A stretch of DNA of 64,000 bases from Eubacteriales bacterium (lineage in GTDB: Bacteria; Bacillota; Clostridia; Oscillospirales; CAG-272): the NCBI GenBank assembly GCA_045657105.1, contig JAZOSN010000059.1, positions 196 to 64,195 on the forward strand. The letters are read 5' to 3'. Both the position numbers and the translations under genes were made by a program. Every line of letters begins with the position of its first letter. Position 1 is the first letter of the stretch. The notes beneath the pieces are model-generated. The model saw nothing but the letters and a program-made list of their open reading frames with translations, did no database searches and had not been told where the DNA came from. Of the stretch, positions 1 through 64,000 are shown piece by piece.

Positions 1-583
1 TCGAGATGCAAACGTCAACGTACTGGCAAAGATCGGTCATAGCCTCTCTTGCCTGATCTCTCGTCCAGAGCTTTCCGCGATAGTTAAGGTCGCAGGAGAT
101 CTTGATGCCCTTAGCCTTAGCCGCCTTGCATGCCTCCTTGCAGATCTCGACTACGTTTGCGCCGAGTGCGGGAGTAATACCCGTGAAGTGGAACCAATCT
201 ACGCCCTCGAAGATAGCGTCCCAATCGAAGTCCTCGCAGGTAGCCTTTGCGATAGCAGAATTTGCACGGTCGTAAATGCAGACCGATCCTCTCTGCGATG
301 CGCCCTTTTCGTTGAAGTAGATACCTACTCTGTCACCGCCGCGAACGATCTTGGTGGTGTCAACGCCATATCTGCGAAGGCTGTTGACCGCGCACTGTCC
401 GATAGCGTGTGCGGGGAGCTTGGTAACAAAAGAAGCGTCCATACCGTAGTTTGCGAGCGAAACTGCTACGTTAGCCTCACCGCCGCCGAAGGTAAATTCG
501 ACGTGGTCGCACTGAACGAATCTCTCATAGTTATAGGGTTGAAGTCTGAGCATAAGCTCACCGAATGTAACGATTTTAGCCAT
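1..583 (-). CDS. kdgK: PfkB-family sugar kinase, 2-dehydro-3-deoxygluconokinase-like (N-terminal part; C-terminus lies left of the window)
   Basis: Reverse translation from ATG 583-581 reads MAKIVTFGELMLRLQPYNYERFVQCDHVEFTFGGGEANVAVSLANYGMDASFVTK..., the typical KdgK/PfkB N-terminus. AGGAG RBS (revcomp) at 591-595. The frame stays open to position 1. Not in the ORF track because it has no stop in the window. Confidence 0.75.
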   Translation of the reverse strand, partial: MAKIVTFGELMLRLQPYNYERFVQCDHVEFTFGGGEANVAVSLANYGMDASFVTKLPAHAIGQCAVNSLRRYGVDTTKIVRGGDRVGIYFNEKGASQRGSVCIYDRANSAIAKATCEDFDWDAIFEGVDWFHFTGITPALGANVVEICKEACKAAKAKGIKISCDLNYRGKLWTRDQAREAMTDLCQYVDVCIS

Positions 584-676
584 TTTTGGCCTCCTTAAAT
601 TATTTTATAATGCCGTCCGTATAGCGCGGACAAAAGTTACAAATTCCGCAGGCAAACAAATTTACCCACTATGGGT

Positions 677-705
677 ATAATAACCCATTTTTCTTTAATT
701 GTCAA
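677..705 (-). promoter_or_regulatory. Sigma-A-type promoter candidate for the kdgK-like gene
   Basis: On the minus strand: TTGACA (705-700), 17-nt spacer, TATTAT (682-677), about 95 nt upstream of the ATG. Confidence 0.45.
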
Positions 706-753
706 GTATCAAAGCACTTTTTTAGGAAATTTGAGGTATTTTATTTTCAAAAC

Positions 754-785
754 AAAACCGATCCGAGTTCTCATCGGATCGGTTT
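754..785 (-). terminator. Rho-independent terminator closing the protease-opp operon (hairpin is symmetric, possibly bidirectional)
   Basis: AAAACCGATCCGA-gttctca-TCGGATCGGTTT, followed on the minus strand by TTTTGTTTTG. It lies just after the stop at 791. Confidence 0.6.
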
Positions 786-790
786 ACGCT

Positions 791-1072
791 TTAAAACAGA
801 CTTTGAAGTCCGCCCATAAGGAGCCACATCACAAAGAATGCCGCCGCGACAAGTCCCATGACCACTATCATCGGGAGAAGCATCACCTTCACGCTCGAAA
901 AATAGGTCCTGAGATGCTCAAAGACCTTAGGTCTTTGCCTCTCGTCCGGATTTTTTCTTTTTCTGAATTTCCTCGTTTCATCAAGCCCTGACATATCGAA
1001 CACCGTCGAGCCGTCGTCAATGTAAACGATCTTTTCCTTTTTTGGCTTCTTCTTTCTTTCCTTATCAGGCAT
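791..1072 (-). CDS. Small basic tail-anchored membrane protein (93 aa), function unknown
   Basis: ATG at 1072 overlaps the oppF stop (ATGCCTGA). [14 protein letters not shown]... is a Lys/Arg-rich N-terminus, with one C-terminal TM helix (VMLLPMIVVMGLVAAAFFVMWLLMGG). I shortened the longer ORF-track start at 1132 to this ATG. Confidence 0.5.
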   Translation of the reverse strand: MPDKERKKKPKKEKIVYIDDGSTVFDMSGLDETRKFRKRKNPDERQRPKVFEHLRTYFSSVKVMLLPMIVVMGLVAAAFFVMWLLMGGLQSLF

Positions 1073-2165
1073 TGTTATCCGCCTTATCTGCAAGCATATG
1101 GCAAGCCGCGAAATGTCCCTCGCCGTATTCACGGTACTCGGGAGTTATATGACGGCATTTCTCGGTTGCATGAGGGCAACGCGTATGGAAACGGCAACCC
1201 TTCGGGGGATTTGCGGGAGAAGGAATATCACCGCTAAGCACGATACGGTTCATCTTTACGTCGGGATTCGGGTTAGGAATTGCCGAGAAGAGAGCCTTCG
1301 TATAGGGGTGAAGCGGATTTGCAAAAATATCCTTCTTGTTTCCGAACTCCATCATCGCGCCGAGATACATAACGCCGATCTTATCCGAAATGAACTTAAC
1401 TACCGACAGATCGTGAGAAATGAAGAGATAAGTCAGGTTCATCGACTTTTGAAGATCTTTAAGCAGATTGATGATCTGTGCCTGAATAGATACGTCAAGC
1501 GCCGAAACCGGCTCGTCACAGATAACAAGCTGAGGATTTACCGAAAGTGCTCTTGCAATACATATTCTCTGACGCTGACCGCCCGAGAACTCGTGAGGAT
1601 ATCTCTCGAAGTAGTAATCGCGAAGTCCGCACTTTTCCATAAGATCCATAACGTAATCCTTGACCTGACTTGGCGGAACGATCTTATGAACCTTTACAGG
1701 CTCGGAAAGAATGTCGCCGACGGTGCTTCTCGGAGGAAGCGAGGAATACGGATCCTGGAATATTATCTGCATTTTGGTACGTATCGAGCGCATCTGCGCC
1801 TTACTGAAATTTGTTATATCCTGTCCGCCGAAGAATATCTTTCCTCCGTCAGAGGGATAAAGCTTCAGAACGGTACGTCCCATAGTGGTCTTTCCGCAAC
1901 CCGACTCGCCAACGATACCGAGGGTTTCACCGGGCTTCAGCTTAAAGGAAACGTCATCGACCGCAACGAGGTTTTGAAGCACCTTTCCGGTAAAGCTCTT
2001 CTTTATAGGGAAGCACTTTCTGAGGTGTCTTACCTCGAGAAGCGCGTCAGGATCGAGCGGTTTTTTCATATCCTCTTCGATCTGAGCCTTGCGAGCGGCG
2101 CTTTCCTCGGCGGCGATCTTTTCATCGTCGTATATAAAATTTTCGTCTTTTATAATATCTGACAT
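1065..2165 (-). CDS. oppF: Oligopeptide/dipeptide ABC transporter ATP-binding protein (OppF type)
   Basis: Walker [10 protein letters not shown], signature FSGGQRQR, Walker B LVICDEP. C-terminal Cys/His-rich Opp-type extension ([14 protein letters not shown]...AACH). ATG with AGGAGG RBS. Confidence 0.9.
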
Positions 2166-2166
2166 A

Positions 2167-3399
2167 TTACTCGGTCGCCTCCTTTTCGCCTTCGCTGTAA
2201 AGATGGCAAGCTACATAGTGTGTGGGGCTTACCTGTATCATTCCGGGATAATCTCCCGAGCATTTTGCTATGCATTTAGAGCATCTTTCCTTGAAATAGC
2301 AGTAGGAAGGCATATTTACGGGGTTAGGTACGTTTCCGGGAATATTGAAAAGTGCGTCCTCGTCCGAGTCCATCGTGGGCTTCGATTTTTGAAGTCCTAT
2401 CGTGTATGGATGCATCGGATTATGGAATATTTCCGAAACGGTTCCCCTCTCGATAACTCTTCCCGCATACATAACGACAACGTAATCCGCCATTTCGGCG
2501 ATAATTCCGAGGTCGTGAGTAATGAGAAGCACTGCGCCGTTGATTTTATGTTTAAGATCGCGGAGCAGATCGAGTATCTGAGCCTGTATAGTAACGTCGA
2601 GAGCGGTCGTGGGCTCGTCGGCAATTATGAGTCGGGGGTTGCAGGCAAGCGCCATCGAGATCATAACTCTCTGTCGCATACCTCCCGATAGCTCGTGCGG
2701 ATAGGATTTATAAACACGCTCGGGAGCGGCAATTCCGACAAGCTCGAGCATCTCTATCGACTTAGCCTTTGCCATTTCGCGAGTCGCGCCCGGCACGTGG
2801 ATAAAGGTCACCTCGTCGAGCTGTTCACCTATTGTGAACACAGGATTTAGCGATGTCATCGGCTCCTGGAATATCATAGACACCTGTCTGCCGCGAATAC
2901 GGTGTATTTCTTTTATCGGCATCTCTGCGATGTCATATACCTTTTCCTCTGTTTCTGCATTTACAAGAGGATTTCCCTTCTTATCACGCTTATAATCGCT
3001 CGATGCGAAGCGGATATGACCGGAAACTATCTGTCCCTGAGGACCTTGGAGAAGTCGCATTACCGACATACTCGTAACCGATTTTCCGCAGCCCGATTCT
3101 CCGACGACTCCGACGGTCGAGCCCTTCGGAACCTCAAAGGAAACTCCGTTTACCGCCTTGACTATACCCTGATCGGTGAAGAAATAGGTGTGAAGATCCT
3201 CGATTTCGAGAATATTGTCGGGATTTTTCATTTCGGTAACGAACTCGCTCTCGTCTGCACGGCGATATTTGCGGCTTTCGAGCTCACGCATTATCTTGGC
3301 GTTAGCCTTAGCGATAGCGCGGACCTCGCGTCCCGAAAGATAGTGACTCTTAGGCTTCGACTGGGTGGCCGAAGCGTTGTTTTCGTTTTTCTTTTTCAT
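2167..3399 (-). CDS. oppD: Oligopeptide/dipeptide ABC transporter ATP-binding protein (OppD type)
   Basis: Walker A GESGCGKS, signature LSGGMRQR, Walker [14 protein letters not shown]-terminal [14 protein letters not shown]...ACH. I placed the start at ATG 3399 (GGAGG 8 nt upstream). The ORF track extends to a GTG at 3408. Confidence 0.9.
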
Positions 3400-3404
3400 C
3401 GCCG

Positions 3405-4481
3405 TCACCTCCTCATCTTGGGGTCGAGCGCATCACGCAGTCCGTCGCCCACAAAGTTGAATCCGAGAACTGCAAGTATAATGCATATTCCGGGAGGTCC
3501 CCAGACGTTAAAGAAGTTCTGGAGAATGTTTTGGTCGGAAGCGATAATATTTATCATCGTTCCCCACGCTGCATAAGGTGCTCTTACACCCATATTAAGG
3601 TAGGAAAGCGATGCCTCGTAAAGTATCATACTACCAAGACTGAGCGTCATCGACACGATAAGCTGAGGCATTACGTTCGGAATAAGGTGCTTGAATATCT
3701 TACGCTTTACCGAATATCCCATAGCCTCTGCCGCTACCATATACTCCTGCTCGCGGAGCGAGAGTATCTGTCCTCTTACAAGACGTGCCGTTCCCGGCCA
3801 CGAGAAGAGCGTCAGATAAGCCATAAGATAGTAGATACGATGCTGCGACGGAACCTCTGCCGAATCAAGCAAAGTACCTATTATAAGAAGTATCGGAAAT
3901 CCGGGAAGACATATAAGTATATCACAAAGTCGCATTATAATATCATCGACTATTCCGCCGAAATATCCCGCAATTCCGCCGAATATAACGCCGAATATCG
4001 TGATTGCAAATACGGCTATAAAGCTTACCGTAAGCGATATTTTTCCGCCGTACATAAGTCTTGTAAAGACATCTCTGCCGTCCTTATCGGTACCGAGAAT
4101 GTGGTCTGCGCTCGGCGCGGCAAGAGAATTCAGAGGCTTCGTGGTTTCGACGACCTGATACATAGTATAGGTTTCGCCGTCCTTTTCATAGGTGACCTCG
4201 GCATACGTATAATCGATCTTTCCCGACATATCCTGCTCGGTTTCTCCCCACTGTGTAAACACGAGCGGTCCTACCCAACAGAATACGAAAAGTCCGACTA
4301 TCATTACGAGTCCGACGATACTGAGCTTCGAGCGGAAAAATCTGCGAAGCACCATTCGCATCGGGGACATAAGGCGTACGTTTTTATCAAGAGGCGCATT
4401 TTCTTCTTCGCTCTGAGCTACTGCCGTAACGTTTTTTACGGTTTCAATCTGAGCTTCGGTGTTTTCATTACGATTGTCCAT
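3405..4481 (-). CDS. oppC: Oligopeptide ABC transporter permease (OppC type)
   Basis: Multi-TM BPD-transporter permease pattern (EYMVAAEAMGYSVKRKIFKHLIPN) with a long N-terminal extension. ATG with AAGGAGG RBS. Confidence 0.9.
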   Translation of the reverse strand: MDNRNENTEAQIETVKNVTAVAQSEEENAPLDKNVRLMSPMRMVLRRFFRSKLSIVGLVMIVGLFVFCWVGPLVFTQWGETEQDMSGKIDYTYAEVTYEKDGETYTMYQVVETTKPLNSLAAPSADHILGTDKDGRDVFTRLMYGGKISLTVSFIAVFAITIFGVIFGGIAGYFGGIVDDIIMRLCDILICLPGFPILLIIGTLLDSAEVPSQHRIYYLMAYLTLFSWPGTARLVRGQILSLREQEYMVAAEAMGYSVKRKIFKHLIPNVMPQLIVSMTLSLGSMILYEASLSYLNMGVRAPYAAWGTMINIIASDQNILQNFFNVWGPPGICIILAVLGFNFVGDGLRDALDPKMRR

Positions 4482-4496
4482 TTTCTGCCGCCTCCT

Positions 4497-5489
4497 TTAT
4501 TTAAGTTTAACTCTGGGGTCAACTATAACGTACATAAGGTCGGCAAGCAGGATTCCCATTACGCTGAGCAGCGCAAGGAACATATTATATCCCATGATAA
4601 AGGGAATATCCGCTTCTATCATTGCCTTGTATGCAACGTTACCTATACCGGGCAGGTCAAAGACCTGCTCGGTAATTATAGCACCCGAGAAGAGCGAGGG
4701 GAGAAGTCCCGCAAGGTTGGTAACGAGCGGTATCAGAGTGTTTCTGAACGCGTGCTTATATACCACCTTGCTCTCTTTAAGGCCCTTTGCGCGGGCCGTT
4801 CTGACATAGTCAGAGTTCATAACCTCGAGCATTTCGGTTCTGGTCATTCTCATTCTTGCACCGATACTGAGTATTACTACGGTAAGTATCGGTATAAAGA
4901 GGTGACTCAGATAGTCGAGTATTTTTTCAAATCCAACGTAAGACTGCGTTGCATTTTCAAGTCCTGTTGGCGGGAACCAACCGAGCTCCATCGCAAGAAC
5001 GTCTTTGAGCATCTGTCCGAAGAAGAAGGACGGAAGCGATATTCCTATCATAACGAGGATAGTTACGACGTAGTCGCGTATCGAATACTGGTGTGTTGCC
5101 GCGGTGATACCGAGCGGTATCGCTATCATAAACTCGAAAAGCGTTGCTATAAGAGCGACCGCAAACGATACGCCCATATGATCTCTTATAACGTCGATTA
5201 CCGGAACTCCGTATTTAAAGCTCGTTCCGAAATCAAACCGACACAGTGACGCCAGCCAGTTTCCGTATCCTTTAAGAATACCGAGAAAGCTGTTATCTTC
5301 AAGACCGTATAGCTTTTTCATGCTTTCGATGGTTTCTTCGGGGATAGTCGCGCCGCCCTGGTTCATCGCAGCTATCTTACTGTCGATGAAGCTGACGGGC
5401 ATACATCTGACCAGAATATATATGATAAGCGACACGCCGAGCAGGATAAGCACTGCAAGCGCAAGTCTTTTAATTATATACTTTAACAT
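4497..5489 (-). CDS. oppB: Oligopeptide ABC transporter permease (OppB type)
   Basis: MLKYIIKRLALAVLILLGVSLIIYILVR..., the classical OppB/DppB N-terminus, with the motif YVRTARAKGLKESKVVYKHAFRN. Confidence 0.9.
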   Translation of the reverse strand: MLKYIIKRLALAVLILLGVSLIIYILVRCMPVSFIDSKIAAMNQGGATIPEETIESMKKLYGLEDNSFLGILKGYGNWLASLCRFDFGTSFKYGVPVIDVIRDHMGVSFAVALIATLFEFMIAIPLGITAATHQYSIRDYVVTILVMIGISLPSFFFGQMLKDVLAMELGWFPPTGLENATQSYVGFEKILDYLSHLFIPILTVVILSIGARMRMTRTEMLEVMNSDYVRTARAKGLKESKVVYKHAFRNTLIPLVTNLAGLLPSLFSGAIITEQVFDLPGIGNVAYKAMIEADIPFIMGYNMFLALLSVMGILLADLMYVIVDPRVKLK

Positions 5490-5504
5490 TAGTTATCGTC
5501 CTGT

Positions 5505-8102
5505 TCAGTCTGCAAATTCGATTTCCCAGATGTGGTCAAGGGGAGAAGTATAGGGATTAAGCTCTGCCTGTGTGGGAAGCGTAGATGTCTTGATTACCTT
5601 TGCATTGTAAGCATAAAGTACCATACGCTGATATACGGGAAGCTCAACTGCAAGGTCAAGAACGTATCCCATAGCCTCTTCGTAAAGCTCTCTGCGCTCG
5701 TCCTGATCCTCGGTTTCTCTTGCTTCGTCGATGACGTTACTGAGCTTATTGAGGATACTGTTTTCCTCGAAGTACGTACTGGTATCGTTGAGAATTTCGC
5801 GGTAGCCCCAAGCAAGGGTACTGGTCGCGCTCGAATTCTTGTGATATACCTGATACATATCGGGGTCGATCGTCGAGCCCCAAGCCGCCGCCCATACTGC
5901 GAGCGATCCGGTACTGAGCTTGGTAAGAGCCTGAGTATCGGGAACTACCTCGATGTCCCAACCGCATTCGTTGAGAAGCTCTGCCGCGCTCTGGAAGGTC
6001 TGATAGGTCGGGTGGTCGGTGAGGTTAGCACCTGCGATGGTGAACTTGATTTTAAGCTGAGCATCGCCTGCTACGACGCCTGCCTTTTGCATATAGTCCT
6101 CGATAGACTCCTTGGCGTCGGCTCTGTTGAATACGAGAGCAGGATAATCGTGATAGTTATCACGGCTGTTGTTACCCGAATCGTCCTTCGGATATGCCCA
6201 GCTTACGGTGGACATCGGCCAGTAGATGGTTTCTGCCATACCGGTACTGTAATAGCTGAGCGCAAGGCTTGTGTTCATCGCGCACATAATAGCCTTACGG
6301 ATATTGATGTTCGGAACCTTTCCTGCATTGATACCGATATAACCGTAACCGAGCTGATCGGTGTAGGTCTTTTCGATACCCTCGGATTTAAGTCCGTTGA
6401 TCTTGTCAATGTTGTCCTGAGTGAACTGAGGAGTTACGAAGTGAACCGTTCCGCTTTCGAGAGCGTTAAGTGCGTTGGACGCGCTAACTACCTGATAACG
6501 GAGCTTTTCGATCTTGGGAGTACCAAGAAGGAAGTTGGGGTTTGCCTTGAAATATACGATGTTATTACTGAAAAATTCAGTAGTCTTAGGATCGTCCGCG
6601 TTAGCGCTGTTAGTTACCTTGTAGGGACCTGCGCCTACGGGAAGCTTAACGTTTCTGGGGGACTGGATAACGTCGGTCATAAAGTCGAACGAGCCGTACT
6701 CTACGCCGAACTGATTATTTTCAATATCAACGGTATATCCGGGAGCGTAGTAGTGCTGGGGCGCTACCGAGAATGCGAAGTTCCAGATAGCCTTCGGGTC
6801 AACGCCGTTAATGGTTATCTGAAGAACGTCGTACTCGTCAGATGCCTTGGTCGTACCGTCTGCATTATGCTCCTGTGCGATCTTGTAGGTGTTGTTTCCT
6901 ACGTTTATCGAGGTAAGGTCGGTACTATGTCCGAGAGAAACGATGCCCGAGATATTTTCAACTGCAAGCTTTCCGTCCTTTACGTTTTCACGGAGAAGAA
7001 CTTCCTTAGCCTTTGCGGTGTACTCGGTGGTAAGAGTCTGAGCGGTAGCCCAGTAGCGAAGGATCTGATGAAGCTCCTGTTCAATCTTCGAGCCGTAAAC
7101 GTACTCGATAGCCGAAGCCTTATCCTTAACGACGTCGGTGCTGTAATGTCTGATTACTTCCTTGATCTTGGACTTGATGTCCTTGTTGTTTTCGTCCTTT
7201 TCGTATTTGATCTCGACGTAGCCCTCTGCATACATGAAGGAGGTTACCTCGTCAAATTCGCCGGTCGACTTGTAGGGCTCTTCGATGTAAGCCTCTTTCG
7301 AGCTTACGTAGTCGGTTTCGAGCTCTTCCTTGAAGAGCTTGAGAGTGTACTCGTAGTCCTCGCGGAGCTGTTCTCTATACCACTCATCATCATAGTTCTC
7401 GTTTCCGGTAGCAACTGCCTTCTTATATCCCGAGCTGGGTGCATGCTTGGAGATCGCGTCGATCATTTTATCGTAATTCGCACTGTATCCGCTCTGCTGC
7501 TTACCTACTGTCATATAGAGGTTGATAAGCTCGTTTATACGGTCCTCTGCTCTTGCGCCCGCGGTTTCGGAAATAGCGTCGTCTGTTCCGGAGGAGCTCG
7601 ATCCGAGAGTCTGGGTTCTGTAATTCTGAAGACCTACTATATCGGTCGAATACATGGTGGAAGATCCGGTATAAACGGGATCAAGATAAACGTAGAGATT
7701 GAAGAGAACGTCGTTCATCGTGAGCGGCTTGCCGTCAGAGAACTTGATTCCGTTCTTGATAACGAAGGTGTATACGGTGGTATCGTTACCCTCGTTGCGA
7801 GCTATCGAGTAGTCCTTTACTACGACTGCCTCGTTATCACCGCAAGCAACGACCACCTCGCCGTTTTCATAGCCTGTGGTGAGCATACCGATCTGAGTCA
7901 TCGCAACGATGGTTCCGTCGGCTGCGGTCGTCGAGAAGAAGGGGTTGAAAAGTCCGTCGAGGTCCTCGGTCATTATAACGAGGGCGTCCGGTCTTTGTGT
8001 CTGTCCGTCACCGTCACCGCCTTTTTTACAGCCGGTCACGTTGACTGCAACTCCCATGCACATAATAGCGCAAAGAAGAAGTGCAATAATTCTTTTTTTC
8101 AT
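5505..8102 (-). CDS. oppA: Family-5 (OppA-like) extracellular solute-binding lipoprotein, unusually large (865 aa)
   Basis: Signal peptide plus lipobox (VNVTGC). SBP_bac_5-like N- and C-lobes (GPYKV..., WGSTIDPDMYQVYH). First gene of the transporter block, 16 nt downstream of the preceding lipoprotein gene. Confidence 0.85.
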   Translation of the reverse strand: MKKRIIALLLCAIMCMGVAVNVTGCKKGGDGDGQTQRPDALVIMTEDLDGLFNPFFSTTAADGTIVAMTQIGMLTTGYENGEVVVACGDNEAVVVKDYSIARNEGNDTTVYTFVIKNGIKFSDGKPLTMNDVLFNLYVYLDPVYTGSSTMYSTDIVGLQNYRTQTLGSSSSGTDDAISETAGARAEDRINELINLYMTVGKQQSGYSANYDKMIDAISKHAPSSGYKKAVATGNENYDDEWYREQLREDYEYTLKLFKEELETDYVSSKEAYIEEPYKSTGEFDEVTSFMYAEGYVEIKYEKDENNKDIKSKIKEVIRHYSTDVVKDKASAIEYVYGSKIEQELHQILRYWATAQTLTTEYTAKAKEVLLRENVKDGKLAVENISGIVSLGHSTDLTSINVGNNTYKIAQEHNADGTTKASDEYDVLQITINGVDPKAIWNFAFSVAPQHYYAPGYTVDIENNQFGVEYGSFDFMTDVIQSPRNVKLPVGAGPYKVTNSANADDPKTTEFFSNNIVYFKANPNFLLGTPKIEKLRYQVVSASNALNALESGTVHFVTPQFTQDNIDKINGLKSEGIEKTYTDQLGYGYIGINAGKVPNINIRKAIMCAMNTSLALSYYSTGMAETIYWPMSTVSWAYPKDDSGNNSRDNYHDYPALVFNRADAKESIEDYMQKAGVVAGDAQLKIKFTIAGANLTDHPTYQTFQSAAELLNECGWDIEVVPDTQALTKLSTGSLAVWAAAWGSTIDPDMYQVYHKNSSATSTLAWGYREILNDTSTYFEENSILNKLSNVIDEARETEDQDERRELYEEAMGYVLDLAVELPVYQRMVLYAYNAKVIKTSTLPTQAELNPYTSPLDHIWEIEFAD

Positions 8103-8118
8103 ATTTATATCCTCCTAT

Positions 8119-9510
8119 TTATGTACCTGATAATTCGGCAAAGGTGAGCGTTACGCTTCCGCTTTCTCTGTCAACGTCCACCGTTATCTTCGCTTCATCT
8201 CCGTCTATCTCGCAGTCGATAGAGGAAATATCGAGCTGTCCGTTGTAGCCCGTTCCGAAGAGAAGTCCTACGACGTACTCCTTTTGAGGGAAGCATTCCT
8301 CGCCGACGACTATCTTACCCGATATTGTAACGTCGTCAAGGATCATATCGGGCGAAGCTTTTCCTGCAAGAAGACCAAACGATGCGCCCGCTATACGCGA
8401 TCCTGCTTTAAGCGTGTAGGTTATATTTTCAAACTCAATATTTTTAAATTCCGCACCACTTTCGAGTACAGCGAAAAGCCCGCCTTCCTTGCTCGAAATG
8501 TTGCCCTGAATTACCGAAACGTTCGATATTTTATACTTGTTTCCGTCTGCCGAGTAAAATCCGCCCTTGAAGCTTCCGCCGGAGAATGCGCTCGGCCATA
8601 CCTCGCCCTTAAAATCGAGGTCTGCACTGATAAGATAGTGTCCGTCGAGATCGGCTATCTTATAGAGCTGATTTGCATTTGAGATCTTGTACCAGTCACC
8701 GTCAAGCCAAGTGGTGTAGAGCTTTATAGTCTGAGTGAGAGTAGTGCCGTTTTCATAGTCAACGTCACCTTTCAGGTTCGCGGGAGCTATCTCGGTCATC
8801 TGCTCGTCGAGATAGACCTTGTCCAGTGTTTTTCCCTCGATCTCGGGGAAACGCTTCATATCGAGCTTGCCCGTCTTTTCGTTCCACTCGGGAAGAACGA
8901 GCTCAATTGCCGAAACGCTTTCGAGCTTTTCGAAGTGTCCGTCTGCGCCGGGCGCGTAAATTTCGTAATTAACGTATGGGATCCACGCCGCGTAAAGCGT
9001 CATAACGCTTTCCTCGGAGGAATATTCTCTGCTCGGATCGACCTTCAAAAGATCGTTTTCGAAGTCCCAGAGTCCTGAATAAACGTATCCCTGCTCTCTG
9101 CCCGACTGTGAGGTGGGAATTCCGAACTCGTCGAGAGCGTTTCCGTTTTCGTCAACGCGTGCCTCGCGTCTTGAATACCAACCCGCGAAGAAATATCCGT
9201 TTTTCGATATTCCGAACGCCTTGTCCTCACGGCTCGGATTATCGGGGGCAATAAGAGGAGTTACTCTGTTGCCGTCTGCGTCCTGCTTCATACTGCCGAT
9301 GTTAAAGACGTCTATAACATAAACGTCCTCCGGACTGTTTGCGAACGAGCCGCCGTTTGCGTCATATCTGACGCTTACCGTATATCCGTCCTTATCGAGC
9401 GTTTTATACGGAGTTTTCCACTGCGCGCAGGCTGTAAAACAGCCTGCCGCAGCAAGGATCAAAGCAAGTGCGAAAACCCACTTTATCCTTATGATCATCT
9501 TATTTTTCAT
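8119..9510 (-). CDS. Lipoprotein with a Listeria-Bacteroides-repeat-like (Flg_new) segment and a GLUG-motif-like C-terminal domain
   Basis: Start taken at ATG 9510 (MKNKMIIRIKWVFALALILAAAGC, lipobox AAGC). It overlaps the protease stop by 11 nt. KNGYFFAGWYSR resembles the Flg_new repeat. GGLFAVLESGAEFKNIEF and SFGLLAGKAS resemble GLUG motifs. Domain names are by eye only. Confidence 0.6.
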   Translation of the reverse strand: MKNKMIIRIKWVFALALILAAAGCFTACAQWKTPYKTLDKDGYTVSVRYDANGGSFANSPEDVYVIDVFNIGSMKQDADGNRVTPLIAPDNPSREDKAFGISKNGYFFAGWYSRREARVDENGNALDEFGIPTSQSGREQGYVYSGLWDFENDLLKVDPSREYSSEESVMTLYAAWIPYVNYEIYAPGADGHFEKLESVSAIELVLPEWNEKTGKLDMKRFPEIEGKTLDKVYLDEQMTEIAPANLKGDVDYENGTTLTQTIKLYTTWLDGDWYKISNANQLYKIADLDGHYLISADLDFKGEVWPSAFSGGSFKGGFYSADGNKYKISNVSVIQGNISSKEGGLFAVLESGAEFKNIEFENITYTLKAGSRIAGASFGLLAGKASPDMILDDVTISGKIVVGEECFPQKEYVVGLLFGTGYNGQLDISSIDCEIDGDEAKITVDVDRESGSVTLTFAELSGT

Positions 9511-12500
9511 CGTCGTCTGCTCCTTTTTGAGCCTCGGAATTCTCACCGTTTTCGCCTTCGGTGCTCTCTTCCGAGCTTTCCTGCTTCTCAGGTGCAAGAT
9601 CTTCCTTGCTTTCTGCAATTGCAGGAGCGTTATCTTTTTTCTTTGTACCAAAGTAAAGCAGTGCAAATACTACTGCCGCCGCTGTCGCGAGTGCAAGAAG
9701 CACGCCGAGAACTGTGTAGATCACAGTTTCAGTCGAGATCTTATTTTCGGACGGGAGCGTAGGAGTGGGAAGATCTCCGCCTTCGACAGGAGGCTGATTT
9801 CCGCCCTGATTTGCGAGGTATTCAAGGTCGCTTATTCTCTTCTCTGCCTGAATGAGCTTCGTGTTATCAACGAGAGCCTGCTGTGCGAGAGTTGCGATCT
9901 TATCGTAAGCCTCTCTTGCCGCGATAACGAGCGCCTTATCCGAGAGAGCAACCTTTTCGGGAAGCTTGTTTATAGCCGCGATAGCCGCGATCGTAATATC
10001 GTCGGGTGCCGCCGCGCCTTCAAGCGTATTTCCGAAATACTGACCGTAAATAAACGTTGTGTAATACGTACCGTTGACAGGTCTGAGCATAACGACCTTA
10101 TCTTCGATATGTCCGATATAATCAACGAAGTTTGCTCCGTAGTAAACGTTGGTTGCATTATCGGTTGCGTTCCACATAAAGAAGTCAACGATTTCAAGTC
10201 CGGGATATTCGATGAGGTTTCCGTCGATATCACTGAACTGATATATACCGGTTGCAGGGAGATTCTGTCCGGACTGGAAGTAGATAGCGTCGTATTCCTC
10301 TTCGAGTATCGGTGCCTTGTACGAGGTGAATACCACGAGCGAGAGGTCATCGCACTCAAAGAACGCCTTATGTCCGATCGCGCTAAGCTCCTTGGGAAGC
10401 TCTACGCGGGTAATATCAGTGCCTGCAAACGCCATAGCGCTTATTCTTACCGTGTTATCTGCTACCTTAACAGTCTTACTATCTCCCGCATAGGAAACGA
10501 GTTCAAGACCGTTTGGTACTACTCTGTAAATAATTCCGTCTATTATCTTGATATTTTTGCTTATGTCGTAGGTATAAACGGTCTTTTCGTAATCCTTGCC
10601 GTTAAAGCTTTCCTTCTCGGTCGAGGAGAATATCGGAAGTCTGCACATCGCAAAGGGATTATCGCCCATAGATTCAAGGTTTTCTCCGAGAGTTACCTCG
10701 AAATCGGTCATTTTCTCTTTGATGAATGCAAGCTCGCCGATATACTTTGCGCCCGAAAGATCTGCCTTCGTTATGTCGGTATAAGCGAAGCTGTAATCGC
10801 CGACGTAGGTGACCTTATCGAGATTTACAAGCTCGCCAAGGACTGTGCAGTAGGAGAATGCACCCTCTGCGATCTCGATACTCTCTGCATTTTCCGCAAA
10901 GATTACCTTTCCAAGCTTTTCACTGTAAACAAATGCATACTCGCCGATCTTTTCTGCGCCCGAAAGGTCGATTTCGGTGAGTGCGGAGTTTGCAAAAGCG
11001 TTATCTCCGATCTCTTTAACTTTTCCGAGGTTGATCTCTTCGAGTTTAAGGCAGTTATCAAATGCGAGCGAGGAAATAGAGGTGACTTTATCACCGAGCT
11101 TTACAGAAACAAGCTCGTGGCAGTATTCGAATGCGCCCTCACCGATAAATTCAACCGAGGAAAGGTCGATATTTGCGAGATCGGTAGCAAAGAATCTGTA
11201 AACGTAGCCGTTTTCGTCGTAAAGCGGATCGGTAAACGAGCTATCTACGAAATCGTAGAGAACGTCGCCCGAGAATGCGCGGTCGCCTATGTACTTAACC
11301 TTGGAAAGGTCGATGTTTTTGAGGTTTGCCGCATTATAGAATGCCTCATCTCCGATGATCGCACCCTCACCGAGAGTAACGCTTTCGAGCTCGGCAGCGC
11401 CCATAAATGCGCCGTTTCCGAGAGTTACGTTATCTCCGATCGTGAGCGAGTGGAGAGCCGAGGTGTAAACGTAGTAGTAAACGAGCTTGCCGCTTTCCTT
11501 GTCGCGGTAGCTTTCGGATTTGTAGTTGGTTTCTCTGTCAAGTCTGAACGCGTAGTCGCCGAGGATAACGTTATCTCCGATAACTACCGAGATAATATCC
11601 TGACACTCGTAGAACGCGCCCTCGCCAACGGTAACACCGTCGGGAATAACGACGTGAAGAAGCTCAGATCCCGCAAACGCGTACTTTCCGATATGCGCGA
11701 TCTTCTCAAACGAGGGTGCCTCGGTTATCTGTACGTTGAAATAGGAGTATTCGCCTATCTTTTCGAGAGTTCCGAGAGTTACGTTTGTAAGACGCTGACA
11801 GTCTGCAAACGCGTAGTTACCTACCGAGGTAACGCCCGGAAGGATTATCGAGGTAAGGTTCTTGTTGCCCGAGAAGGCTCCGTTTGCAACCGAGGTGACG
11901 TTCGGGAGATCGGGAGCGAACACTCCGGAGATACCCGTTGCCACGAAAATTATCTCATTTCCTTCCTTATTAAGTATATAGGAGCTTCCTGCCTGATGAT
12001 AAAGAGTGGTATTACCCTCTGCCACAGTGATCTCGGTAAGCGCGGTATCGCGGAATGCATATTCACCGATTACCGCAACGTCCTTTCCGAAGGTTACGCT
12101 TCTCAGCGAGGAGCAACCGTGGAACGCTCCGGTCGGAATAACCGCCGCGTTGATCGATACAGATTTGAGCGAGGAGCAGTTTGCAAATGCGAATGCTCCG
12201 AGCTTGACCTTATCTGCCTTTACTGTGAGAGTTTCAAGCGACTTACAACCGGAGAATGCATACATACCGACCGACTGTGCCGCCTCGGAGATCACAACTC
12301 CTTCAAGCTTTGCATTGTTTGCAAATGCATAGTGTGTAAGAACTATCGCAGAATCGAGCGAGATCGTTCCTTCAAGTGCACAGTTTGCAAATGCATTCTG
12401 GTTGATGAACTTGACGTTCTCTATACCCTCGACGACTTGGAGTGACCTACAACCGTAGAACGCTCCGAGGTCTATCGTTTCGATGGTCGAAGGAAGAACG

Positions 12501-15500
12501 ACCTTTTTAAGTGCGGTGAGATTTGCGAAAGCATACGAGCCGATGGTCTTGACTCCCTCGGGAATTATGACCTCTTCAACCGTGTTTTCACCGATAAACC
12601 ACATCTTGGTAGCGTCCGGCTCCTCCTCGGTTATATCGGCGGGATCCTTCGGGATATATTCGAAGTTCGAGAATGCGAACTGTCCGATCTCGGTAAGTGC
12701 GAGATCCTTGGGAATGTCAACGCGTCCGCCAAGACCGAAGTAGTGAGTCAGCGAAGGACCTGTGGTTATGTAAGGATCCTTGATCTCAATGCTTATCGTC
12801 TTGGAGTAATAGGTGCTCTTGCCGTCCATCATAACGCGGGCGGTGACCGAAGCAAAACCTTCGGCAACTGCCGTGATCTTTCCGCTTTGATCTACCTTAA
12901 CGAGATTTTCGTTACTCGATTCAAAGACAACCTCGGTCGCATCGGGGAAATAAGCGTCGAGCTTATATCTTATTGTTACCGCCTCGGACGGGAACATCGA
13001 AAGCGAGTAGGAGTTCTGCGACGGGAATTTCATTTCATTTCCCGTTTCACCAATATCTCTGTCCTCGGAGGCCACGAAATAATATGCTTTTTCCGTACGG
13101 TATCCCGTAAGATAGAAGTTATCGGTAACAGGCTTATCGTAGCGTCTGTATCCGTCCTCGTTTTCACCGAGAACCTTGACGGTCATTCGTGCTATCTTAT
13201 TCGTCGTCTTATCCTGTGCGCTTATAAGAGCAACGCCGGACTTAACTGCAACTATCTTGTTGTTAACAACGCGAACTACATTGTTATTGGAAGAAGTGTA
13301 TTCGAGAAGCTCGGGCCACTCGGTTCCGGGATAGGTCTTGGGAGAAAGAGTATAAACCTCGTTGGGACTGAGAGTAAGCGCATACTGTCCTTCCTTGCTT
13401 ACCTCTTCCTCAAAGTAGAAGTCAACGAAATCATCGGGAAGCGAGATCTCGTAGGTCGCAAGGTTGAGCGCGTAGTCGTAAACCGCCACCGTGAAGCAGT
13501 TTCTCGTGGTAGACTTCGTTCTTATATCGTCAACGTAGTCTGTAAGTTCGTAAATAACCTCGCTCGTAGAGTTGACCGACGAATATATCGGAGTCATATA
13601 CTGGTCGAAGTTGTAGAGCATCGGCTCGTCCTGATCGTCATCGACGTATCCGGGCTGCATAGCCATAGAATAGTGGTTATCAAAGATCGAAAGACGAGCG
13701 TAAAGTCTGGTCTTTTTAGCCGACTTATCATACTCTGTATAGTAATCAACGTCGGTGATTGCGGGAGCCTCGAAGTCGGTAACGAGCGGGAACTCAAATA
13801 CGTTGGAGTCGTTGGTTTCTGCTCCGCCGTCGCCGTAGTCGAGGTAAGCTTTAAGCGTTACCGTGTATTCGGTATTGTTTTTGAGGTTTGCATCTATCGC
13901 ACTGAACTCTATCTTGACGTTTGCGGGATAGATCGATCCGCCGTCGCCGTAGGATTTACGGACGTCCTCCTCGACCTTGGTGAACACAACCTCTCCGGTC
14001 GAATCCTCGACTATCGATATTTCAATAGTCGCGGCGTTTCTGAGAAGTCCTGCCCATACGAATCTGAGCGAGTTTATCGTATCTGTCTGATTTGAGAGTG
14101 CTATGTACTTTCTGTCTGCCGCGATAAGTCTGGACGAGGGATTCTGAATGAAGTAGTAGGATCCGAGGTAGCTTACGTAGTCGTCAGAAATTCCGCCGAT
14201 AGGACGTGTCGCGTATGCATCGGGAAGAGTTTTGTCTTCAAGGTCGATCGAGTCGTCGATCTCGTCCTTGTTGGTTTCAAAATAATCAAGGTCGAATATG
14301 GGAGCCTCGGTCCAGTCGCCGTAGAAAGCAAGGTAAGGAACGCTAAGGTCGATCTCGGTACCCGAAAGAGCGTCCAGAACGACGAATCCTTCGACGTACA
14401 TACCGTTTTCGAACGAGTCGTCCATATATTTCTTATCCGCGTCACTGAGAGTGATGGTTACGGTAACGTCCGCAACCTCTCCTGCACCGACGGTCACCTT
14501 GCTTTGGTCGAGAGTTCCGTTCTTAACCGAAGTAACAACGACCTTTGCTCCGTCAAGGATATATCCCTGCTCGGTAACGGTTGTTTCACCGTCGTTTGTC
14601 TTGGTTTCACTGACGCCCTCGGTCATAACGTATGCCGAAACGTCGTATGTAAGAGCACTGCTTCCAAAGTTGTTTATCGAGAATTTAAGGGTGTAAACAC
14701 CGGTCTTGCTCGGATCGTCGCCAAGCTCGATCTTCGACTTATCCATTACAGAGCCGTCAATACGATCGTAGGTTACGATATAAGCAGGAGTTGCGGCAGA
14801 GCTCGTAAGGTTTGCAAGACCTGCGCCCTGCTTTCTTACCGAGTAAGGAAGTCCGTTTACGTTATATATAATGTCCGCAGTGGACATCATAAGTCTGTTT
14901 ACAAGAGCCGTGACCTCAACGGGATTGTTTCTGAGCTCAGGGAATGCGCTAAGCACGTACTGGCGCATAAGAGCGGTAACGCCCGACATATTGGGAGTTG
15001 CCATCGAGGTTCCCGAAAGACGGTCGTACGACTGACCGGGAACTGCCGAGAGTATCGAGCCGCCGTGTGCGGTGATCTCGGGCTTGAGTTCGAGGTCGGG
15101 AGTAGGTCCCCACGAGGAGAAGTCGGACATGAAGGGACCCGAGGCCTGCGAGCGACTGATCTTGATAACACCGCTCTTAGATGCCGCGAGCAGCTCACCG
15201 TCGTCCTGACGGATAGAGCAGACAGGGATCGTCGTGTCACCGACATTCATCTTGATTTCACCCGAAACGTTATTGTAAATAATAACGCCTGCCGCACCCT
15301 TTTGCTGAGCGACGTTTGCTTTTTCCTCAAAGGTGGTAGATCCGCGTCGAACGAGCGCGATCTTGCCCTTTACGTCTATTCCGGTATAGTCGGCAGAGCG
15401 TCCTGCGCCCGGAATAGTAACGTATTCGATTTCAAGCGAGTCCTTACCGTCTGCAAATATCTCGTCAAAGAAGTTCTTTTCTTCCTGAACTCTGTCGGTA

Positions 15501-16837
15501 GACTCGGTGAAGTAGATTATAGTGTTGTTGTAGAGAAGGTAGGGAGTCTTAACGCCGCTTATCGAAGCTACCGAAAGAGCACCCTTGTAGGTCGAAGGAG
15601 AGCCTACCGTTGCACTGTCGGGATTGGAGGTAAGCGGGAGGTTTCCGTTTTTCTCCGATCCGTAGGTCGAGTTGAAGCTATTGGACGCCGCAACCACCAT
15701 ACTGATACCTGCCGCACGAATTCTGTCGTAAACGCCCGAGATCTGTTCCTTGTCCATCTCACGGCTGAATCCGCAGCTCGTACCTATCGACATATTGATA
15801 ACGTCAACGCCGAGAACGACACAGTCTTCAAGTGCACTGAGTATCCAAGAGGTTCTTGCAGACGATTCCGTGTCCGAGAATATCTTCATTTCAACGAGCT
15901 GTGCTCCGGGAGCAACGCCCGTGATGGTATCGTCGTGTCCTGCAATAACTCCCGAAACGTGAGTTCCGTGGTCGTTCGCCGAAGGAGTCATCGGGTAAAC
16001 GTCCGAATCGTAGTCTGCATAGTCAAATCCGAAAGGAACCTTGTCACTGATATAAACGTCGGAAGCGGTAAGTCCGCTCTGTTGCTTTGATGCAACAGTA
16101 TCACCGATAAGCGCGGCAACCTCTTCGAAGGTGAGTCCGAGCTTGTTTCTGTCGGTTTTGAAGTTAGAGTCAAGGAAAGCAGAGTGATAGTAGTCAAGTC
16201 CTGTATCGAGAACCGCGATTACCATTCCCTCTCCGTTGTATGCGAAATCAGAGCTATCGAATATACCGGTTTCGTATACGTCGACCTTGTTTTCAACGAG
16301 CTTGGTTTCGGCAGTCTTGTAAACGTCGCCCACGATAACGTTGGCGCGGTTTCCGAAGGTCGTGCAGACCTTGGCGAAATCTCCTGCCTTAATAGTTATT
16401 TCAAAGCCGCTTATAACGGTCGAGTAGTCGGCACCGATGCCGTAACTCAGCTTGCCCTCGTCGAGCATAGCGAGAAGCTCTGCCTTTTCCGAGAGAATAT
16501 CTGCTTTAAGCTTTGCCGCATCTTCGGTGAGAGAAAATTCGGATATAGACATATCCGTATCCTTCTTCTCGTAAGCGTCAAGCAGTGACGTCTTGTCAAG
16601 CTGTACTATAAGTGATATTTCATCGGTATCTCTGACTCCCGCGGGGAGCTGATAGATTACCGACGTATTAAAATAGTCCTTGAAATTTGTGTTTATGTCC
16701 CCGCCCAGAAGCTGTATCAGCGATTTTTGTGCAGATACACTGAGAGGAGCCACAAGCGTTGAGATGAGAAGAGCGAGTACCGTAAGGAGCACGAGTGCGC
16801 CCGATACTACTCTTGTCCAGAGTGTTTTGCGTGCCAT
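9500..16837 (-). CDS. Giant cell-envelope subtilisin (peptidase S8) with PA insert, Ig-like domains, BspA-type leucine-rich-repeat array and C-terminal TM anchor (2445 aa)
   Basis: Signal peptide. Catalytic triad motifs VIAVLDTGLD (Asp211), NDHGTHVSG (His293), LSGTSMATPNMSG (Ser611). PA-like insert around aa 430-560 (KGKIALVRRGSTTFEEKANVAQQKGAAGVIIYNN). About 30 repeats of xIGxxAFxxCxxLxxVxL over aa 1380-2170 (nt about 10330-12700). TM helix at aa 2370-2396 followed by an acidic tail. Confidence 0.9.
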   Translation of the reverse strand: MARKTLWTRVVSGALVLLTVLALLISTLVAPLSVSAQKSLIQLLGGDINTNFKDYFNTSVIYQLPAGVRDTDEISLIVQLDKTSLLDAYEKKDTDMSISEFSLTEDAAKLKADILSEKAELLAMLDEGKLSYGIGADYSTVISGFEITIKAGDFAKVCTTFGNRANVIVGDVYKTAETKLVENKVDVYETGIFDSSDFAYNGEGMVIAVLDTGLDYYHSAFLDSNFKTDRNKLGLTFEEVAALIGDTVASKQQSGLTASDVYISDKVPFGFDYADYDSDVYPMTPSANDHGTHVSGVIAGHDDTITGVAPGAQLVEMKIFSDTESSARTSWILSALEDCVVLGVDVINMSIGTSCGFSREMDKEQISGVYDRIRAAGISMVVAASNSFNSTYGSEKNGNLPLTSNPDSATVGSPSTYKGALSVASISGVKTPYLLYNNTIIYFTESTDRVQEEKNFFDEIFADGKDSLEIEYVTIPGAGRSADYTGIDVKGKIALVRRGSTTFEEKANVAQQKGAAGVIIYNNVSGEIKMNVGDTTIPVCSIRQDDGELLAASKSGVIKISRSQASGPFMSDFSSWGPTPDLELKPEITAHGGSILSAVPGQSYDRLSGTSMATPNMSGVTALMRQYVLSAFPELRNNPVEVTALVNRLMMSTADIIYNVNGLPYSVRKQGAGLANLTSSAATPAYIVTYDRIDGSVMDKSKIELGDDPSKTGVYTLKFSINNFGSSALTYDVSAYVMTEGVSETKTNDGETTVTEQGYILDGAKVVVTSVKNGTLDQSKVTVGAGEVADVTVTITLSDADKKYMDDSFENGMYVEGFVVLDALSGTEIDLSVPYLAFYGDWTEAPIFDLDYFETNKDEIDDSIDLEDKTLPDAYATRPIGGISDDYVSYLGSYYFIQNPSSRLIAADRKYIALSNQTDTINSLRFVWAGLLRNAATIEISIVEDSTGEVVFTKVEEDVRKSYGDGGSIYPANVKIEFSAIDANLKNNTEYTVTLKAYLDYGDGGAETNDSNVFEFPLVTDFEAPAITDVDYYTEYDKSAKKTRLYARLSIFDNHYSMAMQPGYVDDDQDEPMLYNFDQYMTPIYSSVNSTSEVIYELTDYVDDIRTKSTTRNCFTVAVYDYALNLATYEISLPDDFVDFYFEEEVSKEGQYALTLSPNEVYTLSPKTYPGTEWPELLEYTSSNNNVVRVVNNKIVAVKSGVALISAQDKTTNKIARMTVKVLGENEDGYRRYDKPVTDNFYLTGYRTEKAYYFVASEDRDIGETGNEMKFPSQNSYSLSMFPSEAVTIRYKLDAYFPDATEVVFESSNENLVKVDQSGKITAVAEGFASVTARVMMDGKSTYYSKTISIEIKDPYITTGPSLTHYFGLGGRVDIPKDLALTEIGQFAFSNFEYIPKDPADITEEEPDATKMWFIGENTVEEVIIPEGVKTIGSYAFANLTALKKVVLPSTIETIDLGAFYGCRSLQVVEGIENVKFINQNAFANCALEGTISLDSAIVLTHYAFANNAKLEGVVISEAAQSVGMYAFSGCKSLETLTVKADKVKLGAFAFANCSSLKSVSINAAVIPTGAFHGCSSLRSVTFGKDVAVIGEYAFRDTALTEITVAEGNTTLYHQAGSSYILNKEGNEIIFVATGISGVFAPDLPNVTSVANGAFSGNKNLTSIILPGVTSVGNYAFADCQRLTNVTLGTLEKIGEYSYFNVQITEAPSFEKIAHIGKYAFAGSELLHVVIPDGVTVGEGAFYECQDIISVVIGDNVILGDYAFRLDRETNYKSESYRDKESGKLVYYYVYTSALHSLTIGDNVTLGNGAFMGAAELESVTLGEGAIIGDEAFYNAANLKNIDLSKVKYIGDRAFSGDVLYDFVDSSFTDPLYDENGYVYRFFATDLANIDLSSVEFIGEGAFEYCHELVSVKLGDKVTSISSLAFDNCLKLEEINLGKVKEIGDNAFANSALTEIDLSGAEKIGEYAFVYSEKLGKVIFAENAESIEIAEGAFSYCTVLGELVNLDKVTYVGDYSFAYTDITKADLSGAKYIGELAFIKEKMTDFEVTLGENLESMGDNPFAMCRLPIFSSTEKESFNGKDYEKTVYTYDISKNIKIIDGIIYRVVPNGLELVSYAGDSKTVKVADNTVRISAMAFAGTDITRVELPKELSAIGHKAFFECDDLSLVVFTSYKAPILEEEYDAIYFQSGQNLPATGIYQFSDIDGNLIEYPGLEIVDFFMWNATDNATNVYYGANFVDYIGHIEDKVVMLRPVNGTYYTTFIYGQYFGNTLEGAAAPDDITIAAIAAINKLPEKVALSDKALVIAAREAYDKIATLAQQALVDNTKLIQAEKRISDLEYLANQGGNQPPVEGGDLPTPTLPSENKISTETVIYTVLGVLLALATAAAVVFALLYFGTKKKDNAPAIAESKEDLAPEKQESSEESTEGENGENSEAQKGADDDEK

Positions 16838-16931
16838 TTTAGTTTCCTTTCGATCTATATACTTTTATTTATATACCTTATTTTTCACTTTCACGCTTTC
16901 GTGTGTAAAAGTAAATATGCATAACCATTCT

Positions 16932-16960
16932 ATTTTAACACACCTCACGTTTTTTTGCAA
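16932..16960 (-). promoter_or_regulatory. Promoter candidate for the protease-opp operon
   Basis: Minus strand: TTGCAA (16960-16955), 17-nt spacer, TG-n-TAAAAT (-10 at 16937-16932), about 95 nt upstream of ATG 16837. Confidence 0.35.
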
Positions 16961-17012
16961 GTCTTTTTTTAGAAAAACTACAATATTATAAATTAAATAT
17001 TTGTGAATTCTA

Positions 17013-17041
17013 TTGATTTTCACAAAATATTGTGGTATTAT
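17013..17041 (+). promoter_or_regulatory. Promoter candidate for the lipoprotein operon
   Basis: TTGATT (17013-17018), 17-nt spacer, TGgTATTAT (extended -10; -10 at 17036-17041). Flanked and overlapped by the inverted repeat TTGTGAA...TTCACAA (17001-17027). Confidence 0.4.
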
Positions 17042-17127
17042 TATTCTGGTTATTTACTTCTATGCCCCGGAAAAGCTACTGATTTTCCTGCGGCAAGCGT
17101 AAAAATATATTTATAGGAGAAACAAAT

Positions 17128-20004
17128 ATGAAGAAAACCACAACGGTACGCGCTATACTCGCGTTACTGCTGCTTGCTTCGATGCTCTTCTCGATGCTCT
17201 GCGCGTGCACGGGCGGCTCGGACAACAATGATGATAACGGATCGGGTGATCCCTCGACAAATCCGGACACACCTTCTCAGGGAGAAGGTCCCGACGATCC
17301 CGACGGCGGAGAGCCGACTGTCAAGGTCGAATACTCGATAAAGGTTCTCTCGGCAGGCGGACTTGCTCTTGATAAAGTAAAGGTTTACGTTTATGCAGAC
17401 GATACGCTTGACGACCTTGAAGGCTTTGCCGAAACAAACGCGGACGGCGTAGCTACGATGAAGCTTCCGAAAAAGTCGGCGTACAGCGCGGTGCTCACCG
17501 GCGTTCCCGAAGGATATGACGTTGCAAAATCTTACGCTATTACCGGCACGTTCACCTCTATCACGCTCACCTCTGCGGTAATAAAGAGCGAGAGCCTCGC
17601 AGGAGTCAGCTACGAGCTCGGCTCGGTAATGCACGATTTCAGCGTTATCACAAGAGATGGCGAAAACGTCCGTCTTTCCGAGCTTCTCAAAGAAAAGAAG
17701 GCAGTAATGCTCAATTTCTGGTTCACGACTTGTACGTGGTGCTTAAAAGAATTCCCCTATATGGCATCGGCATACGAGAAGTTCAAGGACGATATTGAAA
17801 TACTCGCTATGAACCACACCGACACCGAGGACGACATCGACATGTTTGAGGCTATGTACGGACTCGATCCGCTTCCTTTCCCCAAGGTTAGGGACTACAC
17901 TCAACTGAAAAGCGCATTCAGTATAGGCAACTACCCCACATCTGTAATAATCGACCGTTACGGCGTAATTTGCCTTATCGAGGTCGGCGGCGTCCCCTCT
18001 GCGGAGCCCTTTGAAAAAGCCTTTGAATATTTCTCGGCAGACAACTACACTCAGAAGCTCTTTGCGAACATTTCCGAGCTCACTCCGATAGAAAAACCTA
18101 CCGTTGATATGCCCTCCTCCGATGAGATCGGCGGAGTATTCAACAAGGGCGAGATCGAGGTTACCTACCGTCCCGAAACCGAAGAGGGCGCGTCCGAATC
18201 CGCTTGGCCCTTCGTGATCGGCGAAAAGAACGGCGTTTCCTGCATTATGAGCTCAAACGCCGGCAAATCCTCGACTTTTGCTATTATGTATGCAGACGTT
18301 ACTCTCAAAAAGGGACAGGCGCTTGCATTTGACTACATTTCTTCGTCCGAGCGCGGCGCAGACGCTCTCGTCATTATCGTTGACGGCGAGGACATTTATC
18401 AGATCTCGGGCGTCGGTGAAAACTGGTCTACCTGTTATCCCTACGTTGCAACCGAGGACGGTACTTACGAGGTAGCCTTCGTTTATATGAAGGACTCGAC
18501 CACAAACGAAGGAGATGACAGAGTATATCTCAAAGATCTCCGCGTAGTTTCCGAGGCAGACGTTGACTCTCCTACTTATATTCCGAGAAACGCGGCAACC
18601 AATCCCGATGAATTCGGCTTCTCATACCAGGATTACGTAACTCCCGTTTTCAACGAAAAAGACGGCTACTACCACGTAAACGACAAAAACGGTCCCCTGC
18701 TTATTGCAAACCTTATGGGTTACACGAATTTCAGCGACTCCACAATATACAATCTTGTCTGCGATCCTACCAGTCCGGCTTACCAGTACTACGATGAAAT
18801 TCTTCCTTATTTCAGCTATGCATCAAATTCCGAGTTTAACGGCTTCTGTACCGTAAACGCCGAGCTTCGTGATATACTCGAAAGCATCGCAAACGTCGCA
18901 GGGCTCGAGCCTGAGAACCCAAATCAGTGGCTTAAGATGTGCGTTTACTACGATGCATACGGCACAAACGGAGCTCAGCTCGTTGACCCAATACGCGGTC
19001 TTGCTCCCTTCTCGGCATTCGAGGCAAAGGAAGGCAAGGACAACAGTGTAACCTACAACCGTGTTATTATGCCTCGCGGTCTGCTCTACAAATTCGTTCC
19101 TACGAGATCGGGCGCATACCGCATTACCTCTGACAGTGATTACGAGGTAAACGCTTGGATATTCCTTGAAGAGAATATCGCCGAGAACAAACCTTTCTAC
19201 ACCTATAACGGCGGCGAAAGAATGTATAACGATAGCATCAACTGCTCTATGGTAATGTATATGGAAGCGGGCAAAGCGTACTACATCGACATCGCTTACT
19301 ACGACGTATATCAGGAAGGCACCTTCACATTCGAGATTAAATATCTCGCTCCTACGACCGAGATATTCACCATCGCATCTCCAGGATTCTTCACCTACTA
19401 CGAAAATGAAAATACCGAGTCTGTAAACGAGATCATCGCAGGCGGTATCGATGTCGTTCTCGGAAGCGACGGATACTACCACGAAAAGCGTGCAGACGGA
19501 TCTCTCGGATCTGTCGTTTATGCAGATTTCGTCGGATCTACCGGAATTTTCAACAAATCCCTTACTCAGATGATAGCTCTCGGATCGTTCAATTTCGCGA
19601 TGACCGAGGGAGATCAGTACATTCTCACCTATATCGCACAGTTCTACAAGGATCTCGGCATTGATGCAGACGCTCGCCCCGCAGATCACAGAGAAGCTCT
19701 TATCACAAAGTTCAAGGAGCTTTGGGGTGACAGCTACACAGAGTACGCTTCCATCTATGAGATCGAGGACGTTATCGCAGGAATCTATCACGGCGAGGGC
19801 GAGGATCTCACCGCGCTTGCACAGAAATATGCAAATGATGCAAGCAAGGTAAATTCTCCCGCAGAGCGCGTTGGTTGCGTTGCAGTAAACGAGGAGCTCG
19901 CAGAACTCCTTCAAATCCTTATGGACAAATACACCTTCGAGGGTGTTGATACCTCTTGGAGAAAGCTCTGCTACTACTACCAGTATTTTGGACCTCAGGC
20001 GTAA
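17128..20004 (+). CDS. Multidomain lipoprotein with embedded TlpA/ResA-like thioredoxin-fold domain (958 aa)
   Basis: Signal peptide plus lipobox (FSMLCAC). Ig/CarboxypepD_reg-like domain (YSIKVLSAGGLALDKVKVYVYADD). Thioredoxin-like motif NFWFTTCTWCLKEFP (CTWC at 17731-17742). Jelly-roll-like domain. Two copies of a DGYYH...W-x-K-x-C-x-Y-Y module. Confidence 0.8.
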   Translation: MKKTTTVRAILALLLLASMLFSMLCACTGGSDNNDDNGSGDPSTNPDTPSQGEGPDDPDGGEPTVKVEYSIKVLSAGGLALDKVKVYVYADDTLDDLEGFAETNADGVATMKLPKKSAYSAVLTGVPEGYDVAKSYAITGTFTSITLTSAVIKSESLAGVSYELGSVMHDFSVITRDGENVRLSELLKEKKAVMLNFWFTTCTWCLKEFPYMASAYEKFKDDIEILAMNHTDTEDDIDMFEAMYGLDPLPFPKVRDYTQLKSAFSIGNYPTSVIIDRYGVICLIEVGGVPSAEPFEKAFEYFSADNYTQKLFANISELTPIEKPTVDMPSSDEIGGVFNKGEIEVTYRPETEEGASESAWPFVIGEKNGVSCIMSSNAGKSSTFAIMYADVTLKKGQALAFDYISSSERGADALVIIVDGEDIYQISGVGENWSTCYPYVATEDGTYEVAFVYMKDSTTNEGDDRVYLKDLRVVSEADVDSPTYIPRNAATNPDEFGFSYQDYVTPVFNEKDGYYHVNDKNGPLLIANLMGYTNFSDSTIYNLVCDPTSPAYQYYDEILPYFSYASNSEFNGFCTVNAELRDILESIANVAGLEPENPNQWLKMCVYYDAYGTNGAQLVDPIRGLAPFSAFEAKEGKDNSVTYNRVIMPRGLLYKFVPTRSGAYRITSDSDYEVNAWIFLEENIAENKPFYTYNGGERMYNDSINCSMVMYMEAGKAYYIDIAYYDVYQEGTFTFEIKYLAPTTEIFTIASPGFFTYYENENTESVNEIIAGGIDVVLGSDGYYHEKRADGSLGSVVYADFVGSTGIFNKSLTQMIALGSFNFAMTEGDQYILTYIAQFYKDLGIDADARPADHREALITKFKELWGDSYTEYASIYEIEDVIAGIYHGEGEDLTALAQKYANDASKVNSPAERVGCVAVNEELAELLQILMDKYTFEGVDTSWRKLCYYYQYFGPQA

Positions 20005-20027
20005 AACTAAAATGAGGATACAGTACA

Positions 20028-21323
20028 ATGAAAAACAAAACATTTAATAGGATCCTGAGCCTTGTGCTCTCTATCGCGTTCGTCCTGTCACTCTGCGTAG
20101 CATTTACCGCGTGCAAGAGCGAGGACGGCAGCTCGGACTCCGATAAAAACGACGACACGCCCAAGGGTACACTCGATTACAAGGTAAATCTCGTCAACTA
20201 TGCAGGCGAGGCGGTCAGCGACGTAGTAGTACATGTTCTAAAAAACGGAGAACAGGTCAAAATGAACGTCGCAGGTCCTACCGGATCGGTAAAATTCTCG
20301 CTTGATGCAGGAGATTACACCGTTTCTCTCGAATCGGTTGACAGTGACAAGACGTTCAGCTACGACGAGAGCTCCTGCGTTCTCAGCGCAGAGGCTCCCG
20401 AGATCACGGTAGTCCTTTATAACGGACTCGAAGAATCGGGAAACATTACGTTCACCGTGAACGATGCCGACGTCGAGTACAAGACTCACAGAGCGTCGGT
20501 CGGCGGAAGCTTTATAAAGATTCCTGCCAAAAATTCAGCGTATTTCATCTTCACTCCGGCAAAGCAAGGGCACTATAAAATATCCTCGTCCGATCCTTCG
20601 GTAAAGGTTGAATACCGCGGTGCTCCCACGTTTCCCCTTCCCTACAACGTAGCCGATATGGAAAGTGACGGATCGTTCTTCCTTAACGTCAAGGACTCCA
20701 ACATAGGAACGAACGGAACGGGCACGTCACAGTATATTATCGGTATGACGAACGAGTCGGACAGTGATATTTCCTCTGTTTTGAAGATCGAGCGCGAGGG
20801 GGATTTCGTAAGAGATATAATCGACGAGCCCTGGCAGGATATTATGCCGAAGGGCAAGCTTGAAAAGTACGTTCCCGAAACTCCTCTTACCGAAAAAATG
20901 CTCACAAGCCTTGATATCACAAGCACAGGTCTTAATGTCGTATTCAACGAAAACGACGGATATTATCACCTCGGAAGCGCAGACGGCCCTCTCGTGCTCG
21001 TCCGCATTTCGAGCGCAAGTGATCACATCGCTTCCTTTACCGAAATGTGCGAAACCGACAGACTCGGCGCGTACATTTACGACGAGGACGGCAAGTTTGC
21101 AAGAAAAGAAAGCTTCAACGAGCTTATTGCAAAATATGCCGAGATATGCGACGAGGTGACAGGCGTATGTCCTCTCGACAAGGATCTCGAATATATGATA
21201 AAGACAGTCGGCGGATACAAGGGCTGGTGGAATTACGAAGCAGGAACGCAGATATTTACCGATATTATCGTTCCCGTACAGAACGCTTGGCTCTTTGCCT
21301 GCTGCTACGTTTCGGCAAGCTAA
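20028..21323 (+). CDS. Lipoprotein paralogous to the C-terminal modules of the preceding gene (431 aa)
   Basis: Lipobox VAFTAC. Ig-like domain YKVNLVNYAGEAVSDVVVHVLKNGEQV. PPC-like segment AYFIFTPAKQGHYKISSSD. DGYYHLGSADGPLVLV module ending NAWLFACCYV. Only 23 nt downstream of the previous gene, with a GAGGA RBS. Confidence 0.7.
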   Translation: MKNKTFNRILSLVLSIAFVLSLCVAFTACKSEDGSSDSDKNDDTPKGTLDYKVNLVNYAGEAVSDVVVHVLKNGEQVKMNVAGPTGSVKFSLDAGDYTVSLESVDSDKTFSYDESSCVLSAEAPEITVVLYNGLEESGNITFTVNDADVEYKTHRASVGGSFIKIPAKNSAYFIFTPAKQGHYKISSSDPSVKVEYRGAPTFPLPYNVADMESDGSFFLNVKDSNIGTNGTGTSQYIIGMTNESDSDISSVLKIEREGDFVRDIIDEPWQDIMPKGKLEKYVPETPLTEKMLTSLDITSTGLNVVFNENDGYYHLGSADGPLVLVRISSASDHIASFTEMCETDRLGAYIYDEDGKFARKESFNELIAKYAEICDEVTGVCPLDKDLEYMIKTVGGYKGWWNYEAGTQIFTDIIVPVQNAWLFACCYVSAS

Positions 21324-21336
21324 GTTAAAAAAACGA

Positions 21337-21372
21337 AAAAATCGGTCGGATCAATCCGACCGATTTTATTTT
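21337..21372 (+). terminator. Rho-independent terminator after the second lipoprotein gene
   Basis: AAAATCGGTCGGAT-caa-TCCGACCGATTTTATTTT. Confidence 0.65.
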
Positions 21373-21446
21373 GTCAAATCGGCGTCTTTTTTTTGGATTT
21401 TAACACAAAAGTTTCATATTTTCAAAGAATTATTTTCAGAAAGCTA

Positions 21447-21475
21447 TTGTAATATCGACTGCGAAGTGGTATAAT
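21447..21475 (+). promoter_or_regulatory. Promoter candidate for the third lipoprotein gene
   Basis: TTGTAA (21447-21452), 17-nt spacer, TATAAT (21470-21475), 40 nt upstream of ATG 21515. Confidence 0.45.
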
Positions 21476-21514
21476 GTCGGTGTTCAAAAATTAAAAAATA
21501 TCAGGAGGATAAAT

Positions 21515-22273
21515 ATGAACAGTTCAGGTAGATTTACAAAACTGCTTGCTGTTATCTCGCTCATTCTTTGCTTTGCATTTATTTTCTGTGCTTGCAATAC
21601 GGCATCGGATAACGGCGACGGTGACAAGAACGACGATAAGGATAACACGACCGACGTAGGCGGCGATGACGATACCGACATCGGTGAAGGTGACGACGAT
21701 AGCGACGACGATCAGACGCCCGACGACGGCAAGATAACCTATACGGTAAACGTAAAGGACATCGACGGAAATCCCGTAGAAGGCGTCAAAATTCAGTTCT
21801 GTGTTGGCGAAAACTGCTTTACACCGGTGCTGAGTGATGCAAACGGCAAGGTCATCTGCTCTCTTGACGAAAACGATTACCACGTAACCGTTCCCTCGGA
21901 CGCGTACTCGGCAGAAAACGAAGAGTATTCCTTTGAGGAAGGCTCGACCACCCTTGACATCATCGTTTATAAGCTTCCCGACGGAAGCGCAGAGGATCCC
22001 ATTCCGGTGGTTGAGGATACTACCGCTGTCAAGGTAGGCAAGGGAGAAAAGAAGCATTATATCATCAGAAATCCCGAAGGAAGAAAGCTCACTGTAAACT
22101 GCAAGTTCGGCGTTGCGGTGCTCGAATACAACGGTCAGGTCTACGTTTCAAATAACGGCGTTATTGAGATAACACTGGTTGCAAGTGACGAAAGAACCGC
22201 AGTTGTCGCATTTTCCGCAAGAGATGATCTCGGTCAGGCATCTCCCGGACTCTTCGATATGATCCTTAGCTAA
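21515..22273 (+). CDS. Small lipoprotein with acidic linker and Ig-like domain, third member of the paralogous set (252 aa)
   Basis: Lipobox FIFCAC. Asp-rich linker (GDGDKNDDKDNTTDVGGDDDTDIGEGDDDSDDD). Ig-like YTVNVKDIDGNPVEGVKIQFCVGENCFTPVLSDANGKV. PPC-like GSAEDPIPV...KKHYIIRNPEGRKLTV. AGGAGG RBS. Confidence 0.7.
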   Translation: MNSSGRFTKLLAVISLILCFAFIFCACNTASDNGDGDKNDDKDNTTDVGGDDDTDIGEGDDDSDDDQTPDDGKITYTVNVKDIDGNPVEGVKIQFCVGENCFTPVLSDANGKVICSLDENDYHVTVPSDAYSAENEEYSFEEGSTTLDIIVYKLPDGSAEDPIPVVEDTTAVKVGKGEKKHYIIRNPEGRKLTVNCKFGVAVLEYNGQVYVSNNGVIEITLVASDERTAVVAFSARDDLGQASPGLFDMILS

Positions 22274-22276
22274 AAT

Positions 22277-22670
22277 AAAAATCCGTGCATAGCGTGATAC
22301 TCTTAACGGAGTATCACGCAGTCAAATCCGTCTTCGCCGGGTGAAATCCACCGTTGGTGGATGAAATCGCTTTCGCGATGAAATCCTGCTTCGCAGGGTT
22401 ATAACAGAAGGATTTGATTTCATCCAAGGCAACGCCTTGGATTTCATCTGAGTAAAGCGAAGATTTCATCGTGGCATAGCCACGATTTCATTTAACCAAC
22501 AGAAAAAGAGAGGACATTTCGGCTACGAACCGATTTGTTCTCTCTTTCTGCTTGTTATATGGGTTTGGGCTTAGCCCATTTGCGTTTGACTAGTCAAATG
22601 CGAAGCTTGCTTTTTTATCAAAGCGAAAATTCTCCGCTAAGGACATCACGCTATCTTGAACGGATTTTTT
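22277..22670. repeat. About 390-bp intergenic array of short perfect hairpins bounded by a 22-26 nt inverted repeat
   Basis: Boundary IR: AAAAATCCGTgcATAGCGTGAT (22277-22298) versus the revcomp of ATCACGCTATcttgaACGGATTTTTT (22645-22670). Internal hairpins are at 22292-22319, 22346-22362, 22366-22379, 22385-22397, 22422-22442, 22468-22486 and 22500-22550, plus a 14-bp perfect palindrome TTTGACTAGTCAAA at 22585-22598. Linkers are TGAAATC in the left half and GATTTCA in the right half. Confidence 0.6.
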
Positions 22671-22672
22671 AT

Positions 22673-24211
22673 TTAGTTCCCAAGCGCCTTTTCAATAGCC
22701 TCTACAAGCTCTGCCTTTTCCATCTTGGCTTCCGAGCGCGCTACGATAATACCGTCGGCGTCAACGACCACCGTCATAGGATACTGTCCCTTTCCGCCCA
22801 TAGCGAAATAGTAGCTCTCGCCCGCGTTGTTATGTCCGAACTTCATCGTGTAATTTTCAAAGCCGTGTTCGAAAATACAGAAGGTTATATCGTCCTCGCT
22901 GTCGTCTGCCGAGCATATTGCTATCATATCAATAGACACGCCCTTGTTTGTATACTCCTTATATACCTCTTCGAAATGAGGAAGCTCTTCAAGGCAGGGT
23001 TGACAGGTCGTATACCAGAAGTTTATGACCGTTATCTTTCCCTTGTTCTGCGATACGTTAAAGCTTCCCTCTCCGCCGTGAAGAATCTTTATATCCTCAC
23101 TTACGCAGATGTTTCCGATAGCGTAGCCGACTGTTGGCTCTCCGGTATCACCGCTTGGCGGCGGTGTATTTGTGACGGGTGCTTTATCAATAAAGTTGTA
23201 GTACACAAGGCTTCCGATAAGGAGCGCCGCCGCAAGCACTACCGATACGATCTTTACGGCAGTTACGCGCTTTTTGCGCTTTGCCTCGATTCTTTCCTTT
23301 TCCTCTTCGCTTGCATTTTCAGGGATCTCATTTGGCGGCAGGATTATCCTTGCGCCCTTCCACTGTATAGCGTTTGTCGGGCAGACGTCGATGCATTCAC
23401 CGCAGTTTATACACTCGTGATCGCCGACGTGACGAATATCCATCTTGCATTTACTGATGCAAAGTCCGCAGTCGATACATTTGGGCTTTTCAAGCTTTAT
23501 TCCGATAAGCGCGATCTTATTGAAAAGTCCGTAAAGCGCGCCGAGCGGACAGAAGAAACGGCAGAAGAAGCGGTAAATGAACACCGATCCTACGATAAAT
23601 ACGACCAAAAGCAGGAACTTCCAAGTAAAGAGCGGTCCGAGCAGTGAGAGCAGTCCGCTGTTTGCCTGATTCGAAAGAAGCCCGACTCCGCCTTCAAGCG
23701 TTCCCGCAGGGCAGATGTATTTACAAAAAGCGGGGATCTTGTCGCCTCTTGCGCTATATATGAGCGGTATGATTATCGCAAACACCGCAAGTATCACGTA
23801 TTTAAGATAAGAAAGAACTCTCGTTACTCTGTTTTTTTGGAGCTTCGGAGTCTTTATTTTATGTAAAAGATCCTGAATAAGTCCAAAAGGACAAAGGAAG
23901 CCGCATATCCAGCGTCCAAACAGCAGTCCGTAAAGCATAATGATTCCGAGCATATAATACGGAGCCGTCTTGTTCGCGTCGGCAAGAGCGTTTTGTAGCG
24001 CTCCGAGCGGACACGCCGCCGATGCTCCCGGGCAGGAATAGCAGTTGAGTCCGGGCGCGCACATGTTTTTTACCTTGCCGAGATAAATATATCCGTTGCC
24101 AAAGCCTTTCAGGTTGGCGTTAAAGAGCAGTGCGGCGTATAGCTGGATAAGCCTTCGCTTAAACGGCAGTTTGCTCTTTTTTGTTTTTTTGTTTTCTTTA
24201 TTTAAATTCAT
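22673..24211 (-). CDS. NapH/MauN-type membrane polyferredoxin fused through an extra TM helix to a C-terminal TlpA-like thioredoxin domain
   Basis: Four CxxCP-type motifs (CYSCPGASAACPLG, GRWICGFLCPFG, CKYICPAG, YRFFCRFFCPLG) set among TM helices. Two ferredoxin motifs (CIDCGLCISKC, CINCGECIDVCP). A Lys/Arg/Glu-rich segment, then TM VKIVSVVLAAALLIGSLVYYNF, then NFWYTTCQPCLEELP (CQPC at 22994-23005). Start taken at ATG 24211, 1 nt after the upstream stop. The ORF track uses TTG 24220. Confidence 0.8.
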   Translation of the reverse strand: MNLNKENKKTKKSKLPFKRRLIQLYAALLFNANLKGFGNGYIYLGKVKNMCAPGLNCYSCPGASAACPLGALQNALADANKTAPYYMLGIIMLYGLLFGRWICGFLCPFGLIQDLLHKIKTPKLQKNRVTRVLSYLKYVILAVFAIIIPLIYSARGDKIPAFCKYICPAGTLEGGVGLLSNQANSGLLSLLGPLFTWKFLLLVVFIVGSVFIYRFFCRFFCPLGALYGLFNKIALIGIKLEKPKCIDCGLCISKCKMDIRHVGDHECINCGECIDVCPTNAIQWKGARIILPPNEIPENASEEEKERIEAKRKKRVTAVKIVSVVLAAALLIGSLVYYNFIDKAPVTNTPPPSGDTGEPTVGYAIGNICVSEDIKILHGGEGSFNVSQNKGKITVINFWYTTCQPCLEELPHFEEVYKEYTNKGVSIDMIAICSADDSEDDITFCIFEHGFENYTMKFGHNNAGESYYFAMGGKGQYPMTVVVDADGIIVARSEAKMEKAELVEAIEKALGN

Positions 24212-24212
24212 A

Positions 24213-24992
24213 TCAGCCAAGTCCTATACATTCGGTACAAATTTTAATAGCCTTATCAAGCACGTCGCTCATTCCGCCGTTGAAAATTCCAAGCACTATA
24301 AATGCGACCGCTACGGCAAAAACAAGAGCCCTGGCGACTGCAAGAGAATAATTTTTCTTTCCCGTTGTCACCGCGATCGGCTTTATTTCCGCGCCGTTTT
24401 CTGCGGTAGCGGCGAGAGATTTTTTAAGCTCGGCTATTTCTTTGTTATAACTGTATTTTGAGTAAAACGAGAAAACCACGCCGACAGAAAAAGCAAATAC
24501 CGCACACGGCAGAAGGACCCACATAAGAGATATGATACTGCGGTTTATTTCGTCGGTAAAGCTCGACTCTTTAAAGATATACATAAAGACAGGAGCCGAC
24601 GATACCGCACAGAGTGAAAGAGCAATCGTTCTGAACATATCTCTGTCCGATGCGATCTTATCCGCTTCTTCACTGACTCCGCCTTTGTCCGCGAGCCTTG
24701 ACCGCAGTTTTGCGGCTACGCTTTTCGGATCGGGCGCAGGGCGAAGCTTCTTTTCTTCGAGCGGAAAAACAGCAGATATAACTACCGAGCCAACGAGTGC
24801 GGCAAGACAGACGACCGTCGGAACTATTATTTTTTTGAACTGTGCCGAAATACTCTCGGGCGTGAACGGGTGATCTCCGCTTTTATAGATCGTAACACAG
24901 GACACGATAAGGCAAATTCCGAGCAGGACAATAAGCACCGAAAGCGCTATGCCGTATATCAGATAAAGCCTTTCTTTATTTTTTTGTGACAT
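24213..24992 (-). CDS. Polytopic membrane protein ending in a CxxC tail (…KICTECIGLG)
   Basis: 259 aa with several hydrophobic helices. The C-terminal CTEC is at 24228-24239, immediately before the stop. Translationally coupled to the polyferredoxin gene. Confidence 0.65.
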   Translation of the reverse strand: MSQKNKERLYLIYGIALSVLIVLLGICLIVSCVTIYKSGDHPFTPESISAQFKKIIVPTVVCLAALVGSVVISAVFPLEEKKLRPAPDPKSVAAKLRSRLADKGGVSEEADKIASDRDMFRTIALSLCAVSSAPVFMYIFKESSFTDEINRSIISLMWVLLPCAVFAFSVGVVFSFYSKYSYNKEIAELKKSLAATAENGAEIKPIAVTTGKKNYSLAVARALVFAVAVAFIVLGIFNGGMSDVLDKAIKICTECIGLG

Positions 24993-25062
24993 AATTATCT
25001 CCGTTTCAAAGCATATATAGTAATTTTATCATACAATACACTTAAAGTCAAGTTTTTTATAT

Positions 25063-25093
25063 CAAAACGAAAGGTCGGCTTCCCGACCTTTTC
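25063..25093 (-). terminator. Rho-independent terminator after the 556-aa gene
   Basis: GAAAGGTCGG-cttc-CCGACCTTTTC, with a T-run on the minus strand (revcomp of CAAAACGA). Confidence 0.55.
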
Positions 25094-25094
25094 A

Positions 25095-26765
25095 TTATTT
25101 TTTGAATATCTCGATATGCACCGAAAGAGTATCCGTCGCCTTTGTGTAAAAGACCTTGTAGTGTCCGTGACGACTGCACGCGGTCTTTCCCGCGTCGACT
25201 ATCTCACCACTTGCCGTATATCTGCAAGTATATCCCCCGTAGGTGATTTCGAGCTTGTTTTTATCAAGGACGATCTCAGAGTACTCCTCTCCGTCAAACT
25301 CGAATGCCGGCAGGAGATGAGCGATCTCGCCGTCGCCCGAAGCGACTATATCGACACCGTTTTTGCCGACCGTATATCTCGTGCTGATAAGCGCGCCATC
25401 CGCAAGCGTCACGTCAAACGCCGCGCGCGCACACTTTTCGTCCGAGGAGAGCTCGGTCAGTTGATATTTTGAGTCCGGAGTCGTTGCAAAAATATAGCTT
25501 TCCTGCTTTTTGTGACCGACCGCAAGCGAAAGGTTACACGCGTCCTTCACGTCGATCTCATAGCTCGGAGTAGCACTGCACGGACTCGACATACAAACAC
25601 AACTCGGAGCGCAGTCCTTGTGAATTCTTCCAAGTCCTGACGCGTCGTAGTGCATATTGGAAAAGGTTTCAAATTCGAGGAAATATCCGCCCGCGCTTGC
25701 AAAAACCTTGTGGAACTCGTCCGATGTGGTTGCGGTGTACGGAATACTTCTGTCGATCTCTTTTATCTCTATATTGTCATCGCAGATAAGCTGTGCAACG
25801 TAAAGAAAAGATGCCGTAGTTATCATATATTTATCAAAATACGCGTAGTTCTCGCAACCGTATTTCGTTTCGGTCGGGAAGCGGTTTTTGATATGTCTTA
25901 TCGGCTCCTTCGAAAGCCAGTACTGCACGTTATCAAGCGCTTTTTTCGCCGCCGCCTTGAACTCTCCCGCAAGCGCGAGATCACCCTCCCTTGCATATCT
26001 GTTTGCCTCGTATTCAAGAACTATCGCGAGGTGAGCCTCATTGTGCGGAAACTGCGAGGAGCGTCCGCCAAACGGAACCTCTCCCGTGACAGACTGCATT
26101 TTGAGAGTAAGAAGCCCTGCTTTTCTAAGACAAGAGTCAAGCTCGTCGCGGTACATTCCGTTATAGCCGAAATGAAGAAGAACGGCAAAAAGTCCTCTCG
26201 GAACGAGGTCGTATACCATCGGCGGGTTTTCCTCGTCGTCGCGGTACATTCCGTTACAGTCAAGCCAGTGAAGCTGAGTCGGGATCTGAATATCCACAAA
26301 CTCGCTCGAATCGCAAAGTCCGATATAGGTACGCATATACTCGCTGACTGCGGTGAAAAGCGCCCAGTTGAAGATCTTATCGCTCGGCGTTTTGGCGTAC
26401 TGAGTGTAGCACTTTTCGGGTACTATCGTACGAAGGGAGTTTTTCCAGGACTCAATTTTTTCCTCTCTAACTATTCCCTTTCCGCTAAGCTCCATAATAC
26501 AGAAAATTATCTCTTTTACCGAAAAATCGTTTGCCGCCTTGACCTTAGGTATATTCTCACAGCAAAAATCCATCATTTCAAGGAATATCGGCAAAAGCTC
26601 TCTCTTTCGTCCGCGCGCGATAAGAATACCTATATCGGCAGTAAGCCTCGGAAATCCGTGTTCTTTAAGACCTCCCTCGCGGACCTCGTTAAAATATCGC
26701 TCGATATGCTCGTAGCTGTACGCTTCGAGCGTTCTTTCCATAAGAGAAATGTATCTTTCCTTCAT
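25095..26765 (-). CDS. Hypothetical cytoplasmic protein (556 aa); fold guess is alpha/alpha-toroid plus beta-sandwich (heparinase II/III-like)
   Basis: Long ATG-initiated ORF with no signal peptide. The helical N-terminal half and beta-rich C-terminal half are judged from composition only. I recognised no diagnostic motif. Confidence 0.5.
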   Translation of the reverse strand: MKERYISLMERTLEAYSYEHIERYFNEVREGGLKEHGFPRLTADIGILIARGRKRELLPIFLEMMDFCCENIPKVKAANDFSVKEIIFCIMELSGKGIVREEKIESWKNSLRTIVPEKCYTQYAKTPSDKIFNWALFTAVSEYMRTYIGLCDSSEFVDIQIPTQLHWLDCNGMYRDDEENPPMVYDLVPRGLFAVLLHFGYNGMYRDELDSCLRKAGLLTLKMQSVTGEVPFGGRSSQFPHNEAHLAIVLEYEANRYAREGDLALAGEFKAAAKKALDNVQYWLSKEPIRHIKNRFPTETKYGCENYAYFDKYMITTASFLYVAQLICDDNIEIKEIDRSIPYTATTSDEFHKVFASAGGYFLEFETFSNMHYDASGLGRIHKDCAPSCVCMSSPCSATPSYEIDVKDACNLSLAVGHKKQESYIFATTPDSKYQLTELSSDEKCARAAFDVTLADGALISTRYTVGKNGVDIVASGDGEIAHLLPAFEFDGEEYSEIVLDKNKLEITYGGYTCRYTASGEIVDAGKTACSRHGHYKVFYTKATDTLSVHIEIFKK

Positions 26766-26863
26766 ACGGCTCTCTCCTTACCATTTTTCGGATTTTATTA
26801 TAACAGACGTCGAAAAAAATGTCAATAAATTTCGTTATAAGGAAAAAAATATTATTATCTCGC

Positions 26864-26892
26864 TTGACAGACCGAGAAAGGCGTGCTATAAT
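26864..26892 (+). promoter_or_regulatory. Near-consensus sigma-A promoter for the SCIFF precursor
   Basis: TTGACA (26864-26869), 17-nt spacer, TATAAT (26887-26892), 36 nt upstream of ATG 26929. Confidence 0.55.
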
Positions 26893-26928
26893 AAGGTAAA
26901 TATAAAATACTAAACGGAGGAATTTATA

Positions 26929-27087
26929 ATGCGTATAAAGACTCTCGATACCAGAAATCTCTGCGAAAGCGCAAAGAACGGCGGTTGCGGCGAATGCCAG
27001 ACCTCCTGCCAGTCCGCTTGCAAGACCAGCTGCGGTATCGCTAACCAGCAGTGTGAAAACACCAAGAAGGAAAACGAAAACAAGTAA
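26929..27087 (+). CDS. scfA: Six-cysteine ranthipeptide precursor SCIFF (52 aa); absent from the ORF track because it is under 60 aa
   Basis: My translation is MRIKTLDTRNLCESAKNGGCGECQTSCQSACKTSCGIANQQCENTKKENENK. The core GGCGECQTSCQSACKTSC is the SCIFF family signature. GGAGG RBS 8 nt upstream. The cognate radical-SAM gene follows. Confidence 0.9.
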   Translation: MRIKTLDTRNLCESAKNGGCGECQTSCQSACKTSCGIANQQCENTKKENENK

Positions 27088-27101
27088 TCATTTTCGCTCC
27101 G

Positions 27102-27128
27102 AATGCCGCCTTTTTGGGCGGCATTTTT
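27102..27128 (+). terminator. Terminator/attenuator hairpin between SCIFF precursor and maturase
   Basis: AATGCCGCC-tttttg-GGCGGCATT followed by TTT, 15 nt after the precursor stop. Confidence 0.6.
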
Positions 27129-27131
27129 GGT

Positions 27132-27302
27132 CTAAGGGCGCAGCCCTTAGATATCCCGCCAAGAAATTTTAAAAAAGTTTCTTGGATCTTCAAACGTAAT
27201 CTGAAAACCCTTTTTGTAAAAAGGTTTTTCAGACTTTCCCAAAAACTTTACTTAGGGAACTTTTTGGAAAAAGTTCCCTAAGAACCCTCAAAAACTTTAC
27301 TT
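27132..27302. repeat. Cluster of REP-like hairpin repeats (dispersed family; other copies at 51344-51564)
   Basis: Hairpins are CTAAGGGCgcaGCCCTTAG (27132-27150), CCAAGAAA..TTTCTTGG (27159-27185), CTGAAAACCcttttTGTAAAAAGGTTTTTCAG plus the tail ACTTTCCCAAAAACTTTA (27201-27250), and CTTAGGGAACTTTTTggAAAAAGTTCCCTAAG plus the tail AACCCTCAAAAACTTTAC (27251-27300). Confidence 0.55.
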
Positions 27303-27320
27303 AAAAGGACTACATACTCT

Positions 27321-28697
27321 ATGATACATGCATATAAGCTTGGCGGAATGAATATAGTACTCGACGTCTTCTCGGGCTCTGTCCACGTAGTCGATGAGGT
27401 TGCTTACGACATCATCACCGCATACGAAAACAAGGAAAAAGAAGAAATAATCACTGAAATTCTCGCAAAATATCAGGACAGAGAAGATGTAAACCGCGAT
27501 GAGATCATCGACTGCTTCGACCAGATCGAGGCTCTTAAAGCATCAGGCAAGCTATTTGCGCCCGACACCTTCTCTCCTATTGCAGACACGCTCAAAAGAA
27601 AGACCTCGGGCGTCGTAAAGGCACTCTGTCTGCACGTGGCTCACACCTGCAACTTAAACTGCGAGTATTGCTTTGCAAGTCAGGGAAAATATCACGGCGA
27701 CCGCGCCGTAATGAGCCTTGACGTCGCGAAACGCGCGCTCGATTTCCTTATCGAAAACTCGAAGGGCAGACGAAACTTAGAAGTCGACTTTTTCGGCGGC
27801 GAGCCTCTTATGAATTTCGATATGCTTAAAGAACTCGTAAAATACGCCCGTGAGCGTGAGAAGGAATGCGGAAAGAATTTCCGTTTTACTCTGACCACGA
27901 ACGGACTTCTTATCGACGACGACGTAATTGACTTTGCAAACCGCGAGATGAGCAACGTCGTGCTCAGTCTTGACGGAAGAAAAGAAATCCACGACCGCTA
28001 CCGCGTTGACTATGCAGGAAACGGAAGCTGGGAGCGCATCGTTCCCAAATTCCAAAAGCTCGTAGAGGCGCGCGGCGGAAAGAACTACTATATGCGCGGC
28101 ACCTTCACGCACGCAAATCCCGACTTTGTAAAGGACATCGAAAAGATGCTCGAGCTTGGATTTACCGAGCTTAGTATGGAGCCCGTAGTGTGCGCACCGG
28201 AGGACAAATCCGCACTTACTGCCGAGGATCTTCCGATAGTTCTCGAGCAGTATGAAAAGCTTGCAGAGCTTATGCTCAGTCGCCGCCGTGCAGGCAAGCC
28301 CTTCACCTTCTACCACTATATGATCGACCTTAGCGGCGGTCCCTGCATCTACAAGAGAGTTTCGGGTTGCGGCTCGGGAACCGAATATATGGCGGTCACT
28401 CCTTGGGGCGATCTTTACCCCTGCCACCAGTTCGTCGGCGAGGAAAAATTCAAACTCGGCGACATTTGGAACGGCGTTACAAACACTGATACACAGGAAG
28501 AATTCGGCAAATGCAACGTATATTCGCGCCCTGAATGTGCTACCTGTTGGGCAAAGCTCTACTGCTCGGGTGGTTGTGCGGCAAACGCCTACCATTCGAC
28601 AGGCTCGGTAAACGGTGTTTACAAATACGGTTGCGAGCTATTTCGCAAGAGAATGGAATGTGCTATTATGCTCGAAGCGGCAAAGGCAGAAGAGTAA
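27321..28697 (+). CDS. scfB: Radical SAM/SPASM thioether cross-link-forming SCIFF maturase
   Basis: CNLNCEYCF radical-SAM cluster motif. C-terminal SPASM cysteines (CGSGTEYMAVTPWGDLYPCHQF, CATCWAKLYCSGGCAANA). Immediately downstream of the SCIFF precursor. Confidence 0.9.
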   Translation: MIHAYKLGGMNIVLDVFSGSVHVVDEVAYDIITAYENKEKEEIITEILAKYQDREDVNRDEIIDCFDQIEALKASGKLFAPDTFSPIADTLKRKTSGVVKALCLHVAHTCNLNCEYCFASQGKYHGDRAVMSLDVAKRALDFLIENSKGRRNLEVDFFGGEPLMNFDMLKELVKYAREREKECGKNFRFTLTTNGLLIDDDVIDFANREMSNVVLSLDGRKEIHDRYRVDYAGNGSWERIVPKFQKLVEARGGKNYYMRGTFTHANPDFVKDIEKMLELGFTELSMEPVVCAPEDKSALTAEDLPIVLEQYEKLAELMLSRRRAGKPFTFYHYMIDLSGGPCIYKRVSGCGSGTEYMAVTPWGDLYPCHQFVGEEKFKLGDIWNGVTNTDTQEEFGKCNVYSRPECATCWAKLYCSGGCAANAYHSTGSVNGVYKYGCELFRKRMECAIMLEAAKAEE

Positions 28698-28698
28698 T

Positions 28699-30030
28699 AT
28701 GGATACTCCGATATACGATTTCGTTAAAAAATACGCGCAGGAGAAAGCCTTTCGCGCGCATATGCCGGGACACAAAGGAAACGGACCGCTCGGCGTCGAG
28801 GCGCTCGACCTCACCGAAATTGACGGAGCGGACGTCCTTTACAGTCCTAGCGGAATAATAAAAAAGAGCGAGGAAAACGCGGCAGAGCTGTTTGGCACTT
28901 CAAGGACACTCTATTCTACCGAAGGCTCTTCCCTTTCTATCCGCGCGATGCTCTACCTTGCAACGCTTTATGCTAAAAGCCGTGGCAAAAATCCGAGGAT
29001 CGCGGCAGGACGAAACGCGCACAGAGTATTTATAAGTGCCTCCGCTCTGCTTGATTTTGACGTCGCTTGGATATTTCCCGAAAAAATCGAGAGTATAGTT
29101 TCCTGCGAGATAACTCCGGACGCGCTCGACAAATTCTTATCCGAAAACGAGGTCTGCGCGGTATATATAACAAGTCCGGATTATCTCGGAAATATTGCAG
29201 ATATTGCAGGTCTTTCGAAGATCTGCAAGAAACACGGAGCTCTGCTTCTGGTTGACAACGCGCACGGCGCATATCTGAATTTTCTGCCGTCGCCCTGTCA
29301 CCCAATAGCACTCGGAGCAGATATCTCGGCAGATTCGGCACACAAAACTCTGCCCGTTCTGACGGGCGGCGGATACCTGCACATCTCAAAAGATGCGCCG
29401 GAGCTCTTTTTTGAGCAGGCAGACTGTGCTATGGCACTTTTCGCCTCGACGAGTCCGTCGTATCTGATAATGCAGTCGCTTGATCTTGCAAACAGATATA
29501 TCGCAGACTCATATCGCGAGCGTCTTGCGATTTTTGCCGAAAAGACAGAAAAATTAAAGAAAAGCCTGATAAAAGCAGGCTACATACTCGTCGGAAACGA
29601 GCCGCTCAAAGTGACGATCGCTCCCAAAGGATATGGATACACGGGCGAGGAAATAGCAAATATTCTGCGAGAGAAAAACATCGTCTGCGAATTCTGCGAC
29701 AGAGATTTTACCGTTCTTATGCTCACTCCCGAGAGCGGCGATGAGATGCTTGACAAGATTTACGGAGTGCTGAGCCACATACCGAAAAATCCCGAGATCA
29801 CCGACAAAATGCCTACTCTCAGTCTACCCGAAAGAGTTCTTTCTCCGAGAGAGGCGACGATGCTCCCGAGCCGTGAATTTGACATTTGCGACTGCGTAGG
29901 AAAAGTGCTTGCAACACCGAGCGTTTCCTGCCCACCCGCAATACCGATCGTCGTTTGCGGCGAAAGAATAAGCGAGAGCGCAGTCGGCGTTTTCGAGTAT
30001 TACGGCATCAAAAAAGTCCGCTGTGTGTAA
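28699..30030 (+). CDS. PLP-dependent Orn/Lys/Arg decarboxylase-family protein
   Basis: Start at ATG 28699, 1 nt after the maturase stop. MDTPIYDFVKKYAQEKAFRAHMPGHKG N-terminus and SAHKTLPVLTGGGYLH (PLP lysine motif) are typical of this family. The ORF-track start 28615 lies inside scfB. Confidence 0.75.
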   Translation: MDTPIYDFVKKYAQEKAFRAHMPGHKGNGPLGVEALDLTEIDGADVLYSPSGIIKKSEENAAELFGTSRTLYSTEGSSLSIRAMLYLATLYAKSRGKNPRIAAGRNAHRVFISASALLDFDVAWIFPEKIESIVSCEITPDALDKFLSENEVCAVYITSPDYLGNIADIAGLSKICKKHGALLLVDNAHGAYLNFLPSPCHPIALGADISADSAHKTLPVLTGGGYLHISKDAPELFFEQADCAMALFASTSPSYLIMQSLDLANRYIADSYRERLAIFAEKTEKLKKSLIKAGYILVGNEPLKVTIAPKGYGYTGEEIANILREKNIVCEFCDRDFTVLMLTPESGDEMLDKIYGVLSHIPKNPEITDKMPTLSLPERVLSPREATMLPSREFDICDCVGKVLATPSVSCPPAIPIVVCGERISESAVGVFEYYGIKKVRCV

Positions 30031-30056
30031 ACAAAACAATGAAAGGTGAAAGAAAA

Positions 30057-30455
30057 ATGACACCCAAGATCACAGGAATACATCATATAGCCCTAAAAGC
30101 AAAAGGGCTTGAAAACTACAAAAAGATGTTTGAATTTTATCACGAAATCCTCGGACTTCCGATAGTCAGAGAGTGGGGAGAGGGTGAAAATCTCGGTGCT
30201 ATGCTCGATACCGGCGCAGGTATGCTCGAAATATTCTCAAATGCCGCCGATGTTCTTTCCGAGGGTGCTCTCCGCCACATCGCTTTTGCGGTAGAGAGTG
30301 TCGACGTCTGCGTCGAGGCGGTACGAAAAGCGGGATATAAGATCACGATGGATCCAAAGGATATAGTGATCGCATCTGAGCCACCCTACCCCGCGCGCAT
30401 CGCCTTCTGCGAGGGCCCCGTCGGCGAAAGCGTCGAGTTTTTTATGGAAAAATAA
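30057..30455 (+). CDS. VOC/glyoxalase-family protein
   Basis: ITGIHHIALKAKGLENYKKMFEFYHEILGLPIV...RHIAFAV...EFF pattern. Start chosen at the ATG with an AGGTGA RBS; the alternative is ATG 30039. Confidence 0.75.
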   Translation: MTPKITGIHHIALKAKGLENYKKMFEFYHEILGLPIVREWGEGENLGAMLDTGAGMLEIFSNAADVLSEGALRHIAFAVESVDVCVEAVRKAGYKITMDPKDIVIASEPPYPARIAFCEGPVGESVEFFMEK

Positions 30456-30458
30456 GAT

Positions 30459-30490
30459 AAAACGGACGGTTTTTACCGTCCGTTTTTTGT
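30459..30490 (+). terminator. Rho-independent terminator
   Basis: AAAACGGACGGT-tttt-ACCGTCCGTTTTTTGT. Confidence 0.65.
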
Positions 30491-30556
30491 TTGCAACCGA
30501 CCGTTGCTCGACAAAAGCCGAATTCTATGATATAATGCTTACGAGGTGATAAAGCA

Positions 30557-31255
30557 ATGTTTAATACCGTTAAATTCGGAAAAGCACTTTCCAAATTAAG
30601 AAAAAACGCAGATATGACGCAAAGTGAACTTGCAGACAAATTAAACTTGACAAGGCAGGCTATTTCCAAATACGAACGCGGAGAAAGCTTTCCTGATATT
30701 TCTGTTCTCGTAAATATCGCCGCGGTATTTAATACAAGCCTCGACTCACTCATAAACGGCGGCGAACCAAGTGCAGGTGAGCGTTTGATGTTCAAAAGCG
30801 TTGCCGGCGTAGGTGACGACACGAGCTCCGGAACAATCGAAGACCTTGTGAATCTTGCGCCTCTTTTAAAACCAAGCGTTCTGAAAAAGCTTTCCGAAAA
30901 ATTCGCCAAAGACGGAATAGACATCTCAAATATCGTTCTTCTCGCCGAATATCTGAGTGAAGATGCCATTGCAGAACTGATTGAAAATTCAAGCTTTGAC
31001 GAGGTAAGTGATGAGCTTCTTGAAAGATTCATTCCCATACTTGATGTCCGCTCAAAGGATATTATATTCCAAAAAATATTGAACGGCGAGATAGATTGGA
31101 ATTTTATTAAGACTCTTCTGCCATATGCAGACTACATGACCTCTCAGATTGAAGCCGCCGTAGTCTTTGGTGCACTTCCCACAGAGGTACTAAAACTACT
31201 CAAAGAATATCAAGACGAAAAGATAAAACGATGGCAGGCAAATAATAAAAAATAA
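30557..31255 (+). CDS. XRE-family HTH transcriptional regulator with an uncharacterised C-terminal domain
   Basis: LRKNADMTQSELADKLNLTRQAISKYERGESFPDISVLVNIAAVF is a classical Cro/C1 HTH. Confidence 0.8.
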   Translation: MFNTVKFGKALSKLRKNADMTQSELADKLNLTRQAISKYERGESFPDISVLVNIAAVFNTSLDSLINGGEPSAGERLMFKSVAGVGDDTSSGTIEDLVNLAPLLKPSVLKKLSEKFAKDGIDISNIVLLAEYLSEDAIAELIENSSFDEVSDELLERFIPILDVRSKDIIFQKILNGEIDWNFIKTLLPYADYMTSQIEAAVVFGALPTEVLKLLKEYQDEKIKRWQANNKK

Positions 31256-31256
31256 C

Positions 31257-31282
31257 AAAACGGACGGTTTCCGTCCGTTTTT
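31257..31282. terminator. Bidirectional terminator hairpin between convergent genes
   Basis: AAAACGGACGG-tttc-CGTCCGTTTTT. Same stem sequence as the hairpin at 30459-30490. Confidence 0.6.
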
Positions 31283-32099
31283 AATATCCGTCCTCGCAAA
31301 GCTTTTTGGCAATATAATTTTTCGGTGTACTTCCTCTGAGCTTTTTAAAAACCTTTATAAAATAAGAAGAATCGGTATATCCGCAGAGCTCTGCCACCTC
31401 TTCGATAGTTCTGCCGTCAGACAAATACACGCAGGCGTGACTTATACGGACAGAGTTCAGAAAATCGTTAAATCCCGTACCTGCCGTCTGCTTCACCCAC
31501 TTACTGAAATAATTTTTATTATATCCGAAAAAGTCGGACGCGTCCCTGATCGTCACTTTTTTCGAATAGTTTTCCTCTACCCATTCGAGAAGGCGGGCGG
31601 CTCCGCTATCGGTAACGGGAGTTAAAATATCCTGATCCGCGGTGTCCGCAAGAGAATTTATTATTTCAAGAGTCGCAATTAATCTTCTGTCGAACCGCTC
31701 AGCTTCGTCTGCCGCAATGCAGGCGTTTTTATATAGCTTATCGAAGCTCTGGATACTGCTTGGAATAAGATCAAGCGACATTCCGCGCACACTGAGAAGA
31801 TTTTTTACGTTTATATATTTTTCGAGCTTTTCGATATTTATATGAAGCACGTGTATAAATTCTCCGCCGCCAAGATAAACGACCGAGTGAAGCTGTCTGG
31901 GCGCTATGTATATCGCGCTGTCGCCCTCGATCTTTATTCTTCTCCCGTTGACCGTCGCCTCGCCACTTATCCCTCTTGTAAAGATTATCTCAACGGTATC
32001 GCCGTAGTGCAGATAGGTATTTGTGGGTCTTCCTCTGTCCTTTGGCATGGGTACGTTGTGCCACATCCATATTTTCGAAGTAGAAGTTTCCTTAAACAT
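31281..32099 (-). CDS. AraC-family transcriptional regulator (cupin sensor plus HTH)
   Basis: C-terminal AraC HTH (ISHACVYLSDGRTIEEVAELCGYTDSSYFIKVFKKLRGSTPKNY). Start placed at ATG 32099 (GGAGG 8 nt upstream). The ORF track uses GTG 32108. Confidence 0.85.
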   Translation of the reverse strand: MFKETSTSKIWMWHNVPMPKDRGRPTNTYLHYGDTVEIIFTRGISGEATVNGRRIKIEGDSAIYIAPRQLHSVVYLGGGEFIHVLHINIEKLEKYINVKNLLSVRGMSLDLIPSSIQSFDKLYKNACIAADEAERFDRRLIATLEIINSLADTADQDILTPVTDSGAARLLEWVEENYSKKVTIRDASDFFGYNKNYFSKWVKQTAGTGFNDFLNSVRISHACVYLSDGRTIEEVAELCGYTDSSYFIKVFKKLRGSTPKNYIAKKLCEDGY

Positions 32100-32248
32100 C
32101 AGGTCCACCTCCTAAGGCTATTTTACCATTTAAAAGGCATTTGTCAAGTCTATATGTGAGTTTTTTACTATTTTTAGTTAAAATATTATATTTTTATATC
32201 CGCCGACGGAGGATAGAATTATTTTAGTAACTAAAAGGAGGTCCGAAC

Positions 32249-34765
32249 ATGAAAAGAAAAATAGTTGCAGTTGTAGAAAATCACTTCGACCAGCTTTGGC
32301 GCAGATGCTTTGAGCGCGACTTTCAGTCAAAGGGAAAAAACTATGTTTCCTACTCAAAGATCCAGCAGTATTACATTGAAGAAAACCTGAAGCTCTGCGA
32401 AAAATATCCCGAGTATAAATTTCAGATCGAAACGCCCTGTGCCGTTGAAACCTATCTCAAAAGCTTTCCAGAGCAGAGAGAAAAGCTAAAAGAGCTTTAC
32501 AGTCAGGGAAAGCTCAGAACGCCAAGCACAGGCTATCTTATAGTCGATAGCAATATGGTCGGAGAGGAAACCATCATAAAAAATTTTCTGCTTGCCGAAA
32601 AATTCTTCTCTGAGTTCGGCGGAAAAACACCGAATGCCTCTTGCCGAAGCGACGCGTTCGGAAACAGCGCACAGCTTCCGCAGATACTTAAAAATTTCGG
32701 CGCAACACACGTCAGAGAGCTCGCTTACGTTCCTTATGACGATGACGTCTGGCTCGGTCTTGACGGCTCGGCTATATGTGTAAAAAACCACCGTTTTCTC
32801 GGCATGGGCGGAGGATGGAGCAAGCTTGCCCCCTGCCCTGAGTGCAGTGGATTTGGCGTAAATAACGGCGAAAAATGCTCATATTGCGGCGGCAGAGGAG
32901 TAGACGAAAAAGGCGCGCTTCCCAGATGGACTGACGTCTATATCCGCGACGACGAGAGCGAAAGCGGAGTTATACAGGTCGGCGGTGAGGAGGTTTTGCC
33001 TCAGGAAAAAACGGTCACCATTATCGAAAAGATCCGCCGTGAAAAAGACGTCGATATTCACCTCGGCTTTGAAGAGGAGCTTCTCGATATATATGCAGAT
33101 GAGATCGAAAAGATCGAAAAGGGCGATTTTAACGGTCTTAAAGTAAGAGAGAGTCGGGAATTCAACCCGAACAATACAGGCTGCTTTACCACGAGGATCA
33201 AGACCAAGCAGAGCGAGTGCGAAATAGAAAACAAGCTTCTTGCCTGCGAAAGCCTGAAAGCGCTCGGATACGCCGACAAAAAGAGCGCGGAAAGCTACGA
33301 CGAGGCATGGAAGAATATGATGCTCTCTGCCTTCCACGACTCGGTCACGGGCACGATGGTAGATGCTCCGTACTACGAGCTTCTTGACATACACGAAGGT
33401 CTGAGAGCCTTCGTGAACGAAAAATACTTGAAAGATAACGATACCGACTCTGTGACTGTATATAACCCATCATCGTTTGAAAGAAGCGGAATATACGAGA
33501 GCTCGGACGGAAAAATTGCGATAATAGAGAAAATAAAGCCGTACTGCTTTGCCGACGTGCATTTCGAGGAAAAGGGCGTTATAACGAGAGAAAAGCCGCA
33601 GATAAATGAGCTTCCGAAGGAAGCGATCCTTACCGACAGGAGCACCTCTTCCGAGGCGGTACAGAGCGGTGAGATTTTCTTTATCGAAAACGAGTATTTC
33701 GTTATCGAGGCGGATAATAACGGACTGCGCGCCATCACCGACAAGCGTTTCGGCGCCGTATCGGCAATAAGTAACGGCGAGCGCCCGTTCGAGTTTGTTA
33801 TCGAGAGCGACGTAGGATCTCCGTGGGCAACGCTCGAAGAACCTGCAAGGGTATTTCCGCTTGCCGAGCGCACGGCGTTCGTTTCGCTCGAAAAGGGCGA
33901 GAAATTCACGAAACTGAATTTCAAAACCTCTTCTACGATGCAGATGTGCGACGTATGCAATCCAACGATCATAGAATGGTCGCTCACGCTTTTTAAGGGC
34001 TATGACAAAATAAGATTTGATGCAAAGGTGAACTGGCGCTCGATAAACAAGCGACTCAGAGTACGTTTTCCGCTTTCGGTTTCGGGAAGAGATATATACG
34101 GAATTCCCGGAGGATATATTGAAAGAGCACCTTACGAGCCGTCCTACGCGTGGGCAGGATCAAACGGTGACTGGCCGGCGTATAGATGGGGCGGCGTGGA
34201 GAGCGAAAACAAAAGTATCGCTATCTTCAACAGAGGAACTCCCTCTTACCGTATTCTGCCGAGTGAAAAAGGCGACAAAAAGACGCTTGCGATCTCACTA
34301 CTCCGCTCGCCGTCGGTAGCAACATATCTGCATGAGCCGACATCCTACTCGATGACCGATTGGGACACGATGCGCGACGAGGGTATGCACGAGATCTCCT
34401 TGGAGCTTGCCTGCTACGGCTCGGCTTTCCCTGAAAGCGGGGTCGTAAAAGACGCCGAGAGCTTTGCACGCCCCTTCCTTTCTGTAAAAGAAAAGGTTGA
34501 CGGGGAGCTTCCGTTTGTTCTTTCGGGCGGCGCGCTTGTTTCGCACTGCAAGGTTGCAGAGGACGAAAACGGTATAATTGCAAGAATAAGTGAAATATCG
34601 GGTAGTGGCGGCAGAGTAACGGTTTCTATTCCGCGCGCGGCAAAGGCGGTATATAAGACCGATATGCCCGAAAAAGCCGCCGAGAAGCTTGAGATCTCAC
34701 ACGACGGATCGGTCACACTTGATCTCAGAGCATTTGAAATAGCAAGCATAAGAATAGTTTATTAA
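32249..34765 (+). CDS. Glycoside hydrolase family 38-like protein (alpha-mannosidase type) with a DnaJ-type zinc-finger insert
   Basis: N-terminal VVENHFDQLW (HxD metal motif of GH38). SDAFGNSAQLPQIL matches the GH38 nucleophile motif DxFGxxxxxPQ. No signal peptide. Insert CPECSGFG...CSYCGGRG at 32834-32899. Confidence 0.7.
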   Translation: MKRKIVAVVENHFDQLWRRCFERDFQSKGKNYVSYSKIQQYYIEENLKLCEKYPEYKFQIETPCAVETYLKSFPEQREKLKELYSQGKLRTPSTGYLIVDSNMVGEETIIKNFLLAEKFFSEFGGKTPNASCRSDAFGNSAQLPQILKNFGATHVRELAYVPYDDDVWLGLDGSAICVKNHRFLGMGGGWSKLAPCPECSGFGVNNGEKCSYCGGRGVDEKGALPRWTDVYIRDDESESGVIQVGGEEVLPQEKTVTIIEKIRREKDVDIHLGFEEELLDIYADEIEKIEKGDFNGLKVRESREFNPNNTGCFTTRIKTKQSECEIENKLLACESLKALGYADKKSAESYDEAWKNMMLSAFHDSVTGTMVDAPYYELLDIHEGLRAFVNEKYLKDNDTDSVTVYNPSSFERSGIYESSDGKIAIIEKIKPYCFADVHFEEKGVITREKPQINELPKEAILTDRSTSSEAVQSGEIFFIENEYFVIEADNNGLRAITDKRFGAVSAISNGERPFEFVIESDVGSPWATLEEPARVFPLAERTAFVSLEKGEKFTKLNFKTSSTMQMCDVCNPTIIEWSLTLFKGYDKIRFDAKVNWRSINKRLRVRFPLSVSGRDIYGIPGGYIERAPYEPSYAWAGSNGDWPAYRWGGVESENKSIAIFNRGTPSYRILPSEKGDKKTLAISLLRSPSVATYLHEPTSYSMTDWDTMRDEGMHEISLELACYGSAFPESGVVKDAESFARPFLSVKEKVDGELPFVLSGGALVSHCKVAEDENGIIARISEISGSGGRVTVSIPRAAKAVYKTDMPEKAAEKLEISHDGSVTLDLRAFEIASIRIVY

Positions 34766-34804
34766 AAACAAAGGATACTTCGATATGAAGTATCCTTTGT
34801 TTTT
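34765..34804. terminator. Bidirectional terminator
   Basis: AAAAACAAAGGATACTTC-gatat-GAAGTATCCTTTGTTTTT, an 18-bp stem between convergent genes. Confidence 0.7.
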
Positions 34805-35786
34805 ACTGTGCACCCGTTGACGATGCGGCGATTGCCAGATCTTTACTTCCTTTGTCCATAAGACTTATCGAATTCTGCGACAAGACCTCGCACTCGCCCA
34901 CAACACACATCTCTCCTACCACAGATCCGCACGAAACTCCTGCGCCCTTTCGTATGTGTGCGCCTGAGCATATCACCGAATCGCGCACGAAGGCTCCCGC
35001 CTCGACTGTAACGCCGTCGAAAATAATGCTTCCCTTTATGTCGGCATCAGGCGAGATCTTGCAATTTTTACCGATGATGTTCTCACCGCGGGAATATCGC
35101 ATATTACATTCGAGATAAGACGAGGGAGTTCCCATATCGCACCAATAGCTATCGCTTCTCCAAGCCATCATCTTTTTGGTTTTTATTATTTTCGGAAAGA
35201 CGTCGAGAGAAAAATCGAGCTTTTCATTATCGGGCAGAGAGTCGATTATCTCGCGGGAAATTATATAGATCCCGATATTCACAAGCTTCGATTCGCACTC
35301 GCCTGCCGACGGCTTTTCGCAAAATCCGACTATTCTTCCCGTCTTATCAGTAACGAGCACACCAAAGCGCGAGGTGTCCTCGACCTCGGTGCATGCGACA
35401 CTCAGATCGGCAGAGCTCTCGTAGTGTGTTTTTATCATATCGCAAAGATCGCCCTCGAATACCGCGTCACCGCTTATGACAAGCAGATCTCCGCCGACGA
35501 GCTTTGAGGCATTTTTCACCCCGCCCGCGCTTCCGAGAGGTTTTTCCTCGCTCGCGTATTTTACGTCAACGTCGTAAACGCTCGGTCCGATGCCCTTTTT
35601 CATCTCATCTCCGAGATAACCGACCGTAACAACCGCTTTTTTGATTCCGCATCTGCTCACCTCACCGAGTATTTTTATTACGTTCGGAACGTTATTTACA
35701 GGCAGAAGAGGCTTGGGAGTCTTTTCGGTAAGCGGATAAAGACGGCTTCCCTTTCCTCCTGCCATAATTACTGCGCTAAGTTTCAT
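34803..35786 (-). CDS. Sugar-phosphate nucleotidyltransferase with C-terminal left-handed beta-helix
   Basis: MKLSAVIMAGGKGSRLYPLTEKTPKPLLPV is the NTP_transferase G-rich loop. The C-terminal hexapeptide-like repeats are by eye. Confidence 0.75.
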   Translation of the reverse strand: MKLSAVIMAGGKGSRLYPLTEKTPKPLLPVNNVPNVIKILGEVSRCGIKKAVVTVGYLGDEMKKGIGPSVYDVDVKYASEEKPLGSAGGVKNASKLVGGDLLVISGDAVFEGDLCDMIKTHYESSADLSVACTEVEDTSRFGVLVTDKTGRIVGFCEKPSAGECESKLVNIGIYIISREIIDSLPDNEKLDFSLDVFPKIIKTKKMMAWRSDSYWCDMGTPSSYLECNMRYSRGENIIGKNCKISPDADIKGSIIFDGVTVEAGAFVRDSVICSGAHIRKGAGVSCGSVVGEMCVVGECEVLSQNSISLMDKGSKDLAIAASSTGAQ

Positions 35787-35852
35787 AAAACAAGTCCTTT
35801 CAAATGAAAATTATCAGTTTTATTTTTTCCGACAAGTTTATGATTATTCCTC

Positions 35853-35881
35853 TTGAAAAAAAAGAGCTTTCGTGCTATACT
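35853..35881 (+). promoter_or_regulatory. Promoter candidate for rnhA
   Basis: TTGAAA (35853-35858), 17-nt spacer, TATACT (35876-35881). Confidence 0.4.
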
Positions 35882-35919
35882 TTCTATAAAGTAATATATA
35901 CGCGAAAGTTGATAATGAT

Positions 35920-36357
<438 letters not shown>

Positions 36358-36508
36358 TATCAAATTCACAAGTTATATATTGATTTATGCTTTTTAATGT
36401 GGTATTATTAGTAAAAAGAGGATTTTTAAGTAAAAAAAGATTATAAGATGCCTGTTTTTGGGCGTATAATCATAAAAAGCAGTTTTAAATACCGGGGAGG
36501 AAAATCCA

Positions 36509-37528
36509 ATGGCAGAAAACGCAAAAAATATGCACAAACACGGCATGGGCAAAATAATACTCGCGTCAATTCTTCTGATCTGCATCGCAGTCACGTCGCT
36601 TATAATCACGTTCTCGGCGCTCTCGGCAGATGACGATGACGAGCGACCTCACAAGAAGGATCCCGACACCGAGGATTCGGACGGCGAGGGCAACGATGAC
36701 GGCACGGGCGACGACGGTAGCGGCAACCAGAGCGGCGAAGATGACAGTGGCGATCAGAACGACACTCCGAAAAACACGTCGGTCGATAAAAAGAGCAGTG
36801 ACGTTCACAGAGGTCCGCTTCTCAGTCTTAGCGAGGAAAATCCGTACAATCGCCCCGCAGAAGAGCTCATCTCTTCCTCTGCGATGGACTCACTAAGTCC
36901 GGGCGAGGTGCTTTCCAGATATAACTTTATAAACGTTTCTTCGAGAAGTGACGGAAACTTCAAGCCGAGAAACAGACTTCTCTATCTCGATACCGCGGCG
37001 GCGACCGCGTTCTGCGATATGATGGCACAGTTCGTTGCCGAAACGGGAGTCACTTATATTCAGCTCAGAGATGCTTACGTTAACAGAGGCGCTACCGATC
37101 CTCACACTACGGGAATGGCAGTCGACCTTAACATCTACGACGGCGGACTCAACTATCCCTTGAAGAACTCTTACAAGAATTACAGAGCGCACTACGGTTG
37201 GTTTACCGCGAACTGCCACAAATTCGGTTTTGTGCACGTTCAGGACACGAACTCCTATTCGACGTTCAGATATATCGGCATTCCTCACGCGGGATATATA
37301 AATAGTAATTTCCTCACTCTTGACGCTTATCTCGAGCTTGTCAGAAGCAAGACTGCGGACGACAGACTCGTTATGACCGATGCAAACGGCAACGAGTGGT
37401 GGGTATATTACGTTGAGGCTTCGGGAAGTGATACTACAAGTATAAAGGTATTCGGAAGCAAATATACCATCTCGGGTGACAACGTAAACGGATTTATAGT
37501 TTCGGTGGATACATCGGGAATTAAATAA
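36509..37528 (+). CDS. Membrane-anchored VanY/M15B-like D-Ala-D-Ala carboxypeptidase homolog (second catalytic motif appears degenerate)
   Basis: N-terminal TM anchor and an Asp/Gly-rich linker. DPHTTGMAVDL matches the SxHxxGxAxD zinc motif. The position of the usual EPWHxRYVG reads SYSTFRYIG. Confidence 0.6.
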   Translation: MAENAKNMHKHGMGKIILASILLICIAVTSLIITFSALSADDDDERPHKKDPDTEDSDGEGNDDGTGDDGSGNQSGEDDSGDQNDTPKNTSVDKKSSDVHRGPLLSLSEENPYNRPAEELISSSAMDSLSPGEVLSRYNFINVSSRSDGNFKPRNRLLYLDTAAATAFCDMMAQFVAETGVTYIQLRDAYVNRGATDPHTTGMAVDLNIYDGGLNYPLKNSYKNYRAHYGWFTANCHKFGFVHVQDTNSYSTFRYIGIPHAGYINSNFLTLDAYLELVRSKTADDRLVMTDANGNEWWVYYVEASGSDTTSIKVFGSKYTISGDNVNGFIVSVDTSGIK

Positions 37529-37544
37529 GATAACAGAAAAGAGA

Positions 37545-37580
37545 AAAACCTGCACAGCATTTGTGCAGGTTTTCGTTTTG
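37545..37580. terminator. Bidirectional terminator between convergent genes
   Basis: AAAACCTGCACA-gcatt-TGTGCAGGTTTTCGTTTTG. Confidence 0.65.
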
Positions 37581-40286
<2,706 letters not shown>

Positions 40287-40317
40287 ATCTGCGATCTTCC
40301 TTTTCTATATTTTTACG

Positions 40318-41697
40318 TCAGTTTTTCTGAAAAATGCGGAGCGCGTCGAATACTGAGCCGACACCGATAAGCTCGACCTCGCTCGGAAGCCTCGATGTGT
40401 CAAATCTTGCAAGATCCTTTTTCGGCAGAATTATTTTGGTAAATCCGAGGCGGACCGCCTCGTTTATTCTTATCTCGGGCGCGGATACCGAACGGCACTC
40501 TCCCGCAAGTCCTACCTCGCCAAATGCGATAAGCTCGTCGGGCACGGGAATATCCTTTATGCTCGAAAGCAGTGAGAGCGCGATAGCCATATCCGCGGCA
40601 GGCTCGTCCAGACGAAGTCCGCCGATAACGTTAAGATAAGCGTCGCAAGAGGAAAAGCGCAGTCCAAGACGCTTTTCAAGCACCGCAAGAATTAAGTACA
40701 TTCTGTTATAATCAATACCGTTCGAGGTTCTTCTCGGAGAAGAAAGGAAGCTGCTGGTGGTGAGTGCCTGTATCTCGGTTATCATCGGACGGCTACCCTC
40801 CATAACGCAAACCGCACAGTTACCCGAAATATTACGCGGACGTCCTGCAAGGAGCATTTCGGAAGGATTTTCGACCTCGCGAAGTCCCTCTCCCGTCATT
40901 TCGAAAACTCCGATCTCGTTAGTCGAGCCGTAACGGTTCTTCGAGGCTCTTATGACTCTGAAAAGCTGTTGACGGTCACCCTCGAACGAGAGAACGGCGT
41001 CAACCATATGCTCGAGGACCTTAGGTCCTGCGATACTTCCCTCTTTATTGACGTGACCGACCATAAGCACGGCAATTCCTTTATTTTTAGCAAGTGAGAT
41101 AAATCTCGCCGCGCACTCCTTGACCTGTGTGATGCTTCCGGCAGATGCGGATACCGCGTCTGCATACATCGTCTGTATCGAGTCTACGACCACGAAATCC
41201 GGCGAGATATTTTCGCACTCGGCAATTATCCTGTCAAGCGAGGTTTCGGTCATAATATAGAACATATCACCCGAAACGCCAAGACGCTTTGCGCGGTATT
41301 TGAGCTGTCCTGAGGACTCCTCTCCCGAAACGTAGAGAACCTTTTTATTTTGTCCGAGAACTCCGCAGATCTGCATAAGAAGAGTCGATTTACCGATACC
41401 CGGCTCACCTGCGATAAGCACCGCAGATCCGTCAACTATACCGCCTCCGAGAACTCTGTCAAGCTCTCTCATTCCGGTAAGGGCGCGCATATATTCGGGC
41501 ATTTCGAGCTCTGAGAACTTGACCGCTCTGCTTTCTCCCACAACGACGGGTGCGCTTCTGTGAGGTGCGGCAGGTGCGCTTTGTGTCACGTGCTCTTCAA
41601 GCGTATTCCACTCTCCGCAGGACGGACACCTACCCATCCATTTTGCGCTTCTATATCCGCACTCCGAGCACTCGTAGTAAGATTTTCCCTGTTTCAT
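40318..41697 (-). CDS. radA: DNA repair protein RadA/Sms
   Basis: N-terminal zinc ribbon CSECGYRSAKWMGRCPSCGEWNT. Walker A GEPGIGKSTL. KNRYG motif. Lon-like C-terminal domain. Confidence 0.95.
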   Translation of the reverse strand: MKQGKSYYECSECGYRSAKWMGRCPSCGEWNTLEEHVTQSAPAAPHRSAPVVVGESRAVKFSELEMPEYMRALTGMRELDRVLGGGIVDGSAVLIAGEPGIGKSTLLMQICGVLGQNKKVLYVSGEESSGQLKYRAKRLGVSGDMFYIMTETSLDRIIAECENISPDFVVVDSIQTMYADAVSASAGSITQVKECAARFISLAKNKGIAVLMVGHVNKEGSIAGPKVLEHMVDAVLSFEGDRQQLFRVIRASKNRYGSTNEIGVFEMTGEGLREVENPSEMLLAGRPRNISGNCAVCVMEGSRPMITEIQALTTSSFLSSPRRTSNGIDYNRMYLILAVLEKRLGLRFSSCDAYLNVIGGLRLDEPAADMAIALSLLSSIKDIPVPDELIAFGEVGLAGECRSVSAPEIRINEAVRLGFTKIILPKKDLARFDTSRLPSEVELIGVGSVFDALRIFQKN

Positions 41698-41722
41698 ATC
41701 TTTAAAGTCCTTTTCTTTAATT

Positions 41723-42511
41723 TCAGCTTTTTTCCTGTGGCAGCTCCGACAGATAACTCTCGATTGCCATAAATATCACCGTTGCAAGATCGCGTCTGTA
41801 TTCCCTGTCGCAAAGCTTTTCGGTTTCTGCGACATTAGACAGAAAACCGCATTCAACGAGCACAGCTCTCACCACCGCCTTGTCAAGAACGTATATCTTA
41901 TAATCAGCTTTTTTAATCTTTCTGTTGTTGTCGCTTTGAAGCAGATCCTTTGCAAGGCTCTGTATATTCTGTGCAAGCTCTTTACCGCCCTCGACGTTTG
42001 ATGAATAGTAGACTTGAAGTCCGCTATATCTTTCGACGGCAAATTTATTCATATGAATACTCACGAATATACAGTTTTCGTATTCCTTTGTGATGTCGAC
42101 GCGTCTGAAAGTATCCTGCGCCTTCTTTGAGAGCGTGGAGTTTTCATCGTAGTACATACTGTCGTCATCTCTTGTCATAATCACGTTATATCCGTTAAAC
42201 GTGAGCATATCGCGAAGCAGCAGTGCAATATCGAGATTGAGATCCTTTTCGAGAACTCCCCCGATGCCGACTGCACCCCCGTCTGCGCCTCCGTGACCGG
42301 GATCGAGCACGACTGTAAGCTCTGCGCTTTGCGCGTCGCTATTGACATTGAGAATATTTTCTGTTAAAATATTTTGTGTGGCACTCCCCGACAGTCCGCT
42401 CACAAGCGCGGCGGCAACGAGAAGCAGTGCCGCGCACAAAACGAAGGACAGTCCGTCCCTTATGCCGAAAAATTCACGTAAATTCTTCTTTTTGTCTTTT
42501 ATGTACTCCAT
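41723..42511 (-). CDS. cwlD: N-acetylmuramoyl-L-alanine amidase (Amidase_3), CwlD-like
   Basis: TM anchor, then VVLDPGHGGADGGAVG...EKDLNLDIALLLRDML...VIMTRDDD...FVSIHMN. Start chosen at ATG 42511 (GGGTGA RBS). The ORF track begins at TTG 42574. The CwlD assignment rests on the sporulation context only. Confidence 0.65.
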   Translation of the reverse strand: MEYIKDKKKNLREFFGIRDGLSFVLCAALLLVAAALVSGLSGSATQNILTENILNVNSDAQSAELTVVLDPGHGGADGGAVGIGGVLEKDLNLDIALLLRDMLTFNGYNVIMTRDDDSMYYDENSTLSKKAQDTFRRVDITKEYENCIFVSIHMNKFAVERYSGLQVYYSSNVEGGKELAQNIQSLAKDLLQSDNNRKIKKADYKIYVLDKAVVRAVLVECGFLSNVAETEKLCDREYRRDLATVIFMAIESYLSELPQEKS

Positions 42512-42597
42512 ATATAAATCACCCGCCTGAAACATAGATGCTTTTTTACATAGTATATGCTTTGGCGGGTGCAAAAAGTAGTTTTTAATTAAAATGC

Positions 42598-43188
42598 TCA
42601 GTCTTTATTTTTGGGACGCGAGATCTTCGGAGCATATCTGTCCTCTTTTTCCTTGGGCTTTCTCATTCCGTGGCAGTATTTTACGCCGAGGATATAAGCC
42701 ACGGTGCATACGATAATTCCGGGAATCGGTGTCAGAAGATTTGCAAAGCTTGCGTCTTTAATGAGCGTAAGGAGCGCAACGTACATTCCCTGAATGAACT
42801 TTGCTATCATATTGGACACACCGTAGAGCTCTCCTGCCCACTGTGCGCCGTTTATATCGTAAACGATCTTTCCGATAAAGCTTAGCACTCCGAGAAGAAT
42901 GTTGAGCGAGTTCGCCGCAAGAGCGAGCCAGAATCCCGTAAGCGGCTTATACTGACGCTTTCCCGCCTCTATTCTGATTCCGTCCTTCTGACCGAGCTCG
43001 TATACGAGCATATATATCAGATAGAGATAGAAGAGAGCCGAAAAAGCTCCTGCTCCTAAAAATAGCGGCGAGTTCGGATTATTTTTGGACATGGTTGCCA
43101 TAGATACAACGAGCCCGAAAAGAGTCATTCCAAACTGATAAAGGCAAAGTCTTACGACCTGATAGCCCTGTTTTCTGTAAAGATCCAT
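42598..43188 (-). CDS. Polytopic membrane protein, function unknown (196 aa)
   Basis: ATG-initiated ORF with 5-6 hydrophobic helices and a basic C-terminal tail. No motif recognised. Confidence 0.55.
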   Translation of the reverse strand: MDLYRKQGYQVVRLCLYQFGMTLFGLVVSMATMSKNNPNSPLFLGAGAFSALFYLYLIYMLVYELGQKDGIRIEAGKRQYKPLTGFWLALAANSLNILLGVLSFIGKIVYDINGAQWAGELYGVSNMIAKFIQGMYVALLTLIKDASFANLLTPIPGIIVCTVAYILGVKYCHGMRKPKEKEDRYAPKISRPKNKD

Positions 43189-43298
43189 AAAGTTCTCCCA
43201 AATAAGATTTTGCTTTATTTATTTTAACATACAATTATGAACAAAGAAACAACTATATAATAATATTCATACTATACTCTGAAAGGAGAAAAAGATAA

Positions 43299-44294
43299 AT
43301 GACAAATCTTCCGAACGTTATCACGCAGTTTTCGGCGTACAAGCAGCTTATACAAAACCGCTCGCCCAAAACAGTCGAGCAGTACGAAATAGATCTTGCG
43401 CTTTTTCTGAAATACGTAAAAGCTATGCAGAGCGGCGTTCGTGACAGTGACGTTGATGCGATCGACGAAACCGATATTTCGGACGTGGACGTTGATTTTC
43501 TTGCAAGGATCACCCCGGATATGATAATGAACTTTCTTATGTTTGCCGCTCGCAGACGCGGAAACAAGGCATCGGTCACCGCAAGAAAGCTCTCGGCAAT
43601 ACGAAGCTTTTTTAAATATTATACGGTCAACAAGCGACTTCTCAGTGACAATCCGGCGAAGGACATCGACTCTCCTTCCGTCAAGCGTGCCCTGCCTAAA
43701 TATCTGACGGTCGACGAGTGTGTTTCCCTGCTCTCGGCAATCGAAAACGATACCGATTCGAAATTCAGAGAACGCGATTTTGCGATCGTCACCCTGTTTC
43801 TAAACTGCGGAATGCGTCTTTCCGAGCTTGTCGGCATATCGTTTTCCGATATTGATCCGGATATGCGCTCGCTTAAAGTTACCGGTAAAGGAAGCAAGAA
43901 CCGAATAGTATATCTGAACGAGGCATGCAAGAGCGCACTGAAAAATTACATCGCAGTCCGCGGCAGAGTCGAAATACACGACAAAAACGCGCTTTTTATA
44001 AGCCGTCTTGGCACGAGAATATCGAATAAGACGGTGCAGTGGATGGTCGAAAAGTATCTCAAACGCGCAGGTCTTGAATACAGAAATTTCTCGGTGCACA
44101 AGCTTAGACACACCGCCGCAACGCTTATGTATCAGAGCGGTCAGGTCGATATACGAGTGCTCAAAGACATTCTCGGTCACGAGCAGTTAAATACCACCCA
44201 GATATATACTCATATCAGTAATACTCAGATGGAAGAAGCGATGAGTGCAAATCCTCTTTCGGATATAACGCTCAAAAACAAGCCCGAGGAATAA
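43299..44294 (+). CDS. Tyrosine site-specific recombinase (XerC/XerD family)
   Basis: N-terminal SAM-like core-binding domain. Catalytic region RERDFAIVTLFLNCGMRLSEL...HKLRHTAATLMYQSG...LGHEQLNTTQIYTH (R..HxxR..H..Y). AGGAG RBS. Confidence 0.85.
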   Translation: MTNLPNVITQFSAYKQLIQNRSPKTVEQYEIDLALFLKYVKAMQSGVRDSDVDAIDETDISDVDVDFLARITPDMIMNFLMFAARRRGNKASVTARKLSAIRSFFKYYTVNKRLLSDNPAKDIDSPSVKRALPKYLTVDECVSLLSAIENDTDSKFRERDFAIVTLFLNCGMRLSELVGISFSDIDPDMRSLKVTGKGSKNRIVYLNEACKSALKNYIAVRGRVEIHDKNALFISRLGTRISNKTVQWMVEKYLKRAGLEYRNFSVHKLRHTAATLMYQSGQVDIRVLKDILGHEQLNTTQIYTHISNTQMEEAMSANPLSDITLKNKPEE

Positions 44295-44391
44295 AAATTA
44301 CACAAAAACGAATGTAAATTCACTTCGTGTTAATAAATGTATTATATATTAAAGACAGTAACTTACTATTTTTTTCAAAACGGAGAATAAA

Positions 44392-45627
44392 ATGGCTGAA
44401 AACAAAGCAAAAAAGACCTCTATCGGCGGTCAGGCTCTGATAGAAGGAATTATGATGCGAGGCCCTGAAAAGACTGCCATGGCAGTCCGTGACACCAAGG
44501 GCAAGATCGTAATGAAAGAGTGGAATAACAAGAAGATACAGTCCAAGGTATACAAGATCCCCTTCGTCCGCGGAATTTTCAATATGGTTTCCGCGCTCGT
44601 TTCGGGCTATAAATGCCTTTCTGACTCTGCCGAGATCGCTATGGATCTTGAAGAGCTCGAGCGTCAGGAAGCCGAGGAAAAGGCACTGAAAGCACTCAAA
44701 AAGAGAGCTAAAAAAGAGGGTATTCCTTACGAGGAGCTGCTTGCAGAATATAACGCCGCAAAGGAAAACGCGGCGGCGAGCGATATCACAGAAGATGAAA
44801 ATTCCGAGATCACAGCCACCGAAGGCGAGGAGATCGTCACCGATATAAGCACCGAGGCATCGGAAGAAACAGTCGAATCCGAGGTGCAGGCAGAGGAGCC
44901 CGAAGCCACTGAGGCGGCAGAGGCAACAGAGGAAGCAGTGGCGGTAGAAAAAGTGCAGAAAAAAGCTCCGAAGGACGACAAGAAAAACGGCGAAATGGGA
45001 CTTATTATGGTAATAAGCGTCGTGCTTGCGCTGTTTATGGTCGTCGGACTTTTCGTATTCCTTCCCGAGTTTTTATACAACCTGATCTTCGGCGAACTTT
45101 CGGTTCGTGCGACCTATCTCGATCAGCTCGGAAGAAGCGCGTTTACAGGCGTGATCAAGCTTGCTCTGCTTATTCTGTATATGTGGGGAGTTTCCTTTAT
45201 GAAGGATATTCGCCGTACCTTTATGTACCACGGTGCAGAGCACAAGACTATATTCTGCTACGAGCAGGGACTTGAGCTGACGGTCGAAAACGTCAGAAAT
45301 CAGAAAAGATTTCATCCGAGATGCGGAACGTCCTTTATAGTTCTCGTCGTTCACGTCGGTATAATCATCGGAAGCTTCATACAGTTTGAGAGCGTTGCTC
45401 TTCGCGCTATTATGAGAATTATCCTCGTTCCCGTCATAGTAGGTGTCGGATACGAGCTCATAAAGTTCGCAGGACGCCACGATAACATCGTAACGAGAAT
45501 AATCTCCGCTCCCGGCGTATGGCTTCAACATATCACAACCAAGGAGCCTACCGACGATATGATCGAGTGCGCGATAAAGGCGATAAGCGCGGTCATTCCC
45601 GAGGACAAGGAAAGCGATAATTGGTAA
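44392..45627 (+). CDS. DUF1385 (YqhQ-like) membrane protein with a roughly 110-aa acidic insertion
   Basis: SIGGQALIEGIMMRGPEKTAMAVRD, HGAEHKTI and RFHPRCGTSF motifs are typical of DUF1385. The Glu/Ala-rich insert is at about nt 44644-44977. Confidence 0.8.
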   Translation: MAENKAKKTSIGGQALIEGIMMRGPEKTAMAVRDTKGKIVMKEWNNKKIQSKVYKIPFVRGIFNMVSALVSGYKCLSDSAEIAMDLEELERQEAEEKALKALKKRAKKEGIPYEELLAEYNAAKENAAASDITEDENSEITATEGEEIVTDISTEASEETVESEVQAEEPEATEAAEATEEAVAVEKVQKKAPKDDKKNGEMGLIMVISVVLALFMVVGLFVFLPEFLYNLIFGELSVRATYLDQLGRSAFTGVIKLALLILYMWGVSFMKDIRRTFMYHGAEHKTIFCYEQGLELTVENVRNQKRFHPRCGTSFIVLVVHVGIIIGSFIQFESVALRAIMRIILVPVIVGVGYELIKFAGRHDNIVTRIISAPGVWLQHITTKEPTDDMIECAIKAISAVIPEDKESDNW

Positions 45628-45640
45628 AATAAAAAAGCGA

Positions 45641-45680
45641 AAGGTCACAGGACTTTTAAGAGTCCCGTGACCTTGTTTTT
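45641..45680. terminator. Bidirectional terminator
   Basis: AAGGTCACAGGACT-tttaag-AGTCCCGTGACCTT followed by GTTTTTA. Confidence 0.65.
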
Positions 45681-46020
45681 ATTGCTCGAAGTCATCGCCC
45701 GAGCGAACTGCCTGCGACGCCTCTTTTGCCGACTCAGAGAGCATTTCAAGTGCCTTGGAGTCAAGCTTTCCCTCGGTTATCACGTAAGTTATAGGGGCAA
45801 TAAACGCCGCAATCACCGAGCATATCGCGCCGATCTCTCCGCCTGCGCCGCTTAGCGCAAGCACTACCGCAAAGACCGCGGCAACAAGCGCAAGAATAAA
45901 TTTTCTTGATAAAAGCTTCTTGATGATGTGAATTCTCCTCTCTTTCGGAAATTGTCCTTCAAGGCATGGCGTAGTCTTACGTGCATCTTTTGCCAAAGAT
46001 AAATTTGTACAGCTTAGCAT
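45679..46020 (-). CDS. Small two-TM membrane protein (start uncertain)
   Basis: The hydrophobic segments FILALVAAVFAVVLAL and IGAICSVIAAFIAPITYVI are followed by an acidic tail. ATG 46020 has no RBS. A GAGAGGAG lies internally (about 45925-45935) but has no canonical start codon after it. Confidence 0.35.
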   Translation of the reverse strand: MLSCTNLSLAKDARKTTPCLEGQFPKERRIHIIKKLLSRKFILALVAAVFAVVLALSGAGGEIGAICSVIAAFIAPITYVITEGKLDSKALEMLSESAKEASQAVRSGDDFEQ

Positions 46021-46160
46021 AAAGAGTGCACGGCCGACGGCAAATTCTCCTCACTTTGCCGCATTCCCGAAAGACTGTCATCATTTTACACCGCAGGCGG
46101 TCTGCAAAAAGTAGCGAAAGGTATTATTTAGTATTTTTATATCGGCATATGCAAATATTC

Positions 46161-46865
46161 TCACGCGTTTCCGATCTCACGGCGGAGTCTTGCTATGCTC
46201 CTCTTTTCAAGACGGGATATGTAGGACTGCGATATTCCGAGCATCGTCGCCACGTCCTTCTGAGTGTATTCCCTGCCGTCACGCAGACCGAATCTCAGTT
46301 CGATTATCTCGCGCTCGCGCTCGGAAAGGCATCTGAGCGCGCTTCTTAGCGTCTTTTTCTCCTCTGCCATTTCAAGTCCTGCGCCGACCGCATCGTCCTC
46401 ACTGCTTAGAATATCCGAGAGCAGAAGCTCGTTTCCGTCCCAATCGACGTTGAGCGGCTCGTCTATTGAAACCTCTATATATTTCGACGTTTTTCTGAGA
46501 TACATCAGTATTTCGTTCTCGATACACCGAGAGGCGTAGGTGGCAAGCTTTATGTTCTTATCCGCGCGGAAGGTGTTTATAGCTTTTATAAGACCGATAG
46601 TTCCGATCGAAATGAGGTCTTCAAGCCCGATTCCCGTATTCTCGAATTTTTTGGCTATATAGACGACAAGACGAAGATTTCTCTCAACGAGCAGAGAGCG
46701 CAGTCTGTCGTCACCGTCAACGCGGGATAGTATATCCGCCTCTTCCTCGGGCGTGAGCGGAAGAGGCAGAGTGTCCGAGCCGTTCACGTAGTATATTCTG
46801 CTGTCGCCCTCGAAAATGCGGCGAAGCAGTGCACGAAGCATAGAACTCATAATATTTTTTCTCAT
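46161..46865 (-). CDS. sigE: Sporulation sigma factor SigE (pro-sigma-E)
   Basis: The pro-sequence plus [18 protein letters not shown], region 2 ([15 protein letters not shown]...[14 protein letters not shown]) and region 4 HTH ([22 protein letters not shown]) are present. It lies directly downstream of spoIIGA. Confidence 0.85.
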
Positions 46866-46895
46866 AAAGCAGACCTTTTCCTTTCCGCTACGAAT

Positions 46896-47798
46896 TTATT
46901 TTACAAGACAGCTTGGAAGCAGTGCCTCGCACCCTCCAAAGCTGCTGCTCACCGTATCGAGCGCGATACAGGCACTGACCTCACTGCCGTTGAGCAGGAT
47001 TTTATCCGGAACGTATCCGAAAAGTATACGGGCGCCCGATGCACCTATCGGCATTATCGGGACGATACGTACCCGCCTCGCGTCCGACAGGCTTGGCTCG
47101 TTGTAAAGACTGCTTTTCGACGAAAAAAACACGCTATGCAGTGATTCGGGCAGGATATTTTTCATTTTTTCGCTTCCCGTTATTATAACAGGGAGTCCGC
47201 CTATCGGCTCACGGAGCAGATTACCGCTATCGCAGTAGGCGCTCATCTCGACCGATCTTCCGTCGGACAGGACGGTAAGTGCGGTTTTAAGCGTTTTTTT
47301 ACGCTTTTTTATCCGCCCTACCGCACAGGTAATTATCCACGAGATAAACGACAGGACAAGGCAGAGCGCAAGCGGAATTATTCCGCCCGAGCCGTGAGTT
47401 TCCACGCTTAAAAAAGAGAGCTTATCAAGATATGTATAAAGCTTTGTGAGCAGCTCGGATATTACCGCAGAAAGCGAAGAAAATATGACGAAGGACAGGC
47501 AAAGCTTTATAAAGCCGAGCCCCTCAAAGGCAATGGCGCAGGCGGTAAAGGCAGATGTCATAGAGATAACGAAGCCGAAAATCGCGTTTCCGGGGAATAT
47601 CATCTGAAATATCGGAAGCGCCGCCGTCAGTATCGCCGCCGCAAAAATCCTTAGCGGCTTCTTTTTTACTCTAAGGATAAGCGACACGAGAAAAAGCAGT
47701 ACGCTGTCCATACTGAGATTTATTATAAAAAATATATCGGCGTATATTTTAAAGCTCTCCGAAAGAAGAGCATACAAAGGAGGAGCAGTACCTGTCAT
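46896..47798 (-). CDS. spoIIGA: Sigma-E processing peptidase SpoIIGA
   Basis: Five N-terminal TM helices. C-terminal aspartic protease motif AYCDSGNLLREPIGGLPVII. Position upstream of sigE. Confidence 0.8.
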   Translation of the reverse strand: MTGTAPPLYALLSESFKIYADIFFIINLSMDSVLLFLVSLILRVKKKPLRIFAAAILTAALPIFQMIFPGNAIFGFVISMTSAFTACAIAFEGLGFIKLCLSFVIFSSLSAVISELLTKLYTYLDKLSFLSVETHGSGGIIPLALCLVLSFISWIITCAVGRIKKRKKTLKTALTVLSDGRSVEMSAYCDSGNLLREPIGGLPVIITGSEKMKNILPESLHSVFFSSKSSLYNEPSLSDARRVRIVPIMPIGASGARILFGYVPDKILLNGSEVSACIALDTVSSSFGGCEALLPSCLVK

Positions 47799-47837
47799 TT
47801 TCTTTTTCTCCCCTTCCCTGAAATATCCGCTAACTTA

Positions 47838-47870
47838 ATTATATTAGATCATACGCGTAAATTATGTCAG
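47838..47870 (-). promoter_or_regulatory. spoIIGA promoter candidate with an over-long (21-nt) spacer
   Basis: Minus strand: CTGACA (47870-47865), 21 nt, TATAAT (47843-47838), 40 nt upstream of the ATG. The alternative -10 TAATAT gives an 18-nt spacer. Confidence 0.3.
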
Positions 47871-47949
47871 ATCGGGTTGTGAAAAAAGCCTTTTATTGCG
47901 ATTTAAAGGTAAATAAATGTAAAATTTATGATATTTTTTCCTTGTATAC

Positions 47950-47978
47950 TTGAAAAGCCGAAAAATATGGTGTATAAT
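47950..47978 (+). promoter_or_regulatory. Promoter candidate for ireB
   Basis: TTGAAA (47950-47955), 17-nt spacer, TATAAT (47973-47978). Confidence 0.4.
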
Positions 47979-48017
47979 AGATTAAAAGAAATACTTTAAT
48001 AAGGGAGAAATAGTGTT

Positions 48018-48278
48018 ATGATGCTACCCGAAAATGAAAATACCATAAAATTTGCCATAAAGGACGAGAAGGATATAAGAATCCGCCATACGCTTTCACA
48101 GGTGTATTCTGCTCTCAAAGAAAAGGGCTACGATCCTATAAACCAGATCGTCGGATATATTCTTTCGGAGGATCCCACCTATATCACAAGCTATAACAAC
48201 GCGCGCAGTCTGATATGTAAGATCGACAGAAACGAGCTTCTCAACGCTCTCGTGCGCTTCTATCTTTCGGGAAAATAA
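48018..48278 (+). CDS. ireB: IreB-family regulatory phosphoprotein (UPF0297)
   Basis: [55 protein letters not shown] closely matches the UPF0297/YrzL family consensus as I remember it. Confidence 0.9.
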
Positions 48279-48322
48279 TCTGAAATTCTCGGCCTTGCGT
48301 TAAATTACACAGGACAAGACTT

Positions 48323-49234
48323 ATGATAATCAAGAATATTTGCGACACAGAGCCTTTTGATCTCGGGCACTTAACGGTAGCGCTCGGAAATTTTGACGGT
48401 GTGCATTTTGCACATACACAGCTTATAAAAAAAGCCAAAGAGATCGCATCCTCGCTCTGCACGGCGGCGGGAGAAAAAACTCTCTCCGCCGTTTTTACTT
48501 TTTCAGATCTGAAAAAGCCGTATATTACGACCTGCGACGAAAAGCTGAAAGTCTTTGAGAAGCTCGGTATTGACGCCGTGGTTTTATGCCCATTTGACAG
48601 CGTAAAGGATATGTCACCTGAGCAGTTTGCGCGTGACGTGCTCGTTAAAAAGCTTTCCTGCATTCACGCCGTATGCGGATTTAATTACCGCTTCGGCAAG
48701 GGTGCCGTCGGGGATTTTTCCACGCTCAGTTCTCTTTCCGAAAAGCTCGGATTTGCCTGCACGGTCGTAGATGAAATACCGGGCGTAAGCTCTACGAGAA
48801 TACGCGAGCTTATCGCTTTGGGCGATATTCAGAATGCAAACGATCTGCTCGGCAGACCTTTTTCTCTGACGGGAAGGATAATTCGCGGCAAGGGCGTCGG
48901 ACACACGTTCGGCTTCCCGACGCTTAATATCGACGTTCCCGACGGGAAACTGCTTCCTGCACGAGGGGTTTATTTCACGACCTGCAAGATAGGCGAGTCG
49001 CTCTACCCGTCAATTGCCAACATCGGAGTTTGTCCGACGTTCGGCGGAGAAAAGACGACCTGCGAAATACACCTGCTCGACGTTAGCTGCGAGCTTTACG
49101 GTGAATTTGCCGAGGTTGAGTTTTTACGTTTCAGACGGAGCGAAATAAAATTCTCCTCACCCGAGGAGCTTTATAAGACCGTAAGCGAGGACGTCCTTGC
49201 GGCAAGGGATTTTTACCTTTACAAAACACTTTAA
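48323..49234 (+). CDS. ribF: Bifunctional riboflavin kinase / FMN adenylyltransferase
   Basis: GNFDGVHFAHTQLI (FAD synthetase motif). GISSTRIR-like VSSTRIRELI. C-terminal riboflavin kinase GRIIRGKGVGHTFGFPTLNI. Confidence 0.9.
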   Translation: MIIKNICDTEPFDLGHLTVALGNFDGVHFAHTQLIKKAKEIASSLCTAAGEKTLSAVFTFSDLKKPYITTCDEKLKVFEKLGIDAVVLCPFDSVKDMSPEQFARDVLVKKLSCIHAVCGFNYRFGKGAVGDFSTLSSLSEKLGFACTVVDEIPGVSSTRIRELIALGDIQNANDLLGRPFSLTGRIIRGKGVGHTFGFPTLNIDVPDGKLLPARGVYFTTCKIGESLYPSIANIGVCPTFGGEKTTCEIHLLDVSCELYGEFAEVEFLRFRRSEIKFSSPEELYKTVSEDVLAARDFYLYKTL

Positions 49235-49264
49235 AGAAAAAACAACGAAAAGGAGGAGAAAAGT

Positions 49265-50650
49265 ATGAAAACAAAAAAAGCGCTTCGGATCGTCCTTGCG
49301 ATCGCGCTCACACTTACTTTTATGCTATCTCTTTCCTTTTCCTCAAACGCGGAAGGCGAACTGACTTACAGTGAGGCAGTCGCGGCGTTCAAGGCAGATA
49401 TGGCGGATCCTACCCATATAGATTCGGTAAGCTCTGCATATCTCTACTGTGTTTCAACCGAAACCGTTCTTCTTTCGTTTGATGCATCTCCCGACGTCCG
49501 TGAGGCGCCTGCCGATACCGCAAAGCTTCTCACAGCACTGACCGCGTACGACCTTATCGATGCGCTTTCCGAGGAGGACATTGAAACCGACCTCGCAACC
49601 AAGGTGAGGATCACACAAAAAATGATAAACGAATCTCCGGGTTCGAGATACGGATACAAAAACGGCGACTACGCCACCTATTCGGATCTGATCTGCACGA
49701 TGCTTATGCGTAATGCGGACGATTCGGCTACCGCTCTTGCATACACGCTCTGCGGAAATATGATCGATTTCGCGCACAAAATGAACGAAAAAGCCGCAGA
49801 GATCGGAATGACAAGCAGTACCTTCACAAACGCGACCGGTGCACACGACGACAGAATGAAAACGACCGCAAGGGACATATTTATTCTTTCGAACGAGTTT
49901 TACAAAAACGAAAAGCTTATGAGCTACGTCGGATCGCGCTACATCAGACTTGATGCAGGCAATCTCGTTTTCAGTAACAACTATCTCGTGAGTGAATACT
50001 ATAACTCAACCGGCAAGGATTACCGCGACAGCTCGGTAAACGGAATGATCGTCGGAAGATCTGCCGCAGAGGGCGACGTTATCGTTCGCTCGGCAAACTA
50101 TAACGGCTACGAGTATATCTGTGTAGTTCTCGGAGCAAAACGCGACGGTCACCTTCTCTACTCCTACGAGGTATCAAACGAGCTTATCAAATGGGGCTCG
50201 AAAAATTATTCCTTTTTAAATCTTCTGAGCACAAAAACTCCGGTAGCTTCCATGCCGGTAAAGAGTGCAAGAGAAACCGACACGGTCCCTCTGGTGCCCT
50301 CTGAAAATCTTTCAAAGTTTATGCTAACAAACGCCTACACAAGCGGAAGGCTCACAAAAGAGGTAACTCTGAATGTTGAAGGTCTGAAAGCTCCGGTTGC
50401 GGCAGGCACCGAGGTTGGAGAGATCGCGCTCTATTTCGACGGCGAGCTTATCGCAAAAAGCACACTCAGAACGGCGTTTGAGCTGACCGAAAACACGACG
50501 AGCTCGATGATCGTTTCTTTCTGGGAGATTATTTCCTCAAAAAAAGCGATAAGCACATATATCGCACTTGCCGCCTGTGTTTCGCTCTACGTTCTCATAA
50601 ATTCGATAATAAGACACCGCCGCAAGATCAAACGCGAGGGTGCCGCATAA
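49265..50650 (+). CDS. Peptidase S11 (PBP5/DacB-like) homolog with all three active-site motifs substituted; C-terminal TM anchor
   Basis: Signal peptide. Collinear by eye with Bacillus PBP5 (KMNEKAAEIGMTSSTFTNATGAHDD versus [24 protein letters not shown]). However, SxxK reads ADTAK, SGN reads RNAD and KTG reads IVG. Confidence 0.7.
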   Translation: MKTKKALRIVLAIALTLTFMLSLSFSSNAEGELTYSEAVAAFKADMADPTHIDSVSSAYLYCVSTETVLLSFDASPDVREAPADTAKLLTALTAYDLIDALSEEDIETDLATKVRITQKMINESPGSRYGYKNGDYATYSDLICTMLMRNADDSATALAYTLCGNMIDFAHKMNEKAAEIGMTSSTFTNATGAHDDRMKTTARDIFILSNEFYKNEKLMSYVGSRYIRLDAGNLVFSNNYLVSEYYNSTGKDYRDSSVNGMIVGRSAAEGDVIVRSANYNGYEYICVVLGAKRDGHLLYSYEVSNELIKWGSKNYSFLNLLSTKTPVASMPVKSARETDTVPLVPSENLSKFMLTNAYTSGRLTKEVTLNVEGLKAPVAAGTEVGEIALYFDGELIAKSTLRTAFELTENTTSSMIVSFWEIISSKKAISTYIALAACVSLYVLINSIIRHRRKIKREGAA

Positions 50651-50692
50651 AATAAATAAAAACAGGATATTAAAACAAAAAGGAAAACAGTT

Positions 50693-51328
50693 ATGTTCGA
50701 AACTATCAAAGAAGATATTGCCGCGATAAAAAACCGCGACCCTGCGGCGCGCTCAAGCCTCGAAATAATGCTTCTCTATTCGGGCTACAAGGCGATTCGC
50801 TCGTACAGACTCGCACACTGGCTCCATAATCACGGATTTATTTTTCTCGCCCGTTGGGTATCTCAGCGTTGTGTGAGAAAGACCAATATTGAGATCCACC
50901 CCGCCGCAAAGATCGGCAGAAGAGTCTTTATCGACCACGGAACAGGCGTTGTCATAGGCGAAACCGCAGTCGTCGGAGATGACTGCACGATCTATCAGGG
51001 CGTCACCCTCGGCGGTACGGGTAAGGACAAGGGAAAGCGTCACCCGACGCTCGGAAACGGCGTTATGGTCGGAGCCGGAGCAAAGGTGCTCGGACCTATA
51101 AACATCGGTGACAACACCAGAATTGCCGCAGGTGCGGTAGTTTTATCTGACACCCCGAGCGACTGCACGGCAGTCGGCGTTCCTGCAAGAGTGGTGCGCG
51201 TTGGCGGCGAGAAGGTTAAAAATCTCGACCAGATTCACGTATCCGACCCTGTTTCTCAGGAGCTCTGCCGTCTTGAGCATCGCATATCAGAGCTCGAAAA
51301 GCAGCTTAAAGAGGCAAAGGGCGAGTAA
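50693..51328 (+). CDS. cysE: Serine O-acetyltransferase
   Basis: DIAAIKNRDPAARSSLEIMLLYSGYKAIRSYRLAHWL plus hexapeptide repeats IHPAAKIGRRVFIDHGTGVVIGETAVVGDDCTIYQGVTLGG. Confidence 0.9.
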   Translation: MFETIKEDIAAIKNRDPAARSSLEIMLLYSGYKAIRSYRLAHWLHNHGFIFLARWVSQRCVRKTNIEIHPAAKIGRRVFIDHGTGVVIGETAVVGDDCTIYQGVTLGGTGKDKGKRHPTLGNGVMVGAGAKVLGPINIGDNTRIAAGAVVLSDTPSDCTAVGVPARVVRVGGEKVKNLDQIHVSDPVSQELCRLEHRISELEKQLKEAKGE

Positions 51329-51343
51329 GGCTCAGGGGTTCCA

Positions 51344-51564
51344 CAAGGGCTCTGCCCTTGACCCGCCAAAACCCTTTTTGTAAAAGGGGTTTTAGATTCC
51401 CAAAAACTTTAATAAAAATTACCGCAAGGGATAAAATTCTCTTGCGGTTTTTATTTAGTGAAAGGAACGCTCAGGTTTTCCCCCCCCGCTCAGGGTTTAA
51501 CCCCTGAGAACCCCACTTAAACCCTTTTTGAAAAAAGGGTTTAAGAATCCCAAAAACTTTTATT
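51344..51564. repeat. REP-like hairpin repeats of the same family as 27132-27302
   Basis: Units are AAAACCCTTTTTGTAAAAGGGGTTTT plus the tail AGATTCCCAAAAACTTTA (51368-51411) and CTTAAACCCTTTTTGAAAAAAGGGTTTAAG plus the tail AATCCCAAAAACTTTT (51516-51562). Small GC hairpins lie at 51344-51360 and 51490-51508. Confidence 0.5.
51421..51456 (+). terminator. Probable cysE terminator
   Basis: ACCGCAAGgGataaaattCtCTTGCGGT followed by TTTTATTT. Confidence 0.5.
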
Positions 51565-51602
51565 ACACGGTTAAGATAAATGACAACTTGGACATAGCAC
51601 AA

Positions 51603-51631
51603 AGAAATCGCACCCTTTCGGGTGCGATTTC
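51603..51631 (-). terminator. Second (back-up) terminator downstream of the PFOR gene
   Basis: GAAATCGCACCC-tttc-GGGTGCGATTTC, with a T-rich run on the minus strand. Confidence 0.5.
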
Positions 51632-51723
51632 TTGCTAAACGACGCTTCGCACGAGATTTTTGTTTTTTGTTCATTTGCGCAAGCAAATGTACCTATCAGA
51701 AATTCGACTTTATCCGAAGGGCG

Positions 51724-51752
51724 CAAAAAAACTCGCCCGAAGGCGAGTTTTT
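51724..51752 (-). terminator. Primary rho-independent terminator of the PFOR gene
   Basis: The minus strand reads AAAAACTCGCC-ttcg-GGCGAGTTTTTTTGC, about 28 nt after the stop at 51780. Confidence 0.7.
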
Positions 51753-51779
51753 CTTGCTAAACGACGCTTGCGTCGTTTT

Positions 51780-54700
51780 TTATTCGTAGAGCTTACCGAT
51801 CTTGGTGAGTCTGTCGTACTTAGCCTTTGCATTAGCCTCTGCCTGAGCGAAGAGCTTCTCTGCTCTCTCAGGGAATGCCTGAGCAAGACGTGTATAACGT
51901 GCTTCACCGTTGATGAATTCCTTGTAATCAGCAGTGGGCTCCTTGCTGTCGAGAACGAACTTCGTTTCTGCGGCAGGATTGTATCTGAACATATGCCAGT
52001 AGCCTGCATCAACAGCCTTCTTCATCTCTGCCTGGCAGTTAGCCATACCGCCCTTGATCGAGTGCATTTCGCAAGGTGCGTAGCCGATGATAAGCGAAGG
52101 TCCGGGATATGCCTCAGCCTCGGAAATTGCTTTGAGAGTCTGGTTCATATCTGCGCCCATAGCGATCTGTGCAACGTAAACGTAGCCGTAGGACATTGCG
52201 ATCTCTGCAAGGTTCTTCTTGCCAATTGCCTTACCTGCTGCTGCGAACTGTGCAACCTGTCCGACCTGCGAAGCCTTCGAAGCCTGTCCGCCGGTGTTCG
52301 TGTAAACCTCGGTATCGAATACCATTACGTTTACGTCCTCACCCGATGCGAGTACGTGGTCAAGACCGCCGAAGCCGATGTCGTATGCCCAACCGTCACC
52401 ACCGAAGATCCAAACTGCCTTCTTGGAGAGGTACTGCTTCTCTGCGAGAATCTTGGGAGCTACGGGGCAACCTGCCTCTGCCGCCTTTTCAAGCTCGATA
52501 ACGAGTGCCTTGGTAGCTTCCTGGTTCTTAGAACCGTCATCCTTAGTAGCGAGATAGTTCTCTGCCGCTGCCTTGAACTCTGCGGAAGCCTTATCGGATG
52601 CTGCCATTTCCTCTACCATACCGATAAGCTTTTCGCGAATGGTCTTCTGACCGATATACATACCAAGACCGTGCTCAGCGTTATCCTCGAAGAGCGAGTT
52701 AGCCCAAGCTACGCCGTATCCGGATTCCTTGTTTACAGTGTAAGGAGTTGCGGGAGCCGATCCACCCCAGATGGAAGAACATCCGGTAGCATTCGAAACG
52801 TACATTCTCTCACCGAAGAGCTGGGTGATAAGACGAGCGTAAGAGGTTTCTGCACAACCTGCGCAAGAGCCCGAGTACTCGAGAAGGGGCTGCTTGAACT
52901 GCGATCCCTTAACGGTAACGTTGATAAGCTCCTTCTTCTCTGCGACCTTTGCAACTGCATAGTCGTAAGCCTCCTGCTGGTCGAGCTGAGTAGCGATAGG
53001 CTTCATCTCGATAGCGGTGCCGAGCTTTTCGTTCTTATTTACAGGGCACGCCTTTACGCAGAGCGTACAACCCATACAGTCAAGAGGCGAAACTGCCATA
53101 GTGAACTTGTATGCGGTCTTGATAACAGGCTTGCCTGCGAACTTGGTAACTGCGGGAGCTGCAGCCGCTTCCTCTTCGGTCATAGCGAAGGGACGGATAC
53201 AAGCGTGAGGACATACGAAAGCACAGTTGTTACACTGGATACAGTGCTCGGGATTCCACTGAGGAACCGAAACTGCAACGCCTCTCTTCTCGTATGCCGC
53301 GGAGCCCTGCGGGAAGGTACCGTCTGCATACTTAGCGAAGGTAGCAACGCTGAGCGAGTCACCCTGCATCTTGCCAACGGGAACAACGACATCGTTTACG
53401 AACTCAACGAGGTCATCTCTGGTTCCGGTAGCCTTAGCCGAAGGAGCGGTTTCGCCTGCATTTGCCCAAGCGGCGGGAACGTCAACCTTGGTAAGAGCGT
53501 CCTTACCTGCGTCGATAGCGGCATAGTTGAGGTCAACGATTGCCTGTCCCTTCTTTATGTAGGACTTGTATGCTGCCTTCTTCATGTACTCGATAGCCTC
53601 GTCGATAGGAAGGATCTTTGCGAGTGCGAAGAATGCGGACTGAAGAACGGTGTTCTTAACCTTTGCATTACCGAGGTCGATAGCGATCTTGGTAGCATTG
53701 ATGGTGTAGAACTCAATATTATTCTTAGCGATGTAGGTCTTAACCGATGCAGGAAGGTTAGCATCAAGCTCCTCTGCATTCCAAGGGCAGTCGAGAAGGA
53801 ATCTTCCGCCCGGCTTAACGTCGCTGATCATATCGTACTTTTTGAGGTACGCGTTGTTGTGGCAAGCAACGAAGTCTGCCTTATTGATGTAGTAAGAAGA
53901 CTTGATGGGGCTATCACCGAAACGAAGGTGAGAAATGGTGATACCGGAGGTCTTCTTGGAGTCATACTGGAAGTATGCCTGAATGTACTTGTCAGTGTGG
54001 TCACCGATGATCTTGATGGAGTTCTTGTTAGCACCAACGGTACCGTCGCCGCCGAGTCCCCAGAACTTGCACTGGATCATATCAACGGGAGCGGTGTTAG
54101 GAGCAGCTATCTCGGTAAGAGAGTGTCCGGTAAGGTCGTCTACGATACCGATAGTGAAGTGGTTCTTCTGCTCGCCTGCCATGTTTGCATATACTGCGAA
54201 GATCGAAGCAGGGGTGGTGTCCTTGGATCCAAGTCCGTATCTGCCGCCGAGAACCTTAATGCTTCTGCCGCACTCGTTAAGACCTGCAACTACGTCGAGG
54301 TAGAGAGGCTCGCCGAGAGAGCCGGGTTCCTTGGTTCTGTCGAGAACCGAAATAACCTTTGCGCTTGCAGGAATAGCCTCAGCAAGCTTCTCTGCAACGA
54401 AAGGTCTGTAAAGACGAACCTTAACAAGACCAACCTTCTCGCCCTTAGCCATAAGGTAATCTACAACTTCCTCTGCAACGTCGCAAACAGAGCCCATAGC
54501 GATAATAACGCGCTCTGCATCGGGTGCGCCGTAGTAGTTGAAGAGCTTGTAGTTGGTACCGAGCTTCTCGTTTACCTTGTCCATGTACTCCTCAACGATT
54601 GCGGGAAGTGCATCGTAGTAGGGGTTGCAGGACTCTCTGTGCTGGAAGAAGATGTCGCCGTTTTCAGCAGATCCGCGAAGAACGGGAGCAGTTTCAGGGT

Positions 54701-55349
54701 TGAGAGATCTGTTACGGAAAGCAGCAACTGCATCCCAGTCAAGCATCTCTGCAAGATCCTTGTAATCCCAAGCAGCAACCTTGGTGATCTCGTGAGAGGT
54801 ACGGAAGCCGTCAAAGAAGTTGAGGAAAGGAACTCTGCCCTTGATGGTTGCAAGGTGTGCAACTGCACCGAGGTCCATAACCTCCTGACCGTTAGACTCA
54901 GCCATCATTGCGAAACCGGTCTGACGGCAAGCATATACGTCGGAGTGATCTCCGAAAATATTGAGCGCGTGGGAAGCAACGCATCTTGCGGAAACGTGAA
55001 TTACGCAAGGGAGAAGCTCACCGGCGATCTTGTACATGTTCGGGATCATAAGAAGAAGACCCTGAGATGCGGTGTAGGTGGTGGTGAATGCGCCGGCTGC
55101 GAGAGAACCGTGAACTGTACCTGCAGCTCCTGCCTCAGACTGCATCTCTACAACCTTTACATTAGTGCCGAACACGTTCTTTGCAGGCTCGCCAAAAATG
55201 TTCTTGTTAGATGCCGACCAAGTGTCGGTAACCTCAGCCATGTTGGATGAAGGGGTGATGGGATAAATACCCGCTACCTCGGTGAACGCGTAAGAAACGT
55301 GCGCCGCGGCGGTATTACCGTCCATCGATACTTTTCTTCTGTTTATCAC
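51780..55349 (-). CDS. nifJ: Pyruvate:ferredoxin (flavodoxin) oxidoreductase, single-chain
   Basis: MDGNTAAAHVSYAFTEVAGIYPITPSS. Ferredoxin domain CIQCNNCAFVCPHA...CMGCTLCVKACP. TPP motif GGDGWAYDIGFGGLDH. 1189 aa. GTG start with GGAGG 9 nt upstream. Confidence 0.95.
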   Translation of the reverse strand: MINRRKVSMDGNTAAAHVSYAFTEVAGIYPITPSSNMAEVTDTWSASNKNIFGEPAKNVFGTNVKVVEMQSEAGAAGTVHGSLAAGAFTTTYTASQGLLLMIPNMYKIAGELLPCVIHVSARCVASHALNIFGDHSDVYACRQTGFAMMAESNGQEVMDLGAVAHLATIKGRVPFLNFFDGFRTSHEITKVAAWDYKDLAEMLDWDAVAAFRNRSLNPETAPVLRGSAENGDIFFQHRESCNPYYDALPAIVEEYMDKVNEKLGTNYKLFNYYGAPDAERVIIAMGSVCDVAEEVVDYLMAKGEKVGLVKVRLYRPFVAEKLAEAIPASAKVISVLDRTKEPGSLGEPLYLDVVAGLNECGRSIKVLGGRYGLGSKDTTPASIFAVYANMAGEQKNHFTIGIVDDLTGHSLTEIAAPNTAPVDMIQCKFWGLGGDGTVGANKNSIKIIGDHTDKYIQAYFQYDSKKTSGITISHLRFGDSPIKSSYYINKADFVACHNNAYLKKYDMISDVKPGGRFLLDCPWNAEELDANLPASVKTYIAKNNIEFYTINATKIAIDLGNAKVKNTVLQSAFFALAKILPIDEAIEYMKKAAYKSYIKKGQAIVDLNYAAIDAGKDALTKVDVPAAWANAGETAPSAKATGTRDDLVEFVNDVVVPVGKMQGDSLSVATFAKYADGTFPQGSAAYEKRGVAVSVPQWNPEHCIQCNNCAFVCPHACIRPFAMTEEEAAAAPAVTKFAGKPVIKTAYKFTMAVSPLDCMGCTLCVKACPVNKNEKLGTAIEMKPIATQLDQQEAYDYAVAKVAEKKELINVTVKGSQFKQPLLEYSGSCAGCAETSYARLITQLFGERMYVSNATGCSSIWGGSAPATPYTVNKESGYGVAWANSLFEDNAEHGLGMYIGQKTIREKLIGMVEEMAASDKASAEFKAAAENYLATKDDGSKNQEATKALVIELEKAAEAGCPVAPKILAEKQYLSKKAVWIFGGDGWAYDIGFGGLDHVLASGEDVNVMVFDTEVYTNTGGQASKASQVGQVAQFAAAGKAIGKKNLAEIAMSYGYVYVAQIAMGADMNQTLKAISEAEAYPGPSLIIGYAPCEMHSIKGGMANCQAEMKKAVDAGYWHMFRYNPAAETKFVLDSKEPTADYKEFINGEARYTRLAQAFPERAEKLFAQAEANAKAKYDRLTKIGKLYE

Positions 55350-55569
55350 TTTGTGATACCTCCGGAAAATAATTTATTTTTCATACACCGTTATTTTATC
55401 ACTTTATCGTCGAAATGTAAAGACCTTTTGACAAATTTCTGACGCTTTTCTTTGTGAATTATTGATAAATTTTTTGTAAATTATAATTTTTATGGTAAAA
55501 AGTGATTGTCAAAATGAAAAAAAATGATAAAATTAAAGTAATCAAGTAATTTATGGAGGAAATATCCGT

Positions 55570-55818
55570 ATGCTTACAGTCGATACAGACAAAGCTCTCA
55601 CGACCGAAAAGTCGGGCACAAACGAAGCGGAGGCTAAGATCGAAGTCAGTGAAAATCTGAAAAATATAAATTCTCTTTTTTCTCAGCTGACCATCGCGGA
55701 GCTCGAGGACGCGATTCTCGTCACTCTCGACAGAAACGAAAAGATCCTTTACAGAACTCTGCTCAACCTTAAAATGCAGCTCGATCAGGAAAAGATAATC
55801 AACCAGACGCTTCTGTAA
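55570..55818 (+). CDS. Small coiled-coil protein, candidate antitoxin for the downstream zeta-like ATPase
   Basis: 82 aa. GGAGG RBS 9 nt upstream. Stop 34 nt before the zeta-like gene. The assignment is positional only. Confidence 0.4.
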   Translation: MLTVDTDKALTTEKSGTNEAEAKIEVSENLKNINSLFSQLTIAELEDAILVTLDRNEKILYRTLLNLKMQLDQEKIINQTLL

Positions 55819-55852
55819 TAAGTAAAAGACGTATATTGAGGTCACAGTCAAA

Positions 55853-56458
55853 ATGAACGAGATCCAAGCAAAACCCAACTATATAATATTTGCGGGAATA
55901 AACGGCGCGGGAAAGACCGCGCTGTACAACGTTCTCTCGCCAAGCACCGATCTCGGAGTCAGAGTGAGCGTTGATGATATTGCCGCCTCGCTCGGTGATT
56001 GGCGTGACACGCTCGTCCAGCTTAAAGCCGCGCGCGGTGCTATGCGCCTTCTCGCGGAGTCTATTGAAAAAAGAGTAAGTATAAATCAGGAAACGACTCT
56101 GCCCGGCGAAGCGATCGTACGCTATGCAAAGCAGGCGCGGGACGCGGGCTATAACATCATTCTCTATTTCGTTGGAATAGAGAATGTGGAAATGGCGATC
56201 GAACGCGTTCGTCAGAGAGTGGCAAACGGCGGTCACGGAATCGAAGAAGCGGTTATACGTAAGCGTTTTGACGCTATGTCCGGAAATCTCGCTCGTCTGC
56301 TTCCCTACTGTGACGTTGCCTATTTTTACGATAACTCACGAAAGTTCAGACAGGTCGCCGTAATGCGCGGCGGAGCCTTCGTCGATATGGACTCAAATCT
56401 TCCGCTCTGGCTCAAATGTGTGCCGGGCTCACCCGAATATACGGGAAACGTGGTATAA
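55853..56458 (+). CDS. Zeta-toxin/COG4185-type P-loop kinase
   Basis: YIIFAGINGAGKTALY (Walker A), INQETTL, NIILYFVGIENVEMAIERVRQRVANGGHGIEEAVIRKRF. Size (201 aa) and motif order fit the zeta/AAA_33 group. Confidence 0.6.
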   Translation: MNEIQAKPNYIIFAGINGAGKTALYNVLSPSTDLGVRVSVDDIAASLGDWRDTLVQLKAARGAMRLLAESIEKRVSINQETTLPGEAIVRYAKQARDAGYNIILYFVGIENVEMAIERVRQRVANGGHGIEEAVIRKRFDAMSGNLARLLPYCDVAYFYDNSRKFRQVAVMRGGAFVDMDSNLPLWLKCVPGSPEYTGNVV

Positions 56459-56460
56459 AG

Positions 56461-56495
56461 AAAATTGGGAAATTGCGGTGCAATTTCCCAATTTA
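56461..56495. terminator. Bidirectional terminator between convergent genes
   Basis: AAAATTGGGAAATTG-cggtg-CAATTTCCCAATTT. Confidence 0.6.
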
Positions 56496-56505
56496 TATAA
56501 TTTTA

Positions 56506-56985
56506 TCAGGCACCTATCAGAAGGATAAGTCCGAGAATGAGCATTATCTCATCGTCGTACTCGCCCGAGCTTCCGAGCATAAGAAGTCCTGTGAGCATCA
56601 TATCTTCAAGCGTCATACTGCGAAGGCTCGGCATCTCCGCCGTTTTTTCGTACGCGCCTACGCTCTCGCTCGGACTTTCTTCTACCGTTTCGGGAGTTTG
56701 ATCTTCCGAGGCGTCGGGTACCGACTCTGTCGGCGGTCTTTCGGGATATACCGACGCTGTATCCTCCTTTTCGGGAAGAAAATCCTTGGGTTCAATACGT
56801 ATTTTTTCGGTATCTGATCCTTCGTCAGTGACGGGAATATTTACCGCCCATCTCGGAAAGGTGTCCGAGTCACCTCGCGTGGCGGCACTCCCGACACCCG
56901 GAGCCTTCGCAGGCGTACTTTGGGGTGCCTGTGCAGCTCCTCTGCGCCCGACACGGTCGGTGCCGTAAAATTTTCTGCTATACAA
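56506..56985 (-). CDS. Hypothetical Pro/Glu/Ser-rich protein with hydrophobic C-terminus (159 aa)
   Basis: TTG start with GGAGGG 9 nt upstream. Third gene of a three-gene minus-strand unit. C-terminal MMLTGLLMLG...IMLILGLILLIGA. Confidence 0.45.
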   Translation of the reverse strand: MYSRKFYGTDRVGRRGAAQAPQSTPAKAPGVGSAATRGDSDTFPRWAVNIPVTDEGSDTEKIRIEPKDFLPEKEDTASVYPERPPTESVPDASEDQTPETVEESPSESVGAYEKTAEMPSLRSMTLEDMMLTGLLMLGSSGEYDDEIMLILGLILLIGA

Positions 56986-57002
56986 CTCCTCTCACCCTCC
57001 CG

Positions 57003-57422
57003 TCACCTTTTAACTGCGTAAAGGCCGCCTGCGGCGTCCGCGAGTCCGATGATCTTGATGACGACTTCGAGCTTATCCCGCTTGTCGTCGCTGAGGAATG
57101 GGCGCATAGCTTCAAGCAGACGTATCCGATCACAAGGTCTGATCCTTCGCTCCTGCCTTCGATTAAAGTCCTCCTCCCGTCGCGCCTCGGGCATATTTTG
57201 TTTTGATACGCTTTCGCTTTTAATTTCGCGAGCCTCGGCATTTTCCGCCTTGTCGGAGCCACCGAGAGAGATCCCGTTAAGGACACCGGACGAGGAAAGA
57301 GTGCTCGCAATATTCATAACCTTTCCGAGCGATTCGGGATCCTCGAGCAGCTTTGAAAGCATCGAGCCCATATCGCCCATATTTCCGATATTCGAGTTCA
57401 TTTCTGCCATCATACCTTTCAA
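57003..57422 (-). CDS. Hypothetical protein (139 aa)
   Basis: The ORF-track start is TTG; nearby in-frame ATGs exist at codons 4, 5 and 8. Met/Gly/Ser-rich N-terminus and a conserved-looking C-terminus, LLEAMRPFLSDDKRDKLEVVIKIIGLADAAGG. Confidence 0.45.
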   Translation of the reverse strand: MKGMMAEMNSNIGNMGDMGSMLSKLLEDPESLGKVMNIASTLSSSGVLNGISLGGSDKAENAEAREIKSESVSKQNMPEARREEDFNRRQERRIRPCDRIRLLEAMRPFLSDDKRDKLEVVIKIIGLADAAGGLYAVKR

Positions 57423-57431
57423 ATTATGTCG

Positions 57432-57719
57432 TTACGTATTTTCTTCGCCGTCGGACGAGCCGCCGCCGACAAGGTCGAGTATCTCGGAAGTTTTCCGAGG
57501 TCCAAGACGTTGTGCGAGCCGTCTTATATCACTGTCGCTGGCGTTTGAAAGCATCGAGCGTATAGCACCGCTGTTTGAGCGCATCATAGCCGCTTGATTT
57601 CTTGATGCTCCGAGCGCGGCAAGGACGGACGAAAGCAGAGCGGAAAATGTTTCGTCGTCAAGCTCGGCGAGCGATCTCAGCTTCTCTATGTCCTCGGCAG
57701 TTATGTCGTATTTTCTCAT
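57432..57719 (-). CDS. Hypothetical protein (95 aa)
   Basis: ATG start. First gene of the three-gene unit, 9 nt from the next ORF. Confidence 0.45.
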   Translation of the reverse strand: MRKYDITAEDIEKLRSLAELDDETFSALLSSVLAALGASRNQAAMMRSNSGAIRSMLSNASDSDIRRLAQRLGPRKTSEILDLVGGGSSDGEENT

Positions 57720-57822
57720 GTTTGCAACTGTTCCTTTCGCTTTTCGTAGTAGGATTTACCTTTCAAGGACAGTATATGCATATTTTTCTCAGTTGACATT
57801 TCATCTTCAAAGAGAGTTATTT

Positions 57823-58341
57823 ATGGAAAGAAAAATAATAGTAGTATCCGATTCTCACGGAGTTATCACAAATCTCAGCAAGGTCTTTGATATGCACGGT
57901 GACGCCGACGCGTTCGTGCATCTCGGGGACGGCGCAAGAGAGTTTAACACGCTCTGCCGTCAAAGAGAGATCGTCGGATATTCCCTGCTCGGCAACTGTG
58001 ACCTCGCCTTTATGTGTCCGTATGCCGAGGCTCCGCACGCGATATACATTATCGGCGGTAAGAAATTTTTTATGACACACGGAAATCTTTACGGAGTAAA
58101 ATCAGGTCGCAAGGTTCTCATTTCGACTGCAAAGGAAAAGGCTTCCGACGTCGATTTTATTCTCTACGGTCATACCCATCTGCCCGAAAATAAATATCTT
58201 TCTCCCGAGAGTGACTCGGAAAAAGGAATATATCTTATAAACCCGGGAAGCATCTCCTGCCCGAGGGAGCTTAACAAACCCTCGTATGCCATAATACTTA
58301 TCAAAGGAGATAACGTTCTCACAAACATTGCCTATTTATAG
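57823..58341 (+). CDS. YfcE/MJ0936-family metallophosphoesterase
   Basis: KIIVVSDSHG, FVHLGDG, GNCD, MTHGNLYG, YGHTH motifs in canonical order. Start moved to ATG 57823 from ORF-track 57688. Confidence 0.85.
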   Translation: MERKIIVVSDSHGVITNLSKVFDMHGDADAFVHLGDGAREFNTLCRQREIVGYSLLGNCDLAFMCPYAEAPHAIYIIGGKKFFMTHGNLYGVKSGRKVLISTAKEKASDVDFILYGHTHLPENKYLSPESDSEKGIYLINPGSISCPRELNKPSYAIILIKGDNVLTNIAYL

Positions 58342-58354
58342 AAAGGAAGCACCG

Positions 58355-58879
58355 ATGCTTAAATACAAGCCCAAACGTTACGCCAAGGTCGCAAAGACGG
58401 TCGAAATAATACTCTTCTCACTTCTTGTTGTTTTAGCCGTAATTACGGCATTTCAGACAAGCTACAAGGTGATCGGTCAAGTTCTCGTTTTTGTCATATC
58501 CGTAGCAATGCTTTACATCGCCGCAAGATATATGATCTACGAGTACACCTACGCCGTATCAAGCGACAAATTCGAGGTCGTAAGAGTTGCAGGCAGAGTG
58601 CCGAACACGCTTATAAGTATTGACATAGAGGCAAGCGATCTTTTAGTTCGTATAGAAAGCAAAAAGGATCTCAAAAAGCACTCGGTCGTAAGGACCGAAA
58701 ACGTATGCGCGAACCTTTCTCCGCGCACACGCCTGTACGCTTATATAACCACGGTAAACGGAAAAAGAACGGCAATTCTTATCGAGGCGGACGAGCTTTT
58801 TGCTCTTGCCGTCGCAGAGCGTATAAATATGAAAAAATTCTCTCAAAAAGAGGACGACAACAGTGATACGGAGGACTGA
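58355..58879 (+). CDS. Two-TM membrane protein, function unknown
   Basis: ATG 58355 with GAAAGGAAG RBS. Helices IILFSLLVVLAVITAF and VLVFVISVAMLYIAARYMIY. Confidence 0.5.
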   Translation: MLKYKPKRYAKVAKTVEIILFSLLVVLAVITAFQTSYKVIGQVLVFVISVAMLYIAARYMIYEYTYAVSSDKFEVVRVAGRVPNTLISIDIEASDLLVRIESKKDLKKHSVVRTENVCANLSPRTRLYAYITTVNGKRTAILIEADELFALAVAERINMKKFSQKEDDNSDTED

Positions 58880-58884
58880 CAGAC

Positions 58885-60627
58885 ATGGCTTTTGACGCAG
58901 GAATGATCCTCGCCGTCGCAAGCGAGCTAAGCGAAAGGATCGTCGGCGCGCGAGTGGAAAAGGTCCACCAGCCCGAGCGTGACGAGATAGTTTTACTGCT
59001 CCATCTCGGACGGGAAAATTTCAGACTTGCCGTATCGGCATCTCCAAATAATCCGCGAATACATTTATCTGCAAACAACAAGGAAAATCCCGCCTCGCCG
59101 CCGATGTTCTGCACGATGCTCAGAAAGTATCTGACGGGTGCAAAAATAACAGAGGTCAGAACGCTCGGATTTGAAAGAATAATCTTTATTGATTTCGAAG
59201 CGCACGACGACCTCGGATACCCCTTCAAGGTAACTCTTGTTGCCGAGATCATGGGAAAATACAGTAATATAATCTTCTGCCGTGACGAGAATATGAAGAT
59301 CCTCGGCGCAGTACGCCCCGTTGACTTCACGACCAGCAGGGTCCGTCAGGTACTCTCGGGAATGTTATACGAGGCGCCGCCTATGCAAAATAGGAAAAAT
59401 CCGCTCGAAGAAACCAGAGAGGGATTTCTCCTGTCGGCAAGGGACTGCGAAAAACGCTCGGATAAGTTCATAACCGACACATATCTCGGAATTTCCTCGA
59501 CTGTCGCAAGAGAGATAGCGTACAGAAGCGTTCAGAGTGTTTCCGACTCTCCCGAGGCTCTTTGCGACGCCTTTTTCGAGTTTGTGGAGATACTAAGATC
59601 AAAACGCTTCAAGGCGGTAATGATCACCGACGAGGACTCGCGCCCGATTGAATATTCATTTTTCGATCTTTTACAGTATTCGGGAATGAAAACGCAGGTT
59701 TTCGGCAGTATTTCCGAGCTCATCGAGGCGTTTTTCTCTACCCGTGACAACACCGAGCGTGTAAAGCAGCGCGCCGCAGATATTTTCAAGCTTCTTTCGA
59801 ACACGAAAAGCCGTCTTGAAAAAAAGACCTCGCTCCAGCTCTCCGAGCTCGAAGAGTGCGAAAAGAAGGAAGAGATGCGTAAATTCGGCGAGCTTATAAC
59901 GGCGAGCATCTATACTCTAAAAAAGGGTATGTCACACGCGAGAGTTATCGACTATTACGTCGAGGATACTCCCGAAATACTTATCCCTCTCGACACCCGA
60001 CTCACTCCGGCTCAGAACGCTCAGGCGTACTACAAAAAATATACCAAAATGAAGAACGCCGAGCGTGAAATATCAAAGCAGATCGAGCAGACCGAACGCG
60101 AGATAGCGTATATTGATTCGGTTCTCGACAGTCTGTCGCGCGCGTGTGGTCAGAGCGAGCTCGACGAGATAAGACGCGAGCTCACAGAGGCGGGCTACGC
60201 TTCTGCGCAGAAAAAGCAAAATCCCGCAAAAAAAGCGCAGAATACCGGAAAACCGATCGAATATATCACCTCGGGCGGATACCGTCTGCTCTGCGGAAAA
60301 AACAACCTGCAAAACGATTATCTGACAACTAAATTTGCCGAGAAGAGCGACTGGTGGTTTCACGTAAAGGGTGCGCCGGGCAGTCATGTCATAATGTTGC
60401 TTGACGGCAGAGAGGAGCCGCCTGCCGAGGACTTCACCGAGGCGGCGACCGTCGCGGCGGTCAACTCTTCCCTTTCAGAGTCAAAGAACGTTTCGGTTGA
60501 CTATACGCTAGTGCGACACATCAAAAAGCCTGCGGCGTCAAAGCCGGGTTTTGTAACCTACAACACCTATTGGAGCGCTCTCGTCACTCCCGACGCCTCG
60601 CTTTGCGAAAGGCTACGTAAAAAGTAA
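58885..60627 (+). CDS. rqcH: Ribosome quality-control protein RqcH (NFACT / FbpA family)
   Basis: MAFDAGMILAVASELSERIVGARVEKVHQPERDEIVLLL (NFACT-N). Coiled-coil middle. C-terminal DWWFHVKGAPGSHVIM (NFACT-R). Confidence 0.9.
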   Translation: MAFDAGMILAVASELSERIVGARVEKVHQPERDEIVLLLHLGRENFRLAVSASPNNPRIHLSANNKENPASPPMFCTMLRKYLTGAKITEVRTLGFERIIFIDFEAHDDLGYPFKVTLVAEIMGKYSNIIFCRDENMKILGAVRPVDFTTSRVRQVLSGMLYEAPPMQNRKNPLEETREGFLLSARDCEKRSDKFITDTYLGISSTVAREIAYRSVQSVSDSPEALCDAFFEFVEILRSKRFKAVMITDEDSRPIEYSFFDLLQYSGMKTQVFGSISELIEAFFSTRDNTERVKQRAADIFKLLSNTKSRLEKKTSLQLSELEECEKKEEMRKFGELITASIYTLKKGMSHARVIDYYVEDTPEILIPLDTRLTPAQNAQAYYKKYTKMKNAEREISKQIEQTEREIAYIDSVLDSLSRACGQSELDEIRRELTEAGYASAQKKQNPAKKAQNTGKPIEYITSGGYRLLCGKNNLQNDYLTTKFAEKSDWWFHVKGAPGSHVIMLLDGREEPPAEDFTEAATVAAVNSSLSESKNVSVDYTLVRHIKKPAASKPGFVTYNTYWSALVTPDASLCERLRKK

Positions 60628-60633
60628 AAAAGC

Positions 60634-60674
60634 AAGCTTACCCCTGCCGAAACGGCAGGGGTAAGCTTTTTTGT
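60634..60674 (+). terminator. Rho-independent terminator after rqcH
   Basis: AAGCTTACCCCTGCCG-aaa-CGGCAGGGGTAAGCTTTTTTGT, a 16-bp stem. Confidence 0.7.
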
Positions 60675-60744
60675 CCCGACTGTAAAGCTCAGACCTTTTC
60701 TGCATATAATGGTAGCGCATCTTATACCGAAAGGACAACAAAAT

Positions 60745-61323
60745 ATGACTCTTCATGACATATCGCTCACGCGAAAAAGCGGCAAAATATCTCATCTCGG
60801 ACGAGAGGTGGTCGTCTACTCAATTGAAATTCCCGAGGTAACCGACGACAAATTTCCAAACTCACTTTTCACAGATACCGCACAGGGCTATTTGGAGTAT
60901 CTTGAAGCCTTTGCCGAAAAAGAGCTTTTTCCCGAGCTTGACAGGCTCGTTTCCGAACAAAAAAGACTGCGCGAGATAAGGCGCGAGCTCGGAATTCCGA
61001 TAAACGCTTTCCTTAACTGGCGTTTCTCGTTTTTAGGAAAAAAATATCTTTCGGCAAGGTGCGAAACGAGGCTTGAATATTCAAATAGCAAGAAGCTTTT
61101 TACCCTGAGAGCGCTCACCTTCGATACTAAAAATATGACTCTAAAAAAAGCTCGTGACTTTTCAAAACGTGAAAGACGGTACAAATATTCATTTTATCTT
61201 TCGGGCTCAAAGCTCTATACGTTCAAAAAAAACAGTGCTTTTACCGAAAAACGCGATACAGCAGACTCTCTTATGGGGCTTCGTATCTGCAAAATAGACA
61301 ATATTGAGGTGCAAAATTTGTGA
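60745..61323 (+). CDS. Hypothetical protein (192 aa)
   Basis: ATG 60745 with AAGGA RBS. The ORF-track ATG 60709 has none. No motif recognised. Confidence 0.45.
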   Translation: MTLHDISLTRKSGKISHLGREVVVYSIEIPEVTDDKFPNSLFTDTAQGYLEYLEAFAEKELFPELDRLVSEQKRLREIRRELGIPINAFLNWRFSFLGKKYLSARCETRLEYSNSKKLFTLRALTFDTKNMTLKKARDFSKRERRYKYSFYLSGSKLYTFKKNSAFTEKRDTADSLMGLRICKIDNIEVQNL

Positions 61324-61478
61324 AAAGGTCAGAAAATTCCTTTATTTAGTAAATTCTATTGAAATTCAGGGCGGGTATATGATATAATATGTTAGATTAT
61401 ACTGACTTATTTTGTGCAGTCGGTAAATGAAAATATATTTGACTCATAAAACAGAGTCAAGTGAAAGGAATGATTTGT

Positions 61479-61799
61479 ATGACGGGCAAAATACTCGACG
61501 ATATACTTGAAGCCGAAGCGCGTGCGTCTGACATAAAAAAAGCGGCAAATGCAAAAGCCGCCGAGATGATCTCGGATGCAAGGCTGAGCGGTGATTCGCT
61601 CTGCCGCGAGATCAGAGAAAAAGCGTCGGCTAAAAAGAAGAGTCTTGCCGCAGAAAGCGCAAGAGTTTCTGCCGAGGTTCTTGAAAAAACGAGAGCCGAA
61701 GCCGAAAACAAGGCTCTTATCGTCTGCGCAGCCGCCTCCGCCAACATACCCGATGCGGTGAATTTCATAATCGGGAAGGTAGGAAGTATATGGCAATAG
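61479..61799 (+). CDS. Small coiled-coil V-type ATPase-associated subunit (G/H-like)
   Basis: ILDDILEAEARASDIKKAANAKAAEMISDAR... is an Ala/Glu/Lys coiled coil overlapping the start of ntpI by 10 nt. Start chosen at ATG 61479 (GAAAGGA RBS). Confidence 0.5.
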   Translation: MTGKILDDILEAEARASDIKKAANAKAAEMISDARLSGDSLCREIREKASAKKKSLAAESARVSAEVLEKTRAEAENKALIVCAAASANIPDAVNFIIGKVGSIWQ

Positions 61800-63754
61800 T
61801 CACAATGAAAAAGCTTTCGCTTGCCGCCGCGGCGTGTGACGCAGACGAGCTTATGCAAAAGCTTATGTGGACAGGCAGCGTCGAGGTTTCCGATGCCTTG
61901 GAAGCCCTCGGCGACGACGGGCGTATATCTCCCGACGAGCGCTTTTCACAAAGACTTGCAGAGCTCTCCGAAAAGCTCGCTCGGTACGAGAGGACGCTTT
62001 CTCTTCTTAAAGCGCACGAAAAAGCGAGCGGCGGTCTTTTCGCAAAAAGAAAGGCGTACGCAAAAGAGGTCTACGACAGTCCCGAGAGGCTTGTTCTCGA
62101 CGACGCGGATGCTCTCGTTTCGCGTGCAAGCGAGGTGCTTAGCGAAATTGATGCATCTCTTGCAGAGGATGCTCGGATACGTACCGCTCTCGCCGCGCTT
62201 ACACCCTGGAAGGCGCTTGACGTAAAGCTTTCGGTAAGAGGTACGGCTTCTACCGAAATGATCCTCGGAGCTCTGCCGAAGGCGGTATCGCTCGAAGCGC
62301 TCAGAGAGGAGCTCGCTACCGAATGTGAAAACGCCGTTTTAGAAGCGGTGTCCGAAAACGATGTAGCATCTTATGTCTGCATATTTTCACTTAAAGAAGA
62401 TGCCGACAGAGTAGGCTCCCTGCTCTCTCGCAAGGGATTTATACGCTCGGATTTCTCGGCGTATGAGGACTCTGCCGCAAAGGAATACGAAAAGCTCATA
62501 GCAAGAAGCGCCGAGCTCGACTCCGAGCGGATAGGTCTTGACGCCTCTCTCAAAAAGCTCGCGCAGTCCTGCGACACTCTGCGGCTCGCCTGCGACGTGG
62601 TCGATTCGCAGATAGCAAAGGTCGAGGCAGAAAAAAGACTCATCTGCACGAAATCGGCAGTAATTCTCTCGGGTTGGGTTCCCGAAAGAAAAACGGGAGC
62701 GATAGAAAGCATACTTTCAAATTACGACTGCTTTTACGAATTTTCAGATCCCGAAGAGGGTGACGACGTTCCCGTTCAGCTTTCAAACAAGTCGATATTC
62801 ACTCCGTTTGAAAGCATAATCGATATGTACGTTCTCCCGAAATACGGATCGTTTGATCCGACCGCGATAATGGCAGTGTTCTATTTCATAATCTTCGGAA
62901 TGATGCTTGCCGACGTGGTTTACGGACTTATTCTCGCACTCGGCGGATTTTGGGCGATAAAGAAGCTCGATCTTCCGAAGGGTGTGAAGCAGCTGGTAAG
63001 GCTCTTTGCCATATGCGGAGTGTCCTGTACGGTGTGCGGAGTGTTCTTCGGAAGCTATCTCGGCGATCTGCCGTCGGCTCTCGTTCAAGCGTTCGGCGGA
63101 GAGGCGTTTACGATGCCGCTCACACTTATCGACACGCTCGGCGATCCGATAACCCTTATCGTCGTTTCGCTTGCAGTCGGACTTATCCATATGCTCGCAG
63201 GTCTTGCAATACAGTTCTACGTGGTCTGCCGTGACAGATCCTTCCTGTTTGCATTCTTTGACGTAGGCGGTTGGTTCATCGTCTTTGCGGGTGCAGGGCT
63301 TTATTTCATCATCGGAAACGGCGGACTTATCGTCCTCGCAATCGGAATTATAGTTATGATGATAGGCGGAGCTCTTAAAAAGACGGGGGTTTTCGGAAGG
63401 ATAGTCGGAAGCTTCGGCGCGGTGTACGGATTTGTCGGATTTGCCTCCGACCTTATATCCTACTCGCGAATCATGGCGCTCGGACTTACGTCTGCGATCA
63501 TCGCAAGCGTGTTCAACATTCTGGCAACGATAGCCCTGCCGAGTCCGCTCGGATTTGTGCTCTTCGTTATCGTCATCATCATAGGACACGTTCTTAACCT
63601 CGGTATCAACATTATAGGTACCTTCGTTCACGCGAGCCGTCTGCAATATATTGAGTTCTTCGGAAAATTCTACGAGGACGGCGGACGGAAATTCTCGCCT
63701 CTCACAACGCGTGAGAAATACACCAAAATAGCAGATCCCGAAGAGCGGGACTGA
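61790..63754 (+). CDS. ntpI: V-type ATP synthase subunit I
   Basis: MAIVTMKKLSLAAAACDADELMQKLMWTGSVEV N-terminus. Cytoplasmic coiled-coil half plus a C-terminal polytopic half with the SYSRIMALGL motif (essential Arg). Confidence 0.9.
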   Translation: MAIVTMKKLSLAAAACDADELMQKLMWTGSVEVSDALEALGDDGRISPDERFSQRLAELSEKLARYERTLSLLKAHEKASGGLFAKRKAYAKEVYDSPERLVLDDADALVSRASEVLSEIDASLAEDARIRTALAALTPWKALDVKLSVRGTASTEMILGALPKAVSLEALREELATECENAVLEAVSENDVASYVCIFSLKEDADRVGSLLSRKGFIRSDFSAYEDSAAKEYEKLIARSAELDSERIGLDASLKKLAQSCDTLRLACDVVDSQIAKVEAEKRLICTKSAVILSGWVPERKTGAIESILSNYDCFYEFSDPEEGDDVPVQLSNKSIFTPFESIIDMYVLPKYGSFDPTAIMAVFYFIIFGMMLADVVYGLILALGGFWAIKKLDLPKGVKQLVRLFAICGVSCTVCGVFFGSYLGDLPSALVQAFGGEAFTMPLTLIDTLGDPITLIVVSLAVGLIHMLAGLAIQFYVVCRDRSFLFAFFDVGGWFIVFAGAGLYFIIGNGGLIVLAIGIIVMMIGGALKKTGVFGRIVGSFGAVYGFVGFASDLISYSRIMALGLTSAIIASVFNILATIALPSPLGFVLFVIVIIIGHVLNLGINIIGTFVHASRLQYIEFFGKFYEDGGRKFSPLTTREKYTKIADPEERD

Positions 63755-63760
63755 TTATAA

Positions 63761-64000
<240 letters not shown>

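Follow-up and report, generated by a model that had tools for sequence, protein, structure and literature searches.

Does a giant surface protease work as one unit with the peptide importer encoded beside it and with an unusual set of cell-surface proteins for disulfide reduction, and on what kind of substrate? The question is raised by an accessory block of ~24.3 kb from an uncultured gut Clostridium (genome 83% complete), with ends at ~735 and ~25065 of the window, i.e., the whole 64,000-nt stretch of DNA that was analysed. Every carrier of the block is an uncultured MAG, and a literature search found no publication on this gene cluster. The gene context, taken by itself, suggests that the carriers digest and reduce disulfide-locked proteins outside the cell. 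The block is tentatively read here as a self-contained accessory set for extracellular protein foraging composed of three modules, an interpretation that is given slightly less than an even chance of being right. The gene content and domain assignments, which are direct observations, are listed below together with the regulatory signals.

755..785, minus strand: intrinsic terminator of the protease-Opp operon (12-bp stem, 6 GC pairs, T tail)
791..1072, minus strand: small tail-anchored membrane protein of 93 aa, encoded at the end of the operon (TM helix aa 63-81)
1065..2165, minus strand: OppF-type ATPase (ABC_tran and oligo_HPY)
2167..3408 (candidate start), minus strand: OppD-type ATPase (ABC_tran and oligo_HPY)
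3405..4481, minus strand: OppC-type permease (BPD_transp_1 and OppC_N)
4497..5489, minus strand: OppB-type permease (BPD_transp_1 and BPD_transp_1_N)
5505..8102, minus strand: OppA-like family-5 solute-binding lipoprotein, oversized, 865 aa (SBP_bac_5, lipobox Cys25)
8119..9510, minus strand: 463-aa lipoprotein (lipobox Cys24; its start overlaps the protease stop)
9500..16837, minus strand: CEP-type S8 protease, 2445 aa (PA insert, Fn3-like domain, BspA-type LRR array, C-terminal TM anchor)
16960-16932, minus strand: promoter candidate of the protease-Opp operon (TTGCAA-17-TG-TAAAAT)
17013..17041, plus strand: promoter candidate of the thioredoxin-lipoprotein unit (TTGATT-17-TG-TATTAT)
17128..20004, plus strand: ResA-like thioredoxin lipoprotein, 958 aa (AhpC-TSA/Redoxin aa 165-290; ResA subfamily match)
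20028..21323, plus strand: 431-aa paralogous lipoprotein, no thioredoxin domain (model pLDDT 91.8)
21338..21367, both strands: strong bidirectional terminator (13-bp stem, 6 GC pairs, T runs on both strands)
21447-21475, plus strand: predicted promoter of the third lipoprotein gene (TTGTAA-17-TG-TATAAT)
21515..22273, plus strand: 252-aa lipoprotein with an Ig-like/CarboxypepD_reg-like domain (weak Big_1 and CarboxypepD_reg matches)
22673..24220, minus strand: NapH/MauN-like membrane polyferredoxin-thioredoxin fusion, CQPC (Fer4_5 twice, Fer4, Redoxin)
24213..24992, minus strand: five-TM protein, 259 aa, with a CD1871A-family CxxC tail (NF040920 match; TM prediction)
25051-25023, minus strand: predicted promoter of the CxxC protein/fusion pair

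The minus-strand string comprises eight genes, in the order CEP-type S8 protease, lipoprotein, OppA, OppB, OppC, OppD, OppF and small tail-anchored protein. This layout, which the initial annotation had proposed from the sequence, agrees with ORF coordinates and Pfam/NCBIfam matches, as does the convergence of the rightward thioredoxin-lipoprotein genes on the polyferredoxin-thioredoxin pair. The two overlaps then reported, of 11 nt (9500-9510, protease and lipoprotein) and 8 nt (1065-1072, oppF and the small protein gene), were reproduced, and the remaining gaps, put at 1-16 nt, measure 16, 15, 15 and 1 nt; an extra 4-nt overlap at 3405-3408, absent from that annotation, results if OppD starts at the candidate GTG. 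The terminator described as the sole one (754-785) corresponds to that at 755-785, the only strong terminator of the string, located slightly inward of the left end of the indel discussed below. Weak intragenic terminator-like and promoter-like matches do not rise above shuffles (24 vs 19.3+/-4.7 and 30 vs 22.2+/-4.8, respectively). In over 40 species the order is conserved, the junctions are short and strong terminators are lacking inside the string, which supports the proposal that protease and Opp genes form a single predicted operon.

The five-component Opp importer is complete, with an SBP_bac_5 protein, a pair of BPD_transp_1 permeases and a pair of ATPases that each combine ABC_tran and oligo_HPY; peptides are its predicted ligands. 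In the OppA-like protein SBP_bac_5 is split into an N-terminal piece near aa 106-166 and the remainder at aa 417-759; the top NCBIfam match is the oligopeptide binder Opp4A, below its cut-off, and orthologues in other genera have 854-867 aa. OppF shares 76-80% identity with counterparts in other families, and OppD contains a Cys cluster near the C-terminus (aa 370, 376, 379, 383, 401). The small protein, which has a K/R-rich N-terminus before its one TM helix, matched no Pfam family; it is 35-40% identical in other families, where its position after oppF is kept. Likewise, the 463-aa lipoprotein matched no Pfam or NCBIfam family, rotamase/PrsA included, at E <= 1, and its gene invariably lies between those of the protease and OppA in relatives (32-81% identity).

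The protease has a signal peptide, a Peptidase_S8 domain at aa 202-673 (Pfam, E 1e-43) enclosing a PA domain (aa 481-550), an adjoining fn3_5 domain (aa 712-836), a BspA-type LRR array of ~790 aa and a C-terminal TM helix (aa 2367-2385) followed by a charged tail. Among solved structures it is best matched by C5a peptidase, SpyCEP and one cell-envelope proteinase, with E 1e-62 to 1e-55; the DTG, HGTH and GTSMA triad motifs line up with C5a peptidase, and the alignment with C5a peptidase and SpyCEP extends through aa 843. His290 and Ser611 are kept in 12 additional orthologues. The model of LPXTG-anchored peptidases (NF040553) gives 253 bits vs a cut-off of 1400, which places the enzyme outside that class. 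Linked orthologues retain Cys540 of the PA domain as well as Cys339 and Cys355, both of which adjoin the substrate-binding loop.

On the other side of the central region, the 958-aa lipoprotein (predicted structure, pLDDT 88) is composed of a CnaB/transthyretin-like stalk, a ResA/TlpA-type thioredoxin domain, a beta-sandwich and two copies of an alpha/beta domain with a PPC-like sandwich between them. The CxxC (Cys202/Cys205) and cis-Pro270 do not vary among 76 sequences, and superposition of the modelled thioredoxin domain gives TM 0.87-0.90, at ~30% identity, for ResA as well as for a Bacillus TDOR; thioredoxin domain plus sandwich resemble the C-terminal region of DipZ (E 3e-11). The invariant CxxC and cis-Pro and the modelled fold of the ResA class thus support a predicted thioredoxin competence, and the block's thioredoxin domains combine the features of exported, membrane-tethered members of this fold (CxxC, cis-Pro, lipobox or TM anchor). 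The 431-aa paralogue is CnaB/transthyretin-like at aa 49-132 (Z 12.5) and resembles the pre-peptidase C-terminal/collagenase collagen-binding domain at aa 130-257 (Z ~9), with aa 290-431 uncovered among the matches listed in the structure comparison. Relatives carry one to five genes of this type after the thioredoxin lipoprotein, and the position of the 252-aa lipoprotein gene is kept. These paralogue arrays contain collagen-binding-domain/PPC-like modules, some members having a second thioredoxin domain, and with such binding modules they exceed by far the needs of a simple redox partner.

The third set is formed by the fusion and its CxxC partner. One additional TM helix joins the polyferredoxin to the TlpA/ResA-type thioredoxin domain. 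The fusion falls outside NapH/MauN proper, scoring 85.9 bits against TIGR02163 (NapH/MauN subfamily, cut-off 213) and 62.8 bits against the NapH equivalog (cut-off 234), and it is encoded next to the CxxC protein and the lipoproteins, not next to nap or mau genes. The Fe-S loop (aa 221-320) has 17 K+R vs 14 D+E, and a basic stretch (aa 321-339) precedes the last TM helix; since an acidic domain follows this basic segment and the last TM helix, the thioredoxin domain is predicted to lie outside. The 259-aa protein, whose gene overlaps that of the fusion by 8 nt and is invariably upstream of it in relatives, belongs to the CD1871A family (NF040920, 44.9 bits, cut-off 32, at aa 223-259), a family name of which no mention was found in the literature. 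Other members of the order have the fused pair in split form, as a triad of adjacent genes: one for a NapH-like protein that stands alone, a small CD1871A-type CxxC ORF, and one for a thioredoxin-like protein of its own.

Back-to-back promoter candidates had been reported in the 290-bp region 16838-17127. Candidates were indeed found there on both strands and two are kept across the genus: that at 16932..16960, with both hexamers conserved, and that at 17013..17041, each in 4/4 genomes. The view of two divergent units, in turn, gave way to four predicted transcription units in the window, three of them on the right side, because the terminator at 21338-21367 parts the second from the third lipoprotein gene, which has its own promoter (21447-21475), and the CxxC protein/fusion pair is served by another (25051-25023). 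A single central divergent promoter holds for this genus and some others and fails elsewhere: there, either all modules point the same way or it is the polyferredoxin pair from which the protease diverges. A CodY-box-like site (12/15) lies at 17015-17029, although the window total of such sites, 8 vs 3.9+/-1.8 expected, is unconvincing; a search of the 83%-complete genome revealed no CodY gene.

Conserved linkage, co-occurrence and single-indel behaviour were all observed directly. In dozens of species the protease/Opp, thioredoxin-lipoprotein and polyferredoxin sets stay linked although they have been rearranged at least six times, so that synteny bears out the supposed association. Genes for full-length relatives of the thioredoxin lipoprotein (80 species) adjoin protease/Opp genes, those of the polyferredoxin pair, or the two together, and the gene orders and orientations number six or more. 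Protease, Opp or the lipoprotein is visible within the flanks covered in 44 of the 80 loci examined; where at least 9 kb is available on each side, one of these is present in 24/32 loci and the polyferredoxin pair alone in 4/32, two of the latter having a protease gene start at the locus edge, directly past the pair. Among 61 relatives, all four markers occur in 7 genomes and protease plus Opp alone in 1, and wherever the thioredoxin lipoprotein or the full-length fusion is present, so is the protease. When the order was sampled evenly (201 genomes), the protease orthologue, thioredoxin lipoprotein and full-length fusion occupy the identical 5 genomes, the fusion being restricted to protease bearers; in other orders of the class, the thioredoxin lipoprotein accompanies the protease in 5/5 protease-bearing genomes tested. 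In family f88 the modules are on separate contigs or as far as 27 kb apart. A protease-Opp operon without redox genes occurs in G030, and the distant protease of G126 likewise lacks them; reduction is therefore not obligatory for the protease system. In the same-genus genomes G002 and G006, which are devoid of the block, its two flanking genes are ~175-200 bp apart, which makes the ~24.3-kb block one indel, and its ends (~735 and ~25065) almost coincide with the extent first assigned to the locus (791-24992).

From gene context and domain content, a possible order of events would be surface disulfide reduction, cleavage and peptide import, a sequence that has close to an even chance of being correct. 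In module 1 the membrane-anchored S8 protease would cut proteins at the surface and the enlarged binder with OppBCDF would take in the peptides, a dedicated lipoprotein and the small tail-anchored protein being part of the same operon. Module 2, a surface lipoprotein array with a stalk domain, collagen-binding-domain-like sandwiches and a further domain, whose first member bears the ResA/TlpA-type CxxC thioredoxin, most likely grips protein substrates and reduces their disulfides, external proteins thus being the presumed thiol-disulfide clients. Reduction may take place before cleavage or afterwards, on leftover disulfide-cross-linked peptides that otherwise would not be importable in linear form. 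In module 3 the NapH-like fusion, with its outward thioredoxin, and the CxxC partner would pass on cytoplasmic reducing power, replacing CcdA/DsbD. Searches of the 83%-complete genome found no DsbB, no VKOR and no CcdA/DsbD, the last sought as PF02683 (DsbD_TM), for which a control search was positive in 10/14 reference genomes. We infer that electrons flow in the reducing direction, which these missing proteins favour; as the genome is 83% complete, the absence of CcdA is weak evidence. Since cysE and cysK are present, scavenging of cysteine would be no necessity.

That the neighbourhood is a chance gene order in one genome, and the supra-locus an artefact of reading, might have been feared of a proposal derived from a single window; the linkage kept by dozens of species, the joint occurrence in the genome samples searched and the single-indel behaviour contradict it and render it extremely improbable. 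The main rival, itself unlikely, is that the redox arm serves the machine and not the food: the thioredoxins would keep Cys339/Cys355 and Cys540 of the protease and the cysteines of the lipoproteins reduced, so that the protease, once it has met oxidants or substrate thiols, stays active or becomes activated. Pneumococcal Etrx1/2, which keep surface MsrAB2 reduced, offer a precedent (PMC3914529). Cys339 and Cys355 are kept in every physically linked protease orthologue examined (37/37 and 38/38, respectively) and are also present in the proteases of G011, G216, G235, G365 and G284; in both redox-less orthologues the pair is incomplete (Ser/Cys in G030, Cys/Ala in G126), and dependence is one-way, as proteases without redox genes occur and the converse is absent in the samples searched. 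However, G565 and G435 have Cys/Ala at these positions and redox genes nevertheless, and the correlation may merely mirror clade membership. In addition, a 190-aa thioredoxin lipoprotein would suffice for such upkeep, which leaves the 950-aa multidomain proteins and the paralogue arrays unexplained.

The lipoprotein and redox modules might also constitute a separate surface system, for example for adhesion to or remodelling of host or dietary polymers or for defence against disulfide-rich antimicrobial peptides, that shares one accessory surface island with protease-Opp. This is considered rather improbable. Within the window the modules are indeed transcribed as distinct units, and among loci they are freely shuffled relative to one another; moreover, they are dispersed in f88, and the split triad occurs in 14 of the 201 genomes of the order sample, all of these without the protease; yet the thioredoxin lipoprotein and full-length fusion never appear without the protease in either the 61- or the 201-genome sample, linkage outlasts the rearrangements across families and orders, and a domain search of the block revealed no glycosidases, Msr or other further enzyme classes.

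The foraging interpretation can be compared with several known systems. The proteolytic system of lactic acid bacteria comprises a cell-envelope proteinase (PrtP/CEP), the maturase PrtM and the Opp oligopeptide importer (PMC8037685). Like that system, the block encodes an Opp-type importer of five components and an S8 protease that is anchored at the surface and has a PA insert and an Fn3-like domain; in both, the protease gene is closely coupled to a gene for a lipoprotein. It differs in having protease and importer in one predicted operon, a C-terminal TM helix as protease anchor (all LPXTG-anchor models score below cut-off), the ~790-aa LRR array, an 865-aa binding protein and an attached dedicated thiol-reductase arm, and in the CodY result for its 83%-complete genome. 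Unlike PrtM, the coupled lipoprotein has no PrsA/PPIase domain; a functional analogy is possible. In keratin degradation, a disulfide reductase and a subtilisin-type keratinase cooperate (PMC6906142). The block would have in common with keratinolysis the functional idea that disulfide breakage opens cross-linked protein to an S8 protease, whereas its habitat is the anaerobic gut. To our knowledge, the reductase and keratinase partners of keratinolytic organisms have not been described as one conserved cluster with an importer.

As regards the redox arm, membrane-tethered CxxC domains of ResA/TlpA fold, predicted on the outer face, are shared with the ResA/StoA/TlpA/CcmG pathways. Pneumococcal CcdA-Etrx1/2-MsrAB2 also employs thioredoxin lipoproteins, the structures of which are among the fold matches (PMC3914529), and the arrangement of thioredoxin and beta-sandwich resembles the C-terminal region of mycobacterial DipZ. 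With NapH/MauN quinol-dehydrogenase-type ferredoxins the fusion shares the Fer4_5 membrane CxxxCP motifs and a pair of 4Fe-4S ferredoxin motifs; it departs from them in carrying one more TM helix and a fused, exported thioredoxin domain, and the block lacks Nap/Mau genes. Unlike ResA/Etrx, the thioredoxin lipoprotein has ~950 aa and binding modules. In contrast to the CcdA/DsbD pathways, with their cytochrome-maturation, sporulation or Msr client genes (absent from the block), the putative conduit is a NapH-like 4Fe-4S-thioredoxin fusion with a CD1871A-type CxxC partner, and its genomic partner is a protease/peptide importer.

The protease, oligopeptide importer and thioredoxin genes are lacking altogether from two genomes of the same genus (G002 and G006) in which the two genes flanking them lie ~175-200 bp apart, and the whole 24.3-kb set thus represents one presence/absence polymorphism. 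The ends of this indel, placed by alignment at window ~735 and ~25065, nearly coincide with the limits 791-24992 proposed in the initial annotation. Neither direct repeats nor att-like sites were seen at the junctions, so that insertion and deletion cannot be told apart. The left flanking gene is located on the minus strand (2-583, with an ATG at 583 and a GGAGG ribosome-binding site); a 198-aa plus-strand ORF (2-598) was discarded as its antisense shadow, and the left-flank marker 2-598 remains valid at the DNA level. In another island-less genome of the genus, 53 residues that match the OppA N-terminus at 62% identity (G007:C22:132043-132183, locus L016) lie in a 57-aa open frame at the extreme end of a contig and may reflect either a remnant or an assembly break.

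The gene layout of the block as first described was reproduced almost exactly by a six-frame ORF list combined with Pfam and NCBIfam scans, and comprises the following features:

16837 down to 791, minus strand: protease-Opp gene string, protease first
9500-16837, minus strand: protease of 2445 aa (S8 catalytic domain with an inserted PA domain; Fn3-like domain; Big_2 domain; seven BspA-type LRR stretches)
Minus strand: 463-aa lipoprotein, its start overlapping the protease stop by 11 nt
5505-8102, minus strand: oversized OppA, a family-5 binding lipoprotein of 865 aa with an insert of ~250 aa, third gene of the string
Minus strand: two permeases, then two ATPases with an oligo_HPY tail
Minus strand: tail-anchored protein of 93 aa, overlapping oppF by 8 nt, last gene of the string
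From 17128, plus strand: thioredoxin lipoprotein of 958 aa with a ResA/TlpA-type thioredoxin domain (aa ~160-300)
20028-21323 and 21515-22273, plus strand: two paralogous lipoproteins (431 and 252 aa) after the 958-aa gene
22673-24220, convergent on the lipoprotein genes: NapH-like polyferredoxin fused to a second thioredoxin domain
24213-24992: five-TM protein ending in a CD1871A-family CxxC tail, overlapping the fusion gene by 8 nt
705-677, minus strand: promoter of the left flanking gene (TTGACA-17-TATTAT, near-consensus, conserved in relatives)
16960-16932, minus strand: promoter candidate, extended -10, conserved in the genus
17013-17041, plus strand: promoter candidate, extended -10, conserved in the genus
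21338-21367: 13-bp bidirectional terminator after the 431-aa gene
21447-21475, plus strand: promoter of the 252-aa lipoprotein gene
25051-25023, minus strand: promoter of the CxxC-protein/fusion pair

The remaining junctions of the minus-strand string measure 16, 15, 15, and 1 nt, and a 4-nt overlap (3405-3408) that the initial annotation had not listed was also detected. The protease carries a predicted signal peptide and a C-terminal transmembrane anchor. Among solved structures it is closest to C5a peptidase, SpyCEP and a cell-envelope proteinase, and its triad motifs align with theirs. Clusters of four to five cysteines occur in the oligo_HPY C-terminal regions of OppF (aa 324-355) and OppD (aa 370-401; window 1065-3408); clusters of this kind bind 4Fe-4S in some Opp/Dpp ATPases.

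The sole strong terminator of the protease-Opp string lies at 755-785, and weak internal promoter-like or terminator-like hits do not exceed their frequency in shuffled sequence. The right-hand side had been described as one unit but is split by the terminator at 21338-21367 and by the separate promoters at 21447-21475 and 25051-25023; the window therefore contains four transcription units, two of them back to back. Within the 290-bp divergent region both promoter candidates are kept across the genus (alignment with three other genomes), as is the segment between them. The presumed 5' leader of the protease contains a further genus-conserved block (16886-16912) with a short inverted repeat (CTTTCG..GTG..AAAG); this possible operator or leader hairpin matches no Rfam family. 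The Rfam search gave no riboswitch or known RNA in the divergent control region, and CodY control of both divergent units was rejected because no CodY gene was found and the count of CodY boxes was unconvincing. The only Rfam match is a Gut-1 RNA (RF01706; 22319-22389, plus strand; 51.7 bits, gathering score 50), which falls within the 394-bp, hairpin-rich intergenic stretch separating the 252-aa lipoprotein gene from the fusion gene; seven related loci, two of them from the same genus, gave no such match at the orthologous position.

The distribution of these genes was examined in genome samples that were not chosen by feature, and counts are given instead of a test because the relatives are not independent. 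Four markers (full-length thioredoxin lipoprotein and fusion, protease orthologue and oversized OppA) occur together in 7 of 61 relatives; one other (G030) has the protease and Opp only, and in none of the 61 does the thioredoxin lipoprotein or the full-length fusion occur in the absence of the protease. At the level of the order (201 genomes drawn evenly, at least 90% complete) the protease orthologue, thioredoxin lipoprotein and full-length fusion were found in the identical five genomes, and 14 others encode only a stand-alone NapH-like protein of ~300 aa. The class-level sample adds protease orthologues in three further families; a relative of the thioredoxin lipoprotein was present in all five protease genomes tested and a NapH-like gene in four, the genes lying within 12 kb in one genome, within 27 kb in another and on separate contigs in a third.

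In the synteny comparison proposed at the outset, anchored on the oversized OppA in the 61 relatives with flanks compared by tblastn, the three carriers of the same genus share the layout of the window. In a genome of another genus (G009) the protease and the fusion pair are immediate divergent neighbors, with the thioredoxin lipoprotein after oppF; in one of another family (G043) the fusion pair again diverges from the protease, and the lipoprotein genes converge on that pair. Scanning one genome per species with the thioredoxin-lipoprotein alignment as query returned 490 relatives; the best 80, all full-length, 45-75% identical and from gut MAGs labeled Oscillospiraceae, Eubacteriales, Acutalibacteraceae, Faecousia, Ruminococcus and similar, were analyzed. 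In all but a few of these 80 loci one to five paralogues follow the thioredoxin lipoprotein, which is linked to the protease/lipoprotein/Opp string, the fusion pair or both, in at least six arrangements including fully co-directional ones (e.g., L037, L040) and the order protease-Opp-thioredoxin lipoprotein (nine loci). The protease module is visible in the fetched flanks of 44 of the 80 loci, and in 24 of the 32 loci whose two flanks each reach 9 kb or more; four more of these 32 show the fusion pair alone, and at two of these four (L101, L107) the start of a protease gene appears just past the pair at the locus edge. Locus L091 encodes a second thioredoxin-bearing lipoprotein (7195-9927; 910 aa, Redoxin at aa 143-267 plus a prealbumin-like domain) and a further 809-aa gene (10548-12977) between the lipoprotein array and the fusion pair.

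Across 76 thioredoxin-lipoprotein sequences neither the CxxC pair nor the cis-Pro varies, and the model of the protein (pLDDT 88) superposes on ResA with a TM-score of 0.87-0.90; its thioredoxin-plus-sandwich part resembles the C-terminal region of DipZ. No CcdA/DsbD, DsbB, or VKOR was found in the genome, which is 83% complete. The Fe-S loop of the fusion is rich in K and R (17 K+R vs. 14 D+E), and the last TM helix has a basic stretch in front of it and the acidic thioredoxin domain behind it; read by the positive-inside rule, this charge distribution would place the clusters on the cytoplasmic side and the thioredoxin domain on the exterior. In three genomes of the order without the protease island whose neighboring genes were examined (L116:3382-4811, L117:4018-4967, L118:3587-5590), the stand-alone NapH-like gene adjoins a tiny CD1871A-type CxxC ORF and a separate thioredoxin-like gene. 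The fused pair of the window therefore has a split counterpart, which supports a joint electron-supply unit made of the NapH-like, CxxC and thioredoxin parts.

In the model of the 431-aa lipoprotein (pLDDT 91.8), a CnaB/transthyretin-like stalk (Z 12.5) is combined with a sandwich similar to the collagen-binding/pre-peptidase C-terminal domain of clostridial collagenases (Z ~9). None of the structure matches listed extends over the C-terminal alpha/beta domain of this lipoprotein: those from Foldseek and VIA-align, for which this domain was searched within the whole-protein model, reach the stalk and sandwich domains only. The C-terminal domain of the lipoproteins has no Pfam or NCBIfam family and no usable protein atlas match. 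The 958-aa protein repeats the same modules, and other species add a second thioredoxin-bearing paralogue. Arrays of such binding modules are more in line with substrate capture than with a simple redox relay.

The reading best supported by these data, at a probability slightly short of even, is that the block is a protein-foraging island whose reductase arm acts on substrate disulfides, reducing them before cleavage or acting on cross-linked peptides whose import would otherwise be blocked. A functional precedent is keratin degradation, in which disulfide reductases help S8 keratinases (PMC6906142). The main rival, that the thioredoxins maintain the protease itself, is considered unlikely and has its own precedent in pneumococcal Etrx1/2 with MsrAB2 (PMC3914529). 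All physically linked protease orthologues examined have both Cys339 and Cys355, located on either side of the substrate-binding loop, and the pair is broken in both orthologues from redox-less genomes (G030, Ser/Cys; G126, Cys/Ala), as this rival would have it; however, it is also broken in G565 and G435, both of which have the redox genes. A looser association of genes sharing a surface island appears improbable, and chance adjacency of the modules is excluded. Cysteine scavenging by an auxotroph was ruled out: cysE (serine acetyltransferase; 50693-51328, plus strand; 240 bits, above cut-off) and cysK, on another contig, are both present, which suggests that the organism can synthesize cysteine.

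A broader form of the foraging reading, which is tentative and rather doubtful as a whole, is a transferable, PUL-like "protein utilization island" of uncultured gut Clostridia (Oscillospirales and neighboring orders) with reductive proteolysis as one hard-wired machine. A ferredoxin-type iron-sulfur membrane protein would bypass CcdA/DsbD and export reducing power to multidomain thioredoxin lipoproteins on the cell surface; the latter would capture and reduce disulfide-locked dietary or host proteins (possibly plant protease inhibitors, storage proteins, mucin Cys-domains, defensins, and immunoglobulins), the giant anchored protease would then cleave the reduced proteins and the enlarged Opp would import the pieces.

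Gut protein fermentation affects how much ammonia, amines, phenols and branched-chain acids the host encounters, and disulfides make many gut proteins resistant to proteases. To our knowledge, protein acquisition by abundant uncultured gut Firmicutes is poorly known. A conserved island combining reductase, protease and importer would offer a concrete, testable route for the breakdown of disulfide-rich gut proteins, and would assign a physiological function to an iron-sulfur-based pathway, so far unstudied, that moves reducing power through the membrane. Literature searches found no paper on the cluster, the CD1871A family or the NapH-thioredoxin fusion, and nothing relevant on protease/Opp/thioredoxin clusters or a "protein utilization locus"; the thioredoxin lipoprotein, whose family exceeds 1,000 sequence clusters, is publicly annotated merely as "redoxin family protein" or "TlpA family protein disulfide reductase".

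Among known systems, NapH/MauN is the reference for the NapH-like protein, which scores far below the family cut-off. The redox half would work like the CcdA-ResA and Etrx pathways, but without CcdA and with this NapH-like protein. The protease-Opp half would work like PrtP/Opp of lactic acid bacteria, from which it differs in that neither an LPXTG anchor nor a PrsA-like PrtM was found here and in that protease and Opp form a single operon.

Follow-up and report, generated by a model that had tools for sequence, protein, structure and literature searches.

Two adjacent genes on the minus strand of the window (the whole 64-kb stretch of DNA that was analysed) encode a fusion protein and a membrane partner with a CxxC tail. 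In the fusion, a NapH-like four-helix module precedes two ferredoxin motifs of the 4Fe-4S type, after which come a single helix and a thioredoxin domain of the TlpA/ResA type. Both open reading frames lie at the coordinates and on the strand given in the preliminary description of this DNA. The features of the pair are listed below, with the residues of the fusion counted from its TTG start.

22673..24220, minus strand: fusion gene, 515 aa from TTG or 512 aa from the ATG at 24211 (ORF list, profiles, homologues)
24213..24992, minus strand: partner gene, membrane protein with a CD1871A-type CxxC tail, 259 aa, five predicted helices, N-in/C-out
23513..24160, minus strand: NapH-like four-helix membrane module, residues 21-236 (Fer4_5 twice, E. 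coli NapH alignment, AF2 helices)
24011..24061, minus strand: cysteine cluster of predicted outward loop 1, CAPGLNCYSCPGASAAC (C54, C60, C63, C70), invariant in 86/86 homologues
23888..23905, minus strand: predicted cytoplasmic-face CX3CP motif CGFLCP (C106, C110), invariant, aligned with the first NapH CX3CP
23708..23725, minus strand: motif CKYICP of predicted outward loop 3 (C166 in 85/86, C170 in 86/86 homologues)
23546..23563, minus strand: predicted cytoplasmic-face CX3CP motif CRFFCP (C220, C224), invariant, aligned with the second NapH CX3CP
23378..23479, minus strand: two ferredoxin-type 4Fe-4S motifs (C248-C258, C270-C280), with Pfam Fer4, Fer4_7 and Fer4_18 matches and eight invariant cysteines
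23189..23308, minus strand: basic segment and helix 5, predicted to lead the chain back outside (hydropathy 2.45; AF2 helix 305-344)
22676..23092, minus strand: TlpA/ResA-type thioredoxin domain, active-site CQPC at 22994-23005 (Redoxin, AhpC-TSA, ResA 4nmu)
24216..24326, minus strand: CD1871A domain, last helix and tail LVFAVAVAFIVLGIFNGGMSDVLDKAIKICTECIGLG, CTEC at 24228-24239 (NF040920, 44.9 bits)
25023-25051, minus strand: promoter-like site TTGACT-17-TG-TAAAAT (consensus match only)
25070-25091, minus strand: terminator-like hairpin of the gene upstream (consensus match only)

The junction between the two genes reads GGA CTT GGC TGA T ATG: the ATG of the fusion gene comes 1 nt past the partner-gene stop, and the alternative TTG start gives an 8-nt overlap, just as had been described. 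The fusion and partner genes apparently make up a unit of two genes that has a promoter-like site of its own, since the terminator-like hairpin and this site together (25023..25091) would delimit it.

The preliminary description had counted four CxxCP-type motifs in the membrane part of the fusion, and these resolve into one Cx2CP and three Cx3CP motifs, namely C60-x2-C63-P (plus C70-P), C106-x3-C110-P, C166-x3-C170-P and C220-x3-C224-P. The two ferredoxin motifs (C248/251/254/258 and C270/273/276/280-P), the strongly basic segment (EEEKERIEAKRKKR, residues 305-318) and the additional helix (residues 321-344) that it reported were all located as well. Fer4_5 (65.7 bits, in two stretches) and Fer4 match the fusion above the curated Pfam cut-offs. 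The top NCBIfam match is NapH/MauN TIGR02163 with 85.9 bits, below its cut-off of 213.05, and NapH NF007013 scores 62.8 bits, below its cut-off of 234. Since the NCBIfam scores are well under the cut-offs (85.9 vs 213 for NapH/MauN and 54.6 vs 170 for ResA), these matches indicate family-level likeness rather than orthology. The AF2 confidence of the membrane module is moderate, with a pLDDT of 50-86 when the whole protein is modelled and a mean of 61 when the module is modelled alone, and a PDB structure search with this moderately confident model returned no structural relative. In the loop 1 cluster the pLDDT falls below 50, which would fit an absent cofactor or partner.

The thioredoxin domain has Pfam matches above the gathering thresholds (Redoxin PF08534, 44.4 bits vs 26.6; AhpC-TSA PF00578, 42.4 vs 26), matches ResA in the PDB (4nmu, E 4e-11) and has the ResA fold (target-normalised TM-score 0.84-0.91, pLDDT above 90), which agrees with its original designation as TlpA/ResA-type. 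Its active-site segment NFWYTTCQPCLEELP spans residues 400-414. The commonest form of the active site, found in 49 of 86 fusion homologues, is WCGPC, the classic reducing thioredoxin motif. Orthology with ResA, StoA, TlpA or DsbE, which act in the maturation of cytochrome c or of spores, was rejected, the scores being far under the cut-offs (54.6/170 for the ResA model NF002854, and 36.8/210, 29.6/230 and 26.3/123 for the others).

The partner protein ends in KICTECIGLG directly before the stop, as noted previously. Its last 37 residues (223-259, ending ...KAIKICTECIGLG-stop) match the NF040920 model, 'CD1871A family CXXC motif-containing protein', at positions 2-38 of the 38-position profile with 44.9 bits against a cut-off of 32, and by this score the tail is a member of the family. 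The profile describes the 38-residue domain of small single-helix peptides, 44-60 aa long in the cases seen here, whereas the partner has 259 aa and five helices; in its clade the tail closes a protein of 250-280 aa that has four helices more. Conservation in 114 partner homologues is concentrated in the tail (mean top-residue frequency 0.91, vs 0.30-0.68 elsewhere). All 339 partner homologues are unnamed, NF040920 has no function attached to it, and no paper mentioning the family was found in the literature searched. The pairing of CXXC-tail proteins with NapH-like 4Fe-4S proteins, which the preliminary description had mentioned as background, is real, as CD1871A peptides do adjoin NapH-like genes (see below).

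The density of K+R per 100 aa in the 86 fusion homologues is 17-25 in the predicted cytoplasmic segments vs 4.5-7.4 in the predicted outside segments. The Fe-S ferredoxin domain must lie on the cytoplasmic side, and exactly one helix separates it from the thioredoxin domain. In unfused relatives, the thioredoxin partner carries a signal peptide or a lipobox. Because of the charge bias, of the lone helix that follows the Fe-S domain and of these export signals, the thioredoxin domain is predicted to be outside the cytoplasmic membrane, the same arrangement that had first been proposed from the positive-inside rule. Hydropathy and K+R bias in 114 homologues place the partner N-in/C-out, and its tail is thus predicted to face outward too, beside the six extra outward cysteines of the fusion. 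The preliminary description had missed this outward tail and these cysteines.

We assessed conservation of the fusion in 86 homologues with 56-88% identity. All 20 key cysteines (relay, cluster and active-site) are invariant in this set, including the thioredoxin CxxC (86/86), save C166 at 85/86. The fusion architecture is present in all of the 120 best homologues; a gene ending in C-x-x-C-(I/V)-G-x-G lies immediately upstream of the fusion in 74 of 80 genome loci, and the tail was found for 118 of the 120 homologues. Hundreds to thousands of sequences show the architecture and the gene pair, both of which are common in genome bins of gut Clostridia with titles such as Oscillospiraceae, Lachnospiraceae and Christensenellaceae. 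The fusion is therefore not an artefact, given its architecture in 120/120 homologues, the tail gene upstream in 74/80 loci and the invariant cysteines. Topology, conservation and presence in relatives were the three points on which the preliminary description had beforehand let its proposal depend, and the fusion held up on the last two and, as far as the predicted topology goes, on the first.

The same three components also occur as separate genes. A Blautia locus has an adjacent trio encoding, in this order, a secreted WCGPC thioredoxin, a 60-aa CD1871A peptide and a 298-aa NapH-like protein, and two metagenome contigs carry comparable trios, again named in gene order, one with a thioredoxin lipoprotein, a 48-aa CD1871A peptide and a NapH-like protein (L086), the other with a CD1871A peptide, a NapH-like protein and a thioredoxin lipoprotein (L085). 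The CD1871A peptides of the unfused trios are 44-60 aa long and score 51-69 bits against NF040920, and no DsbD-family gene was called within 4-6 kb at these three loci. A distant fusion (P0344) has a 43-aa CD1871A gene upstream, and a CD1871A gene stands next to a NapH-like gene at L081, L085, L086 and L090. Hence the NapH-like module, the CD1871A tail peptide and the thioredoxin travel together, either fused or as adjacent genes. Among more divergent relatives, two (L087, L094) have a CD1871A-like peptide and no visible thioredoxin neighbour, and in one (L089) neither was seen. The close relatives P0337 and P0361 adjoin FMN_bind lipoproteins instead of a thioredoxin, and leave no room for a CD1871A gene (few loci). 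Such a swap of the output, FMN_bind lipoprotein for thioredoxin, matches the idea of NapH-like modules as modular electron conduits (PMC8238504).

Four neighbouring genes in the window are associated with the pair:

9500..16837, minus strand: 2445-aa secreted Peptidase_S8 protein with PA, Fn3_5, Big_2 and BspA-type LRR domains
17128..20004, plus strand: 958-aa lipoprotein that has a thioredoxin domain like that of ResA (WFTTCTWC) and, C-terminally, a region of unknown function
20028..21323, plus strand: 431-aa lipoprotein sharing a 'DGYYH' domain with the 958-aa protein
8119..9666, minus strand: lipoprotein gene downstream of the S8 peptidase gene

Of 33 loci with 9 kb or more on each side of the pair, 21 have an S8 peptidase homologue nearby and 20 a homologue of the 958-aa thioredoxin lipoprotein; for the S8 peptidase the figure is 29 of 48 among loci with 9 kb or more upstream. 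The CxxC is retained in 21 of 23 homologues of the lipoprotein. One or both of these families, the giant S8 peptidase of the surface and the thioredoxin lipoprotein, are present at 30 of the 33 well-flanked loci, which links them to the pair. This larger conserved surface-protein neighbourhood had also escaped the preliminary description. No nap, nos, rdh or mau gene (napG and napA included) was found among the window ORFs scanned with Pfam/NCBIfam or among the recurrent neighbours of 80 loci, and six window proteins scanned with Pfam gave no FMN_bind match (PF12801 was present). Neither protein of the pair matches the DsbD family (PF02683), and no ORF in the 64-kb window combines a CcdA-like size with a CcdA-like helix count. 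The earlier statement that the window lacks CcdA/DsbD thus appears true from the Pfam scan and the ORF sizes and helix counts, and it is uninformative, as a 64-kb stretch covers little of a genome.

On balance we lean towards the reading that the two genes encode a membrane complex which takes reducing equivalents from the cytoplasm to the thioredoxin domain at the outer face. To our knowledge, every characterised route that supplies reductant to thioredoxin-like proteins outside the cytoplasm relies on the DsbD/CcdA family, which cytoplasmic thioredoxin feeds; the present complex is best read as one that would work like DsbD/CcdA while being unrelated to them, and no description of such a route was found in the searchable literature. 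In this scheme, reduced ferredoxin or another cytoplasmic Fe-S donor would pass electrons to the ferredoxin domain, and these would cross the membrane through the inner and outer cysteine motifs of the NapH-like module, which may form a thiol-disulfide cascade like that in the membrane domain of DsbD or may bind additional Fe-S clusters. Through the CD1871A tail, whose CxxC would serve as adaptor, the outward site might become a dithiol donor, and this donor would reduce the tethered thioredoxin domain. The latter would in turn reduce clients at the surface, of which the neighbouring thioredoxin lipoprotein and proteins in the vicinity of the giant S8 peptidase are the most plausible, so that surface cysteines would stay reduced or disulfides in protein substrates would be opened. 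From the thioredoxin type and the logic of an Fe-S donor, we infer outward electron flow. The donor in this scheme would be the NapH-like module and not a CcdA encoded at another place in the genome. Several points count against the proposal: outward Fe-S clusters would need an assembly route, and we know of none for Sec/YidC-inserted loops; a pure thiol cascade would have to couple one-electron clusters to a two-electron disulfide; the model of the membrane module is of moderate confidence; and the divergent relatives L087, L089 and L094 show no thioredoxin neighbour. The candidate CcdA/DsbD-independent relay that had been suggested for this pair is nonetheless favoured, at the same modest strength, by architecture, conservation, topology and the unfused trios.

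A CcdA or DsbD encoded elsewhere in the genome might reduce the thioredoxin instead, with the NapH-like and CD1871A parts serving redox sensing, anchoring, or the supply of FMN or another acceptor. Although NapH-like relatives do serve other partners, e.g. FMN_bind, and some CD1871A/NapH-like pairs have no thioredoxin nearby, we consider this unlikely: fusion and tight adjacency arise again independently in distant lineages, the cysteines of the fusion hardly vary, and in unfused operons the NapH-like/CD1871A pair holds the usual ccdA place beside surface thioredoxin genes, with no DsbD-family gene called nearby.

Slightly less likely again is the same complex run in reverse, in which the outward thioredoxin would oxidise exported proteins and electrons would travel inward, by way of the cysteine motifs and the Fe-S clusters, to an acceptor in the cytoplasm or membrane, as in VKOR-thioredoxin fusions or DsbA/DsbB. 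VKOR-Trx fusions have a similar layout, consisting of a four-helix module with outer-face cysteine pairs, an extra helix and an outward thioredoxin domain. However, the present domain groups with the TlpA/ResA reductases, its active site is most often WCGPC and not of the oxidase CPHC type, transfer from a dithiol to a ferredoxin-type cluster is on general grounds thermodynamically unfavourable, and the hosts are strict anaerobes, in whose exported proteins disulfide formation is uncommon. These points outweigh the several cysteines in neighbouring surface proteins and the view that NapH shifts electrons between membrane and Fe-S proteins (PMC8238504, PMC5928378).

Instead of relaying disulfides, the outward cysteines and CxxC tail could also bind or reduce Fe3+ or Cu2+ in the manner of CcoG, with the thioredoxin-fold domain acting as a Sco/TlpA-like metallochaperone for uptake or surface-protein loading. 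There is a weak match to CcoG (TIGR02745, 28.1 bits) and another to SCO1/SenC (17 bits). CcoG is a NapH-related cupric reductase. We regard this reading as improbable, even though the eight outward cysteines are a plausible metal site and iron assimilation has been connected with FMN-linked systems of the NapH-like kind (PMC8238504), for both scores are far under the cut-offs, the 80 neighbourhoods show no recurrent gene for a metal transporter or a cuproenzyme, and the thioredoxin domain has a CxxC and not the CxxxC plus His of Sco.

Returning to the outward relay, this conserved set in gut Clostridia probably delivers reductant to the cell surface along an as yet undescribed route. A more specific reading, which we advance tentatively as possible, is that of a third, Fe-S-based class of transmembrane disulfide reductase, i.e., a membrane 'ferredoxin:extracytoplasmic-thioredoxin reductase' with inner and outer CX3CP-type motifs and the CD1871A CxxC tail as a mobile dithiol arm. 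Many gut Clostridia would then use this reductase in place of DsbD/CcdA, and it would drive a thioredoxin/S8-peptidase system at the surface. In the strict anaerobes of the gut, reduced ferredoxin is abundant, and a widespread Fe-S-fed route, if real, would alter the view of surface thiol redox homeostasis in these organisms. Given its link to the thioredoxin lipoprotein and the giant S8 peptidase of the surface, the pair may help to break down extracellular proteins or to protect proteins of the surface. Moreover, a natural thioredoxin fusion with a CxxC subunit offers a direct handle on the CX3CP motifs of the NapH/NosR/RdhC family, whose role would be revealed if the third-class reading were true.

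Among known systems, the NapH, NosR and RdhC (PceC) modules (Fer4_5, PF12801) have in common with the fusion the four-helix core and two cytoplasmic-face CX3CP motifs, and NapH and NosR also have a C-terminal 2x[4Fe-4S] domain after the core. Aligned to E. coli NapH, the fusion shows 27% identity, with both CX3CP motifs and all eight cluster cysteines in register; however, E. coli NapH has none of the six outward-loop cysteines, and reads WEWINP where the fusion has CKYICP. Unlike in these modules, the CD1871A CxxC-tail partner is obligatory, and the output is a thioredoxin domain rather than NapG, an FMN domain or a reductase. The literature sees such modules as links that carry electrons of the membrane or cytoplasm to a redox partner outside the cytoplasm (PMC8238504, PMC5928378). 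The function of the CX3CP motifs has been open since the early 2000s and is still unassigned, disulfide chemistry having been considered (PMC5928378). Meheust et al. (2021, PMC8238504) described NapH-like modules as modular transmembrane electron conduits, and treated thioredoxin-like carriers as DsbD-fed. Their flavinylation-associated NapH-like systems embody the same conduit concept, with a fused or adjacent extracytosolic carrier, whereas the carrier here is a CxxC thioredoxin and not a flavinylated FMN_bind domain, and the CD1871A peptide is added.

With DsbD/CcdA/DipZ and Streptococcus CcdA-Etrx, the fusion would share its proposed job, the export of reductant to an extracytoplasmic TlpA/ResA-type thioredoxin. 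It has no sequence relationship to DsbD/CcdA, and differs from them on the donor side (an Fe-S ferredoxin domain vs cytoplasmic thioredoxin) and in the membrane part (four helices with CX3CP vs the DsbD beta-domain fold). A possible precedent for coupling one-electron 4Fe-4S clusters to the two-electron reduction of a nearby disulfide is provided by ferredoxin:thioredoxin reductase and HdrB, which are soluble and not homologous to the fusion, the analogy being mechanistic only. The same logic of a conduit fused to a thioredoxin is found in DipZ, a CcdA with a C-terminal TlpA-like domain, and this C-terminal domain is among the fold matches of our thioredoxin domain.

The fusion protein (a NapH-like four-helix module, two [4Fe-4S] motifs, one further helix and a TlpA/ResA-type thioredoxin domain) and its partner, a five-helix protein with a CxxC tail, are encoded head to tail on the minus strand of the window, in the following setting:

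22673-24220, minus strand: fusion ORF, 515 aa with a TTG start or 512 aa when read from the ATG at 24211
24213-24992, minus strand: partner ORF, 259 aa
25023-25051: promoter-like site with an extended -10 element, after the hairpin (consensus match only)
25070-25091: terminator-like hairpin at the 3' end of the upstream 556-aa gene (consensus match only)

The junction of the two genes reads GGA CTT GGC TGA T ATG, which puts the ATG of the fusion 1 nt past the partner stop, the alternative TTG start giving an 8-nt overlap (fusion residues are numbered from this TTG). Since the hairpin and the promoter-like site lie at 25023-25091, the two genes look like a two-gene unit, as judged from these consensus matches. 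A check of the sequence found every motif quoted in the preliminary description where it had been placed. The fusion exceeds the curated cut-off of each of its Pfam matches, namely, Fer4_5 (twice), Fer4, Redoxin and AhpC-TSA. Among NCBIfam models it comes closest to NapH/MauN (85.9 bits against a cut-off of 213) and ResA (54.6 bits against 170), and by these sequence scores the likeness to both is one of family level, with no orthology. A ResA, StoA or CcmG orthologue is ruled out by scores far under the cut-offs, and so is a peroxiredoxin, since the AhpC-TSA match reflects a shared fold and the active site is a thioredoxin-type CxxC. The C-terminal 37 residues of the partner match NF040920 (CD1871A family CXXC motif-containing protein) with 44.9 bits (cut-off 32). 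Long ORFs with odd K/R/C-rich translations were also seen on the plus strand at 22535-23647, antisense to the fusion gene and almost certainly no gene, and at 3531-5249 and 5532-8147, which probably lie opposite real genes of the minus strand.

The Fer4_5, Fer4 and Redoxin architecture is common to all of the best 120 database homologues of the fusion; those that bear a name are called '4Fe-4S binding protein'. Profile-free scanning of 1.84 billion cluster representatives returned 471 matches with E < 1e-30, among them stand-alone proteins of ~290 aa and forms in which the thioredoxin stretch occurs two or three times. As the fusion is kept in hundreds of independent assemblies, an assembly or fusion artefact is ruled out. 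We scored cysteine conservation in an alignment of 86 sequences with 56-88% identity, throughout which C54, C60, C63, C70, C106, C110, C170, C220, C224, the eight cluster cysteines and C406/C409 are invariant, while C166 is retained in 85 sequences and C372 in 83. The last is a lone cysteine (…GNIC…; window 23105-23107, minus strand) at the start of the thioredoxin domain, and its equivalent recurs at the start of every thioredoxin repeat in the multi-domain homologue P0242. The thioredoxin active site is WCGPC in 49 of the 86 sequences, the TCQPC of the window being a minority variant.

Directly upstream of the fusion gene, an ORF ending in C-x-x-C-(I/V)G-x-(G/F) is found at 74 of 80 genome loci, all from Clostridia gut MAGs save one titled Alloprevotella sp. 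(L071); the six loci without it mostly have incomplete fusion ORFs, or start at the fusion gene or close to it. No other part of the partner comes near its tail in conservation (mean top-residue frequency 0.91, versus 0.30-0.68 elsewhere), and the CxxC motif stands at the extreme C-terminus in 118 of the best 120 partner homologues, none of which has the tail fused to a NapH-like protein, a pattern that fits the predicted opposite topology of the two termini. Conservation of the tail is unlikely to stem entirely from an overlapping start or ribosome-binding site of the next gene, since loci with 10-24 nt between the genes (L086 and L090) show it to the same degree. Residues 11-55 of the partner (window 24830-24962, minus strand), comprising helix 1, an outward loop (…YKSGDHPFTPESISAQF…) and the start of helix 2, are also clearly better conserved than its middle part, with Y13, G14, I15, G39, P42, F43, T44 and F52 among the near-invariant residues; this N-terminal extension is missing from the 44-60-aa CD1871A peptides.

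The N-terminal 290 residues of the fusion share 27% identity with E. coli NapH, whose two CX3CP motifs align with C106/C110 and C220/C224, and this alignment also brings all eight cluster cysteines into register. Among the 86 homologues, K+R per 100 residues amounts to 17-25 in segments predicted inside versus 4.5-7.4 in those predicted outside, a bias that, independently of the NapH alignment, argues for a cytoplasmic location of both CX3CP motifs and the ferredoxin domain. Between the Fe-S domain and the thioredoxin domain there is a basic stretch followed by exactly one hydrophobic helix, and the separate-gene thioredoxins of relatives bear a signal peptide or lipobox. The charge bias, the single helix and the signals of the unfused thioredoxins are three independent lines that agree in predicting a cytoplasmic Fe-S domain and an outward thioredoxin domain. 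The partner shows an alternating charge like that of the fusion (114 homologues); with its N-terminus inside and five helices, its tail would thus face outward. In the single-helix CD1871A peptides, the N-terminus is rich in K and the tail acidic. From the two topologies, the predicted outward face would group the thioredoxin CxxC and the tail CxxC with six cysteines in two outward loops of the fusion (C54, C60, C63, C70, C166 and C170). In contrast, E. coli NapH is without any of these six, and has WEWINP where the fusion has CKYICP. The AF2 model of the full-length fusion has a mean pLDDT of 76 and that of the NapH-like module alone 61, confidence in the membrane module being moderate to low. 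PDB fold searches returned thioredoxin-domain matches only for the former and no match reaching E 0.001 for the latter, and thus no solved structure resembling the membrane module.

The arrangements found in unfused and divergent relatives are as follows:

Blautia loci (L081-83): in this order, secreted WCGPC thioredoxin (189 aa), CD1871A peptide (60 aa, 68.8 bits) and NapH-like protein (298 aa; 8-nt overlap)
L086: in this order, thioredoxin lipoprotein, CD1871A peptide (48 aa, 51.3 bits) and NapH-like protein
L085: in this order, CD1871A peptide (44 aa, 65.4 bits), NapH-like protein and thioredoxin lipoprotein
L090: CD1871A gene (43 aa), with the distant fusion P0344 (43% identity in alignment A4) downstream of it
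L092, 2717-3319, and L093, 120-740: FMN_bind-adjoining relatives P0337 and P0361

At the three unfused loci, no DsbD-family member was among the genes called within 4-6 kb. P0337 and P0361 are close stand-alone relatives of the NapH-like module that retain the outward-loop cysteines, and their genes directly follow FMN_bind (PF04205) lipoprotein genes, leaving no room for a CD1871A gene. A CD1871A-like peptide is present and no partner visible at L087 and L094; at L089 neither is seen. Across these partner types, the NapH-like module appears modular in its outward partner, which looks interchangeable between flavin and thiol carriers, and in this small sample of about ten loci the CD1871A peptide accompanies the thiol-based partner. 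NapH-like modules have been described as modular transmembrane conduits in a framework that covers FMN-binding partners and assigns thioredoxin-like carriers to DsbD (PMC8238504). The thioredoxin lipoprotein gene of L085 (2130-2786, plus strand), downstream of the unfused NapH-like gene, contains one in-frame TGA that falls exactly on the first active-site cysteine (NVWTTT-TGA-PSC), with a hairpin, CCTGCgttGCAGG, starting ~29 nt past this codon; this partner thioredoxin is a candidate for a selenocysteine (UxxC) form. P0344 (L090, 5001-7007) has a sub-threshold Pfam DsbD_N match after its thioredoxin domain (23.0 bits, cut-off 25), unconfirmed by PDB sequence search, a weak hint that it would mimic the gamma and alpha domains of DsbD on a NapH-like membrane part.

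ORF clustering at the 80 loci revealed four families that recur around the pair; the corresponding part of the window contains:

8119-9666, minus strand: lipoprotein
9500-16837, minus strand: secreted protein of ~2450 aa (2445 aa in the window) with Peptidase_S8, PA, Fn3_5, Big_2 and BspA-type LRR
17128-20004, plus strand: lipoprotein of ~960 aa (958 aa in the window) with a ResA-like CxxC domain
20028-21323, plus strand: lipoprotein of the 431-aa family
21515-22273, plus strand: further member of this conserved surface-protein neighbourhood

Ig-like domains and an uncharacterised 'DGYYH' domain are common to the further lipoproteins. Usually, a lipoprotein and the S8 peptidase, pointing away from the pair, are followed by the tail gene and the fusion, and then by the 431-aa-family and thioredoxin lipoproteins, pointing towards it; in the window this order is rearranged. 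One or more of the four families occur at 30 of the 33 loci that extend at least 9 kb to each side (S8 peptidase in 21, thioredoxin lipoprotein in 20). Faecousia, Roseburia, Agathobacter and Faecalimonas are among the titles of these loci, together with Oscillospiraceae and Lachnospiraceae bins. The NapH-thioredoxin protein P0287 has in addition a second thioredoxin domain and an Ig-like domain (Big_1, sub-threshold) similar in look to the Ig-like segments of the lipoproteins. A cytochrome c or spore-cortex role is unsupported by this surface-protein and peptidase context. Two adjoining ABC ATPase genes of oligopeptide/dipeptide type by sequence motifs (1065-3408, minus strand), with homologues in 9-11 related loci, may link the region to peptide uptake. 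The window also holds a marker pair that agrees with the Clostridia assignment of the related loci and has no apparent link to the fusion:

26929-27087, plus strand: SCIFF ranthipeptide precursor, 52 aa, six cysteines (TIGR03973, 78.9 bits, cut-off 50)
27321-28697, plus strand: SCIFF radical SAM maturase (TIGR03974, 745.6, cut-off 425)

From the anatomy, predicted topology, conservation and gene linkage we infer the function of the pair to be that of a ferredoxin-fed transmembrane reductant relay, a reading that we consider fairly probable as a whole. Electrons would pass from a cytoplasmic ferredoxin-type donor to the two 4Fe-4S clusters of the fusion, then through the inner CX3CP pair to the outward cysteine cluster, from there via the CD1871A CxxC to the thioredoxin CxxC, and finally to surface clients. 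The CX3CP-type motifs might either relay thiol-disulfide exchange or bind additional Fe-S clusters, a choice likewise undecided in the literature on NosR and RdhC, which leans to disulfide chemistry because NosR holds only ~8 Fe (PMC5928378). The same parts could also serve a reversed electron flow, the fusion being an oxidase like VKOR-Trx, or metal reduction as in CcoG, or the thioredoxin could receive its electrons from a distant CcdA; we judge each of the three unlikely. If the ferredoxin-fed relay is real, it would add a new class to the known forms of reductant export, one widespread among gut anaerobes, and offer a way into the CX3CP question.

Our literature search found no mention of CD1871A and no description of a NapH-thioredoxin architecture. 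Compared with known systems, the fusion would work like DsbD, CcdA and DipZ but is no member of that family; it is similar to NapH, NosR and RdhC, but differs in failing the NapH profile cut-off, in operon context and in loop composition. The partner, in turn, is a CD1871A member by score, but in a long, five-helix form.
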